Source of the DNA: Candidatus Omnitrophota bacterium
GTDB taxonomy: Bacteria > Omnitrophota > Gorgyraeia > VGKN01
Length of the DNA: 64,000 nt
Assembly: GCA_020052955.1 (NCBI GenBank)
Contig: JAGVOB010000004.1
Coordinates: 12,522 to 76,521, forward strand
Direction: 5' to 3'
Shown here: piece by piece, positions 1 through 64,000 of the stretch
How positions within the stretch are numbered: position 1 is the first letter of the stretch
How the letters are laid out: the number at the start of each line of letters is the position of its first letter
Position numbers and translations under genes: made by a program
The notes under the pieces: generated by a model
The model's input: the letters and a program-made list of their open reading frames with translations, nothing else
What the model was told of the DNA's origin: nothing
Database searches by the model: none

Positions 1-927
1 TATGGTCTAGAGGATATTTTTGAGATTTCATATGATAAACCAAGGCATACTATCACCGTTAGTCTACAAAATGAAAATCCAAAACCTGCTAAAGGCGGCT
101 CGATATTCCTGACGCCAAAGCATCTTCCAAAGGCATTTTTGGAGACCCCAGCAATCTTCCTTATGACATACGGATTGCTGGAGCTCCCGATAGCGGCTAA
201 CCTCTTAGGTATAGCAGGCGTTCCCTATGCGGTTAGTATTGGATACCTAGTTGCTCACGCTATAGGGGTGCTTCTTGACGCGCGCAGGGAAGGCCATAGC
301 GGATGGAAAGAAGCCCTGCAAACACTTAATCCGTTTAACAGGCCGGAGGTGTATATATTAACAATCCTGACAGGTTTTATAGGATATATGGTAGTGGCAT
401 TCGGCTGGGTAAGCCCGATAACATTAAGCGCGATTGCCGTCCTGACAGGTATCCACTGGCTGATTAACAGGTATTTCTACCCCAAAGAGGTGCGCTCATT
501 ATTCGGCAGGCTGGTTGAGATAGAGGCAAGGCTAAAGAATGATATGACTGATGAGGCGCTTAGCCAGATATCCGATATATTTAACGACATAGGCAATGAC
601 AAGGTAAAGACAGAAACGCTGAAGAAACTCCTGATAACGCGTAGCGGCGCCCTAAATGAGACCTTTGAATCAACAAGCAAGATAATGGCATTGGCTTATA
701 TGCTTTATGAAAATAAAACAGATGAAGCTGCTGCATTTGCGCAACAGCACAATTTAGCAGGCCTTGCTGCACAAGATAGTATAAACTCTATAGTAGATGC
801 TATAAGAGATGCATTGAAAGAAAAAACAGGCTTGGCTGCTGTATCATTGCAAGCTACTCCCGATACAACAACGGCTTCCACCACCATAACACTTAAGAAT
901 TTATTGACTGAACTCACCCAGAAGTAA
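1..927 (+). CDS. 3' end of an upstream paralogous giant membrane protein gene (partial, truncated by window start)
   Basis: Reading frame 1 is open from nt 1 through the TAA at 925-927 (the ATG at 139 is internal). Two TM segments are followed by a helical tail ending ...TTITLKNLLTELTQK*, which resembles the C-terminus of the 20,408-aa ORF (...TTIPRTQTLRELLIEFKQL*). The sequence TAACCGTATCATTTTT at and after the stop is identical to that after the giant ORF. Confidence 0.6.
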   Translation, partial: YGLEDIFEISYDKPRHTITVSLQNENPKPAKGGSIFLTPKHLPKAFLETPAIFLMTYGLLELPIAANLLGIAGVPYAVSIGYLVAHAIGVLLDARREGHSGWKEALQTLNPFNRPEVYILTILTGFIGYMVVAFGWVSPITLSAIAVLTGIHWLINRYFYPKEVRSLFGRLVEIEARLKNDMTDEALSQISDIFNDIGNDKVKTETLKKLLITRSGALNETFESTSKIMALAYMLYENKTDEAAAFAQQHNLAGLAAQDSINSIVDAIRDALKEKTGLAAVSLQATPDTTTASTTITLKNLLTELTQK

Positions 928-950
928 CCGTATCATTTTTTGTGTAACTA
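925..950 (+). other. conserved stop-codon context / 3' flank element (copy 1): TAACCGTATCATTTTTTGTGTAAC
   Basis: Near-identical to 62583-62608 (TAACCGTATCATTTTTAATGTAAC) following the giant ORF stop. Conserved across tandem paralogs. Confidence 0.5.
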
Positions 951-1207
951 TTTATAAAATAATATGTTATATAACAAGATGAGTCTAGGGTATCAGATTT
1001 AATTTTTCCTATACTTTTATTTTTAGAAAGGTCTGATTTTGTTTCTAACATTCAGAAAAACGGGGAAATTAATTAACGCTTCCCGGCAGAGCAACCACAT
1101 AATAATGAATGTATTATGCTTACTTGTAAAATCAAACAAAATTTAGATAATTGATCCTTGTATTTTTATGGAGACAGGATATAATTATAGTATGAAAACC
1201 TTAATGG

Positions 1208-1235
1208 TTGTCAATTTTTTTTGGTACTTTATACT
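1208..1235 (+). promoter_or_regulatory. candidate sigma70-type promoter for the giant gene (TTGTCA - 16 nt - TATACT)
   Basis: TTGTCA at 1208-1213 and TATACT at 1230-1235 in an AT-rich intergenic region about 120 nt upstream of the ATG. Sequence-pattern match only. Confidence 0.3.
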
Positions 1236-1314
1236 GATCTTTACAATTAATTTAAAAAGTTTTCGCGATTGCTTTGAAATTATAAAAATGCAAAATGATA
1301 TATAAACCGCAGCA

Positions 1315-1351
1315 ACGAGTAGAATTTTGATATATAAAAACTCGTAAGGGA
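1315..1351 (+). promoter_or_regulatory. 5' leader hairpin (ACGAGT...ACTCGT, 19-nt loop) abutting the RBS AAGGG
   Basis: Inverted repeat 1315-1320 / 1340-1345 immediately upstream of AAGGG (1346-1350). Possible translational control element; weak. Confidence 0.2.
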
Positions 1352-1358
1352 AACCAAA

Positions 1359-4300
1359 ATGGTAGACTGGCAGACAGGCGGTAAAAAAATGTGGATTAGA
1401 CTAATAGCCTTGGTTATAGCCGAGGTTTTTTTATTTACATCGATAGACCTGCCGTTTAGTAATTCTAACGCATATGCGTCTCCCCAGGAAAAACTTGTTC
1501 CCCCCATGCTCACAGGCAAATCCAAGGCCGACTCCCAAAGAGCAAGAGAAAATGAAATTATAGAAGGTCTGCTTCCATATCTTTTGAGAGACTTGAGGCA
1601 GCTTTATCCGGACGAATCTGCCCAGCAGATAATGTTAAGGGTACATAAACAATATAGCGATAGGATTACATGGTTTTCGGTTATGGGAATGACTGAAGAT
1701 AAACTGGGTCAGCCGGGGCATACCTATGCCTTTTCAATAGATAATAAAAAGGAGCCGGCACATTTTATAAGCGTTACCGTAACAGATGGTGCGACAAAAC
1801 TCCAGCCTTTGGATAAGATAAGTTTTGTAGATGATATAAGAAATAACAGAATCCGCCCCATCTCATTCTCTAATTTACCGATAACTGTTGCAGAGGTATT
1901 TGAGGTTCAAGGGGCCGGAGAAGGCGGGGGAAAAGAATTAAATATTGTTAAACTAGACAGTACAGACTTACTGTCTAAGGCAGCGGGGCTTTCGGGCTTG
2001 CTAATTGGTTACAGCGCAGGAGAGGGTAATATTGTATGGCGCATAGTCCTTGGGCTCGATGGTGTTTTCCTGCCAGGCCCGGGCACTATTATAAAACTTT
2101 CTCAGATAAATGACCTGGCTCAGATACTCCAAGCCCTAAAGGGCGGAACTGGACTTCCACAGGCAGATTTAGAGTTAACCCCGGAGAGATTAAAGTTAAT
2201 CCCTGCTATAACAGCTCCAGGCGCTCCTCAATTCCAATTAGTAAGAGCCGCAGCCACTAAAGAGGATGCCTCAATCACAGATAAACCCTTACGGGTATAT
2301 GTCTCAGAAGTTAATGTTGCAAAAGAGCCAGATATAAAGACACATCCGCCTACGGGGCCTCCGACAGGCTCCCTTGGCTTGTCTGCCATTATTCATCAAG
2401 CACCTATCACAGTAACCGTTTCCCAAATAACACCCCCTACCACAAGTAAAGTCCAAGTAGCTAAAGTAGAACAACCTGTAACTCCGCCCGCCGAAGAAGA
2501 AACCGCTCAGACACAAGAATTAGCCGAGACAATAGCAAGCCTTCAAAGACAGCTTGACCTTGCAAACCTCCTTCTTTTTACTCCATATCCTTCCAAAATA
2601 ATTTCTGCGCTTAGTGAAGCAATTAGGGTTGCAGAAGATGCGCTTAATAAACCAACACCTGATTTAGAGTCTCTAAGAGTGGCTGAGCTATACCTTAGTA
2701 GTGCTATAAATGAAGCCGTTATGACAGAGCCGATATCATACGTTTCTAGCTTACCGCAAGCCACAACACCACCCAGCGTAATTCCTCCGCCAACAGCAAC
2801 CTCCGCCTCTGTTACGCCCGAGCTGCTACAGGTAGCAGTAATTGAACCAACCAAAGGTGCGGTTGTAATGCCAAGGGTAGGACAATTGGCTGTTAAATTA
2901 GCGGCACTTGAGCCAGCAGGCGCTGCGGGAGAAGTTATAGTTACGGGAACAACGAGCAGTGTTTCTTCAGCCGCACCATCAACAGCAGCGGTTCAGCCTC
3001 TAAGAGCGGAGAAAGAATTAAGGGTTTCTGCTCCTGCCGTACCGTCTTCTATCAGTCCAGCCACTCAAATATTAGAGATTGTGATAAGGGCGCGGGCGTT
3101 ACTTACCAAAGCCAACAAAGAAAATGTTGTGAGCTTGTTAAAACAAACTGATATCCAAATATTAAAAGCCGCCCAGACAGAACTCGTAGATATAATAGGT
3201 ATCCAACCGACAGAAATTATGGCAACAGATGCTATAAGAATTGTTAAATTTACGGGGGTTCAACTTTATTACCAAAACGGAATGCCATATCTGACAGAGG
3301 TTATTGGAAAACTGCAGATTTATGATGCCCAATTTGAGAAGTTGTTTAGACAGTTAGCGGCCATAAGAGCGAGCGAAACAGTAGAGATAAGAGGCGCGAT
3401 AGAAAAAGTTCAATTGGCAAAATGGCAGTTTATAACAAAGGTTGTGCAGGAAGCGATTATTTTAAGAGAGCCAAGCGCGGCTATATCTACGGCACATATT
3501 TCCCCGGCAGTAACTTCAGCTGGCACTGCTGGGGCTAGTTTACCTTCAGTGCAAGGTCCAAAGGTAGTTGCTCTGGCAGAAAAACAATCTACAAGAGCTG
3601 TTGCAACTACAACAGGACAAGCAATGGCTACTACCGGCGTAACCAAACCTATAGTTGCTTCTGCTTCGCTTCCCACTGCGAGATCGACAACACTCGGACC
3701 GGCTGTGCGAACAGCTAAGGTAGCTAGTACATCTATCGCAATACCTGAAGTTGCGCCAACGATAGCACCTGCAGTCGTTCCGCAAGTTAAACCATCCAAA
3801 ACTACAGCCACCGCTACTGCTGCCGCAGTTCAGCCAACCACCAAAGGTATTTTTATACCCGAGTCCATTAAAAGGATTATAGTTACAGTTTCCCTGCTGG
3901 GAGTTTTGATTTTACTGCAAAATATACTTCCTTTACCCGGATTAGACAAGCTTGGAATGGGTATAGGCAGTATGTTTGGAATGAAGAGTGGGATATTTGG
4001 CCTTGGTCTTCAGCCTTATATCATCGCTTCTTCCTTGGTTCAAGTAGGTGCCGCCTTTATCCCTGCCCTTAAGAAATATGCGGAACTCGGCAAAAGCGGA
4101 CAGGCGAAACTGGCCGGGTACACTATGATACTTACGCCTATTATTGCGCTATTTTTAGGATTCTCTAATTTAGCTTCTATTGGTGGTATGTTTGCAATTG
4201 GTGGACTGACTATTTCAGGCCCGTTATTTTTAATATTAGCAGTTTTGGGTATGTCTCTTGGTTCGTTCTTGATAGCATTTGTCGGGGAAAGGATAACCAA

Positions 4301-7300
4301 GCATGGTTTGGGTCAGGGCACAACACTTATTATATTTACAAGTATATTAACCTCAATCCTTACCTCAGGGGCATCTGTTTTAAGCGGGGTTTCTGCGCTT
4401 CACATTTTCTCCATTTTAGCGCTAGGTGTAGTAGCAATTGTTTTACATGTCGTTACATTTAAGATACCACTTAAATTTGTAAGCAACATTAAAGAGGTAA
4501 AAGGGGAACTTCCTCTTAGAATGAACTACACAGGCACAAATGCCATTATGATAAGCTCTATGTTAGCGTCGCTTTTAGGCGCTGCTATGGGCGGTTGGCA
4601 GGGTATACTTATAAACAGCATAGCCATACTGGCTATGACAATTTTTACCACATACAGCACATTTACTCCTGATAAGTTGAGCAAAAACCTAAGTGCTCTC
4701 GGCGTCCAAGTGCCGGGAGTAGACGAGAGTAAATTAGGAAGTTATATATGGCGAAAAAGACTTTTATGGATAACGATACTGGGCGGCGTGGCTGTGGTGT
4801 TACTCGCTGGCTTACCAGGTCTTATATTAAACGGATTTAATCCCGCGCAGGCAGGTCCTGCAGGAATGGGTGCGATATTCGGAGGAAGTACGTTATTGTT
4901 GTTGGCGAATGCGCTGGTTGAGGTTTGGAATAATATAAGATATGCAGGGGCAAAGGGAGAAGCGCGAGGAGAGATTCAGCTGGCAGCAAAAGTCCAGAAG
5001 AAACCTATTATAAAAGTAGCAGGGTTTACCATTAAACAGATTTTGCCTTTTGGTATAACAGTTGCAAGTTTAGCAGGGATAGTTCTATTAAGTAATTATC
5101 TTGCCACAATAGGCGCTCTTATCGCGTTTATGTCAGGTATCTCTGTATTCGTTGTAATGGCGGCTATAATTAGTGCAATAGGTTATGGCGTGTATCTTAT
5201 AAGAAAGCATCAAATAGATTTTAATAAGTCTGTGGAGTTTTTAGGTGAGCTTACAGCGGGCCCAGCGTTTTTAATAGAAAACAGGGTTAAAGATTTTATG
5301 AATGAAGCGGAGACTGCCGCTAACCTGCCAGAAAATAGCAGATTTATTGAACAGTATGTAGAAGCACATAGAGGCGTTGCCGAAGAGCTTATCTTAAGAG
5401 AGCGCGCCAAGACAGAGATTATGAGACAATATATCGTTAAAAAGACGCACGAACAGTTATTATCTGATAAAACCGCAAGCTATGAAGAGGCTGATGCGCA
5501 TCTAGGGAAAATAAGGATAGATGCCATTGCCTTAGGCATTACCGCAATACAGTTATACAGGAGACGCGTTTCGGGTGAGACCAGGCTAGAGGCAGATAAG
5601 CTTACAGGCGCCAAAAGGATTATAAGGGAAAATCCCGTAGCCGATTTTACAATTCATAGAAATCAGATATTCGGCATATGGTTTTTGACTGAGATTAAAC
5701 ACTTTAGGGGCAGATTTATGACATATTTAGTAAGGATATTGAGTCCGTTCCTTCCTGAGGAGGCAATGGCAAAGATTAAGGGGTATGCCGTACAGGTTCC
5801 CACAGGTGAAGGTAAAAAGGAAATGGTTGGAATTGCCGCATATGTAATGTCAAGGGCGAACAAGGGAGTGCTTTTGGCAACGCATGCGCCGGACCTTGTA
5901 TATGAACAGGCAGTGGATATGGGCGATATATTTGCCTCGTGGCTTGATACGTCAGTTGGCGCAGTAGGCATACCAAACGAACAGGGAGAACAGACGTATT
6001 ATACCTTCAAATATGATTCAGATATGAATGAGGTAGAGGTAAGGCATGAAAAAGAGACGGCCAAATTTATACCTGCATATGCGTGCGGCGCTACATACGG
6101 CACGATGTCAGCATTTAACTTTCATAAACAGTTAGAAAGGATGGGTAGAGAAATTAGAAGAATTTATTCTGCCATACTAGATGAGATAGACGAGATTTTG
6201 CTTATGCAGGGCGTAAACCCTCACATCATATCTAAAGGCGATAAGGATCCGTTTGTAGAATTGGTTAATCAGCATATGGAAGACATTCTTAAGGTTATCT
6301 CCAGATTAGAAGCCGGAGAGCTTATATATGAACAAGGCCGGGTGCAGTTGGTTAATGCAGGACGCATAGAGGAGATTCTTAAGGATAAAGCGCACTCAAG
6401 AGAGGTAGCGGCAATATTTAACGACTATAGAATCGCAAGCTTTATAATAGGACGCCTGGTTAAGGAGTTAGCTGATAATCCGGATAATTACACCGTTGAC
6501 GAAGAAACAAGAAGAGCAACATTAACAGATAATGCAAAGGAATATATCAAAGAGTTTCTCGGAATTCCCGATGATAAGAATCTAAATGAATGTCCGGCGC
6601 TTGCGCATTTTGTGTGGGCTGCAATGAACGTTCAATTTAACTGCAGAAGGACTACGAAAGAATTAAGCGATTTATTTATGGTTATCTCCCAATTAAGAAA
6701 GGGAGATGTTAGATTTGACGCGGCTTCTGGAAAGGCGAGTTTTGCTGATCAGGGAATTATAGAGAAGATACTACGAGACGAGGAGCGCGTAATGGCTGTA
6801 TCCAGCGTACTTAGCGATCCGACACGCCACATAATAGGTTATTTAATAGGAGAGATGCGGAAAGATAAAACCAATTTTGTTCTTAAAGATGGAAAACCAG
6901 CGTTAAGCGATAAAGGAAGTAGATATATAAAAGAATTCCTTGGAATTCCCGAAGAAGCAAATCTTAAAGATTATCCCAGTCTTTCAAGCTTGATAGAAAA
7001 AGCATCTGATTTTAGCGCTAAGCCGAATGTTTCTATAGAATATGGTCTGGTTGAGATTAAGGATGATAAGAGTAATATAATAGGTTATGACGTAGTAGGT
7101 TATAACTCATCAACAGGCCAGTGGATGATAGGCCAGACCTATACCGACATACATCAGGCTATGGTTATTAAGGAGTTGTTTGCTGAGGTAAATAAGGGCG
7201 TAAGAGGCAAGATACGCTTTGTGGCAGAAAATGAGGCTATAAGCCAGCAGATGAACCAGTTATTCCTTAAGGATTGTTATCATGAGGCGGGAACATCGGC

Positions 7301-10300
7301 GACTTTAGAAAGAGAGGCTGTAAGGAGAGAATGGGAGACTTTAGGCCTTTTGGTCAGGAGTCTTTCTAAGGATAGGGCACCTGCCGTTGTAAATTTAGGG
7401 GTTGATGTATATTTGACTCGCGAAGAAAAGGCCCAGCCTATTACTAGGACAATAGCCGATAACGGTCAAAGAATTTCCGGAACCCTCATAGGTGTTTTTA
7501 CGGACCAGGGGGTTAATTGGGCAAGATATACTCTTGCGCGCCAGTTGCGCGAAGAGGGTTTTGAGGTTTATATAATTGACCAGCATACAACACCGGAAGA
7601 GATTAAGATGGCTAAGGGAAAGGCTAAGGATTTAAAACATAATCCAGACCCAAAATGTATTTTCATCATGAACCCAAGAGGAAACCGCGGGGTCAACCTG
7701 GCCGGTACTGTCCCGGATCTGCTATGTATAGCAGCAGAGATACCCGACACTAAAGACGCCCTTATACAGTTACTCGGCCGTATCGGAAGGCAGGGCGTCC
7801 AATGTTTTGTAAAGGAGATATATTCCCTTAGCGATAGTGATTTGTTCAAGGAGCATAACAGAGACCTGTATAATAAATTTGTTAAAAGCGGCATGACAGG
7901 AGAGATTACAGGCAGGAGAAGGGATAGCGTTCTAAAAGGTATAGAGAGTGCGCAGGAGATAATGGCATTAAGGCAGTCCGGCTCGCGTATAGACCTCGGC
8001 AGGTTCTATGGGTTGGTTCATGAGACATCCCAGAGAAGATTCGCCATGGAGGAGGGTATAGGAAGGCGTTCTACAGGGGATTTGAGGAAATATATATTAG
8101 GTTTAATTGAAGAGGATATGAAGCCCGAGGTTAAGCTTAATATTTTAATTCTCTTAAGCCTCCTCAGCGAGGAAACAAAAGGGGCTGTTGTAAGTATTAT
8201 AGATGAAGCGATTATGAACGAGTGGAGTAAATATCTTTCAGGAATCCAAGACCTGATGAAAAAGATTCAACTTGCCCAGTTTAAAGGAAAAGATCCCTTT
8301 GGAGAGTTTGCTCTTGGAGCTGCGAGATTAAGAGATAGTTTTAAAAGAGAGGCTGCCCGCAATATTGTAATGGCTTTAGCAAGCGTACATCCAAAAACCC
8401 TTTTAGAGATAAAACAGAGATTAGATGAAGAAAAGAGGATAGAGAGGGAAGCGGCTGCCTATTTTGGGGAAAGGCAGGTTGCATCTGAAGGAATAACTTT
8501 TGCGCTTGAGCCTGCTATAACAGAGGAAAGAGTATTTAGTGCCGCCGGCATCCTTAAGGATTTAACATCTCTAGCGCTTGATAAATCAAGGGCACCACAG
8601 ACAGGGATGCTCCATATTAAAGTGGGCGATGCAGAATTTATCCAGATAGGAGGGCACCTGCAGCATGGTGCAAATGCACCTGTTGAGGTAGTCTCATATG
8701 GACAAAACGGCGATACAACAAGGCCTGTTATAATAGTAAAGCTGAATCGTCCGGAAGATGTGGATAGAAAATTTTTAGAAGATTTTCTGATTCCCGATTT
8801 ACGTATGAAAATTTCTCCTAATGCAAGGGTTATATTTGTGTATTCCGGAAGCGAGAAGGAATTTAAGGCAAAGAGATATGAGATAGCGAGGGTTTATTCG
8901 CTGGTAAACTCTATCTCCAAAAAACATACAAAACAGGCAATCACCGGTTATATATGGGACAAAACAAATGAATCTCCAGCGCTTGAGCAGATAACGCCTT
9001 ATGTTATTCCTGTTTTCGATAAACTTGCCCACTGGCTGTCAAGGCTTAAGACACGAGCTCCAACGAGAGAACAGCTTAAATATAATTTTGTTCAGGTTTT
9101 AAAGTCTATTAATAGGGAAAACATAAAAGAATTAATTACAAATATCACGACTTTCAGATGGCAGGATATAAATTCTCAGAGTTTATTTAAAGTCTTTGCT
9201 CCCTCCTTAATGGTTTTAGGTGCAGTATTGCTCCCGTTAAAAGTATGGCTCTCGGGAGCTGGTATATCCGGGATAGAGGCCTTAATTACACCCAAACCTG
9301 TCTTGACTCAACAGGCACAATATGCAGGGCAGAGTGCAGGGTTAAGCCCTGATGAAAGAAATGAGATTGCACAGGTTCCCGTAGGGCAGCAGGTTGCTCA
9401 AGAATCCGCAGTACCTCAAGCGGTTGTCAGGGCAGAGCAAGCGCCTGCTGTAGCGCCTCAAGAAACAACCGCTGAACAGGCTAAGCCCAGCATATTCCAG
9501 CAAGCTTGGGCTGGCATAACAGGTCTATTCGCTTTTACAAAGCAACCCACTCAAAGAACTCAAGAAACTCAATATACTCAAATTGGTTTACCCAGCGCGC
9601 CTTATCAAGAGGTTACAGTCGGCTCACCACCTCCACCACCTCCGGAAAAACTAAATCCATTCCAGCAGTTCTGGTCTTTTGTGACAACCTCTTTTAGCAC
9701 TAATACTAATATTGCTTCTGCCTACACAGGCGTACCTCAGGTTGAAACATATACGCGTGATTTGTTACCATGGGTCATATTTTTTGGCATATTTGGTAGC
9801 ATTCTTGGTGTAAGAAAAAGAGATTTAATTGGAAATTTCCTGCGCAATGGATTAACCAATATTCCTGGCTTTATCAAGATAGCAGTCCCTGTCCTTATAG
9901 TTATGTTTTTATTATCAAATTCTACGCCAACACAATCAGTAATTGCACCGCCCCCAGCCAAAGAAACAGTTGTGCCTGTTATTATACCTACTGTAGAGCC
10001 CATAAAAAATATGGCGGAACTGCCCGCTAAGATTGATGAATTTTACACTTCCACTGAGATTTCAAATTTATTACTTCCGCCCGCACTAATATCTCTACAA
10101 AATGTAGGTAATTTCTTAAAAGTGCTCGGAGGTACTTCTCTAAAAACTCCAGAGGAAATAGTTGCCCTTAAGCAGGCGCAATATCAGAGAGCCACAGGAA
10201 AGACAATGAGTGAAAGTAACCGAAGCCTTCTACTTGAGTTTGAAAGTAAGAGGAACGACCCAGCTTCTTCGCCCGAGGAGGTATTTCAGCTATACAGTAG

Positions 10301-13300
10301 AATCGCAGGGAATCCAGAAATTGTATTTGACTATGGAAGCAGTATGGCTATTTGGGTCGAATTTAGAGAGAGTTTAAACTCGCCGGATAGTGCGAAGATA
10401 AAAGTTCTTTTAAATTCAATTTTATCCATTCCTCAGTTAAGGGATTTTATAAATAAGAAAGACCCAGCCCTTATCAAAGATTTAGAGCTTGCCCAGAGGG
10501 TTCTTTCGGGAGAGGTAAAACTTACCCCTGAGGTATGTGAGGTATTAGAGCAACTCGGCGCTAAGCTCACCGATTTAGGGAGAGATAAAGATAATCATGA
10601 AGAATTACTCAGAATTGATAATGAATTAAATCAGGTTATTCTGGATACTTCAAACCAACTGTTAAGCAATATATCTGAGGAAGAGTTGGAGAATTGGTTT
10701 AAGGAGAGAGGAATTACTATTTTGTGGGATGTAAAGGAAGAAGAAAAGCAATTCAGTAAACTTTATTTAGCTACATTAATATCACTTTTCTCCCTGTCAC
10801 AGATTCCGCCAGAGAGATACAGGGACTTGAATATAAGGATTTCTAATGATAGCTTTGCCTACAACTTTAAGACCGATACCATGGAATTTAACTTTCAAGA
10901 TACATTTGAAGGCTGGTATCCGATAAGAAGCGGTTTAATTGATTCAAGGACCACATTAGTTCATGAGATTTCTCATCGCTGGGACCTTAAATATCTGTCT
11001 GAAGACCTAAGAGCCCAGTTTTATAATATCAGCTGGGACTTTGAGCAGGTAAAGCAAAGACAAAGAGAAAGGGATGAAGCAACTGAGAAAGGGGAGAGGG
11101 TTATAATTTTGGACAGCACGAGAGAAGACGCGAATTTAGACAGGGATTTTCTGTGGGGGCACATTGTTCAAGGAGAACTTTCAAGTGGGATGGCAGTTGA
11201 AGACATAGCAAGAACAGTACAGGTCTTATATACAAATCCCTCTTTTGCTGTTAATAATGCTATTGATAACATAACTGAGTATGGAGACCCTGATTTAGCC
11301 CAGAAGATATTTTTCGCTTATGGGTTTTATGGGAGTGTCTCCAACAATGAAATATGGATAATACGCAGTGATGGCGCACCAGTTAATGAGGATGATGGCG
11401 TATATGTTTTTAAGCGAGATGGCAAGGTGTTTGAGGTAAAGATTGAAAATGGCGTAGCTGCAAAACCGCGCGAATTACCCGCTGATTTTAACCCAAATCC
11501 TTTCATACAGAAGTTATTTTCTCAAGCAACACCTCCAAAGCAATTTAGTCTATTGGATGTTATCACGGTCCGTGGCGCCTCTGCGTATACAGGCACAGGG
11601 CAGACAGGAATATTTACGCCTGATGTTCTTGGGTTAGTTGTATTCTTAGGTATATTTGGCGGTATTATTGGCATAAGAAAAAGAGATTTAATTTTTGATT
11701 TTCTACGTCGTGGCTTATCTAATATTCCACGTATCTCGCCACGTCTTGTTATAACTATGCTGGTTCTGTTGCTTGTAGCTACCTCTTGTGCACCGGCACC
11801 AACCGGGGGAAATCCTCGGTCAATAGCAACTTTGGCTCCCCCATATGAAGTAACCGAGACATTAATACCACCTGTTAAAGCTACACCACTTCCAACCGCT
11901 ACACCTTATGCAACAGTAGGGGATTATTTATCCAAAAAAGGTTTACCCGGCACTGTTTCTGAAGCTGAACTATCAAGATTTACGAGCCAGTTATTTGAAA
12001 AGCTTCTTGAGGATATGTATAAGGAAGGAACGCTTCCAAAAGTAGCAGGTTACGAAAAGGTATATACAGAGTTTATTCAGACATTGCGTAAACCCGGCGC
12101 TGTTAAGGTTTCTCCAGATACAAATGTTTTCTATTATATTAACCTTCACTCAGAATTACTTAGTAACGGTGTAATAGCGACAGATATACTTGTAAATAGA
12201 GGTATTATCAGTCCCGATTTTCCGCTTGATTTATTAAAGGATACCTTAAGACATGAATTTGTGCATTTTGTAAATAAAGACCTTACAAGAACCAAACTTG
12301 TGCTTAATGAAAGACTGAGAGAAGCTCTTATAAAGGCATACTCATTGCCGATACCTCAGGATAAAGATAAGGACCCGGACGATAGAGGAATGTATTTATA
12401 TAATAATTTTATTGAGGTACTCAAAAAGGACCAGAATCTGAGAGAAGATATAAAACGCCTGATAGCGGTATTTGTAGAAGACGAATACCTTGCATATGTT
12501 CAGGAGGCAAAATATACGAAAGTGTTGAGTAGTTTGCATCCAGAGTTGCGTATGCACGGTTTCTTTAATCCTGATGGCACAGTAAGGGATGAGATGGGTT
12601 TAAGGCTATGGATACTTGAGAGAACCATCCCGTCTATAAATCCGCACCTTCATCAGTTAGCAAATGAGATAGAAAGAATAGAAGGCAGGGCAGATTACTA
12701 TCCAGTTCCTGCTGGCGAGAAGCCTTACCGAAGATATAGCTTTAGAGCAGCCCATCCCCTAACAGGAAAAGAAGTAATTATTTCTTACCCTCTTATTATA
12801 CCAAAGGTTCTAATCAAGGAAGAAGTAGGCGGTGTTAAAACAGCACTTGGTCTTCCAGAGGAGATATTCGGAGAGGTTGCTCCATATTTTAGAAGAGAAC
12901 AATTAAGAGGAAACTATTTTGAATATCTTAAGAATAAGACTTATAAGGATTACAGAATTCTAGCTCCAAAACCAACCTCTATGTTACCACAGGATACCCT
13001 TATTAGCTTTGCCGGAGATTTAGTTACAGGCTTCCTTACGGCTAATGCCGTCCAGGCCGCAGGCCCAACACTGACCTCGACTAAAGCAGAAGTTGATATT
13101 CCAGGCCTCTTGCTTGTAGGCGGTGCCTCCTTGTTAATAGCCATATTTGCAGTTGCAGTAGCAAGGCCCTTGGGCGGTATGTTTAAGTTTGTATTCAATC
13201 CCCTGCCGTTATTGGTTATCTTAGCAGGAATCCTGCTTGCATATTTAGCGTCTACCGCTACTGTTTATCCTGCAACCCTTACCCCGGAGCAGGCAGATAA

Positions 13301-16300
13301 AGCCGCAACGGTAATTGAAGAAGTATTAAGAGCCCCCACGCCTCCGGGCGCCCCGCAGAAAGACCCGAATAATGAGAAATTCCTCAAATGGCTTGCAGAG
13401 CAGTTAAAGAACTGGGCAGCCCATCCGGAAAGGGGACTTCCGCCTATAGGGGGTGGCCTTATACAGAAACTGGCAAGCCAGAATGAGCAGGCAAGAAAAC
13501 TGCTTGAGGATATTGTGTCCGGAAAGGTAAGGATAATAGTTGATATTAGTTCTGGCGCATCAGTTGAGAAGGCGGGCTTACATCTTAGGTCTATGGCTGA
13601 ATATGCCTTAAGAAATGGTGGTATAGTTGATGGCCAGCGTGTCATATTCTTAGGGATTGAGCCAAAGACAGGCCTGTTTGACGCAGCAGTAAGGCAATTG
13701 GCTAATACTGATAATGTAATCTTAATTCAGAGCGGGCTTGGCAAGCTTCCGCAGGAATTTAAAGGAATAGTATTACCTGACCTTAAATTCTGGAGAGTAA
13801 TTGTTACTGCGCCTGAGCCTGATATGCTGGCAAAGGATTTTGGATTACTTACAGACGCAGCAAGATTAGCGCAGGACAAGGTAATAGTAGTTACCGAATT
13901 TATGCCCACGATGAAAGCGCCTGTGCCAGGAGGGCTTGAAAGCACTCCTTGGTTAGATGCCCTTAAACAGACTTTATCAGCCTGGCAGTATAATCCTGTC
14001 AGAGTAACATCGGATAAAGTGCCTGCATTTATAAATTCAGATACATTTAGATGGTTACAGTTAGGCAAGAGCCAGGTTGAGGGGCTTCGCTGGGGAGGAG
14101 ATTACTGGTATCATGAATTTATGAGAAATGGCGCACCTTCAATTATAATCCTGCCATTTATTCTTGAGAGCCTCAAGGAACAGCCGGTTGTTCCAGCCAC
14201 TCCATCTATTCCTACCCCTGTTTCAGGCATGCCTGGCATATTATCGGGCGTAGGTATGGCATTATCCTTTGCATTATTGGGCGGGGTAATGAGCGTTGTA
14301 TTTATAAAATCTCCGAGGCGTGCAAGAAAGTTTATTATAGCCTTAGCAGGTGCGTTTACGTTAGCTATGCTCTCAGGCGCTCTGATGCCTACCTATGCGG
14401 CAGAAAGACAATTGGGCTTAGGCGTAGTTACTTATAAAGAGAGCGGCCTTGGAGACTATGTTAACAGGTTAAATGCAGATATAGGGGTAAAGGCATTAGA
14501 CCAGGTTGAGATTTTACCCAATACCCTATTTTCTTTTGACTCTTACGTTCAAGGATACATATCTGAGGGCCATCCCCTTAAGGGCGATAAAGAGAAATTT
14601 GGCGCAGGGCTTTGCGATGTAGCAACAGCCCTCAGGCGTTCAATAGAAAACAGTTATGGGCCTCCTGTTATCGTAGAACTTGGAGAAGATGATGTTAGTT
14701 CAGTTGCCTCCATTGAATTCCCTCAAAGGCTGGCTAATGCGACTGTAATCGGTTTTAAACTACCGCGATACGCGGCGATAAATCAGGAACAGGCAAATGC
14801 ATTACTGAGCAGGGTATTAGAAACTTATCCAAATGTAAAGATTGCGTATATATATACCTCTCACGGTGAGGAATTTTATAACGGAGAGGGCGCTTCCGTA
14901 TTTTTCTATGAGAATTTAACAGCGAGTTCACCGCGCCAGGATATCTGGCTCTTAACACAAGAGCCATACCTGATTGATACTAATAGCCCGGATGATACCT
15001 TGCAGGAATTAAACATAAGTTTAATTTCTAAGGCAGCGACAACAACCGAAGACGCGCTTGCCGAGGAAGAGCAATTCACCTTATCAACCCTCCTATCTTA
15101 TCTGACCACCTCGGAGATTAGAGCCCAGGGAGCAGGCGATATAATAACAGCAATTTTAGCCATAATCATTATGGCTGTGTTAGGCAGGGGAAGAATTCCT
15201 AAATTTATTAACGCAATACCCGCACCTTCCGGCAGAGGACGGTTTAATTTACGCTTACCTTCATTGCTAAGGGTTATTGTTTTAGCAGGTTTTGCTCTGG
15301 CATTAGCCGCCTGCGCAACTGCGACGCCACAGCCAACCCCGACACCAATAAGCCAGGCGGATATACCGTCCTATACCGAACGCGTACTTTCCCAGATTGA
15401 TGAGGGAAAATATCCTTTACTGCGGGCAGAGCTTAAGAGAGTAGGCGTAATCAATAACCAGATAGAATATCCGGTAATGGTTGAATATGGCTTAAGCGCT
15501 GACGGCAAAACAGCCACTATTAAGAGCGTTACGATAAATCCCGAGCTTTTCCTTAATATGCCGGCAAATATAAGGGAAAGCTATCTTCTGCACGAGGAAG
15601 AACATTTAAGCCCCGCGAGCCTTGATTTGGCTCGGGCTATTCAAATATTGAATAAACATTTCTTCGGCGGCATAGATTTATCCAAATCAGAAAAGGAAAT
15701 AATGGAGGAATTAAACCGAAGAATCGTAAACGACCCCAAAGAAAGAGAATTATTCAAGCATTACGTTGCCCTGCGCGTCCAATATGAATATCTAGGCAAC
15801 AGGAAGCAGTTTGATTACATACTTAATAATCGGATAGATATAAATAATCTGATAAGCAAAGAACAAAACCCCGGCGTTAAAGCGGTCTTGGGCAATATAA
15901 ATGAATTTATGCAGGTAGCCCAAATTGACAAGCCGCAAGCTCAGATAAACGAGAGAATCTTTAAAATAGCGATACTCAGAAACCCAATATGGAATGACCC
16001 ACGGCTAATTTATGATTTTACCCTGGCTATTGAGCAGATAGAGCATCCCGAGCTTAAGTTAGTACAATCCGGCGGCAGATGGCAGATGAGCCCGGCTTAT
16101 ATAGGCACTGACGGACTTCCCACTCTGCCGATATGGGATTATCTCACCATACCTGATTATTATTCGCCCGATATCATAAATACTCTCCAGCAGTCTGCAG
16201 TTGGCGTGCCCCACCTTGCAAGGCCCGTTTCGCCCGCTCTGACACAGCCCCTGACTGCAGGCCAGACAGGCATATGGGCAGTTATTATAGGTATATTATT

Positions 16301-19300
16301 TAGTATCTTATTTATAAACAATCCTATTACAAGAAGATTCAAATTAACTTGGTTAAAGCGCATTGCTATTTTAGGAGGTCTTCTCATTCTATTGACCGCC
16401 TGCTCAAGGCCACAGGCTTTACCAACTGCAACACCTACTATGACACAAACCGCAACCTATACCCAGACGTCCACAGCCACGTATACTTCAACGCCGACAC
16501 AAACATTCACACCGACATCAACTTCTACACCGACAGAAACGCCGACATCTACGCCGACCGAGACGCCGACCCAAACGCCAACTTTGACGCCTACAGCAAC
16601 ACCTTTACCTCTCCAGAATTTTTTAGCTGGTGGAACTAACATTGGAAGCTGGTTGATATTTTTCATAGGATTTGGCGTATTATCATTTGGCGTTATAGTC
16701 CTATTACATAAAACAATTAACCTCAATAGCATTGGGCTTACATTAGGAGGTTTAATAGTTGTAGCGCTTGGAGCTGTTGGTTTGTATTACAGCTCTCAAG
16801 TACAAAATTTCGCTAAGCCGGCAACTGCTATCCAAAAGGCAATAGACTCTACAACGCTTTTTCTTGTCAGGGCAGGCGTCTTTTTAACAGGAATAGAAAT
16901 AATGTATTTATCAGCTCTGGTTATCTCTTTCATCTTAAGTAAGATTAAAATATTAGGACCATTCGCGAAGGTTTTCAGCTTGATAGGTAAGATATTGAAA
17001 ATACCGCTAAAAGAACTGTTAAAAAAACCGGTACTAGGACTAATAACTCTCGCGATAATTATTCTCCCATTTCTTATGCGCCTTATTCCTTTGCCAACCT
17101 CTTATGCTATTCAGCAAGGAGACTTTCAACTGATAGAAACATTACTTTATCTCAGGCATCCGATAACAGTAACTGACAAAGATGCACTTATACAAATAAT
17201 AGGCAAATTATATGATGAGGGCAACGGCATCACGCGATTTTATGTTGCAGACCCTTCAACAGGAGATTTAAAAAGCGTTGACGCGTACTATCTGCTGGCA
17301 TATCCCGAATCAATTAATTTTACTCTAACCCGTGAAAAGGACAAGGACGGCTATTACATAAAGATACAGGAAAATAAGATACAAGAAATTACTCCTACTC
17401 CTCAAGGTTCTATCCCGGGTGCACCACACCTTGCAAGACCCACTATGCCAGAGAGCCAGGTTGCTGTCTCGGGGGTGAATACCCTGTCCACATTTATTAT
17501 AGGTATATTATCCCTTATCTTATTCACAAACAATCCTATTACAAGAAGATTCAAATTAACTTGGTTAAAGCGCATTGCTATTTTAGGAGGCATTCTCATT
17601 CTGTTGACCGCCTGTGCAACTGTGACTCCAGTGCCTCAGGAGGCGACAATACAGCCCGGAAGCCTTGAAGAACTGCAAGTGAGAATAATAGAAAACAGGC
17701 TGATTAATGAACTCTTATTCAATTATGAAAACCAGGAGGCAATAATACAGGTATCCCGGGAATATGAAGTTGACCCGCGATTGTTAACCTCTGTTGTTAT
17801 GATGGAGATTGCAAGCCGCGATCCAAGTGAAGATTTATGGGATAATTTAAAAGATGAAGCCAGGGAAATATTAAACAGAGACCTTGAGGCTACCTCTTTC
17901 GGTATAGGACAGATACGAATTGACACAGCGCGCGATATGCTCGGCTACCTAAAGGCAGAGAACAAGCTCGGCGATTTGGAACTCGGCTACCTGATACAGG
18001 AATCATTTTCGGATGAGAATATAGAGAAAATCCTTGAAAACGACCATGACAATATCTACATAGCAGGAAGGTATGTAAGATGGATTATAGATACATTAGA
18101 AGGCGCGGGCATAGAGGCAGATATTTACACCGTAGGATTCGGCTATAATGGTATCGGTCGGATAACAAACTTTGATGAATTTGAGCCGGAAGTGCAGCAG
18201 GCGATAAGTGACTACAGGGCCGAACACACAGAAATATTCAAGCTGGTATATAATGCCACATACTACGAGTCATTGCTGAAGATTAACTATCTGCCTTCAT
18301 GGTCGTCATATCTTCTGGGAGCGCCTTCTAGCGCAGGAGAATTTATCAATGGTTTCTATGATGCCGATTCAGTCGGTTTTAAGAGCTACTGGGCGGTTTA
18401 TGACGGCGTATATACAAAACCGCATAACATCCTTCCTGAATTTAGCGGTTTATACAATGCCTCCGTATTCGGCGAGGTGCGCTCAGGAGCCATTAACCTT
18501 CCTGACGGCAGGGTTCTTCAGATGTACGAAAACAGCATCCTTGAGCTTACCTCCAATGGCATAGTCAAGCAGTATCCGTATGCGGCGTATATTTTGCAGG
18601 GGATGCGCTCGGGATTCGACCAGGATTTCATAAATCATCTATCGGCATCGCCCAATGTGCCGGGGAAATTCTCTAATTTTATAGCCTCAAATAATATCGG
18701 GGCACAGCTGGGCTCGCTTCTTACTGACGCATTTGACATGAAAAACTTCCCAATTGACGGCGGTGAAAAATCCGTCAGGATACAATTCTTTGAAGGAGGC
18801 GTGCTCATAGCGGAGAAAAATTTGCTTGGAATTCCCGGGGACGTAAGGCTTGCCACGGTAGATTCGGTAGTCAGATATCTTGAGTCAGTGCACTCCTACG
18901 CATATGATATGCCGCCTTACGATCCTCTCTTAAAACCGCAGCCGGCTCCAACATCAACCCCGCTTCCAACGCCTGAGCTTGGGTCGTATATTGTGCTTTA
19001 TTCGGTTGGCCAGACAATAGAGGTGACTACAAAGCAAGCCATCATTGATGTTATTATGGCCACTAACCAGCGGAGGATAGCTCATCAAGAAGAGTCCATT
19101 CAGTATTTCTATCCCGAGACCCAGTGGACAGGCGAACCCTATGCCCATTATCTCGGGGATGTAACCAGAGAGAGCCTTGTCGAGCTTCTTAAGGATTTCC
19201 CTGACTCGGGATTTATTATGCGCCTTACACTCCAGCAGGGTGACGTCGCCCCGTTTATCAGGATAACCGAGATTGAAACAACAGGTGCTGTTTCGCCCGC

Positions 19301-22300
19301 AAAACAATTCAGCCTGCTTGATTATTTATCAGTAGGCACTGCACAGGCAAGAACGCCTGGTGTCCTACCTACCCTAACATCTACATTTGACTGGCTGGGC
19401 TTGGGATTATTGGGATTATCGTTAGCCCTTGCATTCGGCATAGTAAGACTTGCCCACCTACGCGGTGGGACAGGGCGGCTTAGTCGAAATATTTTATTGT
19501 GGGCGGGAGTTGCTTTGGTAGTTAGTATTGCCTTAGCCAGCGGTATCTTTTGGTATTTTACACAGGATATGTCCTTTAAAGATTGGACAGCGGGCACGGC
19601 TTACTTTCACGAGCAACAAACTAAACTTATAGAGCCTATAATTAATACAGAAGATGTTCCGTTAAGAGACACTGGTTTCAATTTTCAAGAACTTGATTTG
19701 ATATGGCATCGGTCAATAGATAGTTTAATCTTAGATCCTAATAGACCCGAGGAGTCCAATCTTTCGATGCGGAAGCTTAATTTTATCCTGTATGAGAGGT
19801 TTTCCATAGGTTACTACCCAAGTTGGTGGCAAATCTATGAAATTCGCAGGAATTTTGTTGCGCAGAATTTTGATGAAATTATAGCTCTCATTGAAAAACT
19901 TAATCCATCCGATTATTCAGATTTTGCAACTCAGTGGCAAGCAGTACGCTTGAGAAATACCCTGATACGGCTTGTTTGCGATGGAATAGTAAGAGGATTT
20001 CCATCAATTGATTACAATAAATTGGACATAGTAAAACCAATTTTGCTTAATGATGAATTAATTGTTAAATTTGGTTGGAATTATGCGGGAAGCAATTTAA
20101 TGGATTTATTTTTAGATAAGAAAAATGACCTACCTCCTCTGATTCCCCCTGTCATTAATGAAGCACAAGCAGAGAGAACTCTTGATTTATTTACTAAATT
20201 ACTCGAGTCTTATAATAACACCGATTATAGCACGCTAAGCGAAAGTGATTCTAATCTGCTCTATTTCTATGAACGCAACGAGGTAACAGGTATTGCTATG
20301 CAGGAACCACTTAAATTTGAAGCATGGAGAGAATTAGCACAGTCTCTGAAGTACCTTTCTGATTATGCTCCTACTCAGCGTATCCGTGAACGCGCAAACA
20401 ACTTACTTTCTCGTATTCCGTTAGAAATTGTTAATGACCCTCGCATTGAAATAGCAAATAGGGAATATGGAGATGGGACGCACTATCTTACGCGTGAATC
20501 ATATCAAACTGCGGTAACTTACTATGAAAACCAGATGGGTTTGAAGGGAATACGTCAAATCCCGATTTGGGATGTTAACGCGGTAGCCTATGTTAGAAGA
20601 GAAGTAACACCTAAGATGTTAGAATATTTTGCTGAAAGCTCTCAAGCCCACGATGTGCCTGTAGATTTTCCCATAATTATGTGGTTACGAGATGATATGT
20701 TCCAAGCTAGAATGCCGCTATATACAATTGGAACTGGATTAGCTCACATTAAGACATTTTTTAATTATGATGGTGTTGGCGGTCGTATCGCAGATACTCT
20801 ACTTAGAGTACTTCCGGATTGGTTTTTGAATAAAGCTCTAGAGGATAGACCTGCAAAAGCTATTTTAGGGCTTATCTTTAATTCAGCTGGTTCGTTGACA
20901 ATGCAGGTGCGCGTAGATAGACCACAGAATACTGATGATTTAGGTATACGCTCAGATGGTTTATGGGAGCGTTTGGTTAAAAAGGGTTATGTAAGTGACC
21001 CCGCAACCCTTTCTAACAGAGAAGTTACATGGCTTTTGTTAACTGATCAGCGGCTTGCGATTGAAGCGGGAACAGCGATGTTATCAAGAAAATTCCAAGA
21101 CCCAAAAACTGGAGATTCCTTTAGACAAGATTATTATAATTATCAACGCTTGTTACCGGAAGGTTTTGACCGTCGAAGTCTTATAAGAGGGTGGTTTGCC
21201 CCAAATTTTTATAGTATATTTGGACCTAATCTGGGATTTGAACTTTATGGTGGTTATCTTACAAATGGCATTGCTATAGGAGAAGACTACTTTTTCGACC
21301 TTTACCTCGTCCTGTTAGAATCTGGTGTCTTGGATTCACTCTATGGCGAACCTGTCCCTGCGATTATAGTGGGAATCTCAAAGTTAGAAGAGTTAAAACA
21401 GGTGGGCAGATGGGCTAATGGTAGAGATGCAGGGAAGGACCCATATATCCAAGAGGCAGCACTGCGCACTCTTAGGGAAATAGCTCAAGATACAGAACAT
21501 CCAGAGATGGCTATTGAGGCTCAGAGGATACTCGGCATACTTGAACAAAAGAGCGCCCTCGCAGGCATAAAGACACAAGGCGTAAGCAATATCTGGCAGG
21601 GTTTGGCTATGGTATTGAGTTTTGGTTTAATTGGAGGGGTGTTTGGAGGAGTCTTTACGCCCATAAAAAGATTAAGAGACAGGTTGCAGGGAAGGGTTAA
21701 GTCAAGGACACTCGCCAATATATTAACAGGAGTTGTATTGGTTCTCGGGCTAGGCCTGATAATCGGATCCGGTTATGGAATAGCTTTATTGATTAACTAT
21801 CTTACACCATTTAATGTCCAGACACAATATCTCACAATTACCGATGCCTCTTATAAAACTACAGACCAATCGCGTATCGGCGAGGTGCTTGGCTTTTCTA
21901 ACGATATGCCTGTAATCTCGCCTATCCAAGGGCTAGACGTAAATGTTGACCTAAAAAGCAGTGTAATAGACGCCAACATATTAAACTTTACTATCAGCCC
22001 AAGAGAGGGCGAGACCTTAGAAGGTATAGAGGGCTTTGTAATTATAGTTATAAAGGATAACAGAGGCAACGAATGGCATAAGCCAGTAGTTATTCAACCC
22101 AATCAGAGCGAGTACTCAGTAGTTATACCCCCAGATAACAACATAGAATCCATAACATTTAGTTCTCATATATTGGATGATAAAAGGGTAAACATATCCA
22201 ATATAGCGCTTACCAATGGCATGAATGTGCCGGTAATCATGAGCAATGGAACCATTAAAGCAGTGCCCGCCCACATAGACTCAGCCAAGCATAACCTCAT

Positions 22301-25300
22301 AGTTAATAGCGATAATGAAATTATATTCACAGGCGATGATATCCTTACCCTGACATTCGATAAGCCAATTAAGGGAAATACGATGCAGTTTATAGCAAGT
22401 ACGAGGGAAGAAGAAAGCGCTATAAGCGTTGAATTGACATATGGTGAGTGGGGAGAAGTCAAATCATTCTTCATCTCCGGCGAGCCCACCATTTACACAC
22501 TTAATATTGATCCCACAAGAAAGCTTACGCAGGTAAGGATTTACGGTATGCAGGGCACAAGACTGAATTTTATACCCTCTGTGCCAACAGCTGTGCCTAC
22601 GCTACCCCCGCCCTCAGAAATTCCATCTTCCCCAACCGCCGCTATAATACCGTCCGGAACGCCAACTCCTGATTATATGTTTGCAAGGGATTATACGTGG
22701 GATGAGTTATTGAACGACCCAGAAAGGCTTGATGAGTTTGTCAATGAGGTTTTACGCTGGGAGTCAAGATTTCATCAGCCGGGCGTTGGCTACAATGCCC
22801 AAAGCGGTATTACCTATGATGGATATGCGATTAATTATACTACTGGAGAACTATTAGGCACGCCGCGCAATTGGACCGCAGCATCCAAGGAATCATTGCA
22901 GGTCACTATTTTAGCTTTAGCCATCGCCGGGAATGAAAGGGCGCAGTTCTTCCTCTCTCCCGATGATCCCTCCAAGGCAAGAGCTATTGCTATTGACATT
23001 CTTACAAGAAAGATAGCAAGTTATGAGAAATTTAACAAAGAATATCCCGGCTTCGGTGGATTCATACCGTGGGTCATAGTAAGCGATGAAGGCATAAAAC
23101 CAACAAGTGATTGGCAGGACCGCGTGCCAGGCCTTGATAATGGCCAACTTGCATGGTCATTAGTGCTTGCCGATTATGCTTTAGAGAAGCAGGGCTATAG
23201 GGAATTAGCGCAGCATTACCGCGACTACTGGCAGATGCTTGCCAAGAATTCTGTGCCGATGTTCTATGATGTCCAGACAGGAAAAGTGAGAGCCGAAGTA
23301 AAGATTGGTGATACAAAAGGCGAGGTTGTATCCTTAAACTACTCCAATAATGCCCCCGGATATTTCTTGGATGACCCCTACGAGGGTGAGCTCATGGTGA
23401 TGTTTACGAGCCTTTTTGGAGAGTGGGATGATCCTCTTGCAGTAGAGCGCATCTGGGAAGATAAACATATGGAAAGCGATGCGTTCCGCACAGCAGACGG
23501 CCAGACTATTACAGTAAAACAAGGTTACTGGTTCTCATCACATGAGGAATGGGCATGGTTTGTCCTGCCATATCGCGATGACCAGTTGGCATGGCAGATT
23601 TTCTACAATGGACAGGTAGCCAGAACCTGGTATTCCTCAGATAATTCGATACCAGGGCTTCTTGCTTCAGTCAATCCGCCCGTGAGCCCGAGCGGGGAAT
23701 CATTAGATTATCTGCAGTATCTAAGCGCGATTGGAATTCCTAAAATAGGAAGTCAACCAGTACAATACGGAGATGTTATCGCTCCCTATGCAAGTTTCCC
23801 TGTGATTTTGGCAGAGCAATCAGTGGGTAGCGTGTGGCTTCAGACTATGCTCTCGGGATACGGGATGCAGGGGCCCTATGGTTCTACAGAAGCTATTACT
23901 ACAGATGGCCAATATATTGCACCATTGCTTACATGGGATGGGAAAAATACCACGGTTATTGCATTTCTTAGCCAATCCACTGATTTTATGCGTGATGCGC
24001 TAAAAGAACTGGGTGTATATGATGAGTTTCTAAATCGTATTAATACCGAATACACCGAGACATTTGGCAGCAACCTATCAGTGTTAATTCCGCCTGTTAG
24101 TTTTGCAACCCCATCCGTAAGGCTTCCGACAGAGGGTATCCCAGGCTTCGTACCAGTCGCTCCAGGAACAGTTGTAGATGTGTTTAAAGGCTCTGCCTTT
24201 AATGGTGATGGGGAGCTGTTGAAACAGTACAAGTTGGAAAATGGAGTGCTTACCCTGCCCGCGGTAGATGGTTATATATGGAATAGCATAAACCAAACAG
24301 ATGTAACTACCAATCACTATTTGAACTTTACCGTCAATACAACCGGCGGCAGCGTATTTATAGAAATAAAAAACACCGATGACGAACTTATGACCAATGA
24401 TAAGATATTTGTGGAATTTCCCGATACAGGCGGTGAGTTCAAGACATACTCTATTGATGTGGGCCCGCTTTTAACAAACGATAATACTACGTCTGGTATC
24501 TTTGTCTTCTCTAGCCCAAGCGGTTTAATCCAGTTGCAGCAGCCACTACCCTTTACAGATGCAGCCACAGGCGAAATGTTGACATTTGACGGCAGGCAGT
24601 TCGGTTTAGGCCTAACTCCTCAAGCCCCACTTGACACCACAAGAGTTAATTTAATCCAACGGATTAATTTTATTCCAGATGATCCTGATCCGAATATAGG
24701 CCTTAAATATGACCATGAGGAGACACTAAAACTGTATAAATCAGGCGGATGGATATGGGCATATATTCCCGAGCTTTTAATCCCTGACCTTAAGATGCAA
24801 TCTGTCCTTGAGTTAACCGTGACGACAAATGCTCCTGCGACTGTCTGGTTAGAGCTTAAAAATGAAAATGACGAATGGCTGGCAATGACCGAAAAGCATT
24901 TTGATATTCCAAAAATCAGAGTTGATATTCCAAATACGAACGGCGTACCACAGACCATCCCCATTTATTTAGACAAACTCTTAATTAGTGGCATAGATGA
25001 TTATAGGGTTAAGATAATGGCATTCTCAGACCCAACCGCAGATATAGAGATTGCCGAGATGGTATTTACAGAATCGTCCGCTGTATCTGCTGCAGTAACG
25101 CCCGCGTCCGTAACAGAAGGTTTAATATCCTCTTCCAAATTCGGCGCATTTGGGTACTTAACTAGAATAATACCCGGTTCACTTCTTTCAACCTTCTTAG
25201 GCTTAGGTACCCTGGTTGTTGGCGTGGTGTTAGGCGGGATTGAGTTAAACAAGAAGAGCCTGAAATATTTACTTCTTACTATGGTCTTAGTATTGGTACT

Positions 25301-28300
25301 CACTGCCTGTGCGCCTTCTTCAACCGCAACACCGGTTACGCCGACAGTTACATCTACCCCTGCACCAATACAACCTCCTGCTACGCTGCATCTTCCGACG
25401 CCTGCACCCGGTTCTTTTGGTTATGTATTTCAAGGCTATAGGGACGATAAATTATTTGAGGGGTATATGCTTACAGACGATGGTGTGCTTACTTTGCCGG
25501 GCGTTAATGGCAAGATATGGCATAGTATTCCTCAAACCAATGTAAGTGAGAATCATTTCCTGAACTTTACTGTAAAGACGCCTGATGGCAGCCACGGCGT
25601 GTATATAGAAATAAGAGACGCTGGTGGTAACCTTATAACCGGCGATAAGATATGGGTAGAATTCCCTGATACTTCTATAGAAGTATCAGGCGGTTTTGTT
25701 ACATATTCTATTAATCTAGAATCGCTTCTTACAGGCGACAATATGCAAGCCACTTCTTTTGGTTTCTTAAATCCGGATGGCATAATTCAATTAAAAGGAG
25801 AGCCCGCCTTTGGCGATACACCCACAGGTAAAATGCTTGTATATCACGAAGCGCTCTACGGCTTTAACTCAACGCCTATAACCGAAGCGCCTGTGGTCAA
25901 TCTTCTTTCAATATTTGAATTCATAGCGAGCGGTGTTGGGATATGGGCGTCTATTCCCGAGGGCGTTGAGATCGACCTTACAGCGCAGAATTACTTAGAA
26001 CTGACCGCAACAACAAATGACAGAAACACCACAGTCTGGTTAGAACTTGTGAATGAAAAGGGTGAATATCTGGCGACAAATGAGGAGGAACCCCAGGCCG
26101 GTATAGAAAGGATTAAAATCATCATTCCCAATACAGAGGGAGTCCCAAAAACTTTTTATTATGATTTAAGCGAGTGGCTAACAGCGGACTTGGCAGATTA
26201 TAAGGTGAATATAATCCGCATCTCAGATACGGTTACAGGCACAGAAGGCACAGAGATTACCGAATTTAAGTTTGTCTCGGAGCCTGCAGGGGAAGAAGTG
26301 TCTATTGAAATAGTGCCTAAGAAAAAGCCGGTGCCGCTACCTTATGAGTTTATAAACCTTAGTATTATTCCAAATTCTACTACCGGTACAAATTACTACA
26401 TCCAAAAATATGAGACTCCAGTAGCGGGTAATGATGTATATGTTTCTGGTGGTGGAGCCGGACTGAGTTATAACCTAGATGAAACAACAGGTTCATTTAT
26501 GGGCGGAGTGTTTAGCGTTAGGAATCCAGAAACATTTCAAAATTATGATTATCTTATGGTGGAGATCGGCGCTGATCATAATGGAGCCGCGCCTTTTATT
26601 GAAGTTAAACCTAATGATAAAGACACCTATTTTGTACGCGGTAACGTTTTGTATATACCAATGAGCGAGATAGGTGAATTGAAAACAATTACCCTTGGTG
26701 TGAGTTATTATTCAGTAGAAGGCGGAGGATCGGGAATTACATACGGCTCGGGCACTGTTGATTTCAGGATACGCGGAACCAATACACCACCCCCTATCCA
26801 GACCAGCCAGAGTTCTGCGCCCGGCTCAGCCCCCACCTCACAGCTACAACAGCAGCCGCCATACCTTGCCGGATTTTTGGCAACACCCGGCATGCTTGTA
26901 TTCCTAACCAGGATTAGAGACTGGCTAAGAAAGAATAAGAGGAGAGTGATATTAACGCTATCTATATTATCGCCTATTCTATTACTTGCAGGTGCTTATG
27001 CAGGAGCGCGTATCTATGGCAGTGGTTTCTCAATGGAGCATGCCATTCAACTACCAGCACCAATGCCAACGGTTGAGCAAGTCAATAATCAATGGCTGAT
27101 TAATGGCAGGGTTGCCTCTGATAAAACCCTTGAGGCAGTTGATATAAAGGCAATTGATACTGCTATTACAGAAGGCAAAGCCGACAGATTATTCTGGGAA
27201 GGAATATTCTCCAATTACCCAAAAGACGTCCCGGTATCTTATCTTATAACACCAGAGCGTATTAAAACTCTATATGAGACAAAGCAATTAGACCATCTCT
27301 TTAACGGCTTAAGGACACAGCCTGACTTACTCTACCGCTACCTCTCTGAAATCCCAGAAAATCAATTAACAGACTTTGCCAGATACTTTGCTACACTAAA
27401 ACCAGGCACAAGGCAACAGGTATTTGATATATTATACCATCGCCTAAGAAATGACCTTCTAATCTTAGAGAATTTAGGCACTATAAAACCCGGTTACACA
27501 GCTCTATTAAAACAGTCAAATCGTATAGAACTTTTATATGCCACAATGGTTCAGATGCTCAATAGGATAAGGCCTATTGTTGCAGATAGACTTATAAAAG
27601 AAGGGCTTACTGAGGATCAGATTCAGGAGGGTATTAAGGAAAGCCGTATAACAAGCATGCCATTTGAAGATATTATTGTGAATAAAAACTGGATTACAAA
27701 GGAGAAACTAGATGAAATCAGAACCACTACTTTACCAGACGGACCTGTAGCTCCTATGCCAGATATGGGGTTGACAATGAGTGAATCAGAAGTAAGCTTA
27801 TATAAAGTATTTTCTGATGTGATGCAGGAATATAGAAGTAGCGGTTATACAATTATATTGCCTGCTCCAAAAAATGTTAATGTTAACGAAATTAATGGAT
27901 TGATTGAATACTATACTACAAATAGGCCAAGAAGCGGTTATTTCTTGCAAGAAAACAAGTCTGGGTTGCTCTTAGAATGGGTTATGAAACAGACAAATCC
28001 TAACAATCCATTAAGTCATATGGTGAGCGATAGAGAACTCTTAAGAGAAGCTATGCGCTTACATATTGAACCAGACGGGTCAATAGATCTATTCAAGGTT
28101 GTAGCAACTATAGGACATTACTATAAAGCTATGGCGAGAAACCCAAGTCTTATACTTGGTGGTGCTGAGGCTCGTGGACTAGAAGATGGCGCTACATTCA
28201 TTGGCGTACGCCATCTACCCATACTTTTGATAGCAACACTTGATCCAAAAGTCAATTATACAGTTGACGAAAATGGACAGCCTGTTCTATTTTGGCGGCC

Positions 28301-31300
28301 AGTAGACATCGATGGCAATGATCGGATTCCGTTAGGACAGCGTGTTGGCATATCATGGCATTCCATTGAAGATGATCTTTATCATTCTTGGAACTTTTTA
28401 TTAACTGCTTTATATGTTGACGCAAAATCCTTGCCCGAAATAAAAATTGATTTTGAAAACTTTATTCAAAGGTTTCCTGAAAGCTACCGCCATTTAAAAA
28501 ATACTTCATTCGTAGAAGTTTTCACTACTACGATAAAGCTATTATCATATGAAAGGAAAGAAGGCTTTTCTAATGAGACAGGTAGTATGATGATGGGAGA
28601 TCTTCCAATATTGTATAAGTATGTACGAATTTTAAGATTAGATGAGATTGGCATGTTAAATTCTTTTAGTTTTGGCACAGGTGAATTGGGAAAAAGTGAA
28701 GAAAAAACAAAGCTACTGTTTGCTGAGGTTGGGCGGGATATATATCAACAATCTGGAATAATGTTTGTAGATAGAAAAGAATCGTTAATTCCTGAGTCTG
28801 ATGTATTGAAAGATATTAAAACACTAGAAGGTGGCATATCTCTTGAAGAGCATAATGATATATTTGTTATTCAAGAATGGAAGATGTCAGGTGAACCTAC
28901 TATTGAAGAATGGGCTTTCAGCGATCCAAAACATTTTTGGGAAATTGTTGAAAAAATTAGAGTAAACAGCGAACAGGCTACAGAGAAACATGTTAATCTT
29001 GATTTTCCTTTCACTTTAGAAGATGTGCAATTGCGCCTTGAAAATAAAATGCTAAATGTCTCAGATTTTATTACCTATGGGTCGCCATATTTAAAAGAAA
29101 AAATCGCATCTACTACAAAATCAGTGGAGCTACTTGATTTATTAACAGTTGATGCAGATGTTAAATTTGTTGTTATAAACAACCCAAATACTTCACTTGA
29201 GACGTTAATGCGATTATCCTCCGATCCTGATAGAGAAGTGAGAAGATCTATAGCGATCAATACAGCAACTACTCCTGCGATGTTAATAGAGTTGACATCT
29301 GATTCAGAAGCCAATGTTAGGTTTGTCGCTGCTTTTAATGAAAACGCACCGCTTGTTGCCGTTGCTCTCGCAGTTTTTCTGAAATCAGATGAATATATGA
29401 GCCTTAACTATAGCGCCACATATGATAATAGGCCAACAATAGATGAAATGTTTCAAAATCGTTACTTTGGTCTTGGAACTCATATGGTTAAGATATATAA
29501 CCAATGGAATGGAATTTTACCAGGCGAGAGGCTTCCATCTGATCTAATCGAGAAATTAATTCAAGCCGAACCACTCTTTAAACGCGCAGTTGAAGAATTG
29601 CCGGATAAAACCTGGGATGAGGTTCCTATAACAGGAGATATCAATAAGGATGTAACCGCATTAATCAATGCTGTAGAAACAGCACTAAATACCAAAGCAC
29701 AAGCACCCGAACTACCCACCCTAACCTCACAGCTACAACAGCAGCCCCCATACCTTGTAGGCTTTTTGGCAACACCCGGCATGCTTGTATTCCTAACCAG
29801 GATTAGAGACTGGCTAAGAAGGAATAAGAGGAGAGTGATATTAACGCTATCTATATTATCGCCTATTCTATTACTTGCAGGTGCTTATGCAGGAGCGCGT
29901 ATCTATGGAAGTGGCTTCTCTCTTGAACATGCCATTCAACTACCAGCACCAATGCCAACGGTTGAGCAGATAGATGGTAAATGGATTATGAATGGAAGGG
30001 CTGCCTCTGATAAAACCCTTGAGGCAGTTGATATAAAGGCAATTGATACTGCAATTACAGAAGGCAAAGCCGACAGATTATTCTGGGAAGGAATATTCTC
30101 CAATTACCCAAAAGACGTCCCGGTATCTTATCTTATAACACCAGAGCGCATTAAGGCTCTATACGAGACAAAGCAATTAGACCATCTCTTTAACGGCCTA
30201 AGGACACAGCCTGATTTACTATACAGATATTTCTCTGAAATTTCAGAAAGCCAAATGACAGACTTTGCCAGATACTTCGCCACCCTTAAACCCGGTACAA
30301 GACAGCAAGTATTTGACATATTATACCATCGCTTAAGAAACGACCTACTTATCTTAGAGAATTTAGGCACTATAAAACCCGGATATTCTACCTTACTAAC
30401 ACAGTCCAACCGTATGGAAATCCTCTATGCTACAATGACCCAAATGCTAAATAGAATGACTCCATTGCCTGTAGGTGAACTCCCAGACGGCCCTGTTGCT
30501 CCTATGCCTGTTATGGGTCTTACAAGAGAGCGTTCTATAGATAACCTCTACAGAACATTTGAAGAGGTTATCACAGACTATAAAAATCAAGGCTATACCA
30601 TAACACTGCCTACACCTGATAGCGTTAATGTTTCTGAAGTGGTTGGGTTAATTGGATACTACAACAGCCTACCTGATTTTTCTTTGAGAGATAATCAATC
30701 TGCGCAGCTCCTTGAGTGGGTTTTAAAACAGACTGACCCAGAGAATCCATCTGCGCATATGGTAAGTGATAGAGAGCTCTTGATAGAAGCAATGCGATTA
30801 TCCGCTGGGCCAGATAGAACAATAGATTTATTTAAGGTTATAGCGACCATCGGGCATTATTATAAAGCAATGGCTAGAGCCCCATATTTAATCCTCGGTG
30901 GCCCTGAAGCTCGTGCTAATGAAGATGGTCCAACCTTTATAGGCAGACGTCACGACCATATGCTTTTGGTCTACTCTTTAGACCCAAAAGTTGAATATAG
31001 TGTGGATGAAAATGGCCAGCCGGTCTTACGCTGGAGACCAGTGGATGCGGATGGTAATGATTGGATTCCGGAAGGTGAACGTGTTGGAATTAACTGGCAT
31101 GCCATTGATGATAATCTTTATCATTCTTGGAATTTTATTCTCACAAATCTATATATCGAGGCCAAGTCTCTTAAAGAAATCGGTAACGACTGGGAGAGTT
31201 TTTATCAAAGATACCCATCCTCAAATGAATATAAATCTATGAAAAGCACTTCCTTCTTAGATGTTTTTGTTGCGGGTATAAGAATGTTACAAAACCCAGA

Positions 31301-34300
31301 ATCCGCCGGTAAGGTAGGTACTGCAAATGAACAAGATCTCCCATTGTTTAATAAGTATTTACACCTTGCCGGTATAGATGAGTTTTTCTTACGGTACTTT
31401 ACTTTTGGGTTATTTGGATATATAGAACGAGGCGGTAGTGAACCGCTAACTAAAGCAATATTTGCAGAAGTTGGAAGAAGAATCTATCAGAAGACAGCAG
31501 ATGGTGAATCCGACGTAACTTTGGTACAACATCCTGAAATATTAGTTTCTGGCACCTGGAACATTAGAACTATCGGAGGCGGTAGATCGCTTGCAGAGTA
31601 TAACGATAGCATTATAAGAGAATGGAGGGTGTTGGGTAAACCTTCAATTATCAAATGGGCTTCAGATGATCCTGAAAGATTTTGGGAAGTTGTTGCAGCA
31701 ATTGATCAACTTACTCTATTGGCGAAGTTAACAAATGCCAGTATTAACCCTCCTTTTACTGTAGAAAGTGTAATATCGGCTATTGAGGAAGGGACTTTAG
31801 TAAATGAGTATCCCTCATTTAACCATTGGAAGCAAGATATTTTATCTTATCCGCCAGAGGTGCTCGATATATTAGCCTTAGATACTGACCCCGAGGTGCG
31901 AAGAATCGTAGCAGAAGATATAGAAGCTTCACCCAAGGCATTAGGATTTTTAGCCTTGGATTCAGATCGTGAAGTGAGGATATATGTAGCAGCTAATAAG
32001 GGCGGTAATGTTCCGGCTGACGCATTAATGTTGTTGATTAGGGATAAGGATCCTTTGATAAGCGGGCATGCGATATATAATCAAAATACTCCTCTTGCCG
32101 GTCTTGTCCTTGGAATGTCCCTTGTAAGTGATAATAGTCAGATTAAAATTAAAGATATAGAATCCCAATTATCACAAAGATTTAATGGTTTAGGTACTCA
32201 TATATTTATTGTCTATAGCCGGTGGAATGATATTTCGCAGGAACAGGAAATCCCACCAGAAGTAATCAACCAACTTCTTGCGGCCGAACCTCTCTTTAGG
32301 CGCGCAGTTGAAGAATTGCCAGATAAGACCTGGGATGAGGTTCCTATAACGGGGGATATTAATAAGGATGTAACCGCATTAATCAATGCTATTGAAACAG
32401 CATTAAATACCAAAGCACAAATACCTGAGCTACCAGGTTTAGCGCCAACACAGCCCGCTGTACCTGCGCAGTTACCCACCCCCACCTCACAGCTACAACA
32501 GCAGCCCCCATACCTTGCCGGCTTTTTGGCAACACCCGGCATGCTTGTATTCCTTGGCAAAATTAAAGACTGGCTTAGGAGGAATAAAAGGAGAGCGATA
32601 TTAACAGCAACAACCATAGGATTATTACTCTGTTTTGGAGCAGGTGCCACTTATTTTATAGTTAACCGTACGCAACAGCCTGTAGTTACGACAACCTATA
32701 CAATAACAGATCTGGATAGTTTGCTGGTTAAATTAAACAGCACAAACCGCATAGTAAGACAGCAAGCCTCTGAGGAGATAGCGCGGTTAGCATATGATAA
32801 TCCTCAAGAGGCAATAAATATTATTAACAGGCTTGAGAGATGGTCTATAGAGGTTCTAAATACCCCTGATAAAAAATTGAAATGCTATCCTGAACTTTTG
32901 GATGCCATAGTTAAAATCGGAACCCATATATATAGTGATAAGGAACTGGATAGACAAATCACAGAGGCAGCATTCGCAAAGCTCTTAGAGTTCTTTGATA
33001 CTGAGAATGAACAACTTGCAGGGTTTGTCCGTGACGCGATACTCAATTTTGCAAACAGGGTTAATACGCCAGAGGTGTTGAGCAAAACAGTAAAGATTGA
33101 TGTTTTAAGAGGAAATCTTGAGCGTTCAGACAGCGGTCTTAGGGCTATATACAATTTATTGGGGACATCAAAGAATGACAGGGTAAGAGAGATAATTTTA
33201 AAGATGTTAGAAGAACTACCTACAAGAGCACCCATTTTTGACCCGGCACATACAGGAGGTTTGTGGTTTAGGTATCTTTTTGAGGCATTTATGCCCATAA
33301 TTTCAGATGGCAGAAATAAACAGTTAAGCGACCTTGCTGCGAGGGTATTGGTGCAGGTGACAGTATCCCAGATTAAATCTACCGAAACCCATGGTTTTTC
33401 AGAGGGCGATATTTATCTTGTTACAAACGGCTATCTTATAGGAACAGGTCTTCCTGGAGGGATTAGCGATTACAGAAACTTCTTTACACCCATTACAGGT
33501 GAAATTGACCAGGTAAGGGCTAAGGGCGACAAGTTTACAGAACTGAGACTTCTCTGGGTGCTTGAGCAGTTAGGGATAAAAGTTATTATAAGCGGGATAG
33601 AACGAACAGATAATCAGGGAAGGATTATTGCGGAAAACCAGGTTCAGGGATTAGTGGAGTATCTAAATAAAAACTATCCTGCTGATTCAGGTAATTTAAC
33701 CATTACTAAAGTTGTGGCGCATAGAACACTTATTGCAATGACAGGAGGAAGACTTCAGAGATATGTTGAGACAGCGCAGAACCTGCCGGGCGTGTGGGAA
33801 AGAAGAACCGAGTACAACAATCTAACCTCTTCCATTGGAAACTCAATATCAGTGCTTGAACAGGCGTATAATTCCACCGACCCGGTTCTTCATGAATTGG
33901 CAGTGGTATCTATGTTAGATTTGCTTAAGAATGACTTTACCACTCCAAGGGAAGTTTATGAACCGCTGATAAGACTTTTAGTAGAAAAAGCTAATAAGGG
34001 CGATACAGACGCAAGCAAGATATTAATTGCCGTTGTAAGCGATGCAGATATAGGATTTGAAATTGTTGAACCTCTCTTTAGAATCCAGGGCGTAAACATA
34101 GGTGTTAGATCCGGCTTCCAACCTACTGACACATATGTAAGGAGATTTACGAATGAAAGGGTTGATGAAAAGTTGAGAGCCCAGTATGCCCAGATGGCCC
34201 AAGGCGATATTAATTATATAGCGCTGGGCAATTTATTAGAAGTCAAAAATGTGCTTTCAGAACAGGGAGATATTGCCAATGCCTCTGAGAGCTTAACGTT

Positions 34301-37300
34301 GGCATTAGGTATTAGGAATATATTGCTGGTTAATGAAGATAATCCGGATGCTAAAAGATTGCTCCCTCTTATGGATGAGACAATTATTTCCCTGATTAAT
34401 ACAAAGATAGTAACTTCAGATGACAGGGTGGAATTTGCGATGAGCGATGCGCAGGTAAATGAGTTGTTAAATTCGTTGGCTAAAGCGGATAAATTTTACG
34501 ATTTAAGGTTAATTGAAGGAATGCTAAATACCAGAGGTATTTCCTCAATAAATAGCGATACATTAAGAACAATAGATAGTTATGCATTTAAAGCAATATT
34601 AACTGGAAACTATGAAGAGGCAGAGTTTGGAAAAAGAGTATATACAATAATATTTACCAGCAATCCTACAATAAGTGACCATACAAACGAACTCATCAAT
34701 GCCTTAAAGACAGCTGACCTGCTAAGGGCAAGGGTTATATTGGATGCCCTTTATTCAATCAATTTGGTAAAACCATTGACAACGGACCAGACCGGAGAAT
34801 TGTTAAAACCAGAGAGCCTCTGGGCATTATTTGATTCAAGCGATGCCCAATTAAGCCAGCTGGCCGAGAATCTTATCCTTTCCCTGCTTATTTATAATGC
34901 AGATGATAGCCAATATCTATCAGCGCTTAACCATATAACAAGCATATTTAACACTAACTTAAGGGCCAGCGCCTCAACTATTACAAAGGCATACAGGCTG
35001 ACAGATATGGTTACCTATCTTGAGGGTTTACGTCCTATACGGGATGAGCAAACCAGGCAAGCCCTGTATGCGGCGATGAACCCGTATTTACCGCAGGAGG
35101 GAAGGCTTCCTGTTGTAGCGCTTGAGGCACAGGAACTTGAACAGAAGATTGAAACCGCCAGAGCAGATATCAATGCTATCCTAAATAAAACAGGCCTTAG
35201 CGATGAGCAAAAATGGCAGCTGATAGAGCCTATTATGTTCGGCATAGAAGACGATGAAATAAAGGGCATAATAGAAGAAGGAAGGATTTATACCCTGCCA
35301 AGAGAGCGCGAGTTAATCAGGATGACATTGACAGAAATTGCAGTTTCGCCGTCAACATCTCCATATATTACAAGAAAAATGGTTGATAAGTTGATGGCGC
35401 TTGTTGAAGAGGAGCTTAAGAGACCTGTGTTTGAGGATATAGAGCAGGAACCCCTTGCTCCCGGAGAGGCGAGAGATCTTGGTTATGCCTCAATGCTTGT
35501 TAAGACAGCGGGTTCAATAATAGGTTTAAGCCGGCTTGATTATACAGCTGAAATCTCCAGGATGAAGGCGTGGCTGGTTCTTAGCGTTAACGAAGGAAAC
35601 AGCATCACAGAAGAGCATCTTATAGATGCAAGGAAGAGCTCTTTTTCAAGCGATCCGAACAGAGTGCTCAGACTCGCGAACAAAAGGAATTATGTGTGGC
35701 TTACAACAGGCCTGATAGAGGCGCTGGGAGAATCAGGAACCAACATATACGCGGACAGGGATGATATAGTAAATGCCGTATCCCCTTATTTAGGCAAATG
35801 GGATAAATACGTTGATTCCTCTGTCTTTAAGGCGCTTATGAGAATTGGTATGCACCAGGGGACATCAAGCGCTACCTCGCAGCATATCATCAGAAATATC
35901 CTCACGCCTTATATAGAAGATGTGTCAAAACCCCTTGAGCGCAGGGTTATGGCATCCGAGGCAGTTATAAATATTTCCATAGAGTCAAATGTGGATGTGA
36001 CAGATGGACTGCGCAATCTGATGTTTGATATATCCAAGAGGTATATAACGAAACCACTTGCCCAGAGGGACGAGGATATTTCATACAGGTCCATATATGT
36101 GCTGGGCTCGCTCGCTCTTTTAAGAAATACAACGGAAAAGATGAGGACAGATTCAATCAATTTACTGGTTGATTATCTCGGCAATAAGGAGGAATTTGCG
36201 CTTGCGCGCTCTGAGAGCACCCATATGTTAGGCGAGATAGCGTATAACGGATACATGCCGAGAGGGCTTATCCAGCCCATCGCAGATGGACTCTATAATT
36301 ACAGTGCGGATACAGAGGAGGATATTTTTGTAAGGGCTATGGCAACCAGGGCGTGGTTAAGATTTGCTGAAAACGAAAATATAGTTGCTACGGAAGAAGA
36401 CATAGCGCTGATGAACGACAGGGTTGTAGAATTGTATGAAGAACTCGAGCAATTGCTTAAGGTTGCCAGGGGCGGCTATGCGGCGCTTTCAGATGAAGCC
36501 AGAAGAATAGTAAGCGATGTGTATAACTGGTCGGCAAGCCAATATGAAGCGGCTCAGGAATTAAATTCGATTAATGAGAAACTTCAGGAAATGCGACTTC
36601 GCGAGCAAGTGATAGATGGAAAATTAAAGGGATTGACTGTTGCGCTAAACAAAGTCAGGGATATAGGAAAGCCTTTGCCAAAGGTTGAATATGAGGAGGG
36701 GACACTCTATCTTGTGTATCAGCGGAATCTTAATTTTATAATATCCTTAGGCATGGGAGGTTATGATGCTGAAAACTTCGCAAACTATATGACCGATTAC
36801 GGGCTTAGCGAATCCTTTATGAGACTCTACCTTGCTAATCTGAAAGAGTTGTATGGCTTGGGCTATAAAGTAGGAGACGCAGAATACTGGGCTGAGGTTA
36901 TAACTATAGGCAATCTTTCTCCAGACTATGTGCCGAAATTTGAGAAACTTCGCGACGAGTTAATGGAGAGTTTTGACTTAGATGTAGGCGACGCAAGTAA
37001 TTTAGCGCACTTTATGCTGATAAGTGGAGAGAAGGTACATTATGTCAGACTTCTTCTTGATAGCGTCAAGCGCATTATGGACAGCTATCCGGATATGGAT
37101 AAGGGCGATGCCTATTATTGGGCGCACTATCAGATAGTTACTGGCACAAGCGGAGTAGATTTTGTTAAGCTGATGGAGCATAGAGAATTTATAAGGAGTA
37201 TCGGAATATTTACAAATGAAGGCGATATAACCTATTGGGCGCGCTTTATGATGGAAATGGAATATGTAGTGGCGGAGCCTGGCGAGCCTATGAAGCAGTT

Positions 37301-40300
37301 TATGCGAACATATTTTGAGAATATGCGAATCCTTATGGAAATCGGCTTCTCCAATAAGACAGTTCAGGAAAAAGGAAGGCTGGGTTACTGGACATTGTAT
37401 ATGACGCAGACAAACTCTGACAGGGCTCATATGGAAGAGTTGTTTAAGAACAGGGTGATTGTCGAGCAGATGCTCGGGCTAAGAGAATCCGATTATGTAA
37501 CCGCCTCGCGCGATTTGAGGGAGCAGATTTTAAAAATGCAGGATTGGTCTGGTGCGCAGTATGATTTAACGGTTAAAATGAAAGAGTTTGGCTTAAAACT
37601 CAAGGAATTTCAGGGCCAATGGGAACTTCAAGAAGAGGCTCTGCAGGGCCTTAAGCAAGAATTTGTCGCTATAAGGAAACAGCTTAAACAAGCAAGGGAT
37701 GCCCGCTTACAAATCAGGCTTGACCAAAGAAAAGGCCAAGCGCCAATAACGAGAAGCGAGATCAGCAGTATTTTGGCAAAGGCAGGAATGGGTTCTGGAA
37801 CCGGAGATACAACTTACTGGTATGACACAGTATATTCTATGGGCTGGGCAAGGAGGGATTTCGAGGATCTTGTAAATTATATGGGCAAGATTAAAAAATT
37901 ATTGAAAGACTTAGATCCAGAGAGACGGATAGACCCGATCCTCGCAGGCTATTACGCCATGTTAATGGTAAATGAGGGCTATAGTCTTGATGAAATCGGC
38001 ATTATTATAAACTATACATTGGAGATATATAGCGACCCTGGGATGAAAGATTTTATCAGGCTCAACCTCCATCCGGCAGATGCGGATATCGACAAGGCCT
38101 TAAACAATATGATTCACAGCTGGGCAAGATACAGGTACGATAATCAGCTTTCAAGGGATCAGCTTAAATTATTCCTTACAAATTTACCGGAGGTATTTGA
38201 AGTTCTTTATAATAACCCGAGCGAGACAGCGTTCACGAGGGTTTTATTAAAAGAGCCGGCTGTCGAAACTAGAAAAAGAGAGATATCCCTCGCATATTTT
38301 GACGTATTCGGGATTTTGCCGAGATGGGGAGACATAAAAATAGGCGAGGTTGCAGATCAGCAGGCATGGGAATATCTAAACAGCGGTTTATCCGTAGAAG
38401 AGATAAAATCGGAACTTCAGGCTAAAAGGGATAGAGGCGAAACCATCGCAGGAACAGTGCCAGAGGTTGTTAAAAAATATGGCATAAACGACCCGTATAT
38501 CCAACTCTTTAGAGAGTTGCTTTACAGATTTCCCTACAATGAGGCAGAACTCCTTGAGCTGAAAAAATCAAGCTTAAGCGATACCAGAGAGACTATTATG
38601 GCTTCCGAGGAATTCTTTAATATTCACTTGAGACAGATAGAGCCCGATGCGATGTACTGGACACAATTTATGATAGATAATAACATGACGCCTCGGCAAC
38701 TTGAGGAATATTTTAAGTTAAAGGCTACCTTAGGACCCGTTATACCGGAAGCCTTCATGGGACAGGCCGAACCTGAATTAAGAACCGATGATGAAATAAA
38801 GGCTGTAATCTCAGTTATGTTCAGGACCATACTCAAAAGAACATCGGCCAACGAATTAGAGCTGAACTTCTGGCTAAATGTGTATAGAACAGCCGAGGCC
38901 CAGGAGGAAGGGACCGGCTTTACAGAAATAGAGAATGAATTCTATGCTTCGCGAGAATACAGGGAAAAGGTATTGGGCGACCAATGGGATGGAACGAGAT
39001 TTATCTCTGACCGCATGGGAGAATTGAGAAGGCTGTTTATTGAGATATACGGTGAAGAGCCCTCGCGGAACATATTGATATATTACGCTGAAAGCACGGG
39101 CAGACCGCTGCGTTTTACAAGACCAGGCGATGGAAATATTGAAGCAGAATTGAGAGGATTTGAGACGATAGAGGAATTGGAGGAGAGTGCTTCAAACAGG
39201 AAAGATTATATAGAAAGATTCCAAGCCCAGGGGCAACTGCTAAACATACTTATGGAACAGAGCAATCTGTCATACTGGACAAATTTTATGAGAGTGGCAG
39301 GCAAGGACATCGCCTATATGGAGAGATATTTCAAAAACAGGGAATTTATAATAAGTCTAGGTTTATTTACCGATATAGGCGACATCGGTTTCTGGACACA
39401 GTTTATGACTGATATGGAACCTGTATTGATTAAGCAGAGGATAATCTCGGGACCCGGCGAGCCGATGCAGGAATTTATGAGAAAATATTTCGCCAATATG
39501 AACGTCCTTATGAGTATCGGTTTCTCCGATAAGACAGACCAGGAAAAGGGAGAGCTTGGATACTGGACGCTGTATATGACAGTGGCAAATAAAGACGCAT
39601 CATATATGAGAAAACTGTTTAACAACATAAAGACAGCGGAGGAACTGCTCGCAAGCCGGACGGGCCAGCCTCAGCTCACCGGAGAAGAAAAGATAGGCGA
39701 GGTGGGCTATTACGCCTCATTGATTACCGAATTTGATTTATCTCGGGAGGATGCGGAGGTTCTCATAAATACCGGGACAATGCCTCAGCAGCTTCGCGCA
39801 TGGGAGAGCGAGCGCAGGCTTGGGATTATCGAGGAGATATTCGCGAGGACGCTTTACATACCGGGCCTTATTATTACGGTGCAGGATAATTCTACCAATG
39901 AAGATGTAACCGGCACGTTGAAATTTTATATTTCCAATCTTTCCTCTCCGAGCAGATTGTTAGGCAAAAAGGATGCCCTTGTCGCCATAGAATCCATAAG
40001 GGTTATTGCAAGGGATTACGGAATCCCGGCAGAACTGCAGGATGAATTGCTTGGAACCTTATTTAGTATGTTAGACACCGCAACTCACCAGGAGAGAATA
40101 GCGATATACGGAACCATATCAGAGATTATATCGAGCCCGTCTGTTCCAAAGGCAACTTTTACTGCCGCATTTAAACGGATGTTTAATTCTTATACGCTTT
40201 CTCCCGATTTATACACGGAGCCCGAACTTGTGTGGGCGCTTAGGAATACACTTGAGAAAAGGGGAAATGACATCGATTATAGTGAATTTAAGATTTTAGC

Positions 40301-43300
40301 CGATACGGCGTTAAACGACTTAAGGACATCTAGAGATAACGCAAGGCGTGCCTCAGCGGCATCCACGCTTGGCCTGATGGTAGAACTCGGCATACTGCCG
40401 ATGGATTTATATGGGCCCACCTATAACGAGTTGCGCAAAATCATCGAAGACAAAAATCAGAACAGCCGCGTAAGAACAGCAGCCGTCTGGGGCATGTGGC
40501 GCATGGGCGTTCATAATCAAATCCCTGGTGCTGATATTGATATAGTTATAAATGACCTTATTGAAGTGGTTAAGACTGGTTATGATAATGAATATCAGTT
40601 GGCAGTTATAAGCCTTGGGAATCTCGCCGAATTAGGCATTATCCCGTATTACTTAATGGATGATGTAAATACAGCAATGCTAAACAGGCTCTCCACGCTT
40701 AATACTTATAGAGATATAGACGAGACAGTTAAGGCTATAATCAGGGTTAATGGAATCGGTAATGCCTCAGCCACCATAACCGCCAAAAATACATTAAACA
40801 AATTTACTGAAATACTTTCCAATCCTAATACTGATCCATATCTTAGAAAGAACATCGCAAATGCCATTAGCACAATAATAGAAAGAAGGGCAACCCTCGA
40901 GGCAGACCAGATTTTATTCAGGGATGTATCAAGGGTAATTTTAAGTTTAATGCAAACTGCCAAGAGTGATCCGGATGCAGATGTAAGAAGAGCAGCGATT
41001 TTATCCCTAAGCAGAATCTATCGGGCAATGGAAGATACGCTGTCGCTTGGTCCAAACGGTGTTTCTTATATTGAGGAAGGAGTTGCATTTTTACAAGACT
41101 TAAAAGACCCGCAGACTCAACCAGAAGTTATCATTGCCTTAGGTGACATTGCAAAGGTATATCCAGAGCAGACGTTGATGACAGGATTGGTGAATATAAG
41201 GGATTTTGAAATAAAACCCGGCGATACTGGAAGGATATATCAGGCTAAACTTTATACTGTTTGGAGATTAGCCTCAACCCATGTTGCAACAGAACAGGAA
41301 AGAGCCTACGCGATAAGTGTATTAAGAGGTGCTTTAAAGAATAAAGATTTTAGCACCCTAATAGCCATTGACGGGCTTGGCTGGCTGGGCTATACAGGCG
41401 CTATCCCCGCAGAGGATTTAGATGCTATTATAAGAGAAGTTATTGATGCCTCTAACTCAATGCCGCGGCAGATATATCCTGAGGTTCAGGGAGAGCTTGA
41501 GAGGAGATACTTTGAATATTCAATTCCAGCATCCCTAAGGGGTGTGGTAATGCTTGAGGATGCGGTTAGCGCAAATGCCCTTTGGCGTATGGTGGTTAAT
41601 CCTGAAGACAATGTGAATAGAGAAAGCGCGCTAACAACCATTGTTACCTATGGAATACAAAACGAGACCGTTAAACCCTCTTTACACAGGGCACTTACCT
41701 GGGCTGCCTCAGCTATTCTTACAGATGTTGACACAAAACAGACTCAAGCAGGAAATCTCTTACACCTTGTATTGTCGGATTTAAATTCTGGCACAAGTTC
41801 CATAGGCATAAGACGCCAGGAAGCATTGCTTCTTGTTAGCATAGTAAAAGGGAGAGAATTGTCAGGTGATTTACAGGCTTTGGCAATCAATGCGTTGGTG
41901 GATTATTTAGGAGACCCTGTAATAGGCAACGAGGTTGTTGAATCCATAATTGATTTAGCCACAAGGCAGACTACATCTCAACCTGTTTTAGATGGGCTTA
42001 ATACGAGGCTTGATATTCTGTCCCTCACAGCTGATAAAGCCACTCTGGAGCGCATAGAAAGGATTAAAAATGCTATAACTGCTATCACCCAGGATAAGAG
42101 CGCAAGGCCGTTATATTCAAAATTGTTCTTTGGACCCTCTGGGACATTTGCAGAAACCGATGTATGGACACCCTATGGAGTATTAAGGGGCACCTTAGGT
42201 TATAACCTTGCAAAATGGGATGATATTAATATTAATGCAACAAGCGGTTTATTGGTGATAGGTTTGGATACTACCATCTCCCAGAGTTCGGAGTTAGAGG
42301 CATATGCCAATTTAAAGCACCTTGCGGTTATGATTAACCCTCAGGATACTCGCGGAGTATACCTGGATGCAATGCTCTCCGGAAATGATGCCCAGTTAAG
42401 AAAACTTATAACTGTGCTAAAAGGGAGCTCTAATGAGGTAACACTTGTTTTGTCTCCTGACCTTTCAAGGCCCGAGCAGGCAATGGCGTTTATTTCATAT
42501 ATCAACACGATAATTGAAAAAGCAGGCGGCCCTGGTAAAATACGTATTGCCTTGGCTGTCGGCACCGATGTCTCAGAAGGGACACTACAGGCTATGTTTG
42601 ACCAAAAAGACATTTCTCTGGTAAGCGAAGTGTATATCATCGGCACAAGATATGGCCAGGAAAGCCCGAGCGGTTATATAACTCCCTATGAGCTCTTTGG
42701 AGCAACCTACAGGCAGGTCGAAACATTGAAAATTCCTGTATCCATTGTCCTCCCGGCAGGAAGAGAGTTAGAATATGATGCCTCCTGGATTGAGCAGTTA
42801 AAATCAGAGATAGTACCCGGCGGAAGACTATCGAGATATACAAAAGCAGTCTATCATTATGGCTCACCGGATGAACTTTTCTTGCACGAGGAATCTGCTC
42901 AAAAGGCTCTTCAGGATACGATAGCCGCTGTCGGAGAAAGCAAGCTATCTGATCTTGAGAAACTTTATAAAGATACACTAGGCCTCACCGGCCGCGGAAT
43001 TATGGAAGGGAATTTTGAAAAGGTGGCACAGGGGCTATGGGGGAATATGCCATTTTTAGTTAAACTGTTATTTTTTATCCCAGTTTACGCCTTACTCGCT
43101 TTGATATTTAATAGGTTTATTCTGGCAAGGAGAAAAATTTCCATATTATATCTAGATATAACGAAAGAAATCCGAAATAAAATTTCAGCCTCAGCCACCT
43201 ATTCTACTTATAATTTCAAAATGGTTTTGGCTATTTCAATTGCTATTATGGCAACTTCTCTAATATTGGGGGTATCAATGCCATGGGTTTTTGCTCGAGG

Positions 43301-46300
43301 AAATGAGCTTATCACCCTCCGTACTCCAAAGCCAACTATCTCTGATATAGGGAGGATTACCACTTCTGTAACACCGGCTCCTGCAAGCGACACATCTATT
43401 GTGGTGGATATGGCAAGCGCTGACTGGAACGGCCTTACAAGGCTTATCTCAGATAAGGGGCTTGTGTTTGATAAGGGAACTATTGATTTAAATAAGATAA
43501 TCATTGGGAATTTAAACGGCAATATCTCTGCATTCGGCAGTTATCTCGCAGCAATTGTTTCAGCAAGGGATATGGGGATTATCACTGATGAAGAAGCAAA
43601 AATAAGGATAATGCAGACACTAAATGCGCTCCAGACGCTACCTCGTGATAATAACGGTTTCTTATACTCGTGGTATGATGCCCAGACAGGAAGGCCTCAG
43701 CCCATCACGGGTTATGCAATGGTTGATGGAAAACTCCAGCAGGTTACAGGCTATCACGTCTCCTCTCTTGATAATGGCCTTCTGGATTTGGCTTTAGAGG
43801 GAATAAGAGAAGCCTATAGGGATGACGAAGAAATCACTCCAATTATAGATAGCCTGCTTAGCCATAACTACTCTGCATTCTATGATACAGAGAAGCAGAT
43901 GCTTGGAGTGGGCTATTTTGATGTCCTTGGAAACCTCTATTATGAAACCAGTCACTATAGCACCTGGGGTTCTGAGGCAAGGGCAGTTGTGGTATATGCT
44001 GAGGCAAAGGGCGACATACCCTCCGGCACATTTGCAAATCTTTATTCTAATGTAAAAGGCTATACCACTGAGGCAGGAGAGGAGATTTTAACCACCAGTT
44101 TCTTCCAGGGCTCTGGCCATCAGGTCTTTGTGCCGGAGATATTCTTGGGAGAGAGCAGGATGTCGCCTCAGGCAAGGGCAATTCTGTTAAATTATTCAGC
44201 CATAATGCTGGATAAGGGTGTATTTATCAGCGCAGCAGAAAGCCCGATATGGTATATCGCAGATGCAGGAATCAAAGATGTCAGCGAAAATGATGTTAGG
44301 GAAGACCTGCTTGTTCCCTATGCCATATGGCTTGCCGCTTCTGTTAACCCCCAGGAGATGACAAATAGACTCAACCAGCTAAGACAAGATCATCCCGAGA
44401 TGTTCTCTACCCAATTCGGCTTTGCTGACAGTATGGTTACACAGGATGGTGGTTTAGGAGAAGCAGGCACCGTAACCCGAAAGGTTCTTGCCATTGACCA
44501 CGCCTGGTCTATTATGAGCGCTTATTCTGCCATTGACGAAGACGGCGGATTTAGCAAATATGTCAGGCAGTCAGATATAGGAACAAGAATAGCCACTGTA
44601 TATCAGGGCATAGATAATCAGACTCGCGATGCCGTTCGTCCGAGACAGGTTCCTCATGTTCCTGTAGGTATTATAGCAGGAATTACAATTAGTATCGTTG
44701 GCGTTATTGTAGGAATTGTTCTATTAATCTTAGGTATAAGGCGCTCTAAAGAAAAAGCCCGGCCGCAACCCGAAACAGGCGTTACGCCTACTCCGGAAAC
44801 ACTACCTTCTCAGGAAACGCTGTCATCTCAACCTGAAGCAGCCCCGCAAGTGTCTCAAATGGCTATAATTGGCGGACGCGCACCACCTCTAAGAGATTTA
44901 AGTCTTTCGCCTAAAGAAAGGATAACCCGAGCGCTTGTCCAGCTTACCGATGTTAGCGTAGAAGATATAGATTTTGAAAGCATTGAAGTGGAATACGAAA
45001 CACCAACCGGATTTGTATATATAGTAAAAACAAAAATAACTAAGAAAAAATTCTTTGTTGAGATAGTCAGGCGTTATGACAGGGATAAGGCTCCGTTTAA
45101 AGTTACTGTCAATGACAAAGAAATTCCATTTGCAGAAGGCGAGTATATCAAGGTCGCAGATGGTAAGAGAAAGGTATTAGGCTTATATTATAACTTAAGC
45201 GCTATAAAAGGATTTAGCCCGAGTAGCGAAGACGCCACTAGAATTCGAGAAAGAGAAGAAAGGTATTATAATAATGTTTTAGGGTTTGTCCAGGAAATCG
45301 CCTCTAATCCCCAAAGCGTTCCCAGATATATTATAAATCTTGAGGGTATAAATACAGAAAAAAGCGAGTTAAGAAATAAGATAGGCCTTCTTAATCAGAA
45401 TATAGCAACCCTCCCGGAAGGATATAGAGCAGAGATAACCAATACTACTCCTAACGAAGAATTACCAATTCAACTTACTCTTTTACCCACCTCTCAACAA
45501 ACAGCAAGACAGATTTCAGAGGATGAATTAGATGCTATAAGAGTTAAAACCAAAGAGGCAGAATTAGCTGAGGCTGGAAAATTAGTCTCCCAGACAGTTA
45601 CACAAACAAAGCCTGTTCCATCCGAAATAAGAGGGTTCTTTAACAAAATCGGCGCTATCCTAAAAGGTGAGTATTTCTATAATGGCGCGGATTTAACAAA
45701 GGCAACTGCTCCATTTTATTACTTAAAGGTGGTAAAGAAGGTTAATGAAAAGGGTGAAGCAGTAGATGAAACAGAGTTTCAGAAATGGGCTTTAGTAAGG
45801 GATATAGCCCTTGTCTCAATACTCGGAATAATAATTGCATCAGTTTCTATTTTAGGAATATACACAATTCCGACTATACTTGCTGTAGGTTTAGTCACTG
45901 GTTTTGGACTAATTGTTAAAGGAATTCAGGCAAGGTATGAAAAGGGGTTTAAGATAGGCCTTATTGTCAGTGCATTTAGTTTTATATCTTTATTTGTCGC
46001 ACCCCTTTTAGCCCTTTCTATAACAGGCATCATTATAGGTTTTGCAAGTATTTCTGGGTATGGTTTTGGTAAATGGATTTTAAAACAAAAGGCAGAGACT
46101 CCCATAATAGGTATTATAGCTTTGCCAATTTCACTTCTTGGCATAGTTGCTGGTTTGGGAATAATCTCTGTCTTTGCCATTAATGTTGCTGTTGCTTTTG
46201 TAGCTTTTGCCTATGGCATATATAAATGGAGAAAAGAAGAGGATATCTCTGCAGTTGTAAAGCCCTTTGCAATTTCTGTTTTTATGCTCTCCCTTTTACC

Positions 46301-49300
46301 AGAGGGTATAACACCTCTTGTAGCAGGCACAATTACCTCGCTTGTTGGCATTGGCGCAGGCACTGCCATTACGTCAGGAGCCCTTGTAGCGCTTATGGTT
46401 ATAGGATTACTCCTGGGTATTGTTATGTCATTAGTTCCAGCGGTCCTTGGTTCTTCTACCGGAAGAAGATATATAGCAGGTTTTGGCTTAATTTTAACAA
46501 TCTCAGGCTTCCTTAATCTATTAGGAATCTCCCTTCCAGTTTTATCTATTTTACCAGGTATAACAGCAATCTTTGTAGGCATAGCTTTCATAATGCCGCT
46601 TGTCTTAAGTTTAATTGTAAAGGCTATTACAGGAAAAGAGCCTGTTTTATCGTCCGCTTCAAGCAGGTTCGCAGCTTATCTGGGCATTACCCTTTTTGCA
46701 ACCTGTTTAGGCGGACTTGTGTTCTCAAGCGTTCTTAATTGGTCATTTGGGGATGCATTTGCCCTTTCAACCCTTTTGATAGGTTTTATTGGGACCTTCC
46801 ATATACCTCTTAAGGTGTTCTTGGACTGGGTTATTACGCGGCTTATGCCGCAGGAGGATATCGGAAAAGTTGAGGATATAGTCAACAACGGCGTTCCTGA
46901 CGAAGAAAGGACTATGTATTTCTGGACGCTTTATCAGTCTAGCCTTTCTACTATCGTACCTGCCTTCAAAAATATTGAGGAATGTGTAAGAAATAACAGG
47001 GATAAACTCTTTAGGACAATAACTGAAGCTGAAACTCAAGGTCAACAGGTAATTGACCTAACCGTTGACCCAACCTTAGGGCTTGAGGAAACACTCAGGC
47101 AATATTGGATTTCCCACAGGAATGATGCAAATTTCTTTAATAATATTTATGTAAAGATTACTGATGAAAGAGGCGCCGTTCATTACAGAAAGCCAAAGCG
47201 AAACAATATTCTCTTTAGCATTGCCTCTGCCGCAGAATACTGGCGTGGGGTTGAACCTATAGGACTTAAAGATATATTAGCAGAAAGGATATTGAGAGAT
47301 GAAGGTCTAAACATAGATAAAGATGAGCTTGAATTTATTGAATCTATGAAAAAGAAAGGCTTGGATAGATTAAATAAAAAGAGAAAACAAGCAAATCAAA
47401 AAGAACTTGAATGGTCAAAACTTGAACCAAAAGATTGGCGGGAGATATGGGAAGGGATAGTTCTACATTTAGTTACAGATACCACAAAACAACGAAGGAT
47501 ATTAATTCAGGTAGGGAAAATATCAACTTTATCTGAAAGAGTAGATAGAATAATAAAGAAAGGAAGAATCTTACCTGGTAAAATAGCAACTTTATCTTAC
47601 GGAGATGTTTACTATATAGATAATTCCAAAAAAGATGTTAACTTCTCCGAATTATTCTGGAGAGATTATCTGGCTGACTCAGATGGATTTTTTAGAAGGG
47701 TCTATGCAGTAAAACAGAGCGACGGCAAGATTATTTATCTTATGCCTGCAGAATATGCCTTATATCATCATCTCAAAGTCCAGGAGATAAGAGACGAATA
47801 TCCTGAAATTGAATTTTTAATCTTCCACTGGTCGCTTAGGCTCGGCGAATTCAAGTTCCAGAACGTTGAACTAAAAGCGGGCTTGTTTAATGATATATTT
47901 AAGGTGCTTGATGGGAATCTCTATGGCACAGTTGACCCCAACCGCCCCTATCAGCCCTCAGAGAATAAAGGAATGGGCAGGCAGATATTTGAAGTGATAG
48001 CAGGTGCCAATATAATAGATACATTACGCACCGGTGGAGGTAAAATTGGGGCAGGCAAAATTATAGGAACTGGAATTGACACGGATGCATTAGCAAGTAT
48101 TGGTGTTAGCGTGGATGAAAAAAATGGCAGGGTTGCTCTCACTGATGAGCATCTTGCTATCAAAAATACCTTTACAAGCGATGCAGAGATACGAAGCGAC
48201 AAGGATATGATAGCGGAGCTTGTTGCAAGAGCGGCATATCCCTCTCCGCTTAACCAGAGATATGGAACCTTCCAGATGGGGCTATACTTCTATAATCCTG
48301 AACTTTCAGATTTTGCCCGATTGACTGTAGAGGCACAAGAACGGCTCTGGTATACAGTTGAAGCGTCTCAATTGATGGGTGAAGAAGGAGCAGATTTCGG
48401 GAAAAATCTCAAGGTATTTAGAAGATACTGGGAAAAACTTTCTCTGATTCTGGATTTAGATACAGGCATTATCAAACTTAGAAGGACAGGTGAAATAGTT
48501 GGAAAACTTGATGATGAGAGGTTAAATTACTTCAGAGAAGTAATGCGCGCTACTGAATTTGCAAGAACTGCCAACGATTTTCTCCTGGATACCTTAAAAA
48601 TCACCGACCTTAAGAGAAGGGAACAGATTCTAAGAGACTTTGCAGCTGTTGTGGCTAAAAAAGCCATAGTAGGACCAGTGGATTTTGCTAAAGAATTTGA
48701 AGCGATAGTTAAAAAATTAGAGTCTACAATAGGGATAACATTAACCAAGTTACAGGAAATAGAGGAAAAGGTCAGAAGAAAATTTGATATTGCCCAGATG
48801 AAATTTTTCGCCCTTACTCCAAATTCCAAATTCCTAAGCCATGATACCTATGACACTGCCTATGGAGAGGCATTTATTGTTGGTTCGGTTAGGGCAGGTG
48901 ATTCAGCGGTAATCGGGCAGAGCGCAAACGATGCCCGTGCGGCAAGGTGGTGGAAAGGCGATGATAGAGCCCGGGATGCCGCAACACCTACTATGCCCAC
49001 CGAGCTTTATCCCTCAGCCAATGAGCTGACTCCACAGGTTAGAATAAGGAATGTCTTAAGGCCAAAGACAATATGGGAGGTGCGCTTAGTCAGAGTAGGC
49101 GGCTGGGAACTACAGCCATTGTTCCTATTGTGGTTAATAGTTGGAGCAGTTGGTATGATTTCAGGGCTTATCTCTATCTCAAGCGTTGAATTAGGCCTGA
49201 AACTATTTCTTTTTACTATGTTTATGATAATTGTTACCCCAAAGTTTGGCACCTTAAGGCGGATAAGGGACTTTCCAGTTATGATTTGGGAAACAATATC

Positions 49301-52300
49301 CACAACCATTATTTTAAATGCAAACCTTATCACTCTAAGCCTGGTTGTCATTAAGCAGGCAACGCTAAATCTAAAGAGTAAACTTGCCGGCATAAAACAG
49401 GCGTTTGCATGGACGCCTCAGGCAGATGTAGATAAACCAGAAGAATTTATGGAGGCAATCTATGGGCACGTCTCTGTTCTCAAAGCTGGTTTTATAATTT
49501 TATCTTTAATAGCTTTTCTCTCGTTTGGTATGACCCATTCAGCCAGCTGGATGGTTTTAGCGCTTCCGCAGGTTCTTGCATTTACGCTAAGTCCTATCTT
49601 TATGTGGCTTACCTCCCAGAGGCCAAGCACCTCTCTTAAGATTGCCTGGTTCGGTGTTATCCCGAGCATGGTTATGACAGGGCTCATTATGAAGATGATT
49701 AGTATTGGCGCGCCACTGATGCTTACACCCGGGGGTCCGATATGGACGGTGTCGGTAGCGGTCATTATGATAATAGGCGCAGCGCTTGGTGCTATTGCAG
49801 GCTATACCATCAGAAAGGGCCAGCTTATAAAAAGGAAAAAGGAGCAAAATATCCCTGTGCCGCCCATATGGTCTCCTAAAAACTTTAGAGATGTATTATT
49901 TTCAGTATCAAGGGGAAGTGTATTGTTTCCGGTATTAAAAGGTCTTGCCGGAGGGGTTTTAATTACTGCCTCAGCAATATTTACTGGTCCCTATACAGAG
50001 ATTACTACTCTTTATCCATTTGCTGTAGGCGCTATTATGGGAGCGATTATCAGCAGTGTTTTGATAAATGCCGGTTTTAGTCGGCAGAAAGATGAAGAAA
50101 AGAAAAAACTTAAAGTAGGTATTGAAAAATTTTCTGAACTTAATTCAACAGAGCAGAACATTGTCCATATGATTTATATCCTTCGCTGTATTAAGCCCGA
50201 CAGTGAGGCATTAAGGCTTTATGAATACACAGCACAAGGTTATGGTTTGAAGGTCCCAAGACTTGATAACGTATTAGAAGAATTTGACAGAGAATTTGCA
50301 GGATTGGATCCGAGACTGCTTGAAATTGCTAAAAAAGTTTATGAACTCCAGAAGACCTCACCCGATGATAAACCAGCCTTAAAGTATTATACAGAGTTAG
50401 CGAGGCGTAACGGATTATATGAAGAAAAACTTGAAAGAATTCTGGCAAGATTAGAGGGAATAGAAAAAGGTATAACCTCTACGCCTACTCTAACAGCCCA
50501 ACCAGAGCAGGCGATTACGCCAACCACACCAGCAGTTACTATAAAGCAGAGATTATCCTTGCTATTACCTAAATTGTTAAACCGCAAAGCAGTAATTATT
50601 ATGGGTATAGTTTTACTACTTGGCATAGTTACTATTTTAGCAGGTTTGATAATCTTACCAACGATGCAAATACCAACGGCTACGCAAGTGGTTGAAACTA
50701 TAACCAGAACTATTTCACAGATAACCCAGACAGCCACCGAAGTTGTAAATACCCTTACCCCAACTCCTACTACAACTCCAACGCCAGGCGTAACTCCTGC
50801 GCCATCTGCTACGCCCTTACCAGTAAGCCCTGCGCCAACAGTTACAGGAGCACCAGTAGCAGAGGCAACTCAAGCGGTAAATTTGATGATGTGGTTAATA
50901 GGCGGAGGTATTTTAGGTTTTATTGCATTAACCGCTCTCGGTGTTAGATTATATCTTCAAAGAAAAGTTTCGCAAAAACAAGCAATTGTAGCACAGGTTG
51001 CTCCTACCCCTCAACCTGCTTTATTTACTGCACCGCCTTCTGAATTTGAGGAAGCCCTGGAAGAAGCAAGAAATGCCGGCGTTTTGGAAGGAGAGCTTAT
51101 AGCAGTTGCTACAGTTGCGGATGTCAGGGCTCTTATAATTGTGCGCCAAGAGGCTGTAGCGCGTGCCAATAGGGCAGGCGTAATAACAGACCTCACAGGC
51201 ATTACCACAGCCGGTATCAATGGACTCGCTGAGTTTAAGGAAACTATATCCGAAGCGAAAGCCATAGGCGTTACAGAAGGAGAACTTAAGACAGCCAATA
51301 TCTCAGATGAAGTTAGAACCCTTATTACAGCCCGCCAGCAAGCAATTGAACGTGCCCAAAAAGCCAGCTTAACCATAGACTTCACTGGTATGACTGCAGC
51401 CGATATAAATAAACTCGCTGAGTTTGAAGAAGTTAAGGTTGAAGCAAGAACCGCAGGTGTTACTGACGCAGAAATCAATATAGTTGAAACTACACAGGCA
51501 CTTAGGACTCTTATTGCTTCTCGCCAAAACGCTGTTAGCCGTGCTGAAAAAGTGGGGTTAGAAACAGAAGAACTTAAAGAAAAACCTATAGCCGAGGCAA
51601 TAAAATTAGTTGAAAAAGCAGAAACCTTTACTTCGGTAACAGGGCTTTCTGTTCCAAAAGCGGAGTCTTCATACCGTCCGCTTATTAATCTTCCAAAAGA
51701 AGAATTAACAGAAAGGGCTAAAGCGTTAAGAGAGACTAACCTACCTGTTAAAGGATATTTATTAAGGTATAAATCAGAAACTATAAGGAATAAAGAAGCA
51801 ATAACTGAAGATTATGCCCAACCATTTAATTCTAGCACTGTCAGGATGAGCGAAGATAGAATTAAGGAGAGGTTTGAAAATGAGGTATCAAGAATTGCTA
51901 AATGGACTATCCCTCTGTTAAAGATGAAACTGAAAGAGGGCTCTGAGAATCATATGCGCTTGACAAGATACCTTGAGAGGCTTAGAGAATTAAAAGCCGC
52001 CCAGCCTGAATTATTTAAAAATACCTTAACGCAATCAGGATTAGATAATATCTACTTATTAAGAGAAGTTCTCTCTAAGAAATCTACCGCTACAGTCCAA
52101 TCTATGCTTGCCAACTTATTCACCTATGAGTTTGGCGGAAGGTATATGTGGCTAAACTGGATTACGAGGGTAATAGGGCTTCCTGCAATAATAGTTGAGG
52201 AACTTTCTCATTTTATTATGCATATATTTGCAAGACTCGGCATACCAAGAGTAAAAATATCCACTAAACTTTTGGGCATAGAGATAAGCGAAAGAGCACC

Positions 52301-55300
52301 TCCTATTGTTAAACTCATTGGCCCTGCATCTAATATCCTTCTTCTCATTGCCTCCATATTCCTTTATCTTCACACCGACCCCTCCACCCTAACTACAGGT
52401 TTATTTATCTGGTCAATATCTGCCTCAATACTTAGCATACTTACCGCAATATATGATTCTGCTAAATTCCAGACAGGGGATATTTACGAAGCGAGAGTAA
52501 GCTTTTTAATAGAAAGGTTGAAAAATTCTGATCGGGGTGTTTGTGCTAATGCTGCAATAGCTTTGGGTCAAATAGGCGACCCAAGAGCAGTTCCAGCTCT
52601 AATAGAAGCCTTAAAAGATAGAGATTGGTATGTCCGCTCCTGTGCCGCAACAGCCTTAGGCCAGATTGGTGACCCAAGAGTTCTATCAGCACTCAGGAGT
52701 TTACTTTTGCATACAAGCCCAATGGTGACATATACATATGAAGAAATAGAAACGCAATTTAGAGAGGGCTGGTTTGGATACTCTGGAGATTGGATATCGA
52801 TAGAAGTAATAAAAGAAGGAACAAAGTCCAATCCCGAATATACAGCTATTGAACAAGCAATAGCAGCTATTGAAGCTCGGATGGGAGAATTGCCAACCGG
52901 AACAGGTGTGGCAGGAAAGAATGCCCTTGCAGCCGCCGAATCATCCTTAGCCAATATCTTCTCCTATGCCTTTGGCGGAAGGTTTGCAAAGTTAAACTGG
53001 TTGCCACGACTAATATACCTTCCTTTTATGCTACTGCTGGATGAAGTTTTGCATATTAGCACTCATTTAGCCACAGGCTTTGGCATGCCTGAGTTTATAT
53101 GGAATACCAAATTTTTCGGCGTAAAGATAAACCCGAGGGCGCCGCCTATTGTAAAACTGATAAGTCCTATCATTCATATCCTGCTTATACCTGCCTCAAT
53201 CTTCTTATATTCCTTAGTAAAAGACCCAGCCGCTATACATACAGCACTGCTTATCTGGTCGCTCTCATTCTCAATATTAAGCCTATCTGCAAGCATACTC
53301 AGCAATATTAAATACAAGACAGGGGATTTATACTTAACTGCCCCCGCAATTGGCGGTGCCCTTGGCATCTGGAAGGACATTGGCTTAAAAGCCGAAGACC
53401 TAGCTAGTATAGGGTTTATGGAGGGTGCATTCTTTGGAAGCCTGTTGCTTTATAATATGTGGCTAGGCAATGTTTTTAAAATGATTGAGACAGGTTTTGG
53501 CACATTAAATATTACTCAACTCTCCACAGGTTTGTTTGCAGTCCCTGGCTCCCTATTTCTTTTTACAGGTATTATATTTATTGCCTACCTTCTCTTAGGT
53601 ATATTGTTTCCTTCTGAAGGAGTCTCCACAATAAAGAACGCGGGCCTCAAGACACATTTCTTGAGAGCACTAAATGCTACAGGCGTAGCTATGTCAGGCG
53701 TTTCTCTTGCAGGCGTACTCGCTTTATCCTTATCGCTGGCAGGCTTGCCAATTGGCGTCTCAGTTATTGTCGGAGTATTAACAGGGGCAGTTTTACATTC
53801 CTGGCTTAACTGGCAGGCCTACAGCAGAACCATCAAAGACAAGGCAAAGACTTCAGGCATCTTAACAACCCGTTCTATAAGCATTGGAATCTCATCAGGA
53901 CTTCTGATAGTGTTTACCAGCCTGTGTCTTAGCCTATTATCGTCAAAATTTGGATATTTAACCCCAGAATTTTTCACGCTTCCGATACCAGGTTTTTCTT
54001 ATATTATAAACGTTGGCCTTATGCTTTTAGATGTACCCAACAGATTCTTCTGGGTCCTTGGCAGCATGCCATTTCTTATATGGACGTTGGAGTCGTTTTT
54101 TAGAAAAGGGATATATAAAAGCCTTAAAAGAGGTAAATTCCTTCCTTCAACAGGTCGTTCAAGTTATTTTACGTTAAATGTAATACAGGCGCTTCTTTTT
54201 GCATCTTTTTCCGTCCCCTTTATGTATTTTTCATCCGCTGGAGCTATTCCATTGCTCATAGTATTTTTCTTCACAGGGCTTATGTATGGATTTATCTATG
54301 ATAGAGCGGGCATAACAGGTTCAATAAACGCCCATCTTGTCGTCAGTATTTTCGCGCTGCTTGGCACTGATAGTATGCTATCTTTTACAGTGCTCTTCGG
54401 GCTATTATTGGGGGTCAATATAACATTGTGGCTCATCTATTGGTTATTAATGCGGCCCTTGGCTGGACAGTTACCGCGAGAAGGGCATATAAAAACCGCT
54501 GAACCTTATCCGCATTTCTGGCAGGAATTAAACCTGATTATTCCAGAGTTTCATATTTCCCATGAGGCAATAAATGGCTGTGATTTCATACCTGCCGAAG
54601 AGGTCTTTAAGGAACATAATCGATTGATTTGGTATGAACATTCAGCTGAAAAGCCACAATTTGTATTTGATATTGAGGGCTTGGTTGAACCAGTAGAGAG
54701 AATACTCAAGTTAGAGAAGAGGATAATTAGCTTGCATGAATTGCAACTGGTTGATTCAGAAGAGGAGGCCCGCACGCTTTTACCGATAGCTATTCTTATA
54801 CTTGAATTGGAACGGGCGCAACTGCATCGGCTTATCAAGATTCAGCCAAAGGCAGATAATACACCCGTTGTATGTATGGAAATGATTCTCGCATTCTTCG
54901 CGGTTAGGCGTTTTCTGCTCTTCCCAAAATATGTTCGCCAGCAGATGATTGAATTTTATAAAAAGCGCGATGCAAATTTTGCAGATGTTCTTACCACCGC
55001 TGACCGGGCAATAGAGAAAAGTTATAACAAATTAACTCTTGCAGAAGGGCAAGAACTAGCATTGATGCGCGCTACTGGCATAAAGGTTAGCGATGATAAG
55101 GAAACAGTGCCAAACCTTATTGACTATAGCATATGGCTTAGCAGACAGGCGGGTGTTAGTCTATACCAAGATGACATTGAACGTGTAAAAAGTTTTGTTA
55201 GGAAGTTTTTAGCCGACAGGCTCAACACATACGGCTTCTCTGGCATGTCAAGGCAAAAGGTTATAGAGGATATAATCAGGCTTTGGCATGAGGAAGGTAA

Positions 55301-58300
55301 GGTAAGGATAGAAAAGGAGGATGAGCGTTCTCTTGAAGCCTTGATGGACTCTCTCATCCAACCCCACAGAGAAGAATTTAAACCTCTTGTTGAGCAATAC
55401 TGGGCTACTGAGGATAGTAAAAAACGGCAATCTTTGGAAACACGAATAAACGCCATAATGGATACCATAAACGTATACAAAGGCACAGAAGCATCTGAGC
55501 TTGAACTGGCTGATGTTCTGTCTTTGGATGAGTTCTTAGAAACCCCATATGCCCAAAGATACATAGAACTTGCAAAACATGCACTTCTATTTGGGCAGTA
55601 TATCCCGGAGTTTATATTTGCAGGTGCGGCAACAAGGCTTAATAAAAATTTAGAAGATTTAGGCTTACCTTCTACCGGTCCTATGTATCCATTAGATATC
55701 TGGAGTATTGCCGAAGAAGAAAAGATAGGTCTTATACCACCCAGCGGAGCACGCTTAAGACTTGGGATGGGGCCAAGACAGATTATCGCCTATAGGAGAT
55801 ACTTAGAGAACTTAGCCAGAGAGCAGGGTGTTAGTCCAAAGACAGTCCTTAAAAACCAAAGACTCGTCATCCATATAAACGATGAGATATTTGATATGGT
55901 CTTAGATGATTTTATCAAAAACGACTTTTATGGATTTAGTCCAGATAAGGTGTTCTTCATCAATGTAGACCTAAAATCAGGATATCTCCTTACTGAAGAG
56001 GGAAAACTCACCCCATCCAAAGATAGCCCAAAATTGCCCTATGGTCATGGCTATGCAAGTATGCAGATGGTAAAACCAGGCCTTGCCTTTACCATTGATA
56101 TATCGCAGCAATCTACAGATAGAAATAAACAACTCCGTTATCTTAAAGGAGATATGCTTAGTTATCTTATAGACCATGATGCGGCTTTAATTGGCACACA
56201 CAGGTTAAATGACCTAACCAAATTCACTCCAACTCAGGTTGTGGACATAGAAAAACTTGCCTTTGGTATGTATCTCATTGAACAAGGAAATGAGGTGATA
56301 GTGGATTCAGTTGAGAATCCGGAAAACCAGAAAGGCGGCCAGCTATTACAGAATAAGGATACAAGGAAGAAATTTCTTATAGAAGTTTCCAATTTTAGAG
56401 GAAGCCCGGGGCTTGATTCGTTGATTAAAAGAGGCGTAAATGTGCCATACAATGCCTTTAGACTCTTATATGACCTTAAAGCAGCAAAGAGGCTTCTTTT
56501 TCAGGGGATTTCTTATAATGTAAGATTTAAGGATGGTTACTTCTATTTAGAATCTGTAACAGGAGATGTTACCCAGCTTATAGATGCCAAAGTTGCAGGT
56601 ATTAAAAGACAAGGTGAGCTAATCCACGACTTCAAAGAACTCGATAATCTTAACGACGCACTTACATTCTTAGGGCAAAGCGATGAAGAGATTAGGGTTG
56701 GCAAACTGATAGAGTTTTTTGAAGAGGACGCGGTTAAGAAAATAATAAAGCGTCTTGGTGGAATGGAAGGAAGAGCAGTTATTCTTATAGGAGGAACTCC
56801 AGGCGCAGGCCTCAAATATTTTGCAAATGTAATACTTAATGAACTTGGAAAGAGAAATAGGCGCGCTAACATCCTTTCTGCTTATAATTATTATAAAGAC
56901 TGGACAGAGATGCCACACAGGAAAGATGGTACCCTTGATTTTGAATCGCCTCATAGCCTTGATATAGAGTTGTTGAGGTCACACGTTAAAGAACTGCTTA
57001 AAGGTAATACTGTGCAGATTCCTCAATATGACTTTACAGAAGGCAGAAGAACAGATATGACAACCAGCATAAGGCTTGAGGAGGGCGAGGTGTTGATTCT
57101 TGAGGCTATTCATGGTTTAAGCGATGAATTTTTAGCAATGGCAGAAGGTGTGCCTGTGGTTAAAGTGTTTGTTGATTCAGATGAAAACATTCGGCTCCTT
57201 CGCAGGATGGGTGAATATGCAAGTGAAAGAAAAATAGACCCTATAGTAACCATAGAAAGATGGGATCGGGTTAAAGAGGCCGAGGTTTCCTTTGCGAACC
57301 CCACAAGGCAGAAAGCAGAACTTGTTGTTAACACAGGAGATGTTGTGGAATTTAGGAAAAATGAAGTTTCCAAGATGCTTCCTGTTTTAAATAGTGCCTT
57401 GAACAGGGCTTTACAAGAGAACAAACACAGCGTTGCTGATAAGATTAAAGAACTCCAGCGATTCTTAAGCAGTCTGCCTATTGAGTCGATGGATAAATTA
57501 ATTAAGGCTGCAAGGTCAAAACTGGCTATGCACAAGAAACCGGTAGTTATTGCTATAGATGGCATACATGGAGTTGGAAAGACAAGCACTGCAGAATTAC
57601 TCGCAGGAATCATAGACGGAATTTACATATCCCTTGGCGAGATATACCGTGTGGTTACCTGGCTTGGGTTAGAATACGGTTTAGATATCCATAATCCAGA
57701 AGATATCGCAAAACTTAGAGGATTTTTATCGCAGATAACGACTCTTGAAAAAGACTATCACGTTAGGTTCATATGCGTCAAGGACGATGCACCTTTAGAC
57801 ATTACCGAAGAACTGTACACAGAGCGAATCAGCAAAAATGTGTCTGATTTTGCAGAATATATTCATAATGAAGTAATAGAGTTTTCTAGGGAAATTGTGG
57901 GAGCCCTCAAGAAAAGAGGTAAAAACGTGATAATTGAAGGACGGATTGCAGGCACTCACATCGCACCCGACGCCGATGCAAAAGTCTTCCTAAACGCAGA
58001 TTATATTACAACAGCCTCAAGAAGGGTAGAACAATATATACAAGAAGCCGATATCTCTGGGGAACCTATGATTTTCAAGACCTCATGGGAAAGGCTTATT
58101 GCAAAACTTAAGAAAGTATATTTTGAGGTATTTGGTCCTATGAGCGAAGAGGATTTTGAACACAGACTTACATTATATGGCTACGAGGGCCTAAAAAATG
58201 AATTACTGGCTGAAATAAACTTACGACTTAAAGCAAGAGACGAAAGAGACGAAAATCATATCGAACAATATATGCCCCCCGTAGATGCCAAAGTGACCCA

Positions 58301-61300
58301 GGATATAATAAGAGTTGACACAACTGAGCTAAATATAAATCTTGTTGCAGAACTTATACTGGAACTTTTGACAGATGTATTTGCAAAAAGAGTCTCCGGT
58401 CTTAGTCCGCCATTTAAAAAATTTGACAACTTCCTTGAATATTACAATTACCTGGTAGATGAGAGAATGCATTTTGCCCAAGAGCAGGGCTGGATTAAGA
58501 AAATAAATTGGCAGATTGAAGAAGCGGCAATGGATTATACGGGAAGACCGGCTCAGATAGAAGTTACAGGAGAATCAGCAGAAGGCCGTTCACAGGAAGC
58601 AAGAAAGATTTTAAGGTGGATATTCAAAACAAGTCAAACACGCTATGACTTTATAGAATATTTGAGGCATTATCAGGTAGGCCATACCTCGCGCAATAGG
58701 CTTACTCCGTTATATGTAGCAGTGTATAACTATCTTTCCGAAAGGCCGCTTAACGATAGAAGGGTTATGGATGAAAATCCCGGCCTATTTATAGATAATC
58801 TTACAATTAAAAGCCATCCCTGGTATGGAGATTATGATTTGGCTAAAGAAGGTTTTGAGCCTAAAGAAGATATTACTCTTCCTGTTCCTCAAAAAAGGAA
58901 GATAAGAATACTGCTTATTGGACATGCTGAGAAATTCGGACATCCAGAAACATCCTCAAGCACGCTGTTAAGGGAGATACTTAGCAGGCTCCCCGCAGAT
59001 AAATATGAGATTGAGATTGTAGCCAATGACGTTATTTATCAGGAAGTAATCCACGATTTTTCTGGGGATGGTTCTTATCAACGCAGGATAGGCTATCAAT
59101 TTGAGCAGGATGGCGAATTCTACGATACAGAGAAAGGCGTTAAGTTTGTAAAACTTGATATAAATAACCCTCGTCAAAATCTATTAAGCGAGGATTTTCA
59201 GCCAGATGGCAAGTATGATATTGTTATTAACTCAAGGCTCGCCGTTCAATATGGTGAATACGAGGAAAAAGTAAGCCAAATCAGAAAAAATTCTATGCAA
59301 TATTTAGCCGAAGGAGGAATTTTATTTTTTGATACAGAAACCACAGACCGCGCGGAAGTTATCCGGTTACAAGACGGAGTGTTCGTAGTACAAGAAAGGG
59401 TTATACCTTATCTTGATATATGGGCATATACGAAGAAGATAAAGCGGATTGTATTAGATGATAAAGGTACTCAGAGGGTAACAGATAAGCATAGAGATTT
59501 AATAGAAAGAGCATTTAGGCTGGCCGAAAGATATGCTGATATAAATACACCTATGTATGACAAGGCAGTAGTGGCAGACCTCTTGAGAAGGATAGACGAA
59601 GATTATCTTTTTATGCTCGCGGTTTTACTCTCAGGCGTCTCTATAGAAAAGATAAAAAAGCATTTTGACCCTGATATAGTTGAAAGACTTATCGCGATGA
59701 GAAAACATATGAAAGAGATTACGCCTGAGCCAGCTTCCCGTGTCGGGGAGTTTAATATCTTGCGCTCGAAATCCTGGTTTAATATCTCATTGGAAGGGCA
59801 AGCTATAGAAGACCTGAGACTTATCTATTCAGATGGAATATATGAAATTTACTTAGGCAGAATAGACAAAAGAGAGGTATTGTTAATAGATAAAAGATAT
59901 AAAGGTAAGTTTATAAGAAGAGCATTGTCAATTGAAGAACCTCGGTATACAGAAGACGAACAGATATTTAAAAAAGCTGTTGCTTATTATCTAGAATATG
60001 CATATCGGGAAGTTGGCGAGAGTGTTTTATCCAGTGCCCATAGAGCATGGCGCTTATACAATTCTTATAACTTGTCCGATAGAAGGCCAGGCCCATGGTC
60101 TAATACGTGGTTAAGATTTTATGTTGCAGCAGTTATTCTCCATCGTCTTAAAGTAGAATTGTATAATGATATTTTAAATATACTCTCACGGCTTGATAGC
60201 GGTCAGGCCGTAGATATCGCTAAAGAAACAAGAACTCTCTCGCAAAAGCATAAGCTGGCACAAGAAGAAATAGAAGAATTACAGGAGATGATTGTCTACG
60301 CCTTCAATCCCCAAAAAATTATGCATAGGATAAATACTAAAACATCGAGAAGAATGCTTAACAATTTATTTAACCGCATGAGCAAACCCAAAGGAAAATT
60401 TTCTAGTAAACAAAAAGAAGAGATTATGCGGCTTTTCCCTGCGCTTAATCAATTCTCCCCGGAGGCGTTAAATCATGTTATGAGAGTAATAGAATCTATA
60501 AGCAGGCTTGCTAAGGGGGATATCAAATACTTCGAAGATGGTCTTAGCGCTGAAGATAAAGCACTTATGGCAGAGGAAGGTCTTGAGCGCTATAGAGCAC
60601 ACATACAGGAACTTCATATGAGATATCGTAATCTTATGCAGACCAATCCAAGCAATAAGACAATATTATGGCTGGCAGTTATTTTTCATGATATTGGTTA
60701 TACCATATCCGGAAGTCATAGTCATAACCACCAGAGATTAGGAGTAGATATAGCAAGAAAGGCTTTAAGTGAGCTTGGGTATTTTGAAGAAGAAATCGAG
60801 TTAATTACCAAATTGATAGAAAATCATACAGCCACAGGAGAAGTCTCAATCGGAGAAAGGTCAGCGCGTTCGGCGTTAAAGATTCTTGAGGTAGAGGATG
60901 TGGATAGGCAACAAGATTTTGCCAATATGCTGTTAGTCCTTAACTCAATGGATCTGGCAGGATATGAGGAAGCAAGAAATAGGCTTAATCTGTTCTGGGT
61001 TGAAAGATATGTAGGTAACTCAAATATCGGTAGATTGAAAAATAAAGACTCCGATACTGAAAATTATATTGATAGATTAGAAAGGCTTACCTGCAGCCAT
61101 ATTATGGAAAAAGATAACCCGCAAAAACGCCAAATGATACACTCTGCAGTAGATAGTCTTATTGCATCGGATGAAATAGGATTATTCAAACGTCATTTTA
61201 ATAGCACGCTCGAAGTTCTTTTTATACTTCCTATTGTATTTTATTTGGCAGGAAATGACCCAACCTATAGGAGTTCAGTTAAGTTATTCCGCTTCTTGAC

Positions 61301-62585: not shown

Positions 62586-62608
62586 CCGTATCATTTTTAA
62601 TGTAACAT
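62583..62608 (+). other. conserved stop-codon context / 3' flank element (copy 2)
   Basis: TAACCGTATCATTTTTAATGTAAC. See the copy at 925-950. Confidence 0.5.
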
Positions 62609-62689
62609 ATTAAAAAATAAATATTTATGAAATAATAACTAAAGTTGAGTTTTAAGGTTTAGGTTAAGGCAAAATGAAAAAGCCAGAGG

Positions 62690-62870
62690 TCATAGGCGAT
62701 AAGCCATAAGCACAGAATTAGAGGGCAAATGAAGCCTTCCATAACTCCTAGGGCTATTATCCCTCCCTTTGCTCGGGATGGTGAGCGTTAGGTGAACCAA
62801 AGGGTGCGGTTTTCCCCTCGTTTAGCTCGAAACTCTGCTGGCCGCGAATGTTAAATGGGTAATTTATAGT
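62690..62870 (+). other. GC-enriched island inside otherwise AT-rich intergenic DNA (possible small structured RNA or terminator-like element; unassigned)
   Basis: ...gggctattatccctccctttgctcgggatggtgagcgttaggtgaaccaaagggtgcggttttcccctcgtttagctcgaaactctgctggccgcg. Contains the inverted repeat CCCTTTG...CAAAGGG followed by GCGGTTTT. Confidence 0.15.
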
Positions 62871-63081
62871 AAGAATAAACAAAATTTAGATGTTTGGGTA
62901 TTGTAATTTTATTTTTGTTGGGTATACTTTTAGTAGTGGATAGTAGGAAATAAAGGTTATTTTTTTTAGTGACTTAAAAAGGGTGTTTAAAATTATTAAA
63001 AAATGTTTTTAATTAATGATATTTTATATGTACTTTCTAACATATTATAATAACATTTTCCTTAATTAAAGGGTGTAACAA

Positions 63082-64000
63082 ATGATAGACTGGCAGACAG
63101 GTAATCACAAGTTCTGGTTAAAACTTATAACCTTGGTTATAGCCGAGGTGTTTTTATTTACCTCAATAGACCTTCCTTTATCAAAGCCCGATATCGCCCA
63201 CGCCTCTCCAACTGAAAAATTAGCGCCGCCGTTAGTCACAGGCGGTCAATCCGATAAAGCCCCTATTAGAAAAGCAAGGCGAGTTGCCGGAGAAGACACA
63301 TTACAAACTGCCGCACAAGACCTGCCGATAGTTGTTGAGGGAGATAATCTATTTAAAGCAATAGATAAAGCAGTTAAGCACATCTCTCAAGATGACATAG
63401 CGCAGAGTGGAAATAAAGACAATATCCCCGCCCTACTCTTAAATATCAATAACAGGTGGGTCCTTTTGTTGTTAAATACCTTAACAAGAGACAATATACC
63501 GCAAAACGTATTGGATATGTTGGGCTCTGAGATAGTAGAGCGCCTGATAGAAAGCGGTATGGAGCAGCCTGCAAGAGCAGACCTATCTACTGCGGATGCA
63601 CCAGGCATGCAAATAAGCCAGGCTGTTTTAGGCGATGGCCGCTTATCGTTGAAATTAGACGAAAGAGGAGCTATCTTATTATCCGGAGAAGATGATAACA
63701 GATTAACCCTTGTTGATTTACAGGTAGATATGGAGAAGGTGCCTGATTGGCTGAGGCCGCCTCAACAAGGCCCTCCCGTCGCTGTCTCCACGTCTGCCAT
63801 TTCAGTTCAGTTTAGATTTGTAAATCTTAATCTGTCCGCATCTGAAAGCACAGTAGAAACAGCAGAAGTAGCACCAGCTACACCCCTACAAGCAAGGCCA
63901 GCTAGCGCAGCGGAACTCAAGCGCGCCGAAGAAGCCCTCAAGCAAGCCCAAGCAGCAGCTATTCCAGTAACAGTTACAGCACACCCGGCAATACAAATTC
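63082..64000 (+). CDS. 5' end of a downstream paralogous giant-protein gene (partial, runs off the window end)
   Basis: ATG at 63082 is preceded by AAAGGG (63068-63073) with the same 8-nt spacing as the giant ORF. N-terminus MIDWQTGNHKFWLKLITLVIAEVFLFTSIDLPL is nearly identical to MVDWQTGGKKMWIRLIALVIAEVFLFTSIDLPF of the giant ORF. The frame stays open to nt 64000 with no stop (checked codon by codon). Confidence 0.7.
   Translation, partial: MIDWQTGNHKFWLKLITLVIAEVFLFTSIDLPLSKPDIAHASPTEKLAPPLVTGGQSDKAPIRKARRVAGEDTLQTAAQDLPIVVEGDNLFKAIDKAVKHISQDDIAQSGNKDNIPALLLNINNRWVLLLLNTLTRDNIPQNVLDMLGSEIVERLIESGMEQPARADLSTADAPGMQISQAVLGDGRLSLKLDERGAILLSGEDDNRLTLVDLQVDMEKVPDWLRPPQQGPPVAVSTSAISVQFRFVNLNLSASESTVETAEVAPATPLQARPASAAELKRAEEALKQAQAAAIPVTVTAHPAIQI

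Follow-up and report, generated by a model that had tools for sequence, protein, structure and literature searches.

A 20,408-residue membrane-protein gene of the Omnitrophota type, its neighbours and their shared boundary sequences

Results

Gene content of the window

The window, meaning the whole 64,000-nt stretch of DNA that was analysed, holds one intact gene for a membrane protein of 20,408 residues (the giant ORF), of a type already known from Omnitrophota, together with the end of a probably large gene upstream and the beginning of another downstream (Table 1). The three genes lie on the same strand, which bears out the head-to-tail arrangement claimed in the original prediction, and are separated as distinct genes by spacers of 431 and 496 nt that have a G+C content of 25-32% and stop codons in every frame. 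Coding periodicity in the giant ORF (GC1>GC2>GC3) is even over the entire length. A crude predictor (19-residue Kyte-Doolittle mean of at least 1.6) marked approximately 85 hydrophobic segments in its product, indicating numerous transmembrane helices. The enzyme domains near the C-terminus comprise a PRK/uridine kinase domain (aa 18474-18661), a cytidylate kinase domain (aa 18731-18896) and an HD domain (aa 19757-19830); HEAT repeats were matched at aa ~9270, 13150 and 17050, and DUF3131 at aa 14059-14156.

The window itself contains no marker gene; its closest counterparts are loci in three MAGs, of which one carries the label 'Candidatus Omnitrophota' and two the label 'uncultured Planctomycetia'. 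In the visible end of the upstream gene, two or three hydrophobic helices lead into a helical tail that finishes in ...TITLKNLLTELTQK. An ORF of at least 2,581 aa, located before the ortholog of the giant ORF in locus L004, has a C-terminus with 37% identity (E 3e-36) to this tail. The downstream gene shares 33% identity over 236 aa with the corresponding gene of locus L001 (L001_dn), whose reading frame continues over at least 2,663 aa. The lengths of these apparent orthologs are lower bounds set by a frameshift or the end of the sequence, and relatives of the flanking genes extend to at least 2.6-3.4 kaa. The flanking genes may be giant, as was also proposed, with 308 and 306 codons of them visible. 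A homologous-protein search with both flanking fragments gave no match.

The flanking genes had been proposed to be paralogs of the giant ORF. At the level of whole genes this proposal failed: in phmmer comparisons of the gene bodies neither the flanking genes nor their relatives had any similarity to the giant ORF, and full-length paralogy was rejected, with a leader of ~40-66 aa clearly in common and a C-terminal tail weakly so. Of the 'similar helical tails' described earlier, the last ~15 residues are clearly common (T.TL..LL.E[LF].Q.), but the likeness of the remainder is weak (upstream gene against giant ORF: BLASTP 27% identity, E 0.05; profile-profile E 4e-4, probability 35%). For the tail module of the giant ORF, Pfam offered only a sub-threshold hint of the DUF3267 zincin family, and a single-sequence AF2 model was uninformative (pLDDT 41.6).

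Table 1 Position of genes, domains and boundary elements in the window
Feature	Position	Strand	Basis and details
Upstream large gene, 3' end, 308 codons plus TAA (925-927)	1..927	+	frame-1 ORF
TAACCGTATCATTTTT, copy 1	925..940	+	12-mer TAACCGTATCAT includes the stop codon
First control region	1134..1185	+	A-rich AAACAAAATTTAGAT 1134-1148; -35-like TTGTAT 1158-1163; 16-nt spacer; -10 TATAAT 1180-1185
Conserved 5' leader	1204..1263	+	short hairpin, T-run 1215-1222, TACTT, then TTTACAATTAATTTAAAAAGTTTT 1240-1263
Shine-Dalgarno AAGGG of the giant ORF	1346..1350	+	8 nt to ATG
Giant ORF, 20,408 aa	1359..62585	+	ORF calling; without internal stop
Leader peptide of the giant ORF, MVDWQTGGKKMWIRLIALVIAEVFLFTSIDLPFSNSNAYA/SP	1359..1478	+	KK n-region; h-region with invariant Glu; AxA at aa 38-40
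Hairpin (1406-1427) and U-run within leader codons of the giant ORF	1406..1437	+	dG -11.6 kcal/mol, z -3.5
SecY-like channel domain, aa ~834-1190	3858..4928	+	10 hydrophobic helices; Pfam, PDB, fold
Divergent SecA-like region, aa ~1473-2353	5778..8417	+	Pfam, NCBIfam, motifs
Internal tandem duplication, ~960-aa unit	26835..32648	+	aa 8493-9511 against 9456-10430, 37-91% identity
Enzyme domains towards the C-terminus of the giant ORF	56778..60848	+	domain matches
C-terminal tail module of the giant ORF	61536..62582	+	HEGLH at aa 20120, hydrophobic helices, RALYTGLVEFTKKGEL, LSGLLNEDERFKEIKEII; ends ...TQTLRELLIEFKQL
TAACCGTATCATTTTT, copy 2, and ~90-nt post-stop block	62583..62675	+	block 87% identical to orthologous spacer of L001
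55-nt G+C-rich element	62802..62855	.	opposite orientation in orthologous spacer of L001
Second control region	62877..63009	+	AAACAAAATTTAGAT 62877-62891; -35 TTGTAA 62901-62906; -10 TATACT 62923-62928; T-run 62960-62967; leader block 62986-63009
Downstream gene, 5' end, 306 codons visible	63082..64000	+	ORF; ATG start at 63082

Layout of the gene boundaries

The boundaries share one order of elements: the stop codon within the 12-mer TAACCGTATCAT, an AT-rich spacer, the A-rich block AAACAAAATTTAG, a TTG...TATAAT site, a conserved leader of ~170 nt, a Shine-Dalgarno sequence and a conserved N-terminal peptide of ~40 aa. The 15-mer AAACAAAATTTAGAT is identical at 1134 and 62877 and is confined to the two spacers. 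Identical ribosome-binding site geometry, as had been noted, was found at both starts, where AAGGG (1346-1350 and 63069-63073) is followed by 8 nt and ATG. The TTG...TATAAT site is a putative sigma-70-like promoter, and the first control region aligns to the TTG...TAtAaT of the second window spacer and of loci L001-L004 and L010. Two other promoter readings were rejected: a sigma-54 promoter in the conserved leader, which has no conserved GG/GC pair, and a second sigma-70 promoter made up of the T-run, TTACTT and TAAAAT, whose spacing or -10 element is poor. Rfam searches of the window and of five loci gave nothing above the gathering thresholds, nor did the second spacer have a match at E<=1. 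The 55-nt G+C-rich element is without an Rfam match, and neither it nor the post-stop block folds better than shuffled sequence.

The same layout (end of a long ORF, motif CCGTATCAT, A-rich block, sigma-70-like promoter, conserved leader and MxDWQTG signal peptide) recurs in L001, L002 and L004, from two MAGs, and in L010, a contig from a JGI metagenome, and wherever the DNA reaches far enough a long ORF lies to either side. This agrees with the earlier remark that the boundary sequences are regulatory in look. In L005, from a third MAG, only the leader peptide and the head-to-tail arrangement were found; the motif and the promoter block are absent.

As every AT-rich spacer comes with a promoter-like site, a Shine-Dalgarno sequence and an ATG of its own, the genes of the window are taken to be real and separate. 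It is hardly credible that errors in assembly or sequencing have broken up one still larger gene into adjacent ORFs. There is a precedent, in which two adjacent giant ORFs were merged once a local assembly error had been fixed (West-Roberts et al., bioRxiv 10.1101/2023.11.21.568195), and frameshift-like breaks were seen in L003 and L004. However, a split of this kind sits badly with AT-rich spacers that have stops in all frames and a conserved promoter, leader, Shine-Dalgarno sequence and ATG, with a next ORF that opens with a conserved signal peptide, and with the presence of the same spacers in independent assemblies.

A motif at the stop codon

The identical stop context of the original prediction was recovered: the 16-mer TAACCGTATCATTTTT is present exactly twice in the window, both times on the + strand (925 and 62583). 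Its 10-mer core ACCGTATCAT has no further match in the window, even with one mismatch, and at large-gene boundaries copies of the motif are restricted to post-stop positions. On Omnitrophota contigs the 12-mer TAACCGTATCAT is also found in tandem, as 11-nt copies, between jag and parA and adjoining dnaA, where it lies upstream of parA in a conserved origin-region gene order; DnaA and ParA of these contigs cluster with Omnitrophota MAG proteins. Because of these tandem copies, the 12-mer looks like a lineage-wide protein-binding site and not a recombination site. The 9-mer of the motif gave a text match to the Illumina P5 adapter AATGATACGGCGACC. Contamination was rejected, since only 10 nt coincide and the following sequence differs, and an adapter origin is also excluded by the tandem copies and by the matching positions across independent assemblies.

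A role in recombination had likewise been suggested; in the reading considered here, TAACCGTATCAT would be the target of site-specific recombination that shuffles units of spacer and gene. The post-stop block and spacer of the second boundary are 87% identical to those of L001, yet the upstream gene of L001 (L001_up) has a tail and domains (radical SAM, NDK, methyltransferase) different from those of the giant ORF, and the 55-nt spacer piece is inverted between the two genomes; both findings would suit such shuffling. On the other hand, no inverted repeat, hairpin or significant fold was found at the motif, no integrase or recombinase domain was found in the window or the scanned loci, and the tandem copies upstream of parA stand in a non-cassette context. 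L001_up also has RALY.GLVEFTKKGEL in common with the C-terminal region of the giant ORF and may simply be its diverged ortholog. Inverted repeats in the spacers amount to AT-rich noise, with no evidence of an invertible switch at the inverted 55-nt piece. The suggested role was not upheld, and we regard shuffling at this site as highly unlikely.

A leader peptide shared by neighbouring genes

The N-termini of the giant ORF and the downstream gene, described before as near-identical, share 41 of 66 residues (62%, E 2e-22); in the downstream gene the leader occupies aa 1-41 and ends AHA/SP. The shared peptide has the appearance of a Sec-type signal sequence and, by the AxA rule, is probably cut after AxA. 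None of the four leader peptides searched matched an NCBIfam model at E<=10, and no Pfam signal-peptide family matched the first 4,200 aa of the giant protein. A model for the KxYKxGKxW signal peptide is expected among the NCBIfam families. The window and two MAGs each have two leader-bearing genes. Scans with the leader pattern found relatives in genome contigs and none in metagenome or viral contigs.

There are only two peaks of conservation, one of 87% in the post-stop block and one of 73% over the opening 150 nt of coding sequence; the flanks are at a background of ~48%. The shared ends might be functionless leftovers of a recent duplication or gene conversion between neighbours. Synonymous sites in the first 33 codons do show an excess similarity, with 278 pairs using the same codon where codon usage would give 182, and identical 15- and 16-mers are present in both window copies. 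Yet these elements persist in genomes whose encoded proteins, leader excepted, are only ~30-40% identical and whose adjacent DNA shows background identity. Boundary elements kept amid diverged proteins and background-identity DNA therefore point to purifying selection, not recency, and a leftover of duplication is judged very improbable.

A hairpin and U-run within the leader codons of the giant ORF look like an intrinsic terminator, and the downstream gene has a hairpin at 63130-63149 followed by a U-run. These structures, together with the hairpin and T-run of the 5' leader, might act as attenuators that stop transcription early unless a ribosome or antiterminator is close behind the polymerase. 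In five of seven genes the intragenic hairpin has a dG of -11 to -12 kcal/mol (z -3.4 to -4.1) with U7AUUU directly after it, the codons forming both arms are the most conserved synonymously, and in six of seven loci the 5'-leader hairpin ends 0-3 nt before the conserved T-run. Against this, compensatory changes are absent, L002 and L005 have lost the intragenic hairpin, the stems of the 5'-leader hairpin are weak, and the hairpin arms encode conserved residues (ALV/AEV), so that protein constraint may suffice. Attenuation is thus considered unlikely.

SecY-like and SecA-like regions of the giant ORF

Pfam SecY matched the giant protein with E 3.8e-36 over profile positions 2-303 of 306, and the domain score of 125 bits exceeded the cutoff of 32.2. 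PDB SecY chains matched the same domain (E 1e-17), and the best Foldseek matches of its AF2 model (pLDDT 85.6) were all SecY (TM 0.75-0.80). The NCBIfam equivalog for canonical SecY, TIGR00967, scored 74 bits against a cutoff of 253.6. Canonical SecY is a stand-alone protein of ~430 aa, whereas this domain is embedded in a protein of 20,408 aa.

Downstream of the channel domain lies a divergent SecA-like region. Pfam SecA_DEAD was matched with E 2.9e-9 and SecA_SW weakly, below threshold (E 1e-3); pieces of the NCBIfam SecA/SecA2 models (profile positions 93-290, 315-583 and 957-1034) all scored far under their cutoffs, the SecA2 models reaching 18-48 bits against cutoffs of 725-1100. The SecA_SW match and positions 957-1034 may mark a remnant of the SecA scaffold. 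Walker B is DEID and Walker A is PTGEGKKE, in which Lys replaces the expected Thr/Ser, so the ATPase may be inactive. A homologous-protein search with the SecY-SecA region gave no match.

The order SecY then SecA_DEAD within one polypeptide was also found in the public fragments P0001, P0002 and P0011, of which P0001 starts with a related leader; SecY is absent from the first 2.6-3.4 kaa of L001_dn and L005_dn. The predicted topology contains a conflict. The positive-inside rule applied to the leader would place aa 41-830, which have no strong transmembrane segment, outside the cell, whereas the first transmembrane helix of the SecY-like domain, preceded by KR, is expected to start inside.

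Discussion

The window is probably part of the chromosome of an Omnitrophota-type bacterium, where co-oriented genes for very large, many-pass membrane proteins with embedded enzyme domains form an array. From their putative TTG...TATAAT promoters the genes of the array would be transcribed separately and controlled alike, and the shared, presumably Sec-type signal peptide would bring all members onto one membrane-insertion route. The 12-mer would be recognised by a DNA-binding protein that also acts at other sites in the genome, and would here mark the upstream edge of the control region of the next gene. The fused SecY/SecA module could be a dedicated translocon for the giant ORF's own polypeptide, and perhaps for its leader-bearing neighbours; this is the least certain step and, although conceivable, a doubtful one. 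A fuller proposal is a private export route, in which one member would supply a SecY-channel/SecA-motor module, the MxDWQTG...AEVFLFT...AxA leader would address all members to it, and early attenuators would ensure that the 61-kb gene is transcribed only with translation engaged: a parallel to SecA2/SecY2 built into the substrate. We offer this proposal as a speculation that is on balance improbable.

Omnitrophota giant proteins pose the problem of how a cell makes and inserts polypeptides of tens of thousands of residues. The locus provides several handles on it, namely the shared leader peptide, a SecY-like channel fused to the known SecA-like domain, the conserved promoter and leader layout, and a 12-nt motif also found at parA and the origin, all of them testable in complete genomes and in one cultured relative. 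In addition, the leader and boundary motifs are simple search keys with which such genes can be found and delimited in fragmented assemblies.

Comparison with known systems

In the accessory Sec system (SecA2/SecY2) of Gram-positive bacteria, SecA2 and SecY2 are encoded by separate genes, and the substrates are serine-rich repeat proteins with a KxYKxGKxW-type signal peptide. The locus resembles it, by analogy only, in having a second, divergent SecY/SecA pair and very large proteins with a special conserved N-terminal signal peptide; the likeness is one of logic, with a translocon reserved for oversized substrates. It differs in the fusion of SecY and SecA within one substrate-like protein, and Asp proteins, a glycosyltransferase cluster and serine-rich repeats are lacking. 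The proteins of the Giant1-5 cluster of Apilactobacillus kunkeei, a member of the Firmicutes, are unrelated (PMC12863079): they are 3-8 kaa long with alpha-helical repeats and DUF5776/SH3b-like ends, and have neither transmembrane helices nor Sec paralogs nearby.

The closest known system is the Omnitrophota class of 'Archaeovorin-type' proteins. With large ORFs defined as at least 10,000 aa and giant ORFs as at least 30,000 aa (West-Roberts et al. 2023, bioRxiv 10.1101/2023.11.21.568195), the 20,408-aa giant ORF is 'large', not 'giant'. In most members of the class a type II secretion locus precedes the gene and small pilZ genes follow it directly; the SecA of the class consists of the DEAD/preprotein-binding domain without the wing-and-scaffold domain (West-Roberts et al. 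2023). Unlike most members, the giant ORF has further, probably large genes as both neighbours, with no credible small ORF in the spacers, and, unlike in the published class, its SecA-like part is immediately preceded by a complete SecY-like domain. SecYEG is mentioned by West-Roberts et al. only as genes encoded elsewhere, SecY is without mention in Nielsen & Lui 2026 (bioRxiv 10.64898/2026.06.07.730766), and the shared leader and boundary layout are described in neither study. In its other features the giant ORF resembles the class (bioRxiv 10.1101/2023.11.21.568195; 10.64898/2026.06.07.730766), with an ORF of >10,000 aa, dozens of transmembrane helices, a divergent SecA_DEAD, HEAT repeats, scattered kinase and nucleotide-enzyme domains, a signal peptide with transmembrane topology, and diverged internal duplications.

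Open reading frames and leader peptides

The codon-position G+C pattern is constant along the entire giant ORF, and the whole of it is therefore coding (window G+C, 41.7%). The original prediction placed this gene, with its two partly visible neighbours, in a head-to-tail array of at least three giant paralogs with conserved boundaries. Its 5' features were confirmed: the N-termini of the giant and downstream proteins, which open with the leader, a ~40-aa MxDWQTG peptide and predicted signal peptide, are alike (62% identity over 66 residues, E 2e-22), and in both genes AAGGG lies 8 nt ahead of the ATG. The stop context TAACCGTATCATTTTT was found in the window only at the two expected positions, and its 10-nt core gave no further match there with one mismatch allowed. 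The proposed likeness of the C-terminal tails stood in part. Four tails plainly end alike, in T.TL..LL.E[LF].Q., whereas whole-tail likeness is weak (upstream versus giant: BLASTP E 0.05; profile-profile E 4e-4, probability 35%).

Coordinates of features in the window and at related loci
Feature	Window position	Strand	Protein or other position	Remark
Upstream gene, 3' end	1-927	+		frame 1 open from base 1; TAA at 925-927; 308 codons visible
Giant ORF	1359-62585	+	20,408 aa	zero internal stops; nearly fills window
Downstream gene, 5' end	63082 onward	+		open past window edge; 306 codons visible
TAACCGTATCATTTTT stop context	925; 62583
Hairpin + U7AUUU	1406-1437; 63130-63160		leader codons 16-27	terminator-like
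Topology conflict	1359-3900		giant aa 1-850
SecY-like plus SecA-like region	3858-8417		giant aa ~834-2353
SecY domain			giant aa ~834-1190
SecA-like part			giant aa ~1473-2353
Walker A	5778-5900		giant aa ~1500	PTGEGKKE
Tandem duplications	26835-32648		giant aa 8493-10430; also aa 7601-7915 vs 8016-8320	37-91% identity along unit
HExxH in tail modules	61716-61730		giant aa 20120-20124; L001_up aa 3009; L001_dn aa 1369
~300-aa recurrence at L001			L001_up aa 2847-3142; L001_dn aa 1209-1512 (L001 13625-14536)	36% identity
Inverted G+C-rich spacer piece	62802-62855		L001 9664-9718	55 nt; 82% identical
Motif match to adapter	927-936; 62585-62594	reverse		10 nt, AATGATACGG
Tandem motif copies, jag-parA gap			e.g. 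L014 1605-1645	11-nt spacing

Conservation of gene boundaries

A scan for the leader pattern in one genome per species returned five loci (L001 to L005) in three MAGs, two labelled 'uncultured Planctomycetia' and one 'Candidatus Omnitrophota'; two of the three carry two leader-bearing genes per genome, as in the window. At L001, L002, L004 and L005 a long same-strand ORF (at least 3,168, 1,040, 2,581 and 3,283 aa, respectively) ends 146-551 nt before the start of the leader-bearing gene, and all of these ORFs except that of L004 remain open where the retrieved DNA stops. The genes downstream are likewise open there, with lengths up to at least 3,394 aa. A reading of the L003 and L004 genes as truly short was rejected, their apparent shortness being due to frameshift joins.

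Spacers from the window, from L001-L004 and from L010, a metagenome contig locus, could be aligned. They contain, in order, CCGTATCAT at the stop or just 3' of it (1); AAAcAAAAtTTAG (2); a -35 TTG, a 16-17 nt gap and TAtAaT (3-5); a T-run and then TTACTT (6-7); TTTAAAATTAATTTAAAAaGTTT (8); and a Shine-Dalgarno sequence with ATG (9). The window's second spacer is 87% identical to its L001 ortholog over the first 90 nt past the stop, and the first 150 coding nt are 73% identical, whereas identity elsewhere is at the background of ~48%. These peaks argue that the boundary elements are under selection, rather than leftovers of recent copies. West-Roberts et al. (bioRxiv 10.1101/2023.11.21.568195) met a case of one larger gene split by assembly error; such an origin of the spacers was rejected because they recur with aligned, conserved elements. 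One G+C-rich spacer piece is inverted between the window and L001, with no flanking inverted repeats, Rfam match or significant fold.

Five of the seven genes (the window's two, L001, L003 and L004) have a strong leader-codon hairpin (z about -3.5 to -4, dG -11 to -12 kcal/mol), which is absent in L002 and L005. Synonymous-site conservation in its arms is unusually high, and no compensatory changes were seen among the seven genes.

Gene bodies of the array members

Paralogy over the full length, as originally proposed, was not borne out: phmmer gave no match of the giant to the visible bodies of its window neighbours, nor to 2.6-3.4-kaa pieces of the neighbours' relatives outside short tail motifs and one 120-aa stretch of L002_up, the gene before the L002 boundary. 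Enzyme sets identified by Pfam also differ between members: PRK/uridine kinase, cytidylate kinase, HD, HEAT repeats and DUF3131 in the giant; radical SAM, NDK and methyltransferase in L001_up; UDP-glucose dehydrogenase, phosphoribosyltransferase, galactokinase-like and PfkB domains in L005_up; and PRK and starch synthase in L005_dn, the gene after that boundary. What the members have in common is the start of the gene, made up of the control region and the ~40-aa leader; a common helical tail is less clear. The C-terminal ~300 aa of L001_up recur inside L001_dn, reflecting either a domain duplication or the trace of an old gene fusion.

About 85 hydrophobic segments were counted in the giant. 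It also contains several internal duplications, one of them of a ~960-aa tandem unit; the gene has therefore grown partly through local duplication. HExxH occurs four times in the giant, versus about 0.2 expected, and a Pfam match of the tail modules to DUF3267, a putative zincin peptidase, falls short of the threshold (E 0.014). The HExxH tail may process the protein, acting as a membrane-embedded peptidase.

SecY-like and SecA-like parts of the giant protein

Within one polypeptide, a SecY-like domain directly precedes a SecA-like region. The SecY domain is full (Pfam E 3.8e-36, profile positions 2-303 of 306), matches PDB SecY chains (E 1e-17) and has ten hydrophobic helices. Its AF2 model (pLDDT 85.6) has best structural matches that are all SecY (TM 0.75-0.80), the input alignment of ordinary SecYs biasing the model toward that fold. 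Walker B (DEID) is intact in the SecA-like part, and in Walker A Lys replaces the usual Thr/Ser, so that the ATPase may be impaired.

In an exhaustive search covering 1.84 billion representative proteins, three other chains (P0001, P0002 and P0011) had SecA_DEAD after SecY; all are partial, lie on 5-9 kb contigs of variously labelled MAGs and retain GKT or GKS in Walker A. P0001 begins with a related leader. In L004_dn, the giant's ortholog, the SecY domain is reached before the contig end.

The predicted topologies of leader and channel conflict. By the positive-inside rule, a leader with its N-terminus inside would place residues 41-830 outside, and SecY TM1, preceded by KR, is predicted to start inside; no strong hydrophobic segment lies between giant aa 34 and 839. 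P0001 has extra TM segments between leader and SecY TM1.

The 12-mer motif

Across ~124 kb (window and L001-L005), seven of eight copies of CCGTATCAT lie on the + strand at most ~140 nt past a long-ORF stop; of the three copies in L004, two are spaced by 11 nt. When metagenome contigs were scanned for exact matches to ACCGTATCATTTTTNNTNTAAC, 14 loci came up. At L010 another long ORF ends, and the promoter-like site and leader known from the window come next. Six others (L011, L013, L014, L015, L016 and L019) carry tandem AACCGTATCATAACCGTATCAT after a jag-like gene stops and before parA starts, in the order rnpA-yidD-yidC-jag-parA adjoining dnaA-dnaN; tandem (T)AACCGTATCAT copies fill this short gap. 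DnaA and ParA of L014 fall into 90%-identity clusters with Omnitrophota MAG proteins. The remaining seven loci, within coding sequence, look like chance matches.

Relative to transcription, the motif is oriented oppositely at parA and at large-gene ends, which makes it unlikely to act as RNA. The suggestion of a recombination site was not upheld: the motif shows neither a palindrome nor a fold, and no recombinase lies nearby. We infer, as the simplest reading, that it is a protein-binding DNA site. Its reverse complement shares 10 nt with the 5' end of the Illumina P5 adapter; this was judged a coincidence, since the next bases differ and the tandem copies and matching positions occur in independent assemblies.

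Comparison with known systems

In A. kunkeei (PMC12863079), too, large genes that follow one another share a signal peptide and a C-terminal segment; the proteins of this precedent are unrelated to those of the window. The accessory Sec system serves only as a functional parallel, and the giant falls outside it on all its membership tests. Size, TM load, a divergent SecA domain, HEAT repeats and an enzyme mosaic, all shared with the proteins of West-Roberts et al. (bioRxiv 10.1101/2023.11.21.568195) and Nielsen & Lui (bioRxiv 10.64898/2026.06.07.730766), place the giant in their class of Omnitrophota large proteins. The SecY-SecA order is undiscussed in both texts, and supplementary tables may already record it: Nielsen & Lui do not mention SecY, and West-Roberts et al. 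name SecYEG only as separate genes and consider the SecA part perhaps anchored by 'adjacent transmembrane regions'. In the giant, these regions are a SecY-like channel.

Follow-up and report, generated by a model that had tools for sequence, protein, structure and literature searches.

A single open reading frame of 61 kb encodes a membrane protein of 20,408 residues in which a SecY-like channel domain, two extra transmembrane (TM) helices and a SecA-like ATPase precede a long block of predicted extracytoplasmic modules. It is probable that this protein is an envelope giant that would export itself in cis, could fragment itself, and would take part in envelope degradation. Its sequence features place it in the described class of many-TM, SecA-domain giants of the Omnitrophota and related uncultivated bacteria. 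The features found in the window, which is the whole 64-kb stretch of DNA analysed, are listed in Table 1.

A 61-kb gene flanked by paralogs

The ORF listing contains only one ATG-to-stop frame for 1359..62585 on the + strand. The closest in-frame stop 5' of the ATG is at position 1335, and the purine-rich sequence AAGGGA is found 8-13 nt in front of the start codon. The first-pass annotation had described a single 61.2-kb frame among fragmented ones, and both parts of this description hold. Each of the five other frames has 691-1,800 stops, i.e. one per 12-31 codons, and their longest open stretch, 308 codons, is a neighboring gene. The annotation's description of the DNA as AT-rich was overstated; G+C in the window is 38-46%, about 42%, so that the DNA is only moderately AT-rich. 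Even at this moderate G+C, 61 kb without a stop is impossible by chance.

The coding signal is uniform over the full ORF in the codon-usage and periodicity checks that the same annotation had proposed. GC1/GC2/GC3 are ~0.50/0.39/0.36 in each 6-kb block. Codon usage of individual blocks correlates with that of the whole ORF at r = 0.92-0.96 in frame and at 0.07-0.38 out of frame, and the period-3 signal is 14-43x background per 3-kb block and ~1 in flanking intergenic DNA. The domain scans, also proposed there, gave matches in frame from aa 879 to aa 19830. Comparison of the ORF with L001, an independently assembled relative, gave a dN/dS of 0.21 over 2,057 codons; judged from these sequences, the ORF is under purifying selection. 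The repeats flagged at 26.8-32.6 kb are real. Their DNA identity is at most 92% (up to 300 nt), and their spacings (2889, 2760 and 2718 nt) are multiples of 3, which makes them in-frame module duplications.

An assembly artefact, in which a chimera, a collapse or mis-join, or stop-removing errors merged several ordinary genes, is very improbable: the contig is metagenomic and known here from assembled sequence alone, its internal repeats reach 300 nt at 92% identity and every relative is known solely as a fragment, but 20,408 stop-free codons in one frame stand against the stop density of the other frames, neither codon usage nor the period-3 signal shifts along the ORF, the repeat spacings are divisible by 3, the independent assembly L001 runs colinear with the ORF for 5.6 kb with no stop, the relatives of other lineages likewise stay open to both contig ends, and the erasure of dozens of stops by error with the frame kept is not credible. 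A reading with stop-codon reassignment was also rejected. The ORF is a genuine gene for a membrane protein of 20,408 residues.

Kyte-Doolittle windows identify ~84 hydrophobic TM-like segments, 25 soluble segments are at least 150 aa long, and ~84% of the protein's length is without a family match. Readings as an NRPS/PKS or an RTX/Ig-repeat adhesin, which the first-pass annotation had also discounted, were rejected because Pfam and NCBIfam gave no condensation, adenylation or ketosynthase domains and a self-comparison of the protein gave just 13 repeat pairs, so that internal repetition is minor. The unusual domain content that this annotation noted without naming it consists of a SecY channel joined to a SecA motor, with envelope hydrolases and nucleotide kinases farther along the chain.

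By sequence comparison the giant gene is flanked by two paralogous genes. The C-terminus of the upstream product faintly resembles that of the giant (E 0.05), and no database record of the upstream ORF was found. After the stop codon, the two intergenic regions share 13 identical nt, 18 of the first 21, and further matching blocks. Neither Rfam nor tRNA scans gave a hit in the window, which has no rRNA, tRNA or marker gene.

Table 1. Positions of the features in the 64-kb window (aa, residues of the giant protein).
Feature	Position	Strand	Remarks
Upstream gene, 3' end, cut by window	1..927	+	at least 308 aa; TM helices
Intergenic region	928..1358	+	homologous to 62586-63081
Giant ORF	1359..62585	+	20,408 aa; ~84 TM-like and 25 soluble segments
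Conserved leader, aa 1-60	1359..1538	+	KK, hydrophobic aa 11-34, then AYA/SP; 62% identical to start of downstream paralogue
Ala/Thr/Pro/Ser/Val-rich linker, aa 35-834	1461..3860	+	no domain match; no strong TM segment
SecY-like channel, aa 835-1193	3861..4937	+	Pfam SecY and PDB SecY matches
Two extra TM helices, aa 1225-1282	5031..5204	+	between SecY-like TM10 and SecA-like domain; also in fused relatives
SecA-like ATPase, aa ~1440-2360	5676..8438	+	Pfam, NCBIfam, PDB alignment
Predicted extracytoplasmic module block, aa ~2635-14430	9261..44648	+	13 TM hairpins between modules
Three HExxH modules	10962..15605	+	HEISH 3202, HEFVH 3632, HEEEH 4745; no family match
Lipoprotein-type signal segment, VATS/C3477	11724..11789	+	lipobox
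Lipoprotein-type signal segment, LAA/C4652	15249..15314	+	lipobox
Lipoprotein-type signal segment, LTA/C5015	16344..16403	+	lipobox, then Pro/Thr-rich linker
Lipoprotein-type signal segment, LTA/C5419	17556..17615	+	lipobox
Tse3-like muramidase hint, aa 5465-5576	17751..18086	+	sub-threshold; E 1.4e-3, 19 vs cut-off 27 bits
GH162 endo-β-1,2-glucanase (predicted), aa 7103-7597	22665..24149	+	6imu match; catalytic residues
Lipoprotein-type signal segment, LTA/C7984	25254..25310	+	lipobox, then Pro/Thr-rich linker
Tandem ~960-aa modules, aa 8478-10430	26790..32648	+	40-93% aa identity; hairpin start, LRV/HEAT-like end
TM-free segment of 3,460 aa, aa 10437-13896	32667..43046	+	mostly unannotated; HEAT repeats 13148-13221
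Module, aa to ~14430	43296..44648	+	partial DUF3131 (aa 14059-14157, profile 35-126/367)
Three polytopic membrane clusters	45786..54452	+	aa 14810-15155, 15918-16241, 17390-17698; unannotated
Uridine kinase, aa 18474-18661	56778..57341	+	domain match
Cytidylate kinase, aa 18729-18896	57543..58046	+	Walker A GIHGVGKT at 18735
HD phosphohydrolase, aa 19757-19830	60627..60848	+	domain match
HEGLH motif, aa 20120	61716..61730	+	adjoins TM helix; sub-threshold match to DUF3267 putative zincin peptidase
Downstream paralogue, 5' end, cut by window	63082..64000	+	at least 306 aa; same conserved leader

SecY-like and SecA-like domains in one chain

The channel domain matches PF00344 (SecY) with 125.2 bits (cut-off 32.2) over profile positions 2-303 of 306. 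PDB SecY chains match it at E 1e-18, with TM1/2 through TM10 covered. Identity to canonical SecY is 24%, and 39 of the 73 highly conserved positions are retained, as are the motifs PYI.AS and GE.IT..G.G.G. The Arg of the C5 loop of canonical SecY is Asp in the giant protein. At the six positions that we take to correspond to the E. coli pore ring, two residues are Ser and Thr. The score with TIGR00967 (78.6 bits vs an equivalog cut-off of 253.6) separates the domain from housekeeping SecY orthologs, and its sequence is that of a divergent paralog of SecY. No SecE- or SecG-like part was detected in the giant protein. The topology poses a paradox, since with an N-in-looking leader and no TM segment in the next 800 residues the N-terminal side of the SecY-like domain would come to lie on the wrong membrane face.

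The SecA-like part can be aligned to PDB chain 3jux and matches PF07517 (SecA_DEAD) with 36.8 bits (cut-off 24.6). In NBD1 (aa 1471-1757) the Walker A motif, TGEGK at 1482, and DEID at 1608 are both intact. NBD2 comprises aa 1917-2203. A scaffold/two-helix-finger-like stretch follows at aa 2240-2353, where QLAQFKGKDPFGEF at 2308 aligns with LRSYGQKDPIVEF of solved SecA. NCBIfam matches span NBD1, NBD2 and the scaffold (2240-2353), and the SecA_SW match is weak (E 0.0017). PPXD (SecA_PP_bind) was not detected in the giant protein and was found only in the relative P0002; a duplicated insert (aa 1637-1879) occupies its place. All NCBIfam equivalog cut-offs are missed widely by the SecY- and SecA-like parts (TIGR00963, 37.7 bits vs 800). 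By sequence, this part has the Walker A, DExD, second NBD and helical scaffold of a SecA motor and is not an ortholog of housekeeping SecA.

In an exhaustive search over 1.84 billion proteins, matches to the SecA-like part were those to query residues 540-930. Among the 150 best matches, all that cover this part are long fragments (P0001-P0003, P0010), and none is a SecA of ordinary length, in line with the divergent SecA_DEAD domains of the Omnitrophota giants, which cluster apart from ordinary SecA. The order SecY then SecA_DEAD in one chain recurs in the database fragments P0002, P0003 and P0010 from other lineages, which come from different MAGs (38-60% G+C) and are all truncated by the ends of short contigs. 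In P0002 and P0003, the relatives with a known start, the SecY/SecA module is again N-terminal, a position that fits synthesis ahead of cargo. The closest relative, L001, comes from an independent groundwater assembly, is 91% identical in DNA and open throughout, and is labelled Planctomycetia; the next are from Omnitrophica and then from candidate division FCPU426. The comparison with Omnitrophota giants made in the first-pass annotation was apt, as the closest database relative of the SecA-like part comes from an Omnitrophica MAG. The fused SecY domains form one neighbor-joining clade with a bootstrap of 89/200, and with monophyly so weakly supported a single origin is not claimed. A metagenome scan found two ordinary SecA loci only, phage and plasmid scans found ordinary SecY genes only and no fusion, and an IMG/VR scan found no relative at all.

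The protein shares with the Omnitrophota "Archaeovorin-type" giants an ORF of tens of kb, tens of TM helices, a very divergent SecA_DEAD domain, predicted-external HEAT repeats, a glycoside hydrolase, suspected cleavage and a mostly unannotated sequence. Self-export and cleavage have been proposed for giants that combine HEAT repeats and numerous TM helices with a divergent SecA_DEAD domain (10.1101/2023.11.21.568195). Published accounts of the Omnitrophota giants place the SecYEG genes elsewhere and contain no mention of a giant with a SecY domain (10.1101/2023.11.21.568195, 10.64898/2026.06.07.730766), whereas here a complete SecY-like channel precedes the SecA-like part. The latter is N-terminal and keeps the scaffold/finger-like stretch; theirs is near the C-terminus after TM anchors and lacks a scaffold/wing domain. 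No C39 or S8 peptidase domain was found in the giant protein, and its candidate cut sites are instead lipoboxes. As far as the window shows, its neighbors are paralogous genes and not type II secretion, pilus or PilZ genes, none of which occurs within the 64 kb (1.4 kb visible per side). The earlier ranking among the largest bacterial proteins is dated. A 2026 data set, scanned from 10 kaa, holds 916 long proteins, 209 of them of at least 30 kaa and the largest of 147 kaa (10.64898/2026.06.07.730766). With 20,408 aa the protein is below the class of at least 30,000 aa, above the 10,000-aa start of the scan, and far from the size record.

Three other systems are comparable in part. An engineered SecY-SecA fusion is reported to retain protein transport (Sugano et al. 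2017, PMC5562318), and a covalent arrangement is thus workable. That fusion joined canonical proteins; the present one is natural and highly divergent, carries two additional TM helices where the two parts join, and is followed by ~17,800 cargo residues.

The accessory Sec system of Gram-positive bacteria (SecA2/SecY2 with Asp proteins) is a second, divergent pair that serves one very large surface protein of the same locus. In its working the giant could be analogous, as a divergent SecA/SecY pair dedicated to one very large protein, but it is not a member of that system: SecA2 models score 15-39 bits vs 930-1,100 (TIGR03714 18/930; TIGR04397 39/1,085), Pfam and NCBIfam found no Asp1-3-like domains or glycosyltransferases in it, and channel, motor and substrate are one polypeptide here and separate proteins there. 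Type V autotransporters also carry translocator and passenger in one chain, and the passenger is often cleaved. Their translocator is a C-terminal outer-membrane β-barrel without an ATPase, whereas the one described here would be an N-terminal inner-membrane SecY/SecA pair. The likeness is one of concept, with no sequence relationship.

Predicted exported modules, enzymes and candidate cleavage points

The ~11,800-residue block C-terminal of the SecA-like part consists of soluble modules of 170 to 3,460 aa, and ~11,000 of its residues are extracytoplasmic by prediction. The loops of the 13 hairpins contain 66 K/R vs 10 D/E, and their outer flanks 21 vs 15. Lipoboxes were defined by a basic n-region, a hydrophobic h-region and [LVI][ASTVI][GAS]C (PROSITE PS51257 type). 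The strict definition gives three lipobox Cys against a chance expectation of 0.1 (P = 2e-4), and five are recognised by eye. All five are 3,400-8,000 residues from the N-terminus, unlike the N-terminal signals of lipoproteins. P0010 also carries a lipobox C-terminal of its SecA part. From their sequences, the five hairpin-end lipoboxes are candidate cleavage points. To our knowledge, no internal lipoprotein processing of this kind has been documented.

The GH162 module alone is a firmly identified hydrolase. Its match to 6imu has an E of 1.6e-102 and extends over chain residues 12-501 of 505. In that enzyme, TfSGL of Talaromyces funiculosus, E262 is the general acid and D446 the general base, and H316 is the third residue considered (PMC12102758); these are conserved as E7342, D7527 and H7395. 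The sequence is thus that of a fungal-type GH162 module with intact catalytic residues, predicted to be an endo-β-1,2-glucanase. GH162 proteins are almost all eukaryotic (PMC12102758), whereas this one is a module within a bacterial giant protein.

Other enzymes are less clear. Judged by their motifs, the three HExxH modules are possibly zincin-type peptidases. The Tse3 match is to the catalytic domain of a T6SS peptidoglycan muramidase; a single-sequence AlphaFold model of aa 5420-5734 had a pLDDT of 43 and was set aside. Relaxed Pfam scans of all soluble segments gave sub-threshold hints only. The DUF3131 module also faintly resembles a PDB chain named Glycosyltransferase 36. Inspection by eye had suggested a VanW-like stretch near aa 4400 and a UDP-sugar pyrophosphorylase-like stretch N-terminal of the uridine kinase, but neither has HMM or PDB support and neither is claimed.

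The last ~6,000 residues combine polytopic membrane blocks with a uridine kinase, a cytidylate kinase and an HD domain, which are predicted to be cytoplasmic. HEAT repeats (HEAT_2, aa 17048-17120) lie among the three membrane clusters.

Proposed function of the giant protein and its meaning

If the protein exports itself, the translocon module would be synthesised first and inserted by the housekeeping Sec machinery, and would then work in cis, pushing its own downstream modules across the inner membrane during synthesis. A ribosome would need tens of minutes for the giant chain, and a cis translocon would spare the essential SecYEG this long blockade. Within each hairpin, the second helix would serve as an internal signal sequence. 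Where a lipobox closes the hairpin, lipidation and cleavage of the chain by Lgt and LspA may free lipid-anchored hydrolase modules. The exported enzymes would attack envelope polymers of other cells, namely periplasmic β-1,2-glucans and possibly peptidoglycan and proteins, and the cytoplasmic kinases may salvage imported nucleosides. The most specific form of this model, an "inner-membrane autotransporter" whose SecY/SecA exports ~11,000 residues in cis and whose lipobox cuts yield lipid-anchored hydrolases, in a small, deeply divergent family of Omnitrophota, FCPU426 and related MAGs, is offered tentatively.

Instead of serving in predation, the protein may possibly organise the envelope as a housekeeping component, or be a platform with which a free-living PVC (Planctomycetota-Omnitrophota) member scavenges nutrients, digesting environmental β-1,2-glucans and tethering surface enzymes, although we do not favor this. 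The Planctomycetia label and groundwater origin of the closest relative agree with such a role, Planctomycetes are known for giant genes, no secretion or pilus neighbors are visible in the window, and one hydrolase only is firmly identified. However, the next relative is from Omnitrophica, and the architecture (many TM, SecA_DEAD, HEAT, hydrolases) fits the Omnitrophota giants. Moreover, two papers present β-1,2-glucans as typical periplasmic and capsular products of other bacteria (PMC12102758, PMC10514313). These points do not settle the lifestyle.

That the SecY/SecA module does not export its own chain, and is a channel for other clients (prey effectors or the neighboring giant paralogs) or a degenerate anchor relic, appears unlikely. 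The loss of the C5-loop Arg, the low identity to canonical SecY, the distance from every equivalog cut-off and the paralogous giant genes on both sides are all compatible with it, and West-Roberts et al. consider export "of accessory proteins" possible as well (10.1101/2023.11.21.568195). Yet the signature motifs of ATPase and channel are retained under purifying selection, and the module is N-terminal wherever the start of a relative is known. By the predicted topology, the ~11,000 downstream residues must also cross the membrane. Large periplasmic domains are known to require SecA when membrane proteins are made by the SecA-dependent route.

Beyond the two papers on this class, the new elements are SecY, two TM helices and SecA in one chain, modules separated by hairpins, five lipoboxes, and GH162. 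The Omnitrophota giants pose the question of how cells make, insert and export proteins tens of thousands of residues long; SecA-like domains had been noted in these giants, with the channel elsewhere and no cleavage points known. A complete example of 20 kaa, small enough to handle, offers answers that can be tested: a SecY-SecA translocon of its own that is joined to the cargo, a hairpin grammar that predicts the outside segments, and five candidate cut sites. A natural SecY-SecA fusion is also of interest to the translocation field, which engineered such fusions to study the single translocon unit. The intact GH162 module suggests that periplasmic β-1,2-glucans are a target, and it adds a bacterial member to a family that is almost purely eukaryotic.

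A single giant gene in an apparent tandem array

The 20,408-codon ORF is a real giant gene, encoded in one frame as the first-pass annotation proposed. The closest in-frame stop 5' of the start is at position 1335, a purine-rich AAGGGA lies immediately 5' of the ATG, and each of the remaining five frames contains 691-1,800 stops. The DNA had been called AT-rich. With a G+C content of 38-46% in the window it is only moderately so, and an open frame of 61 kb still far exceeds what chance would give. The coding signal is even: GC1/GC2/GC3 are ~0.50/0.39/0.36 in every 6-kb block, the codon usage of each block correlates with that of the whole ORF at r = 0.92-0.96 in frame and 0.07-0.38 out of frame, and the 3-base periodicity is 14-43 times background per 3-kb block and ~1 in the intergenic flanks. 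The repeats noted at 26.8-32.6 kb are real, with identities of at most 92%. Each of their spacings (2889, 2760 and 2718 nt) is divisible by three, which marks the repeats as in-frame duplications of modules. Cysteine is extremely depleted in the product (27 of 20,408 residues, 0.13%).

Contiguity was judged from these sequence statistics and one partial independent assembly. The latter is L001 (CAYZNX010000060.1), a 7,158-nt contig labeled uncultured Planctomycetia that was found in a scan of one genome per species and comes from groundwater study SRP090828 (PMC5383146). The contig shares 90.9% identity with window positions 3764-9332, and its frame is open from one end to the other. The dN/dS ratio is 0.21 over 2,057 aligned codons, indicating that purifying selection acts on the giant frame and that it is translated, at least over the aligned part. 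Between L001 positions 5743-7158 and window positions 9332-9910, DNA colinearity is lost past aa 2658 of the giant and protein similarity extends to ~aa 2870. L001 has an additional copy of a ~320-nt unit, so module copy number differs among close relatives.

The downstream ORF probably represents a further giant paralogue. Over its first 60 residues (MIDWQTGNHKFWLKLITLVIAEVFLFTSIDLP...) identity to the leader of the giant is 62%, and at the DNA level it is 81% over 100 nt. The upstream ORF, whose end (..TLKNLLTELTQK) faintly resembles that of the giant (..TLRELLIEFKQL; BLASTP E 0.05), may be the 3' part of a third giant gene in tandem. The intergenic regions 928-1358 and 62586-63081 are homologous. 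Directly past the stop they share 13 identical nt (CCGTATCATTTTT) and agree at 18 of the first 21, and blocks such as AAACAAAATTTAGAT are common to both, the downstream copy carrying inserts of ~24-40 nt. Giant paralogues thus seem to be arrayed in tandem at this locus. Rfam and tRNA scans of the window found no RNA genes. At 1406-1436, 48 nt into the ORF and within the part encoding the leader, a terminator-like hairpin (CCTTGGTTATAGCCGAGG) precedes a T-run; it is conserved at 63130-63158 in the downstream paralogue. Its role could be to attenuate a very costly gene, or it could simply be conserved coding sequence.

The SecY-SecA head

The giant was divided into overlapping pieces for scans of Pfam, NCBIfam and PDB sequences, and all matches fall in the same frame. 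It carries an N-terminal head composed of a SecY-like and a SecA-like part.

Features of the giant ORF and its neighbors (aa, residues of the giant protein; other positions are those of the window)
Feature	Position	Strand	Evidence or remark
Upstream ORF, cut by window start	1-927, stop 925-927	+	open from base 1; at least 308 aa, several TM helices
Giant ORF	1359..62585	+	20,408 codons, ATG start
SecY	aa 879-1187	+	125 bits, full profile
SecA_DEAD	aa 1471-1650	+	Pfam, over cut-off
Second SecA nucleotide-binding domain	aa 1917-2203	+	NCBIfam
Weak SecA scaffold match	aa 2240-2353	+	Pfam and NCBIfam, under cut-off
Tse3-type muramidase hint, sub-threshold	aa 5465-5576	+	E 1.4e-3
GH162 endo-β-1,2-glucanase	aa 7103-7597, window 22665-24149	+	E 1.6e-102, entire solved chain
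LRV/HEAT repeats	aa ~9267, 13148-13221, 17048-17120	+	Pfam
Partial DUF3131	aa 14059-14157	+	Pfam
Uridine kinase	aa 18474-18661	+	Pfam, NCBIfam, PDB
Cytidylate kinase	aa 18729-18896	+	Pfam, NCBIfam, PDB
HD domain	aa 19757-19830	+	Pfam, NCBIfam
DUF3267 zincin hint, sub-threshold	C-terminal HEGLH	+	relaxed Pfam scan
Downstream ORF, cut by window end	63082-64000	+	starts 497 nt past the giant's stop

The match of the SecY-like domain to solved SecY chains (E 1e-18) extends from TM1/2 to TM10. The domain shows only 24% identity to ordinary SecY proteins; of 73 positions with a conservation of at least 75% across 77 of them it retains 39, including the PYI.AS and GE.IT..G.G.G motifs. The conserved C5-loop Arg of ordinary SecY is Asp in the giant. 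Two more TM helices (aa 1225-1282) lie between the two parts. The SecA-like part has a Walker A motif (TGEGK at 1482), DEID at 1608, and QLAQFKGKDPFGEF at 2308, which aligns with the LRSYGQKDPIVEF stretch of a solved SecA, the two-helix-finger region. The head misses the NCBIfam equivalog cut-offs for SecY, SecA and SecA2 by a wide margin; its parts are divergent paralogues rather than the housekeeping genes. Domain scans detected no SecE or SecG equivalent in the giant.

We take I888, S892, T988, I992, M1064 and L1181 to correspond to the hydrophobic pore ring of E. coli SecY (I82, I86, I187, I191, I278 and I408). Two of these six aligned residues (window 4020-4903, aa 888-1181) are polar. 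Polar pore-ring residues in E. coli SecY are associated with relaxed (prl-type) channels.

In an exhaustive HMMER search of 1.84 billion cluster representatives with aa 835-2034 as query, the best match had an E-value of 4e-29. Among the few long matches listed, three (P0002, P0003 and P0010) each have SecY followed by SecA_DEAD in a single chain, and a fourth (P0001) has only the SecA-like part in common with the giant. All four are fragments running off 5-9 kb contigs; their sources are an Omnitrophica MAG, an unclassified "bacterium", a candidate division FCPU426 MAG and an ENA metagenome, with G+C contents of 38-60%. The other matches listed share the SecY part alone and are nearly all of ordinary SecY length or less. 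The fused SecY domains form one neighbor-joining clade, with a bootstrap value of only 89/200. No fusion was found in phage, plasmid or IMG/VR collections. Past its SecA-like part the sequence of P0001 differs from that of the giant, suggesting that the translocon head is conserved while its cargo varies.

Modules, hairpins and lipoboxes

About 84% of the chain has no match in the Pfam, NCBIfam and PDB sequence scans. In keeping with the initial impression, neither NRPS/PKS nor adhesin-repeat domains turned up in these scans, and the chain shows little self-similarity. Nucleotide kinases are present toward the C-terminus, and three more HExxH motifs lie within modules predicted to be exported. 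The glucanase module is matched by the sequence of TfSGL, the GH162 enzyme of the fungus Talaromyces funiculosus, and is apparently intact: the catalytic residues E262, H316 and D446 (PMC12102758) are kept as E7342, H7395 and D7527. Almost all GH162 proteins are eukaryotic (PMC12102758), so this bacterial module suggests either gene transfer across domains of life or a bacterial branch that has been overlooked.

Simple hydropathy analysis of the giant gives ~84 TM-like segments, and 25 of its soluble segments measure 150 aa or more. The chain is a series of modules separated by hairpins, of which 13 lie within aa 2800-13980. The short hairpin loops contain 66 K/R and 10 D/E, versus 21 and 15 in the outer flanks. 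By the positive-inside rule the basic loops are cytoplasmic and the inter-hairpin modules lie outside the cytoplasmic membrane, and the glucanase and Pro/Thr-rich linkers agree with this placement. Judged from this predicted topology, ~11,000 residues would need export, including one stretch of 3,460 aa. The region preceding the head (window 1359-3860, aa 1-834) presents a paradox: the leader resembles an N-in signal sequence and the next 800 residues have no TM segment, yet the N-side of the SecY-like TM1 should be cytoplasmic.

Lipobox motifs are present and account for five of the 27 cysteines (C3477, C4652, C5015, C5419 and C7984), each at the end of the second helix of a hairpin and preceded by a basic stretch. 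Three qualify under a strict definition, against 0.1 expected by chance (P = 2e-4), and the FCPU426 relative also has a lipobox past its SecA part. Two hairpin-plus-lipobox units, 16279-16407 and 17491-17619 (..NNPITRRFKLTWLKRIAILGG.LILLTAC), are 91% identical in DNA and 1,212 nt apart; the pair arose by recent duplication, in frame, of one signal unit.

Relationship to described giants and proposed export in cis

TM-rich, SecA_DEAD-bearing giants have been published, so the protein belongs to a described kind. Its size, initially ranked among the largest of bacterial proteins, is unexceptional beside the 85 kaa (10.1101/2023.11.21.568195) and 147 kaa (10.64898/2026.06.07.730766) maxima reported in 2023 and 2026. 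The head of the described Omnitrophota giants is near the C-terminus, whereas here it is N-terminal and, unlike theirs, keeps a scaffold-like part. Here a SecY domain is part of the chain, whereas both papers treat SecYEG as separate and describe no giant with such a domain in their texts, though the fusion may sit unremarked in their data. Their cleavage cues are C39 or S8 peptidases, in contrast to the lipoboxes found here. Self-export and cleavage of giants were already proposed by West-Roberts et al. (10.1101/2023.11.21.568195).

In the mechanism we propose, the head would be made first and would then act in cis to export the modules that follow it in the same chain. A 20,408-aa chain must tie up its channel for tens of minutes, and having one of its own would therefore shield the essential channel. 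SecA is an established requirement for large periplasmic domains in membrane proteins. The arrangement is mechanically plausible, since an engineered SecY-SecA fusion is reported to retain transport (PMC5562318). Lgt and LspA could cut at the lipoboxes to give several lipid-anchored enzymes, which would provide the cut points that West-Roberts et al. called unknown. The enzymes of the giant suggest an attack on the envelope polymers of other bacteria, in agreement with the predation hypothesis proposed for the Omnitrophota giants.

Follow-up and report, generated by a model that had tools for sequence, protein, structure and literature searches.

A SecY-family channel domain encoded in frame with a SecA-like motor inside a giant Omnitrophota protein

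Sec translocases and giant proteins described to date

Housekeeping secY is a stand-alone gene of the ribosomal-protein (spc) operon, encoding a channel of about 430-450 aa that has SecE as its partner. In Gram-positive bacteria a second, diverged pair, the accessory Sec system SecA2/SecY2, serves very large surface proteins and is encoded beside its client. These systems consist of separate genes together with the accessory proteins Asp1-5, and their clients are serine-rich glycoproteins. Channel and motor have also been joined artificially: in vitro, the engineered fusion SecYAEG carries out substrate translocation (Sugano et al. 2017, PMC5562318), so a SecY–SecA fusion architecture can work.

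Divergent SecA_DEAD and preprotein-binding domains are known from giant proteins in Omnitrophota and further phyla (West-Roberts et al. 2023, bioRxiv 10.1101/2023.11.21.568195; Nielsen & Lui 2026). The SecA-like domain is fast-evolving, adjoins unidentified TM regions and has been proposed to serve self-export (West-Roberts et al. 2023, bioRxiv 10.1101/2023.11.21.568195). No SecY domain was reported in these proteins, and their SecA parts were said to be without the scaffold/wing domain (West-Roberts et al. 2023; Nielsen & Lui 2026). West-Roberts et al. (2023), who described SecA-like domains and no channel, explicitly raised the question, still open, of how proteins between 10,000 and more than 100,000 residues long are made, targeted and exported by bacteria.

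The protein described here resembles these giants as described by West-Roberts et al. in its length (more than 10,000 aa), its many TM helices, its SecA_DEAD domain and a weak PP_bind match. Unlike them, it has a clear SecY domain preceding the motor and a detectable scaffold with a two-helix finger. Our search of the literature found neither a description of a fused SecY in a giant protein nor an earlier natural SecY–SecA fusion. The initial annotation had taken a secretion channel fused in frame within a giant protein to be undescribed; as far as our search shows, this holds for the fused SecY, whereas the link between giant proteins and SecA had already been published. Novelty lies in the identified SecY channel and not in the association of giant proteins with Sec parts.

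A SecY-family domain within a giant open reading frame

The window, the whole 64,000-nucleotide stretch of DNA analysed, contains one giant ORF (1359..62585, on the + strand, as are all features below) and fragments of two neighbouring genes. The ORF encodes 20,408 aa with a mass of about 2.2 MDa, and the one stop in its translation is the terminal one. The protein opens with a hydrophobic segment that is signal-peptide-like or anchor-like (residues 10-41, 1386..1481, ending NSNAYA/SPQEK; hydropathy 2.05). The giant is flanked by genes sharing this signal-like segment: the gene starting at 63082 opens with a nearly identical one, and the other is the ORF that is open to the window start and ends at 927. 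The segment is followed by a Pro/Thr/Ala/Val-rich region of about 790 aa (1482..3845) without a recognisable domain; Pfam finds nothing in it even at E <= 10. If the opening segment were an N-in signal anchor, the 790 non-hydrophobic residues after it would leave the SecY domain inverted, which clashes with the charge bias of that domain.

The SecY domain occupies residues 830-1197 (3846..4949), TM1 to TM10. The initial annotation had placed a SecY-like channel of ten helices at 3846-4950, in frame within a giant protein of 2 MDa. That interval coincides with the domain, and the blocks quoted for it (KSGIFGLGLQPYIIASSLVQ, GERITKHGLGQGTTLIIF and IFGGSTLLLL) are present in its translation in the order given. 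The Pfam SecY profile PF00344, proposed at that stage as a test, matches residues 879-1187 over nearly its full length (profile positions 2-303 of 306), scoring 131.6 bits where the gathering score is 32.2 (E = 4.9e-38 for a 500-aa segment, 1.4e-36 for residues 1-2000). A phmmer search of PDB sequences found SecY chains only (3DIN, 5EUL, 2AKH and others; E = 3e-18 to 1e-12).

The predicted fold agrees with this assignment, SecY being built of ten TM helices in two pseudo-symmetric halves. In an AlphaFold2 model of residues 825-1300, whose confidence is moderate (pLDDT 58, pTM 0.56, core blocks 60-80), the SecY part forms ten long helices and the C4 beta-hairpin. In a Foldseek search of the PDB, all 50 of the matches listed were SecY or Sec61alpha, with E down to 8e-15 and target-normalised TM-scores of about 0.45-0.69. 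Alignments show that the GERIT and PYI.AS motifs are retained. The residues equivalent to the E. coli pore ring (I82, I86, I187, I191, I278 and I408) are L884, I888, T988, I992, M1064 and L1181, hydrophobic at five of six positions. Further, Lys and Arg cluster strongly in the canonical cytoplasmic loops, with almost none in the periplasmic loops, a distribution that places the motor that follows in the cytoplasm. Profile searches and the structural model together confirm, far beyond chance, residues 830-1197 as a true full-length SecY-family channel domain, encoded in frame in the giant ORF.

The domain was first described as a housekeeping secretion channel; its membership of the SecY family stands, its housekeeping status does not. 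The NCBIfam SecY equivalog TIGR00967 scores 76.8 bits, far below the housekeeping cut-off of 253.6. Among 1.84 billion representative proteins the closest SecY is an ordinary one from Planctomycetota at 33% identity, with no closer relative. Against all 14 aligned canonical SecYs, the plug region is short by 10 residues and has the F67 position deleted, and the AlphaFold2 model is of low confidence at this plug helix (TM2a) region. The C4 and TM7-8 loops are shorter than in canonical SecY by 11 and 26 residues, respectively. In the C5 loop, D1122 occupies the position of E. coli R357, where 12 of 13 aligned canonical SecYs have Arg or Lys; from secY genetics, we take R357 to be important for SecA-driven translocation. 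Profile searches around the SecY domain, the two extra TM helices described below included, found no SecE or SecG signature, and the SecY2 family models did not match. Unlike the stand-alone housekeeping gene, this SecY is part of a 20,408-aa ORF. Judged by its sequence, it is a strongly diverged paralogue and not the housekeeping channel.

The same SecY–SecA fusion is present, at 91% identity, on L001, an independent 7-kb MAG contig labelled Planctomycetia. L001 is the sole related public record, and its label differs from that of the published Omnitrophota giants. In it the upstream linker, SecY, extra TM helices, SecA and downstream region lie in one frame, with no stops in 2,385 codons. 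Between the giant and L001, SecY has a dN/dS of 0.137 and SecA one of 0.14, the lowest among the regions compared, against 0.535 for the upstream linker, the fast-evolving final 77 residues of the Pro/Thr/Ala/Val-rich region (47% identity). The in-frame fusion is thus found in two independent assemblies and is under purifying selection, although this evidence of conservation is shallow because only two such sequences are known and they are 91% identical to each other.

The SecA-like motor and the export signals downstream

The initial annotation had missed the partner of the SecY domain: two further TM helices and then a collinear SecA-like motor. The helices, TM11-12 (residues 1225-1283, 5031..5207; hydropathy 1.94 and 2.58), would return the chain to the cytoplasm. 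They are helical in the AlphaFold2 model, at a pLDDT below 50, and are 88% identical to their L001 counterparts (dN/dS 0.18). A linker from TM12 to the motor (5208..5645; dN/dS 0.25 against L001) is predicted, with low confidence, to be helical.

The motor (5646..8378) comprises NBD1, a PPXD with duplicated stem, NBD2, and a helical scaffold with a two-helix finger. Pfam SecA_DEAD matches NBD1 with 38.4 bits against a gathering score of 24.6, while PP_bind (18.3 bits) and SecA_SW (18.5 bits) remain under theirs. The NCBIfam SecA and SecA2 models match with E = 4e-16 and 1e-13, respectively, all far below their cut-offs; the SecA equivalog gives 58.4 bits where 814 are needed. With the motor as query, canonical SecA was all that sequence searches found. 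Profile-profile alignment with hhalign gave 98.2% probability for NBD1 and the PPXD stem, and aligned the motor collinearly with SecA residues 226-955 (93.6%, E = 3e-8). The finger (8205-8366) aligns to residues 756-809 of PDB 3JUX and keeps an aromatic tip (LAQFKGKDP in the motor against LRAYGQRDP). Also kept are Walker B and the sequence following it (DEID...NPHIIS, in NBD1), GTSATLE, and GRIGRQG in NBD2. Walker A (PTGEGKKE, 5799-5822) reads TGEGKK, with Lys for the expected Thr, and L001 has the same residue; since the Mg-coordinating Thr of GEGKT is lost, ATPase competence is uncertain. The motor appears to be complete but of a diverged SecA type, and its finger could reach the channel mouth; its AlphaFold2 model (pLDDT 40) is too poor for docking geometry.

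On the strength of sequence comparison, then, the SecY domain, the two extra helices and a motor collinear with canonical SecA are a natural SecY–SecA fusion. The housekeeping SecYEG–SecA translocase (3DIN, 5EUL, 6ITC) combines members of the same two families, in the functional order found here. Both share the 10-TM SecY fold with its hydrophobic pore ring, GERIT and PYI.AS, and the NBD1, PPXD, NBD2, helical scaffold and two-helix finger of SecA. In contrast to that translocase, the two proteins are here covalently fused via two extra TM helices within a 20,408-aa protein, the C-terminal zinc-finger tail is absent, and SecE and SecG were not detected. As in SecYAEG, the SecY C-terminus is linked to the SecA N-terminus in one polypeptide. 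SecYAEG, however, is artificial: it is made of canonical parts of T. thermophilus or E. coli type, is employed alongside SecE and SecG, and carries no attached client. The fusion described here is natural, connects its parts through two extra TM helices and about 190 residues, and precedes a putative client of about 18,000 aa.

Downstream of the motor, the chain is predicted to leave the cytoplasm at a first TM helix (residues 2609-2627, 9183..9239). The first repeated-type hairpin, a TM helix, an Arg/Lys-rich loop and a signal-anchor-like TM helix (9756..9917), is homologous in sequence to one at residues 3415-3483; both this hairpin and the preceding helix were located by hydropathy, which shows about 77 peaks in the giant. 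A regular-expression scan for lipoboxes found five clear internal lipoprotein-type signal peptides where 0.02 were expected in shuffles: RLVITMLVLLLVATSC (11742..11789), RVIVLAGFALALAAC (15270..15314), RIAILGGLLILLTAC (16359..16403), RIAILGGILILLTAC (17571..17615) and KYLLLTMVLVLVLTAC (25263..25310). All five share one parity. Many export signals are therefore present downstream of the SecY–SecA module. Repeated hairpins, five of which carry these lipobox signal peptides, set apart domains of roughly 130-1,140 aa, and the large domains between the hairpins must be exported.

Possible roles of the fused module

We propose, with moderate confidence, that residues about 830-2340 form a self-contained covalent SecY–SecA translocase dedicated to the giant's own exported segments; its activity, its action in cis and the avoidance of jamming as its rationale are what we infer. 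The module lies near the N-terminus and would therefore be translated first. Presumably the housekeeping SecYEG/YidC would insert it many minutes ahead of the synthesis of the remaining 18,000 residues, with the 10-TM channel in canonical orientation and the two extra helices bringing the chain back to the cytoplasm. It would then serve as a private translocon, passing the large extracytoplasmic domains of the giant itself through the membrane, while its lateral gate would release dozens of TM segments and the internal signal peptides. The paralogous neighbouring genes may be served as well. The essential housekeeping channel would be spared occupation by one enormous nascent chain, and so kept unblocked during a translation of roughly 20 minutes or more. 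The shortened plug, the shorter C4 loop and the change of R357 to Asp would fit a channel with a permanently tethered motor and without docking of ribosomes or free SecA.

More tentatively, the giant may be a self-exporting polyprotein. The private SecY–SecA translocon would co-translationally thread about a dozen of its own large domains, and the lipoboxes would be cut and lipidated by Lgt/Lsp, turning the 2.2-MDa product into a string of membrane-tethered lipoproteins. In other giant proteins, the TM blocks next to SecA domains could likewise be cryptic SecY channels. We regard this extended scheme as possible, though on balance doubtful.

The same features can be read as decay. A captured, duplicated translocase could now be a relic, acting as a multi-span membrane anchor or scaffold that conducts no polypeptide. 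The GKK in place of GKT in Walker A, the Asp at R357, the shortened plug region and C4 loop, the TM7-8 loop shorter by 26 residues and the distance from both equivalog thresholds (SecY 76.8 against 253.6, SecA 58 against 814) all fit such a relic, and West-Roberts et al. also considered the TM regions adjoining SecA to be anchors. A plain anchor, however, would have no need of the hydrophobic pore ring, GERIT, Walker B, motif VI and the aromatic-tipped finger, all of which are kept, and both domains show a dN/dS of 0.14, lower than any other region compared. Nor need a short plug mean a dead channel: SecY and Sec61 channels with deleted plugs stay active in plug-deletion studies, and PDB 2YXQ and 2YXR are among the Foldseek matches listed for the SecY model. 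We consider the relic unlikely.

The module might instead act in trans, as an accessory translocase for other clients such as the neighbouring paralogues, carried by the giant or released from it by proteolysis. There is a precedent in the accessory Sec systems that serve very large adhesins; the flanking genes have the same N-terminal signal-like segment, and the polypeptide could be cleaved at the internal lipobox sites. Yet the stretch from the end of the motor, near residue 2340, to the first TM helix downstream contains neither a lipobox nor another obvious cleavage signal. Further, the likeness to accessory Sec is one of working and not of family: the SecY2 models find no match, SecA2 matches no better than SecA, and Pfam scans of the window found no Asp accessory-protein or serine-rich glycoprotein domains. 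Action in trans thus appears rather improbable.

Giant genes are difficult to assemble, and the sole relative is a short 7-kb contig. It is nevertheless very improbable that misassembly, frameshift errors or a wrong genetic code merged a separate secY with a separate secA: none of the three stop codons occurs in 61 kb at about 42% GC, the independent contig, at 9% protein divergence, keeps one frame through 2,385 codons without a stop, and the domain is not a normal secY.

If the module is a private translocon, channel and motor in one frame would offer a concrete and testable answer to the question of giant-protein export. For the Sec field, the shortened plug region and altered ribosome- and SecA-docking loops make the fusion a natural experiment on the requirements of a channel whose motor is permanently attached. 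At about 1,500 residues, the fused module is small enough for expression and testing.

The SecY domain of the giant protein

The window contains one very large ORF (1359-62585, + strand) encoding a protein of 20,408 aa, here called the giant, with one stop, the terminal one, according to the ORF listing and translation. The initial annotation had placed a SecY-like channel inside this ORF at 3846-4950. These coordinates proved exact: they correspond to giant residues 830-1197, and the SecY blocks KSGIFGLGLQPYIIASSLVQ, GERITKHGLGQGTTLIIF, and IFGGSTLLLL can be read from the translation in the order claimed. Residues 879-1187 align with positions 2-303 of the 306 in the Pfam SecY profile (PF00344; E = 4.9e-38). 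The match scores 131.6 bits, the gathering score being 32.2. SecY chains, including those of T. maritima (3DIN), Geobacillus (5EUL), and E. coli (2AKH), are the sole phmmer matches among all PDB sequences (E = 3e-18 to 1e-12). An AlphaFold2 model of residues 825-1300, based on an alignment of 13 canonical SecYs, contains a beta-hairpin in the TM6-7 loop and ten long helices, the number originally counted. Overall confidence in this model is moderate (pLDDT 58, pTM 0.56), with the SecY core blocks at pLDDT 60-80. When the model was compared with the PDB using Foldseek, 50 of the 50 matches listed were SecY or Sec61alpha (E down to 8e-15, target-normalised TM-score ≤0.69). Given the significant profile match and the SecY/Sec61alpha fold, the SecY observation stands; by profile and predicted fold, the domain is a member of the SecY superfamily.

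We aligned the domain to the 13 canonical SecYs and to an E. coli SecY sequence, which was validated by its six pore-ring isoleucines, R357, F67, and F286 all landing where expected. The pore-ring equivalents in the giant are L884, I888, T988, I992, M1064, and L1181. Relative to canonical SecYs, the alignment shows the plug region to be 10 residues shorter, with the F67 position deleted, the cytoplasmic TM6-7 loop 11 residues shorter, and the periplasmic TM7-8 loop 26 residues shorter. An aspartate occupies the position of the conserved C5-loop arginine (E. coli R357), which we regard as a caveat for the translocon proposal below.

Lysine and arginine are biased towards the canonical cytoplasmic loops (five in C4, three in C5, and seven in C6), with almost none in the periplasmic loops, so the channel is expected to adopt the normal orientation. 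The bias requires the SecY domain to start, at residue 830, on the cytoplasmic side, which conflicts with the N-terminal region (1386-3845), where a segment resembling an N-in signal peptide or anchor precedes a stretch of 790 residues that lacks any TM helix. We count this as a further caveat.

A natural SecY–SecA fusion

TM10 is followed by two further hydrophobic helices (TM11-12, residues 1225-1283), evident from both hydropathy and the AlphaFold2 model. In a normally oriented channel, these would bring the chain back to the cytoplasm, where the ATPase must be. Profile searches of TM11-12 found no SecE or SecG signature even at E ≤ 10. A helical linker of ~190 residues then leads to a SecA-like motor, a partner domain overlooked by the initial annotation. 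The motor matches Pfam SecA_DEAD (38.4 bits vs 24.6) and, weakly, the preprotein-binding and SecA_SW families. In a profile-profile comparison with six canonical SecAs, NBD1 and the PPXD stem were matched with 98.2% probability, and residues 1740-2400 aligned collinearly with SecA 226-955 in one alignment (93.6%, E = 3e-8). By profile, the motor is a member of the SecA superfamily.

A series of SecA motifs can be recognised. The Walker B motif reads ILDEIDEILL...NPHIIS (canonical SecA VDEVDSILIDEARTPLIIS), the PPXD sequence YTVDE..R.ATLTD follows the canonical pattern, and motifs III and VI read GTSATLE and QLLGRIGRQG (canonical MTGTA.TE and QLRGRSGRQG, respectively). The two-helix finger, IMNEWSKYL...IQLAQFKGKDPFGEF against canonical DNLW..HL...I.LRAYGQRDPLVEY, was also aligned against PDB 3JUX and retains an aromatic residue at its tip. 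The Walker A motif (5799-5822) reads PTGEGKKE in place of canonical GEGKT; a lysine thus replaces the Mg-coordinating Thr/Ser, which is unusual for a P-loop ATPase and is another caveat for the translocon proposal. The PPXD stem is duplicated, with IIGRLVKEL...YIKEFLGIPDDKNL at ~6430-6600 and IIGYLIGEM...YIKEFLGIPEEANL at ~6830-7000. An AlphaFold2 model of the SecA-like region (1,060 aa, 7-sequence alignment) did not reach the quality needed for fold searching or for arguing about docking (pLDDT 40, pTM 0.25).

Taken with the collinear motor, the SecY domain, extra TM pair, and linker define the unit SecY(10 TM) – 2 TM – linker – SecA, and on these alignments residues about 830-2340 constitute a natural SecY–SecA fusion. 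Neither half is a housekeeping orthologue, since scores against the NCBIfam models lie far below the cut-offs: 76.8 bits against 253.6 for the housekeeping-SecY equivalog, and E = 4e-16 (SecA) and E = 1e-13 (SecA2) on the motor. Membership of the SecY2/SecA2 family was likewise rejected on NCBIfam model matches.

A gene-calling artefact is excluded by 61 kb of stop-free frame at about 42% GC. Scanning GTDB at one genome per species revealed one relative, the 7,158-nt contig CAYZNX010000060.1 (L001), which comes from a MAG bearing the label 'uncultured Planctomycetia bacterium'. L001 has one frame that is open end to end (2,385 codons) and aligns to giant residues 753-2914, so the upstream linker, SecY, extra TMs, motor, and first downstream TMs share one frame in two independent assemblies that agree on the architecture. 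It also carries the Walker A lysine. Amino acid identity and dN/dS between the two are, respectively, 47% and 0.535 for the upstream linker, 91% and 0.137 for SecY, 88% and 0.18 for TM11-12, 94% and 0.14 for SecA NBD1/PPXD, and 73% and 0.33 beyond residue 2400. In this comparison of two close sequences, the SecY and SecA domains are the most constrained of the regions compared.

The fusion appears to be rare. Among 1.84 billion cluster representatives searched exhaustively with HMMER, nothing fell below E = 1e-30, and the best 150 matches were all of ordinary SecY length (≤614 aa). The SecY encoded by a Planctomycetota MAG was the top match (33% identity, E = 1e-19), which is weakly consistent with the SecY domain having arisen by duplication within the phylum. 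Because both the giant and L001 are evidently missing from this library, its coverage of very long proteins may be low. In word-indexed protein searches, SecY and the motor as queries recovered only ordinary SecY and SecA (22-33% identity), and no relative was found in JGI metagenome contigs using either the SecY–SecA alignment or SecY alone.

Downstream modules and a proposed private translocon

Hydropathy analysis identified ~77 TM-like peaks in the giant. Residues about 2600-8200 contain repeated hairpins, each composed of a TM, an Arg/Lys-rich loop, and a signal-peptide-like TM. In five of these the second helix ends in a lipobox (...LLVATSC, ...LALAAC, ...LILLTAC twice, and ...LVLTAC) followed by a Pro/Thr-rich tether. 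The five internal lipoprotein-type signal peptides (11742-11789, 15270-15314, 16359-16403, 17571-17615, and 25263-25310) combine positive charge, a hydrophobic run, and an L-x-x-C lipobox; shuffled sequence yields 0.02 such sites, and the whole giant has only 27 cysteines. They suggest a polyprotein of lipid-anchored exported modules.

An alternating-parity topology from hydropathy is fragile, since overlooking one TM, at residues 2800-2820 (score 1.54), flips it, so we relied instead on the shared parity of all five lipobox sites. Given a cytoplasmic motor and counting the 2800-2820 TM, the inter-hairpin domains (roughly 130-1,140 aa) are predicted to lie outside the cytoplasm, totalling ~4,800 residues divided among about a dozen distinct loops. 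Periplasmic loops of large size are classic SecA-dependent substrates.

The best-supported proposal is that the SecY–SecA module serves as a private translocon for the export signals and TM segments of the giant itself. The module would be translated first, presumably inserted by the housekeeping machinery, and would then handle these signals and segments. A downstream segment could be inserted into the channel in hairpin form, with its TMs exiting via the lateral gate, making action in cis topologically possible. By our estimate, translation of 20,408 residues takes ~20 minutes at typical bacterial elongation rates, during which a dedicated channel would leave the essential one free. The shorter plug region and the changes in the docking loops are compatible with a channel whose motor is permanently tethered. 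The chief caveats to this proposal are the Walker A lysine, the aspartate at the R357 position, the negative search for SecE and SecG, the poor motor model, the conflicting N-terminal topology, and a conservation record of just two close sequences.

Activity in vitro has been shown for an engineered SecY–SecA fusion (PMC5562318). The module would work like the accessory Sec systems dedicated to a huge client, except that here the translocase and its presumed client are on one polypeptide. West-Roberts et al. 2023 proposed that SecA-like domains in giant proteins serve self-export and also raised the question of how such domains reach the membrane. We found no mention of a SecY channel in giant proteins in the main text of that study, in Nielsen & Lui 2026, in a 'huge proteins' survey, or in other searchable literature, in agreement with the initial view that the architecture is undescribed. 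What is new is the architecture, with the logic it implies; the SecY and SecA parts, and SecA-like domains in giants, are known.

Further domains and neighbouring genes

Further along the giant are HEAT repeats, DUF3131 (near nt 43,500), and multi-TM blocks, while the C-terminal part (~56700-60900) matches PRK/uridine kinase (E = 2e-17), cytidylate kinase (E = 1e-24), and HD (E = 1e-6) domains. Nucleotide-metabolism-type domains with HEAT and DUF3131 are an odd mix for a membrane-threaded protein. Four HExxH motifs are present, HEISH (10962-10976), HEFVH (12252-12266), HEEEH (15591-15605), and HEGLH (61716-61730), three of which fall within predicted exported modules between TM hairpins; these modules could be metallopeptidase-like domains. 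No Pfam match was obtained. An internal tandem duplication of ~900 aa (26835-29678 and 29724-32396) shows 62% identity over 877 aligned residues, with the identical TM RRVILTLSILSPILLLAGAYAGA in both copies (residues 8528-8550 and 9491-9513).

A second ORF (63082-64000, +) begins 497 nt past the giant's stop and continues beyond the window. It shares with the giant a nearly identical N-terminus (MIDWQTGNHKFWLKLITLVIAEVFLFTSIDLP...), a likeness also visible in the DNA, and probably represents a further large paralogue in tandem. Upstream, the frame of the ORF given as 139-927 (+) is open to base 1, so this ORF encodes the C-terminus of a gene lying upstream. Over its last ~165 residues (98-261), the product aligns collinearly, end to end, with the giant's C-terminus at 27% identity, a match that is not significant (E = 0.2); the upstream gene may be a third paralogue.

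Follow-up and report, generated by a model that had tools for sequence, protein, structure and literature searches.

A fused SecY-SecA unit within a giant Omnitrophota membrane protein, a candidate private translocon

The giant gene and its SecY-SecA unit

The window, by which we mean the whole stretch of 64,000 nucleotides analysed here from a Candidatus Omnitrophota contig, carries one giant open reading frame, the start codon of which is backed by two observations, an RBS-like motif (AAGGG) and the retention of its N-terminus in a downstream paralog. Its only neighbours in the window are a 262-aa membrane ORF, for which a family match is absent, and this paralog, a second giant-like gene at 63082. 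The features of the N-terminal part are as follows.

1359-62585, + strand: giant ORF of 20,408 aa, one uninterrupted frame hosting all other features
1389-1457, + strand: conserved N-terminal hydrophobic segment MWIRLIALVIAEVFLFTSIDLPF, signal-like; family member P0002 and the paralog at 63082 carry the same motif
3855-4973, + strand: SecY-like channel domain with 10 TMs (aa 833-1205)
5040-5171, + strand: two extra TM helices (aa 1228-1244 and 1255-1271; hydropathy), an in-out-in hairpin after SecY TM10
5172-5483, + strand: linker from hairpin to motor (aa 1272-1375), cytoplasmic, mostly helical, dN/dS 0.21
5484-6278, + strand: SecA-like NBD1 (aa 1376-1640); Walker A GEGKK at 5805-5819, Walker B DEID at 6180-6191
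6279-7178, + strand: SecA-like preprotein cross-linking domain (PPXD), containing an internal duplication specific to the lineage (EFLGIP repeated at aa 1732 and 1859)
7179-7898, + strand: SecA-like NBD2 (aa 1941-2180); motif III GTSAT, motif V NPRGNRG, motif VI GRIGRQG at 7776-7796
7899-8483, + strand: SecA-like helical scaffold and two-helix finger; 51-residue helix at aa 2186-2236, fingertip F2308-KGKD at 8280-8294
8484-9182, + strand: conserved cytoplasmic domain of unknown function (aa 2376-2608), between motor and first downstream TM, also in the Omnitrophota fragment P0001
9183-9233, + strand: first downstream TM (aa 2609-2625), where the chain exits the cytoplasm

The sequence-only reading of this DNA had placed a SecY-like channel, two accessory helices (4996-5212) and a SecA-like motor in one chain at 3846-7850, followed by a single TM. 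Pfam, phmmer against the PDB, NCBIfam and AF2 models searched with Foldseek confirm this content, and the single TM is that at aa 2609-2625; the end of the span, however, was set too early, since aa ~1376 to ~2375 (nt 5484-8483) all belong to the SecA-like module, and the scaffold helix and two-helix finger were thereby lost.

The channel matches Pfam SecY (PF00344) over aa 879-1187 with E=9.5e-38 and 130.7 bits (cutoff 32.2), aligns in phmmer over whole bacterial SecY chains from TM1 to TM10 (5eul_Y, E=2.5e-18), and its AF2 model (core pLDDT about 90) retrieves only SecY/Sec61 structures in Foldseek. Identity to housekeeping SecY is about 24%, and the NCBIfam score of fused SecY, 77, lies far under the equivalog cutoff of 253.6. 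Five of the six pore-ring residues (L884, I888, T988, I992, M1064, L1181) are hydrophobic. The plug/P1 loop is 23 aa below the usual length, a shortening seen in the window lineage, and the C5-loop arginine (E. coli R357), normally the docking point for free SecA and ribosomes, is replaced by Asp; R357 and the GNG motif are altered in all fusions. The two extra helices occur in every member of the fusion family, and the suggestion that they are SecE/SecG-like is not supported, there being no Pfam match at E<=1 and only a low-confidence AF2 placement (pLDDT 42-70).

The motor is likewise divergent, with about 21% identity to housekeeping SecA and a fused-SecA score of 58 that is far under the NCBIfam equivalog cutoff of 814. 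PF07517 is nevertheless matched above its cutoff (E=5.5e-10), the best NCBIfam SecA/SecA2 model reaches 4.5e-16, and a family profile picks up 60 canonical SecA proteins at E 1e-29 to 3e-8. In Foldseek all of the top 34 matches of the AF2 motor model are SecA/SecA2, the highest TM-scores (0.66) falling on the SecY-engaged SecA structures 6itc_A and 5eul_A, and SecA2 structures (6sxh, 4uaq) being also among the matches. Walker A and B, motifs III, V and VI and the two-helix-finger motif line up with canonical SecA, the fingertip F2308-KGKD being matched to the canonical LRGY-xQ-RDP. The Pfam matches to PPXD and wing/scaffold are weak in the window (E about 1e-3, under cutoff); PPXD passes its cutoff in the relatives P0002 and L002. 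NBD1, PPXD, NBD2, a scaffold helix and a two-helix finger tipped by an aromatic residue together make up a motor of complete SecA type. The Walker A sequence GEGKK of the window and L001 carries Lys at the Mg-coordinating position, which is T or S in other members, so that ATPase activity is uncertain for this lineage.

Relatives, phylogeny and selection

The SecY-2TM-SecA unit recurs in at least eight giant ORFs, the labels of which are Omnitrophota-related, FCPU426, Firestonebacteria and others. SecY precedes SecA in P0002, P0003, P0011 and all six genome loci (L001-L006), that is, in every case with sequence available ahead of the SecA-like domain; the closest relative besides L001 is P0001, a fragment from an Omnitrophota MAG. 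In neighbour-joining trees the fused SecY (8/8) and fused SecA (9/9) each form an exclusive clade of their own, apart from the housekeeping proteins and with the same internal grouping. The trees indicate a single origin, and the unit is inherited as one block in the giant ORFs of several candidate phyla.

Giant ORFs in metagenomes can be assembly chimeras, and it is conceivable that misassembly, frameshift errors or use of the wrong genetic code joined adjacent housekeeping secY and secA into a false giant ORF. We regard this as extremely improbable, because the same order appears in at least eight independently assembled sequences that stem from different projects and are each open over their full length, and because the fused domains stand in separate clades; nor would 61 kb of stop-free sequence with a conserved coding signal (dS >> dN) be expected. 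Moreover, bacterial housekeeping secY lies in a ribosomal-protein operon and not beside secA.

Between the window and L001 the unit retains 87-96% amino acid identity, with dN/dS of 0.13 for SecY, 0.21 for the two TMs, 0.21 for NBD1, 0.06 for NBD2 and 0.26 for scaffold and finger, whereas the flanks show 49-63% identity and dN/dS of 0.42-0.54. The unit, conserved far above its flanks, is under purifying selection. These values bear on another explanation, in which the unit would be what is left of a Sec system, repurposed or partly degenerate, serving as a membrane anchor, scaffold or regulatory ATPase for the giant and no longer conducting polypeptides. The very low identities to housekeeping SecY and SecA, the loss of R357 and GNG in all fusions and, in the window lineage, the short plug, the Walker A Thr to Lys change and the sub-cutoff PPXD and wing/scaffold matches would all suit such a remnant. 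We nonetheless consider it improbable: every sub-domain is under purifying selection, most strongly NBD2 and SecY, the fold-level search recovers the full SecA architecture, and the retained pore ring, aromatic fingertip with its KDP motif, motif VI arginines and PPXD would be needless for an anchor.

The position of the unit is not constant. It lies more than 2,740 aa into the ORF in L002, more than 2,815 aa in L004 and more than 1,185 aa in L005, preceded there by TMs and large loops that include a GH5 cellulase. An N-terminal private machine, as the sequence-only reading had it, is therefore not the general rule; a strictly N-terminal device threading all later sequence is excluded, and the upstream parts of these proteins need another translocon, or post-translational or in trans handling.

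Topology and the downstream hairpins

TM segments were called with a hydropathy script rather than a trained predictor, and at least three weak calls upset parity after aa 8179. Charge bias fits both the canonical SecY orientation and a cytoplasmic motor, the latter following from the N-in/C-in topology of SecY, the even number of extra TMs and the K/R-rich inner flanks of the extra helices; the SecA-like domain is accordingly not placed outside the cell. The N-terminal signal-like segment, read as a classical N-in signal, is in conflict with TM parity relative to SecY TM1.

Downstream there are about 13 TM hairpins with K/R-rich inner loops, and the hairpin pattern is clear over aa 2626 to ~10,430. 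Within aa 2626-8178, 13 short inner loops, each of which has 1-8 K+R (at least two in all but one), alternate with outer segments that measure 31-1137 aa and are mostly long domains (81-1137 aa). The layout is one of repeated start-transfer/stop-transfer hairpins around outer domains. Export of such long outer domains is normally SecA-dependent. In five hairpins the second helix is a lipoprotein-type signal peptide, as listed here with the C-terminal enzymes.

11625-11795, + strand: TM hairpin 1, internal lipoprotein-type signal peptide, ..LLLVATS-C3477
15132-15314, + strand: lipobox TM hairpin, ..ALALAA-C4652
16266-16412, + strand: lipobox TM hairpin, ..LILLTA-C5015
17475-17624, + strand: lipobox TM hairpin, ..LILLTA-C5419
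25182-25319, + strand: lipobox TM hairpin, ..LVLVLTA-C7984
56778-60848, + strand: C-terminal cytoplasmic-type enzymes, namely PRK/uridine kinase (aa 18474-18661), cytidylate kinase (aa 18731-18896) and an HD domain (aa 19757-19830)

Of the 27 Cys, 5 stand in a lipobox context after a hairpin against 0.13 expected (P about 2e-7), and L002 and L005 have comparable sites downstream of their units. Several of the would-be lipoprotein modules contain HExxH motifs.

The proposal of extracytoplasmic modules re-inserted through TM hairpins stands for aa 2626 to ~10,430 and fails for the C-terminal ~2,700 aa, which by TM parity are cytoplasmic and not exported. Likewise, export cannot extend to all of the remaining 18,000 residues, as several thousand residues are cytoplasmic, ATP-dependent kinases among them.

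A private translocon and its known counterparts

We interpret the region as a natural single-chain SecY-SecA translocase within a giant polytopic membrane protein and give its operation as a private translocon a probability of about 0.5; the recurrence of the fusion in giant genes of several uncultured phyla has the look of a private export machine. We infer from the architecture alone that the giant chain would be its own substrate. The SecY-like part would be put into the membrane by the housekeeping Sec/YidC machinery, and the tethered motor would dock on its own channel, forming a dedicated translocon whose local concentration beside the ribosome still translating the giant would be very high. 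Each later hairpin may then enter as a loop of stop-transfer helix, short K/R-rich cytoplasmic loop and signal-peptide-like helix, the last leaving through the lateral gate while the motor drives the next 80-1,100-aa domain across the membrane. Helices ending in a lipobox could be lipidated and cleaved by Lgt/Lsp, which would turn the polyprotein into a series of lipoprotein modules anchored in the membrane. A motor that is permanently tethered fits with the systematic loss of the C5-loop arginine from SecY; the altered GNG and R357 together with the shortened plug could equally reflect altered or lost channel function.

Alternatively, the unit might be a trans-acting accessory translocase for which the giant is the membrane platform, comparable to the way in which SecA2/SecY2 systems serve particular substrates. 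Its cargo could be effectors aimed at prey, products of neighbouring genes, or further copies and fragments of giant proteins. The parts upstream of the unit in L002, L004 and L005 lie beyond co-translational service in cis, dedicated SecA2/SecY2 pairs are an established precedent that the SecA2 matches in Foldseek recall, and pieces released by Lsp at internal lipoboxes would be separate proteins anyway; West-Roberts et al. name "the giant protein itself, or accessory proteins" as potential cargo. We hold this to be possible but rather unlikely, as no candidate trans substrate is seen in the window, where the neighbours are the membrane ORF and the second giant-like gene, and Asp-like or glycosyltransferase accessory genes were not found. 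Furthermore, although the remainder of the giant is not conserved, the covalent link to it persists in different phyla, which suggests the giant chain itself as the partner.

With canonical SecYEG-SecA the giant shares the 10-TM SecY fold, the hydrophobic pore ring, a motor on the cytoplasmic face and the full series of SecA domains; it differs in joining channel and motor in one 20,408-aa chain, in the two additional C-terminal TMs on SecY, in lacking the C5-loop Arg and the GNG motif, and in the absence of detected SecE/SecG homology and of the SEC-C zinc tail. The Gram-positive accessory Sec system (SecA2/SecY2 with Asp) is similarly a second, divergent SecA-SecY pair encoded with its own substrate, and such pairs serve one or a few very large surface proteins. 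Theirs are, however, separate genes, which require Asp1-5 and glycosyltransferases (none found here) and export a separate serine-rich repeat adhesin, whereas here machine and presumed substrate are one chain. Autotransporters (type V secretion) resemble the giant in concept only, uniting passenger and membrane-crossing helper domain in one polypeptide, but act at the outer membrane through a beta-barrel, with no ATPase and no homology to the giant.

Divergent SecA_DEAD/PPXD domains in giant Omnitrophota and some actinobacterial proteins, and the proposal that they serve self-export, are already published (West-Roberts et al. 2023, bioRxiv 10.1101/2023.11.21.568195). That study describes the giants as being without the scaffold/wing region, poses the anchoring of the motor as a question, mentions SecYEG only as separate housekeeping genes, and reports housekeeping secY/secA in complete Omnitrophota genomes with SecA-bearing giants. 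Our giant is likewise a many-TM host protein with a SecA of the same long-branch clade, but its chain also contains a SecY channel immediately upstream of the motor and retains both scaffold helix and two-helix finger, and the family extends to FCPU426 and Firestonebacteria; a literature search found no published report of a fused SecY channel or a full SecA architecture in giants. That a covalent 1:1 unit can translocate is known from an engineered fusion of the SecY C-terminus to the SecA N-terminus, competent in vitro (Sugano et al. 2017, PMC5562318), although that construct is artificial, is built from housekeeping proteins without an extra TM hairpin, needs SecE and SecG, and received its substrate in trans. 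For the organism, a private translocon would keep the few housekeeping SecYEG channels free during the many minutes taken to translate 20,000 residues.

The SecY-SecA unit and its setting

The 64 kb of the window are nearly all taken up by one ORF on the + strand, encoding a protein of 20,408 aa (here termed the giant), in which residue n lies at nt 1359+3(n-1). By this relation the interval 3846-7850, in which the sequence-only reading had recognised a SecY-like channel, two accessory transmembrane (TM) helices and a SecA-like motor, corresponds to aa 830-2164. The occurrence of channel and motor is confirmed; the 3' end of the unit lies near nt 8483, about 630 nt beyond the interval originally drawn.

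Principal features of the window
139-927, upstream ORF of 262 aa with a membrane domain at its N-terminus
1359-62585, + strand, the giant ORF
1389-1457, N-terminal hydrophobic segment of the giant
5040-5171, pair of strongly hydrophobic helices, aa 1228-1244 and 1255-1271
5484-8483, SecA-like module (aa ~1376-2375)
63082-64000, second gene, beginning 497 nt past the giant and continuing beyond the window end

The N-terminus of the gene at 63082 (MIDWQTGNHKFWLKLITLVIAEVFLFTSIDLP...) closely resembles that of the giant, and this gene is probably a tandem paralogous giant gene. The 262-aa upstream ORF matches no Pfam family, and a scan of the window against Rfam gave no match.

The channel is recognised by PF00344 (SecY) on aa 879-1187 (Pfam, E=9.5e-38), scoring 130.7 bits where the cutoff is 32.2. 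In phmmer comparisons with PDB chains, aa 833-1205 align with near-whole bacterial SecY (Geobacillus 5eul_Y residues 66-421, Thermus 5ch4_Y residues 11-386), so that all ten TM helices are present, and a hydropathy scan accordingly gives ten peaks within the domain. An AF2 model built with 150 sequences as input (core pLDDT about 90) matches nothing but SecY/Sec61 in Foldseek (5aww_Y, E=1.6e-14), with TM-scores of 0.62-0.76 against bacterial SecY, or 0.68-0.76 when normalised to the target. Alignment, hydropathy and AF2/Foldseek modelling together support a SecY fold of ten TM helices in two pseudo-symmetric halves, and the loop charges fit the positive-inside rule for a SecY in its canonical orientation. 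The housekeeping SecY equivalog TIGR00967 (NCBIfam) gives 77 bits, its cutoff being 253.6, and by these scores the channel is a SecY-family domain and not a housekeeping SecY.

Functional residues were mapped by alignment with an E. coli SecY sequence that has Ile at all six ring positions and Arg at 357; in E. coli the pore ring comprises I82, I86, I187, I191, I278 and I408, and the C5-loop arginine is R357. On this mapping the ring in the window is L884, I888, T988, I992, M1064 and L1181, hydrophobic at five of the six positions. The position of R357 is occupied by D, D, T, A, P, P and A in seven fused proteins; of 13 housekeeping SecY sequences, 12 have R or K there. The GNG motif is changed in all fusions. 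In the window and in the relative locus L001 the first periplasmic loop, which in SecY holds the plug helix (TM2a), lacks 23 aligned residues, the FSGG plug motif included; most other fusions retain the plug-region residues.

The two extra helices follow the cytoplasmic tail of TM10 and are joined by an uncharged 10-residue loop; K/R-rich stretches lie before the first helix and after the second, and the pair forms an in-out-in hairpin by which the chain comes back to the cytoplasm; both are kept in every relative. The suggestion that they are SecE- or SecG-like found no support, since aa 830-1347 match no Pfam family except SecY even at E<=1 (PF00584 and PF03840 included), and the AF2 pLDDT of 42-70 is too low to read their placement on SecY. 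SecG, moreover, has an N-out/C-out topology, whereas this hairpin is N-in/C-in.

The motor is matched by PF07517 (SecA_DEAD) at E=5.5e-10 (Pfam; 39.4 bits, above the cutoff of 24.6), while the first and second nucleotide-binding domains (NBD1, NBD2) and the C-terminal helical part are matched by NCBIfam SecA/SecA2 models (up to 4.5e-16), the SecA2 models extending over NBD2. The profile of the preprotein cross-linking domain (PPXD; SecA_PP_bind) falls just under its cutoff in the window (20.0 versus 23.5 bits, E about 1e-3) and exceeds it in two relatives (28.8 bits in fragment P0002, 24.4 bits in locus L002); PF07516 (SecA_SW) is weak in the window (19.5 versus 26.7 bits, E about 1e-3), and PF21090 is present in relatives. 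The housekeeping SecA equivalogs NF009538 and TIGR00963 are both missed (58 versus 814 and 43 versus 800 bits), and the SecA2 equivalogs score far under their NCBIfam cutoffs. A profile of six family members matches 60 canonical SecA proteins with E between 3e-29 and 3e-8. Alignment with canonical SecA brings out Walker A (PTGEGKK versus TGEGKT), Walker B (DEID versus DEVD), motif III (GTSAT versus GMTGTA), motif V (NPRGNRG versus NMAGRGTD), motif VI with its arginines (GRIGRQG versus GRAGRQG) and the two-helix finger (IQLAQF-KG-KDPFGEF versus the consensus IGLRGY-GQ-RDPLxEY).

The AF2 model of the motor (mean pLDDT 73.5) contains a 51-residue helix at aa 2186-2236 and a helix-loop-helix whose loop, K2309-D2312, directly follows F2308, in keeping with a helical scaffold and a two-helix finger that has an aromatic tip. 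Its best 34 Foldseek matches are all SecA/SecA2, the alignments to full-length SecA extending over ~1,050 columns, and the top target-normalised TM-scores (0.66) belonging to the SecY-engaged SecA chains 6itc_A and 5eul_A. The SEC-C zinc/SecB-binding tail (PF02810), present in most canonical SecA proteins retrieved, has no Pfam match in the giant at E<=1. As modelled, then, the module is a predicted ATPase and, except for the SEC-C tail, a complete SecA. In the window and in L001 the Walker A threonine is replaced by lysine (GEGKK), the other family members having T or S, and the ATPase activity of the window lineage is therefore in doubt. The PPXD also carries an internal duplication (6550-7050; aa 1732 and 1859) of a '...YIKEFLGIP..NL..' unit; it is lineage-specific and missing from the relatives labelled FCPU426 and Firestonebacteria.

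Most giant Omnitrophota proteins are reported to carry a divergent SecA_DEAD and PPXD forming a separate long-branch clade, with normal SecA and SecYEG genes elsewhere in those complete genomes (bioRxiv 10.1101/2023.11.21.568195). In that study West-Roberts et al. propose a role in export of the giant itself, describe the scaffold/wing region as missing and raise the question of how the motor is anchored. For the SecY-SecA family, the published absence of the scaffold does not hold at the level of the structural model. A 2026 preprint describes a 20-protein SecA_DEAD architecture cluster and leaves SecY unmentioned. In the full text of the literature, within an incomplete coverage that makes this absence of evidence only, we found neither a natural SecY domain within a giant protein nor a natural SecY-SecA fusion. 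What is new here is the fused SecY channel, the conserved extra hairpin and the complete SecA architecture, together with the family spread beyond Omnitrophota, the selection data and the internal lipoprotein signals described below.

Among known systems the unit may be filed as a Sec translocase akin in spirit to the accessory SecA2/SecY2 systems. These, however, have separate secA2 and secY2 genes accompanied by asp genes, glycosyltransferases and a serine-rich-repeat substrate, whereas in the giant the domains are fused in one ORF; asp, glycosyltransferase and serine-rich-repeat genes or domains were not found within the window. The unit is outside both the housekeeping SecY and SecA equivalogs and the accessory Sec system.

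Family, origin and selection

When 1.84 billion representatives were searched exhaustively with HMMER, no close homologue came out (nothing reached E<1e-30); at the top stood large fragments aligned to the SecA-like part, and after them came ordinary SecY proteins of 430 aa. A word-index search limited to 8000 candidates, a method ill-suited to this family, gave no match with aa 830-2414 and, with a four-member SecY-to-NBD1 alignment, three ordinary SecY alone. The protein fragments P0002, P0003 and P0011 show Pfam SecY and then SecA_DEAD, and a pattern scan covering 185,579 species genomes yielded six loci (L001-L006), in all of which SecY precedes the SecA-like NBD1 by roughly 100-240 aa. 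The comparison with other giant genes proposed in the sequence-only reading recovers this order in at least eight sequences. All six loci are open end to end, two of them over >20 kb, and we regard it as extremely improbable that the SecY-SecA giant is an assembly artefact. A metagenome scan gave only two canonical secA genes and no new family member; a viral scan returned nothing.

By record label, L001 (90-94% identical to the window) belongs to an 'uncultured Planctomycetia' MAG, L003 and L005 to candidate division FCPU426 and L006 to Candidatus Firestonebacteria, the others being unclassified MAGs. The next-closest SecA-like relative of the window is P0001, from a Candidatus Omnitrophica MAG, and the cluster mates of P0002 are labelled Paceibacterota. 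The relatives' records are all annotated 'hypothetical protein, partial'.

In neighbour-joining trees eight fused SecY domains form a clade excluding 97 housekeeping SecY, and nine fused SecA-like modules a clade excluding 62 canonical SecA, with identical internal grouping in the two trees. Placement relative to the housekeeping proteins therefore gives separate, exclusive clades, the monophyly of which could be inflated by long branches. Since the extra hairpin, the loss of R357 and the fusion itself are all shared, the data point to a single origin of the family.

The unit is not confined to the N-terminal region: in L002, L004 and L005 it lies >1,185-2,815 aa into the ORF, with TMs upstream. 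A GH5 cellulase and an NTP-transferase are also found upstream of the unit in relatives (L004 aa 982-1219; L002 aa 2159-2463), and the cargo thus differs greatly from giant to giant, the translocase unit being the constant part.

Selection on the unit was assessed by codon-by-codon comparison of the window with L001.

Conservation of parts of the giant gene, window versus L001 (part, dN/dS, aa identity)
Upstream of SecY, 0.54, 49%
SecY, 0.13, 91%
Extra helices, 0.21, 88%
Linker, 0.21, 91%
NBD1, 0.21, 93%
PPXD, 0.19, 88%
NBD2, 0.06, 96%
Scaffold/finger, 0.26, 87%
After aa 2608, 0.42, 63%

The translocase unit is under selection and is the best conserved of all comparable parts of the gene. One could imagine that it is a repurposed remnant which has ceased to conduct, a reading we consider rather improbable; against decay in particular stands this conservation, with dN/dS values of 0.06-0.26.

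Topology of the giant and internal lipoprotein-type signals

By the twelve TMs of the hydropathy scan, aa 1272-2608 are placed in the cytoplasm, and the sidedness expected of a SecA-like motor is borne out by both charge bias and TM parity. Between the TM at aa 2609 and ~aa 8178, the charge of the loops always agrees with the TM parity: there are 13 short inner loops of 8-34 aa containing 1-8 K+R (two or more in 12 of them), separated by outer segments of 31-1,137 aa, the majority being domains of hundreds of residues. Three weak hydropathy peaks at aa 8179, 8945 and 9325 disrupt the parity, are contradicted by K/R-rich loops at aa 8520, 9483 and 10403, and are probable false calls. Further on lie a helical-repeat region of 3,400 aa (aa ~10,436-13,900) and a C-terminal part (aa ~17,700-19,950) that is on the cytoplasmic side by parity and holds, at 56778-60848, a PRK/uridine kinase (E=5e-18), a cytidylate kinase (E=3e-25) and a phosphohydrolase domain of the HD type. 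Much of the giant is probably extracytoplasmic; the idea that all the 'remaining 18,000 residues' are exported was nevertheless wrong, as this C-terminal kinase/HD part shows. If the giant is a surface or attack protein, as presumed, cytoplasmic enzymes of nucleotide metabolism are an unexpected cargo.

Between 26841 and ~35000 there are two full tandem copies of a ~960-aa module and the opening segment of a third (aa 8495, 9458, 10378), each opening with QLQQQPPYL, a hairpin and an RRNKRR loop, with LRV/HEAT-like repeats in the module. Dense clusters of about 8-10 TM helices occur at 45756-46838, 49056-50108 and 53500-54500; Pfam gave nothing useful on these three clusters and two exported modules, and the clusters could be additional membrane machines or transporters inside the giant.

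The giant shares its N-terminal hydrophobic segment with the paralog and with P0002; the segment contains E/Q and D and resembles a signal peptide with a putative AYA-S site. Were it to span N-in/C-out, SecY TM1 would begin on the wrong side, a parity conflict repeated in P0002. A type IV pilin/Flp-like nature was rejected, there being no Gly at -1 and the Glu being Gln in P0002.

The giant has only 27 Cys, five of which (aa 3477, 4652, 5015, 5419 and 7984) end the second helix of a TM hairpin within a lipobox.

Hairpins ending in a lipobox cysteine
11625-11795, + strand
15132-15314, + strand
16266-16412, + strand
17475-17624, + strand
25182-25319, + strand

The sequence is L-[AT]-[AS]-C, and V-A-T-S-C at aa 3477. 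Each of the five cysteines has a K/R-rich loop before it and a Pro/Thr-rich linker after it, and the second helices show the K/R n-region, hydrophobic h-region and lipobox ([LVI][ASTVI][GAS]C) of a lipoprotein signal, in an atypical, internal position. By chance 0.13 such cysteines would be expected (P about 2e-7). Downstream of the unit in L002, one of only two Cys in 6,823 aa sits in a lipobox (aa 4801), and L005 has a comparable site at aa 3004, likewise downstream of the unit. By their sequence these helices look like internal lipoprotein-type start-transfer signals, which suggests that the giant may be a polyprotein cut and lipidated by Lgt/Lsp.

HExxH motifs occur at 10962, 12252, 15591 and 61716 (aa 3202, 3632, 4745 and 20120). 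Three, possible zincin peptidases, are in predicted extracytoplasmic modules immediately after hairpins; the fourth is in the hydrophobic C-terminal region with a faint match to DUF3267 ('putative zincin peptidase'). The HExxH regions match no Pfam family at significance.

A translocase for its own polypeptide?

Of the self-contained translocation machine originally proposed, the machine itself is real and conserved, as seen in the Pfam, PDB and AF2 matches, the family and the dN/dS values, and self-threading of the giant is, from its sequence, plausible. SecA is required for moving long periplasmic loops of membrane proteins, and with many long outer domains and a translation lasting many minutes, SecA-type help would be needed many times over. 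A tethered motor-channel pair in the order SecY-then-SecA works in an engineered fusion (PMC5562318). We give roughly even odds (about 0.5) to the reading that the unit would serve as a dedicated translocon for the giant's own extracytoplasmic modules.

Several observations weigh against a strictly cis-acting N-terminal machine: the internal position of the unit in L002, L004 and L005, behind TMs, NTP-transferase and GH5; the N-terminal segment, which is not an ordinary N-in signal if SecY TM1 starts in the cytoplasm; and the GEGKK Walker A. The unit might instead be an accessory translocase acting in trans, which we think unlikely. Returning to the dedicated translocon, a more extended and tentative proposal is that in giants of Omnitrophota-like and neighbouring phyla a natural single-chain SecY-SecA pair would move the giant's own later segments across the membrane, that internal lipoprotein signal peptides would re-start export again and again, and that Lsp would then split the polyprotein into separate lipoprotein enzymes, an operon and its secretion machine being made as one polypeptide.

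How proteins of 10,000-100,000 residues are made, inserted and exported is an open question arising from recent giant-gene surveys, which saw orphan SecA domains and asked how these are brought to the membrane; a chain in which a complete SecA comes directly after a fused SecY offers a concrete, testable answer. We know of no earlier natural 1:1 covalent SecY-SecA unit, and this would be the first. Such a unit bears on the long debate over the functional stoichiometry of the translocase and is a compact object for structural work, while the systematic loss of the C5-loop arginine in the tethered SecY is a natural experiment on the purpose of that contact. Finally, the internal lipoprotein signals suggest that ordinary enzymes of the envelope may process the giants as polyproteins and, if this is true, both their size and their function would need a different reading.

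Follow-up and report, generated by a model that had tools for sequence, protein, structure and literature searches.

A giant open reading frame with SecY- and SecA-like domains

The window, i.e. the whole 64,000-nt stretch of DNA that was analysed, is almost wholly occupied by one uninterrupted open reading frame (ORF), and the entire SecY–SecA module lies inside it (Table 1). The start codon of this ORF is supported because the downstream paralogue, at nt 63082, opens with the same N-terminus; paralogous giant genes are in fact found on both sides. Hydropathy reveals ∼77 hydrophobic, TM-like segments in the protein, ∼65 of which fall in the ∼18,000 residues downstream of the module. The same part holds at least five internal signal peptides of lipoprotein type, and 5 of the 27 Cys residues are in lipobox contexts. 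The N-terminal hydrophobic segment looks, from its sequence (KK..R, then AYA|S), like a signal peptide or signal anchor and is followed by an 800-aa P/T-rich stretch ahead of the SecY domain. Behind the motor lies a small conserved domain with no match in Pfam, after which a further TM helix follows at aa 2609–2636.

Table 1. Features of the giant ORF and its SecY–SecA module.
Feature	Residues (aa)	Nucleotides	Strand	Basis
Giant ORF	20,408 in total	1359..62585	+	ORF list, translation, hydropathy
N-terminal hydrophobic segment	12-33	1392..1457	+	Hydropathy; kept in paralogue at nt 63082
SecY-like channel domain, ten TM segments	840-1190	3876..4928	+	Pfam SecY, PDB SecY chains, alignment
Two extra TM helices behind SecY TM10	1228-1271	5040..5171	+	Hydropathy; kept in P0002, P0004
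Membrane-to-motor linker (∼110 aa)	1272-1384	5172..5510	+	Sequence
NBD1, first part	1385-1655	5511..6323	+	Pfam SecA_DEAD 39.9 bits, motif table
Walker A PTGEGKK	1481-1487	5799-5819	+	Motif table
Motif Ia LLATHAPDL	after Walker A, in NBD1 first part		+	Motif table
Walker B DEIDE	1608-1612	6180-6194	+	Motif table
PPXD-like insertion, ending in conserved HQA motif	1656-1950	6324..7208	+	SecA_PP_bind, hhalign
VLKDGKP	1841-1847		+	Second copy of duplicated PPXD half
NBD1, second part, with motif III equivalent EAGTSAT		7209..7373	+	Aligns to SecA GMTGTA
Motif III equivalent EAGTSAT	1976-1982	7284-7304	+	hhalign to SecA
NBD2	2006-2180	7374..7898	+	Family profile, hhalign, pLDDT 80-90
Motif V RGNRGVNLAGT	2107-2117	7677-7709	+	Motif table
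Motif VI LLGRIGRQGVQ	2138-2148	7770-7802	+	Motif table
Helical scaffold region	2181-2360	7899..8438	+	AlphaFold secondary structure, weak SecA_SW, PRK12901
Small conserved domain behind motor	∼2425-2520	8631..8918	+	Common to P0001 (E = 7e-11), P0002 (E = 8e-5)

The SecY-like channel domain and its link to the motor

The channel domain matches Pfam SecY (PF00344) at 130 bits against a cut-off of 32.2 (E = 1.5e-37, aa 879–1187, model positions 2–303 of 306) and SecY chains in the PDB at E = 1e-18. All ten TM segments align with canonical SecY, so the domain is full-length. The SecY equivalog cut-off is not reached (TIGR00967, 75.6 bits versus 253.6, ∼3.4-fold short). The pore-ring positions are mostly still hydrophobic, and in the alignment with canonical SecY the plug region is ∼16 aa shorter and the Arg357 equivalent is an Asp (Asp1122), as placed with the E. 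coli SecY reference sequence and its numbering. In SecY, this conserved C5-loop Arg (E. coli R357) serves the coupling to SecA and the ribosome.

Two extra TM helices follow TM10 and bring the chain back to the cytoplasmic side. They could stand in for SecE or SecG, neither of which is matched in them by Pfam or otherwise recognised. The linker behind them is helical and without a strongly hydrophobic segment, and is 90% identical in the close relative L001 (see below). Positive-inside charge counts, taken by eye from the sequence, agree with the canonical SecY orientation and hence point to a cytoplasmic motor. Taken at face value, the signal-like helix and the 800-aa stretch would leave the channel inverted, which counts against the translocon model discussed below.

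The original prediction had placed a motor at nt 5615–7850, directly downstream of the SecY-like domain. The interval does lie in the module, but the module is longer (nt ∼5511–8438), starting with NBD1 at about aa 1385 and reaching the end of the scaffold/two-helix-finger region at about aa 2360; likewise, channel and motor share a frame, but the motor begins ∼200 aa after TM10, with the two TM helices and the linker in between.

The motor is of SecA type

All seven motifs that had been predicted are found, in one frame and in the expected order and places, in the translation of the ORF, and the SecA_DEAD and SecY matches both fall in this single ORF. The similarity to SecA far exceeds chance. 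For the window sequence, SecA_DEAD (PF07517) reaches 39.9 bits, above its cut-off of 24.6 (E = 3.9e-10), whereas SecA_PP_bind (PF01043, 20.8 bits versus 23.5, E = 6e-4) and SecA_SW (PF07516, 19.9 bits versus 26.7, E = 8e-4, model positions 105–199) remain below their cut-offs; the three matches come in the correct order. The anticipated PPXD is nevertheless present, as two relatives pass the SecA_PP_bind cut-off (P0003 with 28.8 bits, P0005 with 31.2 bits), and the insertion with its HQA motif aligns to the SecA PPXD by hhalign. PF21090 exceeds its 27-bit cut-off in P0005 (30.9 bits) and is not found with the window sequence alone. The Pfam scan of the window contains neither the SEC-C zinc tail (PF02810) nor any helicase family.

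A family profile built from the module and its six relatives matches SecA PDB chains at E = 2.3e-44. Searched against 5.8e9 sequences, it finds canonical SecA at E = 1e-40, and hhalign of this profile against canonical SecA gives a probability of 100% (E = 1.6e-49). NBD2 aligns through the profile to residues 503–681 of T. maritima SecA, and the long scaffold helix is aligned in both the PDB profile search and hhalign. The hhalign alignment covers the template only up to column 698 of 898, so that neither the finger nor the wing is conserved across the family. By Foldseek against the PDB, SecA and SecA2 take all of the best 34 places, the last of them at E = 2.8e-20. The sequence searches of Pfam, NCBIfam and PDB give SecA or SecA2 almost exclusively, and other sequence matches are far weaker, with phosphomannomutase at E = 0.83 and non-SecA rows of Pfam and NCBIfam at E = 0.006–0.08. 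A generic SF2 helicase (DEAD/DEAH, UvrB or RecG) is thus rejected, both by profile against the PDB (SecA 2e-44, RecG 1.2e-4) and by Foldseek (2.8e-20 for SecA or SecA2, 3.9e-7 for UvrB, the best non-SecA match), and the predicted preference for SecA holds across Pfam, NCBIfam, PDB and Foldseek, where the best matches are SecA or SecA2. An AlphaFold model from a 7-sequence alignment (pLDDT 56.6, pTM 0.35) has unusable domain packing and still returns SecA as its top Foldseek match; a second model is biased toward the SecA fold because its alignment included canonical SecA rows.

The SecA equivalog cut-offs exceed the scores of the module by 10-fold or more (TIGR00963, 60.5 bits versus 814; PRK12904, 44.3 versus 800). 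SecA2 models give 20–52 bits against cut-offs of 725–1100, no better than the SecA model, and SecY2 models in NCBIfam give no match; with no SecA2- or SecY2-specific signal over the SecA and SecY models, membership in the SecA2/SecY2 system is rejected.

Three features of the module are unusual: the Walker A sequence GEGKK, a half-duplicated PPXD and the Asp at the SecY Arg357 equivalent. In both the window and L001, Walker A retains its Lys, and the Mg-coordinating Ser/Thr is replaced by Lys, which renders ATPase activity of the module uncertain; the relatives that cover this motif have the canonical GK[ST]. In motif V, Asp is changed to Asn and the Arg varies among relatives, whereas the window preserves the DE of Walker B and the GRxxRQG of motif VI, and the GRxxRQ core of motif VI is kept in the relatives covering it. 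The PPXD half is duplicated in tandem (aa 1660–1755, nt 6336–6623, and aa 1791–1882, nt 6729–7004; 32% identity, E = 4e-17), and VLKDGKP, which had been assigned to a PPXD-like insertion, is located in the second copy. Of the scaffold, whose absence would have spoken against SecA, a long helix (aa 2185–2236) aligns to SecA, and NCBIfam PRK12901 matches the region at E = 1.5e-4. In the AlphaFold model the helix is followed by a wing reduced to two short helices and then by a helix-loop-helix (aa 2274–2341). The latter aligns locally to the SecA two-helix finger and carries at its tip AQFKGKD (nt 8274–8297), with Phe2308 where the SecA fingertip has Tyr; together with the weak SecA_SW match, this gives weak support to a two-helix-finger-like hairpin.

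Conservation of the covalent arrangement

L001, a MAG contig and the only close relative found in the genome scan, is 86% identical over 2,081 aa, with an open frame and the same SecY-then-SecA order. Identity is 90.6% in the SecY-like domain, 94.6% in NBD1 and 96.9% in NBD2, compared with 76–78% in the flanks, a pattern that at the sequence level demonstrates purifying selection on the ATPase core. Among more distant relatives, P0001 is closest (36% identity) and, like P0005, derives from an Omnitrophota MAG. SecY followed by SecA_DEAD is found in one protein each in P0002, P0003 and P0004, and wherever the sequence of a distant relative extends sufficiently upstream (in Omnitrophota, FCPU426 and others), the order is the same; a crude NJ tree places the fused SecY domains in a single clade. 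Homology, domain order and conservation of the covalent linkage are thus shown by the sequences. Neither a word-indexed search with the window module, for which the family is too remote or fragmented, nor a metagenome scan with a single-protein query returned a relative. In the P0004 lineage, 41 large proteins were recovered, and a SecA-like module is present in only two of them: in P0004 itself, and in P0112, where SecY is missing. As phmmer of the window module against P0112 returns no rows, the kinship of such SecY-less modules rests only on the similarity between P0004 and P0112.

The fusion might be an artefact of chimeric assembly, or of separate genes misread as one ORF, as the relatives sit on short contigs or at contig edges and in L002, where the order is the same, gene calling splits the SecY part into two genes and assigns the SecA-like part to a third. 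The split SecY of L002 could reflect frameshift errors rather than true gene boundaries. A 61-kb stretch free of stops in one frame is impossible by chance, the independent L001 contig is open across the same junction, and P0002 and P0004 have both domains within one called gene; an artefact is therefore extremely improbable and is rejected.

The module may also be a degenerate relic, in which the SecY-like part would be a mere membrane anchor and the SecA-like part an ATPase-dead scaffold or polypeptide-binding chaperone. Such decay is suggested by the Walker A and motif V substitutions, the lost Arg357 equivalent, the shortened plug and the scores far under both equivalog cut-offs. Against this, conservation between the window and L001 peaks in the NBDs (95–97%), the Walker A Lys, Walker B and motif VI are intact, relatives have canonical Walker A and motif VI cores, and the pore ring is mostly hydrophobic still, and we hold a relic to be unlikely.

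A possible built-in translocon

Accessory Sec systems that specifically serve very large substrates (SecA2/SecY2, aSec) are known. By analogy, the module could be an accessory translocase devoted to export in trans, with the flanking tandem paralogous giants or other large surface proteins as substrates and the giant protein as its housing only. The giant genes on either side, and the scarcity of the module among the large proteins of the P0004 lineage, favour this reading. Covalent attachment to one 18,000-aa polytopic chain, however, allows one translocon per molecule, partner genes are not seen within the window, and NCBIfam gives no SecA2- or SecY2-specific signal; action in trans seems to us somewhat unlikely.

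The most likely of the readings, at about even odds, is that aa ∼840–2360 constitute a divergent single-chain Sec translocon that acts in cis to export the rest of its own chain. The module would comprise, in order, a ten-helix SecY-type channel, two TM helices, the ∼110-aa linker and a SecA-type motor made of NBD1, a duplicated PPXD clamp, NBD2, the scaffold helix and the finger-like hairpin. Translated first, it would be inserted by the housekeeping machinery and would then serve as a private channel and motor at 1:1 stoichiometry. It would thread those parts of the ∼18,000 downstream residues that are destined for export and let their TM hairpins out sideways into the membrane. The general SecYEG of the cell would thereby stay free of so large a substrate. 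More tentatively, the protein may be a self-exporting polyprotein, in which surrogate helices complete the single-chain translocon and internal signal peptides of lipoprotein type begin the periplasmic domains, which signal peptidase II may cut off at the lipobox Cys.

The TM-like segments and lipobox contexts of the giant protein mean that a substrate in cis is on offer, and the mechanism is feasible because an engineered SecY–SecA fusion translocates in vitro (PMC5562318). The GEGKK Walker A, the Asp at the R357 position, the shortened plug, the unconserved finger tip and the lack of a recognised SecE or SecG argue against the cis model, as does the occurrence of SecA-like modules in related large proteins without SecY (P0112). 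The data fit cis or trans action of the module alike.

Should the module prove active, it would be a natural counterpart of the hand-built Sec experiment in which one SecY is covalently joined to one SecA, and would bear on the long dispute over SecY and SecA copy number in the working translocase. It would offer a compact unit of channel and motor, potentially independent of SecE and SecG, and would suggest how cells make membrane proteins of 20,000–60,000 residues without jamming general secretion. The published picture of giant proteins is also refined: in those of Omnitrophota type, a complete SecY channel can make up the 'adjacent transmembrane regions' of SecA-like domains, and the scaffold region need not be missing from such domains.

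Comparison with known Sec systems

The module has the ten-TM SecY fold, the NBD1–PPXD–NBD1–NBD2–HSD order, the helicase-type motifs I, Ia, II, III, V and VI and the cytoplasmic placement of the motor in common with canonical SecYEG–SecA. It differs in having channel and motor in one polypeptide with no SecE or SecG recognised, in lacking the N-terminal amphipathic helix and the C-terminal Zn/SecB-binding tail of SecA, and in its GKK Walker A, half-duplicated PPXD, reduced wing and loss of the SecY Arg357 equivalent. SecA2/SecY2 is a second, dedicated channel-motor pair for very large surface proteins, as the module would be, and SecA2 is among the top fold matches; those are, however, separate proteins with Asp accessory factors in Gram-positive organisms, whereas the window lineage consists of PVC/Omnitrophota-like MAGs.

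Giant Omnitrophota proteins with SecA-like domains have already been reported, and self-export has been proposed for these domains, which by that account are without a scaffold/wing domain, follow TM anchors and lie near the C-terminus, with SecYEG mentioned only as separate, non-syntenic genes (West-Roberts et al. 2023, bioRxiv 10.1101/2023.11.21.568195). The window resembles their 'Archaeovorin'- and 'Dockerin'-type giants in having divergent SecA_DEAD and SecA_PP_bind in a multi-TM protein of >10,000 aa, remote from housekeeping SecA and with relatives (P0001, P0005) in Omnitrophota. Its module is instead N-proximal, has a scaffold helix and a finger-like hairpin, and stands behind a complete SecY. 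In the literature, including the main text of that preprint, we found no report of a fused SecY.

An engineered SecY–SecA single polypeptide translocates as one unit in vitro (Sugano et al. 2017, PMC5562318). The window shares with it the presence of SecY and SecA in one chain, although that fusion is artificial, was built from canonical proteins of E. coli type and remains dependent on SecE and SecG. Its junction reportedly runs from the SecY C-terminus to the SecA N-terminus. The fusion in the window, by contrast, is natural, joins its two parts through two additional TM helices and a ∼110-aa linker, and forms part of a giant protein.

A SecA-type motor in the giant protein

A single open reading frame dominates the window (nt 1359-62585, + strand; ORF listing) and encodes a protein of 20,408 aa. 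The original prediction had read seven SecA motifs at nt 5615-7850, which corresponds to aa ~1420-2164 of this protein, and translation of the giant ORF places all seven in the proposed order in one frame (see the table). A SecA-like motor does lie at that span, and its real extent is longer, aa ~1385-2360. In the Pfam scan of aa 1401-2380 that had been proposed as a check, SecA_DEAD exceeds its cut-off (E = 3.9e-10, 39.9 bits against 24.6), SecA_PP_bind falls slightly under its own (E = 6e-4, 20.8 bits against 23.5) and SecA_SW is also below (E = 8e-4, 19.9 bits against 26.7), the three families occurring in the correct N-to-C order; the scan gave no helicase family and no Zn-finger tail. Among PDB sequences, phmmer picked out SecA chains at E ≤ 0.1 and, besides these, one phosphomannomutase (E = 0.83). 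For aa 960-2159, an exhaustive phmmer search of 1.84 billion cluster representatives gave only 76 matches, six of them with E ≤ 1e-10 and the best 36% identical. These six and the window module were combined in a family alignment and profile (A1), which matches canonical SecA proteins in a database of 5.8e9 sequences at E = 1e-40 to 6e-20, and SecA crystal structures at E = 2.3e-44 with the nucleotide-binding domains (NBD1 and NBD2), the preprotein cross-linking domain (PPXD) and the start of the scaffold aligned. The sole non-SecA match of this profile among crystal structures is RecG (1.2e-4), and hhalign pairs it with a canonical SecA profile along 553 columns that stretch from Walker A as far as the scaffold helix (probability 100%, E = 1.6e-49).

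With only the seven family sequences as input, AlphaFold gave a poor model (pLDDT 56.6), and its best 34 Foldseek matches in the PDB are all SecA/SecA2 (E = 3e-15), with helicases appearing only from 7.6e-5. Addition of canonical SecA rows to the alignment, which biases the model toward SecA, gave pLDDT 72.6 and pTM 0.58; 34 SecA/SecA2 chains again come out on top (down to E = 2.8e-20), followed by UvrB as the next family (3.9e-7). The top TM-scores of this second model (0.59, target-normalised) include SecY-bound SecA (6itc_A, 5eul_A), with which free E. coli SecA chains tie. The unbiased model ranks SecA/SecA2 first, as the second model does, and neither a closer match to generic SF2 helicases nor an absence of the SecA cross-linking and scaffold regions was found. 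The Pfam scan, the A1 profile, hhalign and both Foldseek rankings favour SecA over helicases, and the motor is specifically SecA-like. All scores are far under the NCBIfam equivalog cut-offs, and the module is a remote paralogue, not an orthologue, of SecA, SecA2 or SecY.

Features of the giant protein, with positions in the protein and in the window
Feature	Protein (aa)	Window (nt)	Strand	Remark
Signal-peptide-like helix and P/T/A/V-rich region	12-839	1392-3875
SecY (Pfam)	879-1187
Two further TM helices	1228-1271
PTGEGKK	1481			in frame
Motif Ia LLATHAPDL				between PTGEGKK and DEIDE
DEIDE	1608			in frame
PPXD duplicate, ~96 aa	1660-1755 and 1791-1882	6336-6623 and 6729-7004	+
VLKDGKP	1841			in frame
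EAGTSAT	1976			in frame
RGNRGVNLAGT	2107			in frame
LLGRIGRQGVQ	2138			in frame
Helix-loop-helix	2274-2341
Small conserved domain	~2425-2520	8631-8918
TM helix behind it	2609-2636
Cysteine in lipobox-like context	3477	11787-11789		LVATS/C
Cysteine in lipobox-like context	4652	15312-15314		LALAA/C
Cysteine in lipobox-like context	5015	16401-16403		LLLTA/C
Cysteine in lipobox-like context	5419	17613-17615		ILLTA/C
Cysteine in lipobox-like context	7984	25308-25310		LVLTA/C
Large internal repeat	~8500-10430	~26860-32650
DUF3131		43533-43826	+
HEAT repeats		52500-52718	+
Uridine kinase/PRK		56778-57341	+
Cytidylate kinase		57549-58046	+
HD		60627-60848	+

The SecY-type channel and its topology

The domain upstream of the motor covers positions 2-303 of the 306 of the Pfam SecY model (E = 1.5e-37) and matches PDB SecY chains at about 1e-18, and all ten TM segments are visible when it is aligned with canonical SecY proteins. 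Its charges, counted by eye on the sequence, obey the positive-inside rule in the canonical orientation: the equivalents of C2, C4, C5 and the C-terminus hold 4-6 Lys/Arg and the periplasmic loops 0-2. Behind TM10 come two more TM helices, which gave no SecE or SecG signal and would return the chain to the cytoplasm before the motor. At the N-terminus, a signal-peptide-like helix precedes ~800 aa that hold no strong TM segment, an arrangement at odds with a canonically oriented channel; as the charge counts place the start of TM1 in the cytoplasm, one membrane crossing is missing from this account. Compared with the E. coli SecY reference sequence, the domain has Asp at the equivalent of Arg357, a plug region shorter by ~16 aa, and L/I/T/I/M/L at the pore-ring positions.

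Conservation of the fusion

The predicted covalent union of a SecA-type motor with a SecY-type channel is borne out by a single chain here, and recurs in L001 (a homologous MAG contig, CAYZNX010000060.1, labelled 'uncultured Planctomycetia') and in three related proteins, P0002 (3,157 aa), P0003 (1,527 aa) and P0004 (2,037 aa). L001, whose frame is open through all 7,158 nt, is 86% identical to the window protein across aa 795-2870; the nucleotide-binding domains are the best-conserved parts (NBD1 94.6%, NBD2 96.9%; flanks 76-78%). No other distant relative extends far enough in the upstream direction, and in each of the three Pfam SecY (E = 1e-36 to 1e-47) is followed 100-300 aa on by SecA_DEAD. 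P0002 and P0004 have the two domains within a single called gene, which either occupies its whole contig or continues past the edge. Omnitrophota, candidate division FCPU426 and unclassified MAGs are the sources of the relatives, and a crude NJ tree with 32 canonical SecY proteins groups the fused SecY domains in one clade. One chain holds a complete SecY-type channel together with a SecA-type motor, and the two constitute a conserved unit under purifying selection. The fusion is no chance product of this one assembly, and an artefact is highly improbable.

A further homologous contig, L002, keeps the SecY-SecA order with split gene calls: at 7777-12586 (ENA ERZ25039480:contig_62891) the SecY part is divided between two called genes of 279 and 305 aa, with the SecA-like part in a separate one of 861 aa. 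The split reflects either assembly frameshifts or genuinely divided genes, a distinction that bears on the origin of the fusion. The fused form is a subset, since a SecA-like module also occurs in related large proteins that have no SecY (P0112, 3,298 aa). The N-terminal ~400 aa of P0004 (aa 1-415) constitute a domain common to ~40 other large proteins of 1,300-3,500 aa (P0113-P0151), each of which joins it to different housekeeping-type domains (aldolase, enolase/TIM/PGK, SIS, PEP-utilising, HD, HEAT, uridine kinase), and P0112 is a related protein.

Deviations of the motor and possible function

Walker A reads GEGKK in the window and L001, with Lys where the Mg2+-binding Ser/Thr normally stands, and GK[ST] in the relatives; neither the Walker B DE nor the GRxGRQG of motif VI is altered. 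The GEGKK sequence and the lost SecY arginine favour a view of the module as an ATPase-impaired relic or anchor, which we nevertheless consider quite unlikely. Service in cis, in which the module would be a translocon reserved for the part of the giant chain downstream of it, has in our judgement about an even chance of being correct, and an accessory translocase that works in trans seems unlikely. The N-terminal half of the PPXD is present in tandem duplicate (32% identity, E = 4e-17), the second copy being absent from the six distant relatives in A1; VLKDGKP, assigned beforehand to a PPXD-like insertion, sits in this second copy. The modelled scaffold region comprises a 52-residue helix, two short helices that would be a reduced wing, and a helix-loop-helix. 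The hairpin tip of the latter, AQFKGKD, aligns with LRGYGQRDP at the tip of the SecA two-helix finger and has Phe2308 where SecA has its fingertip Tyr, which tentatively suggests a counterpart of the finger, one not conserved across the family. A small domain without a Pfam match follows the motor, is common to P0001 (E = 7e-11) and P0002 (E = 8e-5), and may be a further part of the module.

The remainder of the giant protein

Beyond the module, ~77 hydrophobic, TM-like segments and very few recognisable domains are found, and the nucleotide kinases and HD domain close to the C-terminus are cytoplasmic-type enzymes. The 20,408 aa hold only 27 cysteines, seven of them in the motor and five in lipobox-like contexts (K/R-rich loop, hydrophobic helix, Cys, then P/T/S-rich linker). 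These five sites look like internal lipoprotein-type signal peptides, and the giant chain may thus be processed into lipoproteins; together with the TM-like segments, they suggest a protein in which cytoplasmic stretches alternate with exported ones and which has signal-like elements in its interior. The translation also contains a large internal repeat of near-identical segments, ~960 aa each, which open with …QLQQQPPYL(A/V)GFLATPGMLVFL…RNKRR…; an identical TM helix, VILTLSILSPILLLAGAYA, occurs in two of them (aa 8530 and 9493), and a third segment starts at ~aa 10395. Paralogous giant genes flank the gene in tandem on both sides (window 1-927 and 63082-64000). The upstream frame, open from nt 1 and ending at nt 927, has a C-terminus (…LLTELTQK*) that resembles that of the giant protein (…LLIEFKQL*), and the downstream ORF from nt 63082 shares the N-terminus of the giant protein (MIDWQTGNHKFWLKLITLVIAEVFLFTSIDLP) and is still open at the end of the window; the intergenic regions on the two sides are similar in part.

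Relation to known systems

The observation of a fused motor and channel is confirmed, and its interpretation as a SecA-type motor tethered to a SecY-type channel is supported. Activity is known for an engineered SecY-SecA fusion (PMC5562318), and literature searches found no natural one. A 2026 Omnitrophota preprint (bioRxiv 10.64898/2026.06.07.730766), which covers 916 long proteins, gives a PF07517 architecture group and nowhere mentions SecY. A SecA-like motor in a giant protein is of an already known kind: West-Roberts et al. 2023 (bioRxiv 10.1101/2023.11.21.568195) described giant proteins from Omnitrophota and from actinobacteria with divergent SecA_DEAD and PP_bind domains and suggested self-export; by their account the SecA-like domains are devoid of the scaffold/wing domain, and SecYEG is mentioned solely as separate genes. 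In contrast to those domains, the module described here retains the scaffold, is covalently joined to a SecY channel and is N-proximal, and it is these features that are new.

Follow-up and report, generated by a model that had tools for sequence, protein, structure and literature searches.

The giant protein and its domains

The window, a 64,000-nucleotide stretch of a Candidatus Omnitrophota bacterium contig, contains one giant open reading frame (Table 1). Its N-terminal part carries SecY-like and SecA-like domains, together with a weak Pfam match to SecA_SW at aa 2240–2343. Strong domain matches are spread across the frame. A domain search found no C39 peptidase, S8 peptidase, dockerin or TSP3 domain in the giant protein at E <= 0.01. 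Cysteine is rare, at 27 of 20,408 residues (0.13%). The exported region holds ten cysteines, five of which are the lipobox cysteines described below.

Between nt 9762 and 32666, modules of 250–1140 aa are separated by 13 pairs of hydrophobic helices (hairpins, each with TM1, a basic loop and TM2) and one four-helix cluster, the helices having been called by hydropathy on two scales. The original prediction had counted at least 13 such junctions; we find 13 hairpins, with all the quoted motifs in frame in one ORF. The loops it quoted are present as RKRDLI..FLR.GL.NIP (H1 and H2), NNPITRRFKLTWLKR (H6 and H8), TRIRDWLRKNKRR (H12–H14) and RGRIPKF..RGRFNLR (H5). TM1 of H12–H14 is only marginally hydrophobic. 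An AF2 model of H5 has helices on both TM segments, at low confidence (pLDDT 44.6).

Table 1. Features of the giant open reading frame. Positions are those of the window; aa numbers are those of the giant protein.
Feature	Position (nt)	Strand	Description
Giant ORF	1359..62585	+	20,408 aa; single uninterrupted frame from translation; encloses all other features
SecY-like channel domain	3993..4919	+	aa 879-1187; fused into giant protein; Pfam PF00344, E 3.6e-36
SecA DEAD-like motor domain	5769..6308	+	aa 1471-1650; Pfam PF07517, E 2.7e-9
Single TM	9183..9239	+	aa 2609-2627; after SecA-like part; hydropathy
Hairpin H1	9762..9920	+	TM1 LLPWVIFFGIFGSILGV, loop RKRDLIGNFLRNGLTNIPGFIK, TM2 IAVPVLIVMFLLS; short core, no Cys; H2 paralogue
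Hairpin H2	11625..11789	+	Lipobox VATS-C, Cys 3477 at nt 11787-11789; P/T-rich linker nt 11790-11924
Hairpin H3	13107..13259	+	19-residue TM2, no lipobox
Hairpin H4	14256..14387	+	Loop KSPRRARK, no lipobox
Hairpin H5	15141..15314	+	29-aa loop RGRIPKF..RGRFNLRLPSLLR; lipobox LAA-C (ALAAC), Cys 4652 at nt 15312-15314; then ATATPQPTPTP
Hairpin H6	16266..16403	+	Loop PITRRFKLTWLKR; lipobox LTA-C (LLTAC), Cys 5015 at nt 16401-16403; ~70-aa T/P linker nt 16404-16628
4-TM cluster	16653..17078	+	aa 5099-5240; K-rich inner loops
Hairpin H8	17475..17615	+	Near-identical DNA copy of H6 loop and TM2 (repeat family D4); lipobox LTA-C (LLTAC), Cys 5419 at nt 17613-17615
Tse3-like muramidase / lytic-transglycosylase-like stretch	17748..18092	+	aa 5464-5578; module after H8; weak: PDB 3wa5, E 0.005; Pfam PF22115, E 0.0014, below cut-off
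Hairpin H9	19395..19547	+	Preceded by KQFSLLD..AQARTPGVLPTLTS; no lipobox
Hairpin H10	21603..21776	+	Loop KRLRDRLQGRVKSRTLAN, no lipobox
Endo-beta-1,2-glucanase (GH162-type) homologous domain	22665..24149	+	aa 7103-7597; PDB 6imu, E 6.5e-102; marker of extracytoplasmic side
Hairpin H11	25182..25310	+	Loop ELNKKSLKY; lipobox LTA-C (VLTAC), Cys 7984 at nt 25308-25310; T/P linker nt 25311-25418
Hairpin H12	26865..27002	+	Weak TM1 YLAGFLATPGMLVFL, loop RDWLRKNKRR, 19-aa TM2 ending AYA; no lipobox
Hairpin H13	29754..29891	+	Tandem-repeat copy of H12
Hairpin H14	32514..32666	+	Third copy of H12; Cys 10425 inside TM2, not a lipobox
Further hairpin	43056..43274	+	aa 13900-13972; same kind, beyond the span originally predicted
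DUF3131 glucanase-related stretch	43533..43826	+	After aa 13900-13972 hairpin

Membrane topology

Lysine and arginine make up 68 of the 193 residues in the hairpin loops (35%), and aspartate and glutamate 8 of the 193 (4%). In the 15-residue outer flanks of the hairpins, lysine and arginine account for 18 of 390 residues (4.6%), against 10.4% across the protein. The positive-inside bias is very strong in every loop. Since the loops are enriched in Lys/Arg to this extent (35% against roughly 10%), a cytoplasmic position is expected for them and an outside one for the modules. TM counts are even throughout, the 4-TM cluster included, which would put every large module on the same side.

A VanW hint and an HExxH-containing module occur among the large modules. 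The identities that can be assigned (the GH162-type glucanase, the Tse3-like muramidase hint and the VanW hint) fit an extracytoplasmic location, and module content and topology are consistent with each other. Only two stand-alone homologs of modules were found (P0001 and P0002), both with an N-terminal signal peptide; in P0002, the homologous module is likewise preceded by a P/T linker. Membrane anchoring at each junction, as predicted, is well supported by the helices on both hydropathy scales, the loop charge bias, the even TM parity, the module identities and the signal peptides of the homologs. We infer the orientation of the hairpins and their use of Sec.

Internal lipobox sites

Five TM2 helices end in a lipobox followed by a T/P linker. 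The sites are those originally proposed, VATSC (aa 3477), ALAAC (4652), LLTAC (5015 and 5419) and VLTAC (7984), and all are in frame. Upstream of each cysteine lie a basic loop and a hydrophobic core of 13–14 residues. Thr, Pro, Ser, Ala and Gln make up 0.40–0.83 of the 30 residues after each lipobox Cys versus 0.29 protein-wide. The five sites are the only matches in the giant protein to the PROSITE PS51257 core and G+LPP-like patterns. The likeness of these TM2 helices to lipoprotein signal peptides, part of the original prediction, is borne out by all sequence features but one, the N-terminal position.

The pattern is not random. A relaxed lipobox pattern matched five times; 2000 shuffles gave 0.57 matches on average and never as many as five. 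Cysteine occupies 5 of the 86 positions whose upstream context resembles a signal peptide (binomial P = 1.3e-7, or ~6e-6 if the sites are counted as four independent ones). Core length also separates the two kinds of TM2: 13–14 residues with a lipobox versus at least 19 without (Mann–Whitney P = 0.0015, H1 excluded). H1 is the outlier among the eight of 13 hairpins without a lipobox, with a Cys-less TM2 whose short core (~13 residues) resembles that of its lipobox-bearing paralogue H2. None of the n-regions of the five lipobox signals offers a start codon preceded by a Shine-Dalgarno sequence, so these signals can only act internally.

Part of the repetition stems from internal duplication, which yields the hairpin families {H1, H2}, {H6, H8} and {H12, H13, H14}. 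The hairpins thereby reduce to about 9–10 independent families and the lipobox sites to four. Within the internal repeats, conservation or homogenisation is greatest in the hairpin DNA; H6 and H8 share 129 nt at 91% identity between unrelated flanks, a recent copy. The proposed check of the cysteines in paralogs came out mixed. H6 and H8 both retain the Cys, but in the older pair H1 reads LLSNS where H2 reads VATSC, and H1 either lost its Cys or never carried one. The H12–H14 family has no lipobox Cys. Retention in H6 and H8 does not count as independent evidence because their DNA is nearly identical, and searches returned almost no homologs in which orthologous conservation could be followed. 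Evidence for the lipobox Cys from conservation is weak.

Comparison with known signal and sorting systems

Sec/SPII lipoprotein signals (PS51257; Lgt, LspA, Lnt) share with the giant-protein sites a basic n-region, an uncharged core of 13–14 residues and a lipobox [LV]-[AT]-[AS]-C. At +2 the sites likewise have Ala or Ser, and the Cys leads into a disordered Thr/Pro tether. They differ in being internal (residues 3477–7984) and in having another TM helix 8–29 residues upstream and no usable start codon. Canonical lipoprotein signals are N-terminal.

A parallel in layout is found in the membrane polyproteins of viruses (Flaviviridae and similar), where stop-transfer helices also alternate with internal signals and helix 2 of a hairpin is the signal peptide for the ectodomain that follows. 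There, host signal peptidase cleaves at the outer end of helix 2, a feature that the giant protein would share only if cleavage occurs. The viral systems are eukaryotic and use type I signal peptidase at the ER, whereas the giant protein is bacterial and its signals are of the lipoprotein type. The two are unrelated in sequence, and the analogy is one of mechanism only.

C-terminal sorting signals (LPXTG/sortase, PEP-CTERM/exosortase, IPTL-CTERM) have the tripartite layout of motif, TM1 and basic cluster in common with the hairpins. Short recurrent motifs (SAYTG, LPTLTS, A-x-A-x-P/G) sit 4–25 residues upstream of TM1, but they are not common to all hairpins. Ten junctions were scanned with NCBIfam sorting-domain models, and none matched, even at E <= 10. 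Unlike sorting signals, the segments in the giant protein are internal.

Proposed mechanism and alternatives

We lean towards a mechanism in which stop-transfer helices alternate with internal signals, five of them of the SPII type, with the lipobox cysteines lipidated and the chain likely cleaved. The hairpin region would be the extracytoplasmic middle of a giant multi-enzyme protein that threads through the membrane, one of the Omnitrophota/PVC giant-gene type. The single TM helix after the SecA-like part would make the first in-to-out crossing and start the extracytoplasmic chain. Each TM1 would then act as a stop-transfer helix, halting translocation of the preceding module and returning the chain to the cytoplasm, where the Arg/Lys-rich loop would remain. 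TM2 would be an internal start-transfer signal that re-engages Sec for export of the next module; the machinery may be the protein's own, namely the SecY- and SecA-like domains of its N-terminal part. Through this alternation, the glucanase, the muramidase-like, the HExxH-containing and the other large modules would all be held on the outer face of the cytoplasmic membrane via flexible Pro/Thr linkers. The Cys-less TM2s with cores of at least 19 residues would be permanent anchors. The five short-core TM2s (four independent) would be Sec/SPII lipoprotein signal peptides in all but position. They are likely substrates of Lgt, which is predicted to diacylglycerylate the lipobox Cys, and possibly of LspA, which would then probably cut before each of these cysteines. 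Processing by SPII is plausible, and we infer lipidation and cleavage at the lipobox sites.

The hairpins might instead serve only as anchors, permanent pairs of stop-transfer helix and signal anchor in an intact 20,408-aa chain, whose lipobox cysteines are unmodified or are lipidated but uncut as extra anchors at five junctions. The topological evidence is the same for this reading, and the eight hairpins without a lipobox, with their long TM2 cores (H1 excepted), and the Cys-less H1 suit it. We also know of no natural bacterial case in which LspA acts on a signal behind another TM helix. We nevertheless regard it as rather unlikely. At 13–14 residues, the cores are on the short side for stable spanning but usual for SPII signals that are cleaved, Cys hardly occurs in the protein yet stands exactly at four independent lipobox positions, and the lipoprotein pathway normally proceeds from diacylglyceryl modification to cleavage by LspA. 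Improbable, in our judgement, is a purely historical origin, in which adjacent genes for exported proteins were fused in frame and each junction preserves a fossil C-terminal anchor (TM1) and a fossil signal (TM2 with lipobox) that is now unused. Each junction does look as if a C-terminal anchor, basic tail included, had been joined to an N-terminal signal, two modules have stand-alone secreted homologs, and H1 has no conserved Cys. At 0.13% Cys, however, unused cysteines should be gone, yet lipobox Cys make up half of the ten in the exported region; n-region, core length, lipobox and linker are intact at all five sites, and it is the hairpin DNA that is best conserved or homogenised within the repeats. 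A fusion origin is in any case compatible with continued function.

That the whole pattern is an artefact, with chance motifs in an assembly chimera or pseudogene, has very little probability. Repeats make the assembly of giant genes error-prone (10.1101/2023.11.21.568195), and the ORF does contain internal repeats, but 20,408 stop-free codons are impossible by chance, the domain matches across the frame are strong, related MAGs carry giant ORFs in tandem that share the N-terminal leader, and the lipobox statistics exclude chance. Start codons within the loops, by which one long mRNA would yield separate ordinary lipoprotein precursors, are effectively refuted. The n-regions do look like precursor N-termini, for example (L)NKKSLKYLLL.. 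in H11. However, H2, H6 and H8 have no ATG, GTG or TTG 12–40 codons upstream of the Cys, the few candidate codons in H5 and H11 all lack a Shine-Dalgarno-like sequence, and the frame is continuous and stop-free.

Relation to other giant proteins

The Omnitrophota giant ORFs of Seymour et al. 2023, West-Roberts et al. 2023 and a 2026 preprint share great length, many TM helices and large, poorly conserved, predicted extracellular modules with the present protein, as well as a SecA_DEAD domain and carbohydrate/cell-wall hydrolase content. At 20,408 aa, ours falls short of their 30,000-aa 'giant' class. The related MAGs with tandem giant ORFs, which include an Omnitrophota MAG, were retrieved through the leader. 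A SecY-like domain is also present in one related giant ORF (L005). In another, from Omnitrophota (L006), an internal SPII signal with a perfect fit, KTLRKLFFLLVISGFVLFLLTGC|APTPTVS, lies at residue 2647 of the open frame. The 50 residues preceding this lipobox contain no TM1, and the outer loop after it spans only 20 residues, so the architecture is not that of the hairpins described here.

Multi-TM giant proteins are already known, and we found no description of internal lipoboxes in the literature. The Omnitrophota giant-ORF papers (PMC10066038; 10.1101/2023.11.21.568195; 10.64898/2026.06.07.730766) do not mention lipoboxes, paired-helix junctions or fused SecY, and one of them treats signal peptides called internally on later chunks as artefacts and suppresses them. 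The papers give the cleavage points as unknown, and cleavage of giant proteins is treated as an open question (10.1101/2023.11.21.568195). If cleaved as proposed, the present protein would be a membrane-bound polyprotein of up to six pieces, five of which would begin with a lipidated Cys and, except for the last, run as far as the next TM1 and end in it. The five sites would be the first concrete candidates for the lipid anchoring and cutting of such giant proteins.

Architecture of the giant open reading frame

The stretch from nt 1359 to 62585 is one open reading frame of 20,408 codons. The span in which repeated membrane hairpins had been predicted, nt 9760–32650, is aa 2801–10431 of this frame, and both strands of the span hold no other feature of note. 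Hydrophobic segments were scanned by Kyte–Doolittle hydropathy, by uncharged hydrophobic runs, and by a crude Hessa-scale sum; all three agree. The segments are paired, with short loops between the partners and long non-hydrophobic modules on either side. There are 13 such pairs (hairpins H1–H6 and H8–H14, each consisting of a first helix, TM1, a basic loop, and a second helix, TM2) and one four-helix cluster at aa 5099–5240. The modules between hairpins are 250–1140 aa long. An extra pair of the same type lies beyond the span, at aa 13900–13972. Across the 20,408 residues, the crude scan gives 99 hydrophobic segments, a few of which are likely false positives. Giant proteins of the Omnitrophota type are likewise encoded by very long single frames, are rich in TM helices, and have large regions predicted to be extracellular.

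The 13 loops carry 68 Lys/Arg and 8 Asp/Glu in 193 residues (3–7 Lys/Arg per loop). The outer flanks, 15 residues beside each helix, hold 18 Lys/Arg in 390; Lys/Arg make up 10.4% of the whole protein. This is a positive-inside signature and it recurs at every junction. A single-sequence AF2 model of aa 4585–5020 (H5, the next module, and H6) is of low confidence (pLDDT 44.6) and was used for helix positions only; its helices fall exactly on the four predicted TM segments. The quoted loop sequences and lipoboxes were all recovered at their places on translation of the frame. The predicted topology of "beads on a membrane string" is well supported by the hydropathy scans, the loop charge bias, the even helix counts, and the module identities; a topology of this general kind is already known for the protein class. 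The observation is real and highly non-random.

Five internal lipoprotein-type signals

The TM2 helices of H2, H5, H6, H8, and H11 end in a lipobox, and after every lipobox Cys comes a stretch of approximately 15 to 70 residues rich in Thr/Pro/Ser/Ala. The claim that such helices look like the N-terminus of a lipoprotein but are internal was confirmed for these five by pattern, core length, linker, and position. The Cys lie at residues 3477, 4652, 5015, 5419, and 7984, outside the range of about residues 15–35 of an N-terminal signal. The 20 residues preceding the core contain 2–4 Lys/Arg at all five sites, a positively charged n-region; the same stretch has two acidic residues at H2 and a single one at H11, and is free of them at H5, H6, and H8. 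The uncharged h-region, from the last Lys/Arg to the Cys, is 13–14 residues at each site, within the expected range of about 7–22. The strict lipobox [LVI][ASTVI][GAS]C is present at four of the five sites and the core of the PROSITE lipoprotein pattern PS51257 at all five. The PS51257 core and G+LPP-like patterns find these five sites and have no further match in the 20,408 residues. As far as sequence can tell, all the sequence determinants of a lipoprotein signal peptide are present in the five putative internal signals.

The protein has 27 Cys (0.13%) in all; ten are within the hairpin region, and half of these are lipobox Cys. The relaxed lipobox pattern has five matches, with 0.57 expected, and none of 2000 shuffles reached five. 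A signal-peptide-like upstream context occurs at 86 positions, five of which are Cys (binomial P = 1.3e-7). Since H6 and H8 are copies, the independent sites number four, for which P is still approximately 6e-6 by hand calculation. The TM2 core is 13–14 residues in the lipobox class versus at least 19 in the non-lipobox TM2 helices (Mann–Whitney P = 0.0015, with H1 left out; its TM2 has no Cys yet a short core of around 13 residues, as in its paralogue H2). From this difference, the five lipobox TM2 helices form a distinct class and are not ordinary TM helices that chance to end in Cys. Most Cys outside the lipoboxes belong to the SecA-like part and the C-terminal part, both presumed cytoplasmic.

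Separate initiation at these sites, which would make each signal a true N-terminus, was also considered. Three of the five n-regions lack any start codon and the others lack a Shine–Dalgarno sequence, so internal initiation is excluded.

Short motifs occur 4–25 residues upstream of some TM1 helices: KQFSLLD..., followed by A-x-A-x-(T/P)-G (ASAYTG, AQARTPG, VQAAGP), and LPTLTS. They may flag a further site, on the outer face, for sorting or processing. When the 13 pre-TM1 regions were aligned, no convincing shared motif emerged, and the short motifs are not in all hairpins.

Internal copies of the hairpins

Chunked self-BLAST and DNA repeat searches identified three duplicated hairpin families: {H1, H2}, {H6, H8}, and {H12, H13, H14}. 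Among these paralogues the hairpins are more conserved than the modules, and no DNA is better conserved between internal repeats than the segments that encode hairpins (89–92% identity). This suggests that hairpins may have been copied as cassettes or by gene conversion. In H6 and H8, the loop and TM2 share 129 nt at 91% DNA identity, and the flanks are unrelated on either side. In the tandem repeat H12–H14, the best-conserved part is the hairpin and the approximately 130 residues directly after it. Third-codon identity is 0.8–1.0 around the hairpin versus 0.3–0.5 in the module body. Such near-saturated identity points to probable homogenization or recent copying rather than purifying selection alone. 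None of H12, H13, and H14 has a lipobox. H1 and H2 are an older pair, with 42% identity over approximately 130 residues and a conserved TM1 and loop.

Conservation of the lipobox Cys among paralogues gave a mixed answer. The Cys is kept in H6 and H8, but these are a recent DNA copy, so the LLTAC they have in common adds no independent evidence for conservation. It is present in H2 (VATSC) and absent from H1 (LLSNS).

Sidedness and identity of the modules

The SecA-like part (aa 1471–2343) must be cytoplasmic. One TM helix (aa 2609–2627) lies C-terminal to it, and from this helix to aa 10436 the crossings are all even-numbered. All modules are therefore on one side, and the charge bias places the loops inside. 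The module identities agree with an outside location: the modules include a close homolog of an endo-β-1,2-glucanase, a weak resemblance to the Tse3 muramidase catalytic domain, and a hint of VanW (see table). Three modules with HExxH motifs but no other annotation, after H1, H2, and H5, may be metallopeptidase-like; no family match was found for them.

A HMMER scan of aa 4280–5016 against 1.84 billion representative proteins gave two weak matches only. Both are stand-alone proteins of ordinary size with N-terminal signal peptides (P0001 and P0002). In P0002 the homologous HExxH module is also preceded by a Pro/Thr linker, and the position aligned with the HExxH motif reads HEANH. PDB sequence searches with the modules after H1 and after H2–H4 gave no match. 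Word-index searches (queries of 5000 aa and 1900 aa, and an alignment of the H1/H2 junctions) found no homologs. These negatives are uninformative because the GH162-like module in the first query has a PDB homolog (E = 1e-101) that was likewise missed. A scan of genome contigs with aa 4560–5440 found no related sequence, and the metagenome scan returned only one locus (L001), an irrelevant low-complexity Thr/Pro match.

A uridine-kinase-like domain and a cytidylate kinase, both ATP-using, and an HD domain lie C-terminal of the last multi-TM blocks. HEAT repeats are also present in the C-terminal part. Nucleotide-metabolism domains and surface hydrolases are an odd mix in a single polypeptide.

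Positions of features in the giant ORF and its surroundings
Feature	Position	Details
Tandem-gene segments	nt 1–927, 1359–1526, 63082–64000	Upstream frame, leader, next gene
Intergenic DNA motifs	nt 1126–1169, 62869–62912	Short, common to the intergenic regions
Leader to SecY-like TM1	nt 1401–3926 (aa 15–856)	SecY-like TM1 at aa 840–856
SecY-like domain	nt 3993–4919	PF00344, E 3.6e-36; directly upstream of SecA_DEAD
SecA_DEAD domain	nt 5769–6308 (aa 1471–1650)	PF07517, E 2.7e-9
HExxH motifs	nt 10900–11000, 12400–12480, 15640–15700	HEISH after H1, HEFVH after H2, HEEEH after H5
Pre-TM1 short motifs	nt ~11500–11620, ~19290–19390, ~13050–13100, ~29700–29750	H2, H9, H3, H13
VanW hint	aa 4372–4425	E 0.11
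Tse3 muramidase catalytic domain	aa 5464–5578	Weak resemblance
Endo-β-1,2-glucanase	aa 7103–7597	Close homolog, PDB 6imu, E 6.5e-102
Hairpin-coding repeat DNA	nt 16279–16407, 17491–17619	H6/H8, unrelated flanks
Hairpin-coding repeat DNA	nt 26824–27129, 29713–30018, 32473–32605	H12–H14
Nucleotide-metabolism domains	nt 56778–58046, ~60627–60848	Uridine kinase/PRK E 2e-17; cytidylate kinase E 1e-24; HD E 1.5e-6

Fused SecY/SecA-like domains and related genes

The N-terminal part of the frame contains a SecY-like domain and a divergent SecA_DEAD domain, the latter being a trait of Omnitrophota-type giants. A SecY-like domain (E = 2.7e-13) is likewise found in a related giant ORF (locus L005, from approximately nt 11680). 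The fused SecY–SecA translocon appears to be undescribed, because the paper on giant genes reports SecA_DEAD domains only, with SecYEG not syntenic with these genes (10.1101/2023.11.21.568195). The leader resembles an N-in signal that carries an AYA↓SP site, yet has Glu and Asp inside its core. In the SecY-like TM1, the basic flank is the N-terminal one. The two are in topological conflict; approximately 800 Ala/Thr/Pro/Val-rich residues lie between them.

Giant genes are in tandem here. The upstream frame is open to the window edge, and an exact-match search with its product gave no entry. The next gene has the same 55-residue leader. The leader consensus MxDWQTG..LVIAEVFLFTSIDLP..ASP.EKL.PP is 64–76% identical across MAGs, and the rest diverges to approximately 30% or less. 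A search with the leader gave five loci (L002–L006) in three MAGs, of which two carry the label uncultured Planctomycetia and one the label Candidatus Omnitrophota. At each locus, long open frames follow one another on a single strand, and most run off the locus ends; the loci carry 10-kb flanks, which stop short of their hairpin regions. The related Omnitrophota giant ORF in L006 has a perfect internal SPII signal, KTLRKLFFLLVISGFVLFLLTGC↓APTPTVS, at residue 2647 (nt ~17880–17980). Internal lipoprotein-type signals are therefore not unique to the window ORF. No TM1 is found in the 50 residues preceding the L006 signal, and after the signal come an outer loop of only 20 residues, the next TM, and a starch-synthase-like domain of cytoplasmic type. 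Its context therefore differs from that of the window hairpins.

Proposed processing and comparison with known systems

On the simplest account, by classical topogenic-sequence logic, TM1 would act as a stop-transfer helix, the basic loop would be kept in the cytoplasm, and TM2, a signal inside the chain, would start export again for the module that follows. To export modules of several hundred residues, known bacteria require a SecA-type motor. Here, the fused SecY/SecA-like translocon could be used in cis. According to the published mechanisms, Lgt, which lipidates the Cys, and LspA (signal peptidase II), which cleaves before it and is inhibited by globomycin, recognize the membrane-embedded core and the lipobox at the outer leaflet. 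We know of no demonstrated requirement of either enzyme for a free N-terminus, and on these grounds we consider lipidation of the five lipobox Cys likely, if not strongly so. Cleavage at these Cys is somewhat less likely, close to an even prospect. It would give up to six pieces, five starting at a lipidated Cys; each of the five except the last would stay tethered C-terminally by the next TM1. More doubtful is the complete scheme, which we offer tentatively: a bacterial membrane polyprotein threaded by its own fused SecY/SecA-like translocon and cut by Lgt/LspA at internal lipoprotein signals into several lipid-anchored enzymes.

C-terminal sorting signals (LPXTG, PEP-CTERM, IPTL-CTERM) have a similar arrangement of TM1 and basic tail, whereas the segments in the window are internal. 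NCBIfam sorting-domain models had no match in ten junctions at E ≤ 10. Giants of the Archaeovorin and Dockerin classes have a C39 or S8 peptidase, or dockerin/TSP3 domains; none of these was found in the window ORF (Pfam, whole ORF, E ≤ 0.01). In a flavivirus-type polyprotein, each ectodomain has the second helix of the hairpin before it as its signal peptide, which the host's signal peptidase cleaves. This is the closest functional analogue known to us, and the window ORF, if cut, would be a prokaryotic counterpart.

Published descriptions of giant Omnitrophota ORFs report many TM helices and extensive extracellular regions (PMC10066038; 10.1101/2023.11.21.568195). The latter paper proposes cleavage mediated by C39 or S8 peptidases and states that the cleavage points are unknown. 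A 2026 survey (10.64898/2026.06.07.730766) ran DeepTMHMM on 916 long proteins; four were chunked, and signal-peptide calls on non-first chunks were downgraded as artefacts. Lipoboxes, lipoproteins, and hairpins go unmentioned in these papers, and full-text searches returned no relevant account of a lipoprotein polyprotein or an internal lipobox. As far as we could determine, the internal lipoprotein signals are new; we infer their use as signals from the sequence.

Significance

Omnitrophota commonly carry giant ORFs of tens of thousands of codons, which have been linked to predation on other microbes (PMC10066038; 10.1101/2023.11.21.568195). Whether such a protein stays as one chain or is cut up is stated to be open (10.1101/2023.11.21.568195). 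Internal canonical lipoprotein signals are precise, falsifiable candidate cleavage sites that bear on this acknowledged question, and they name the candidate enzymes, Lgt and LspA. Annotation pipelines are also affected, as one large survey drops internal signal-peptide calls on later chunks (10.64898/2026.06.07.730766). If true, the proposal would define, for the first time, cleavage sites in giant proteins of the Omnitrophota type and allow rational splitting of these proteins for structure prediction. It would widen the substrate range of the lipoprotein pathway to internal signals and would explain how many exo-enzymes are made in fixed proportions and held on the cell surface.
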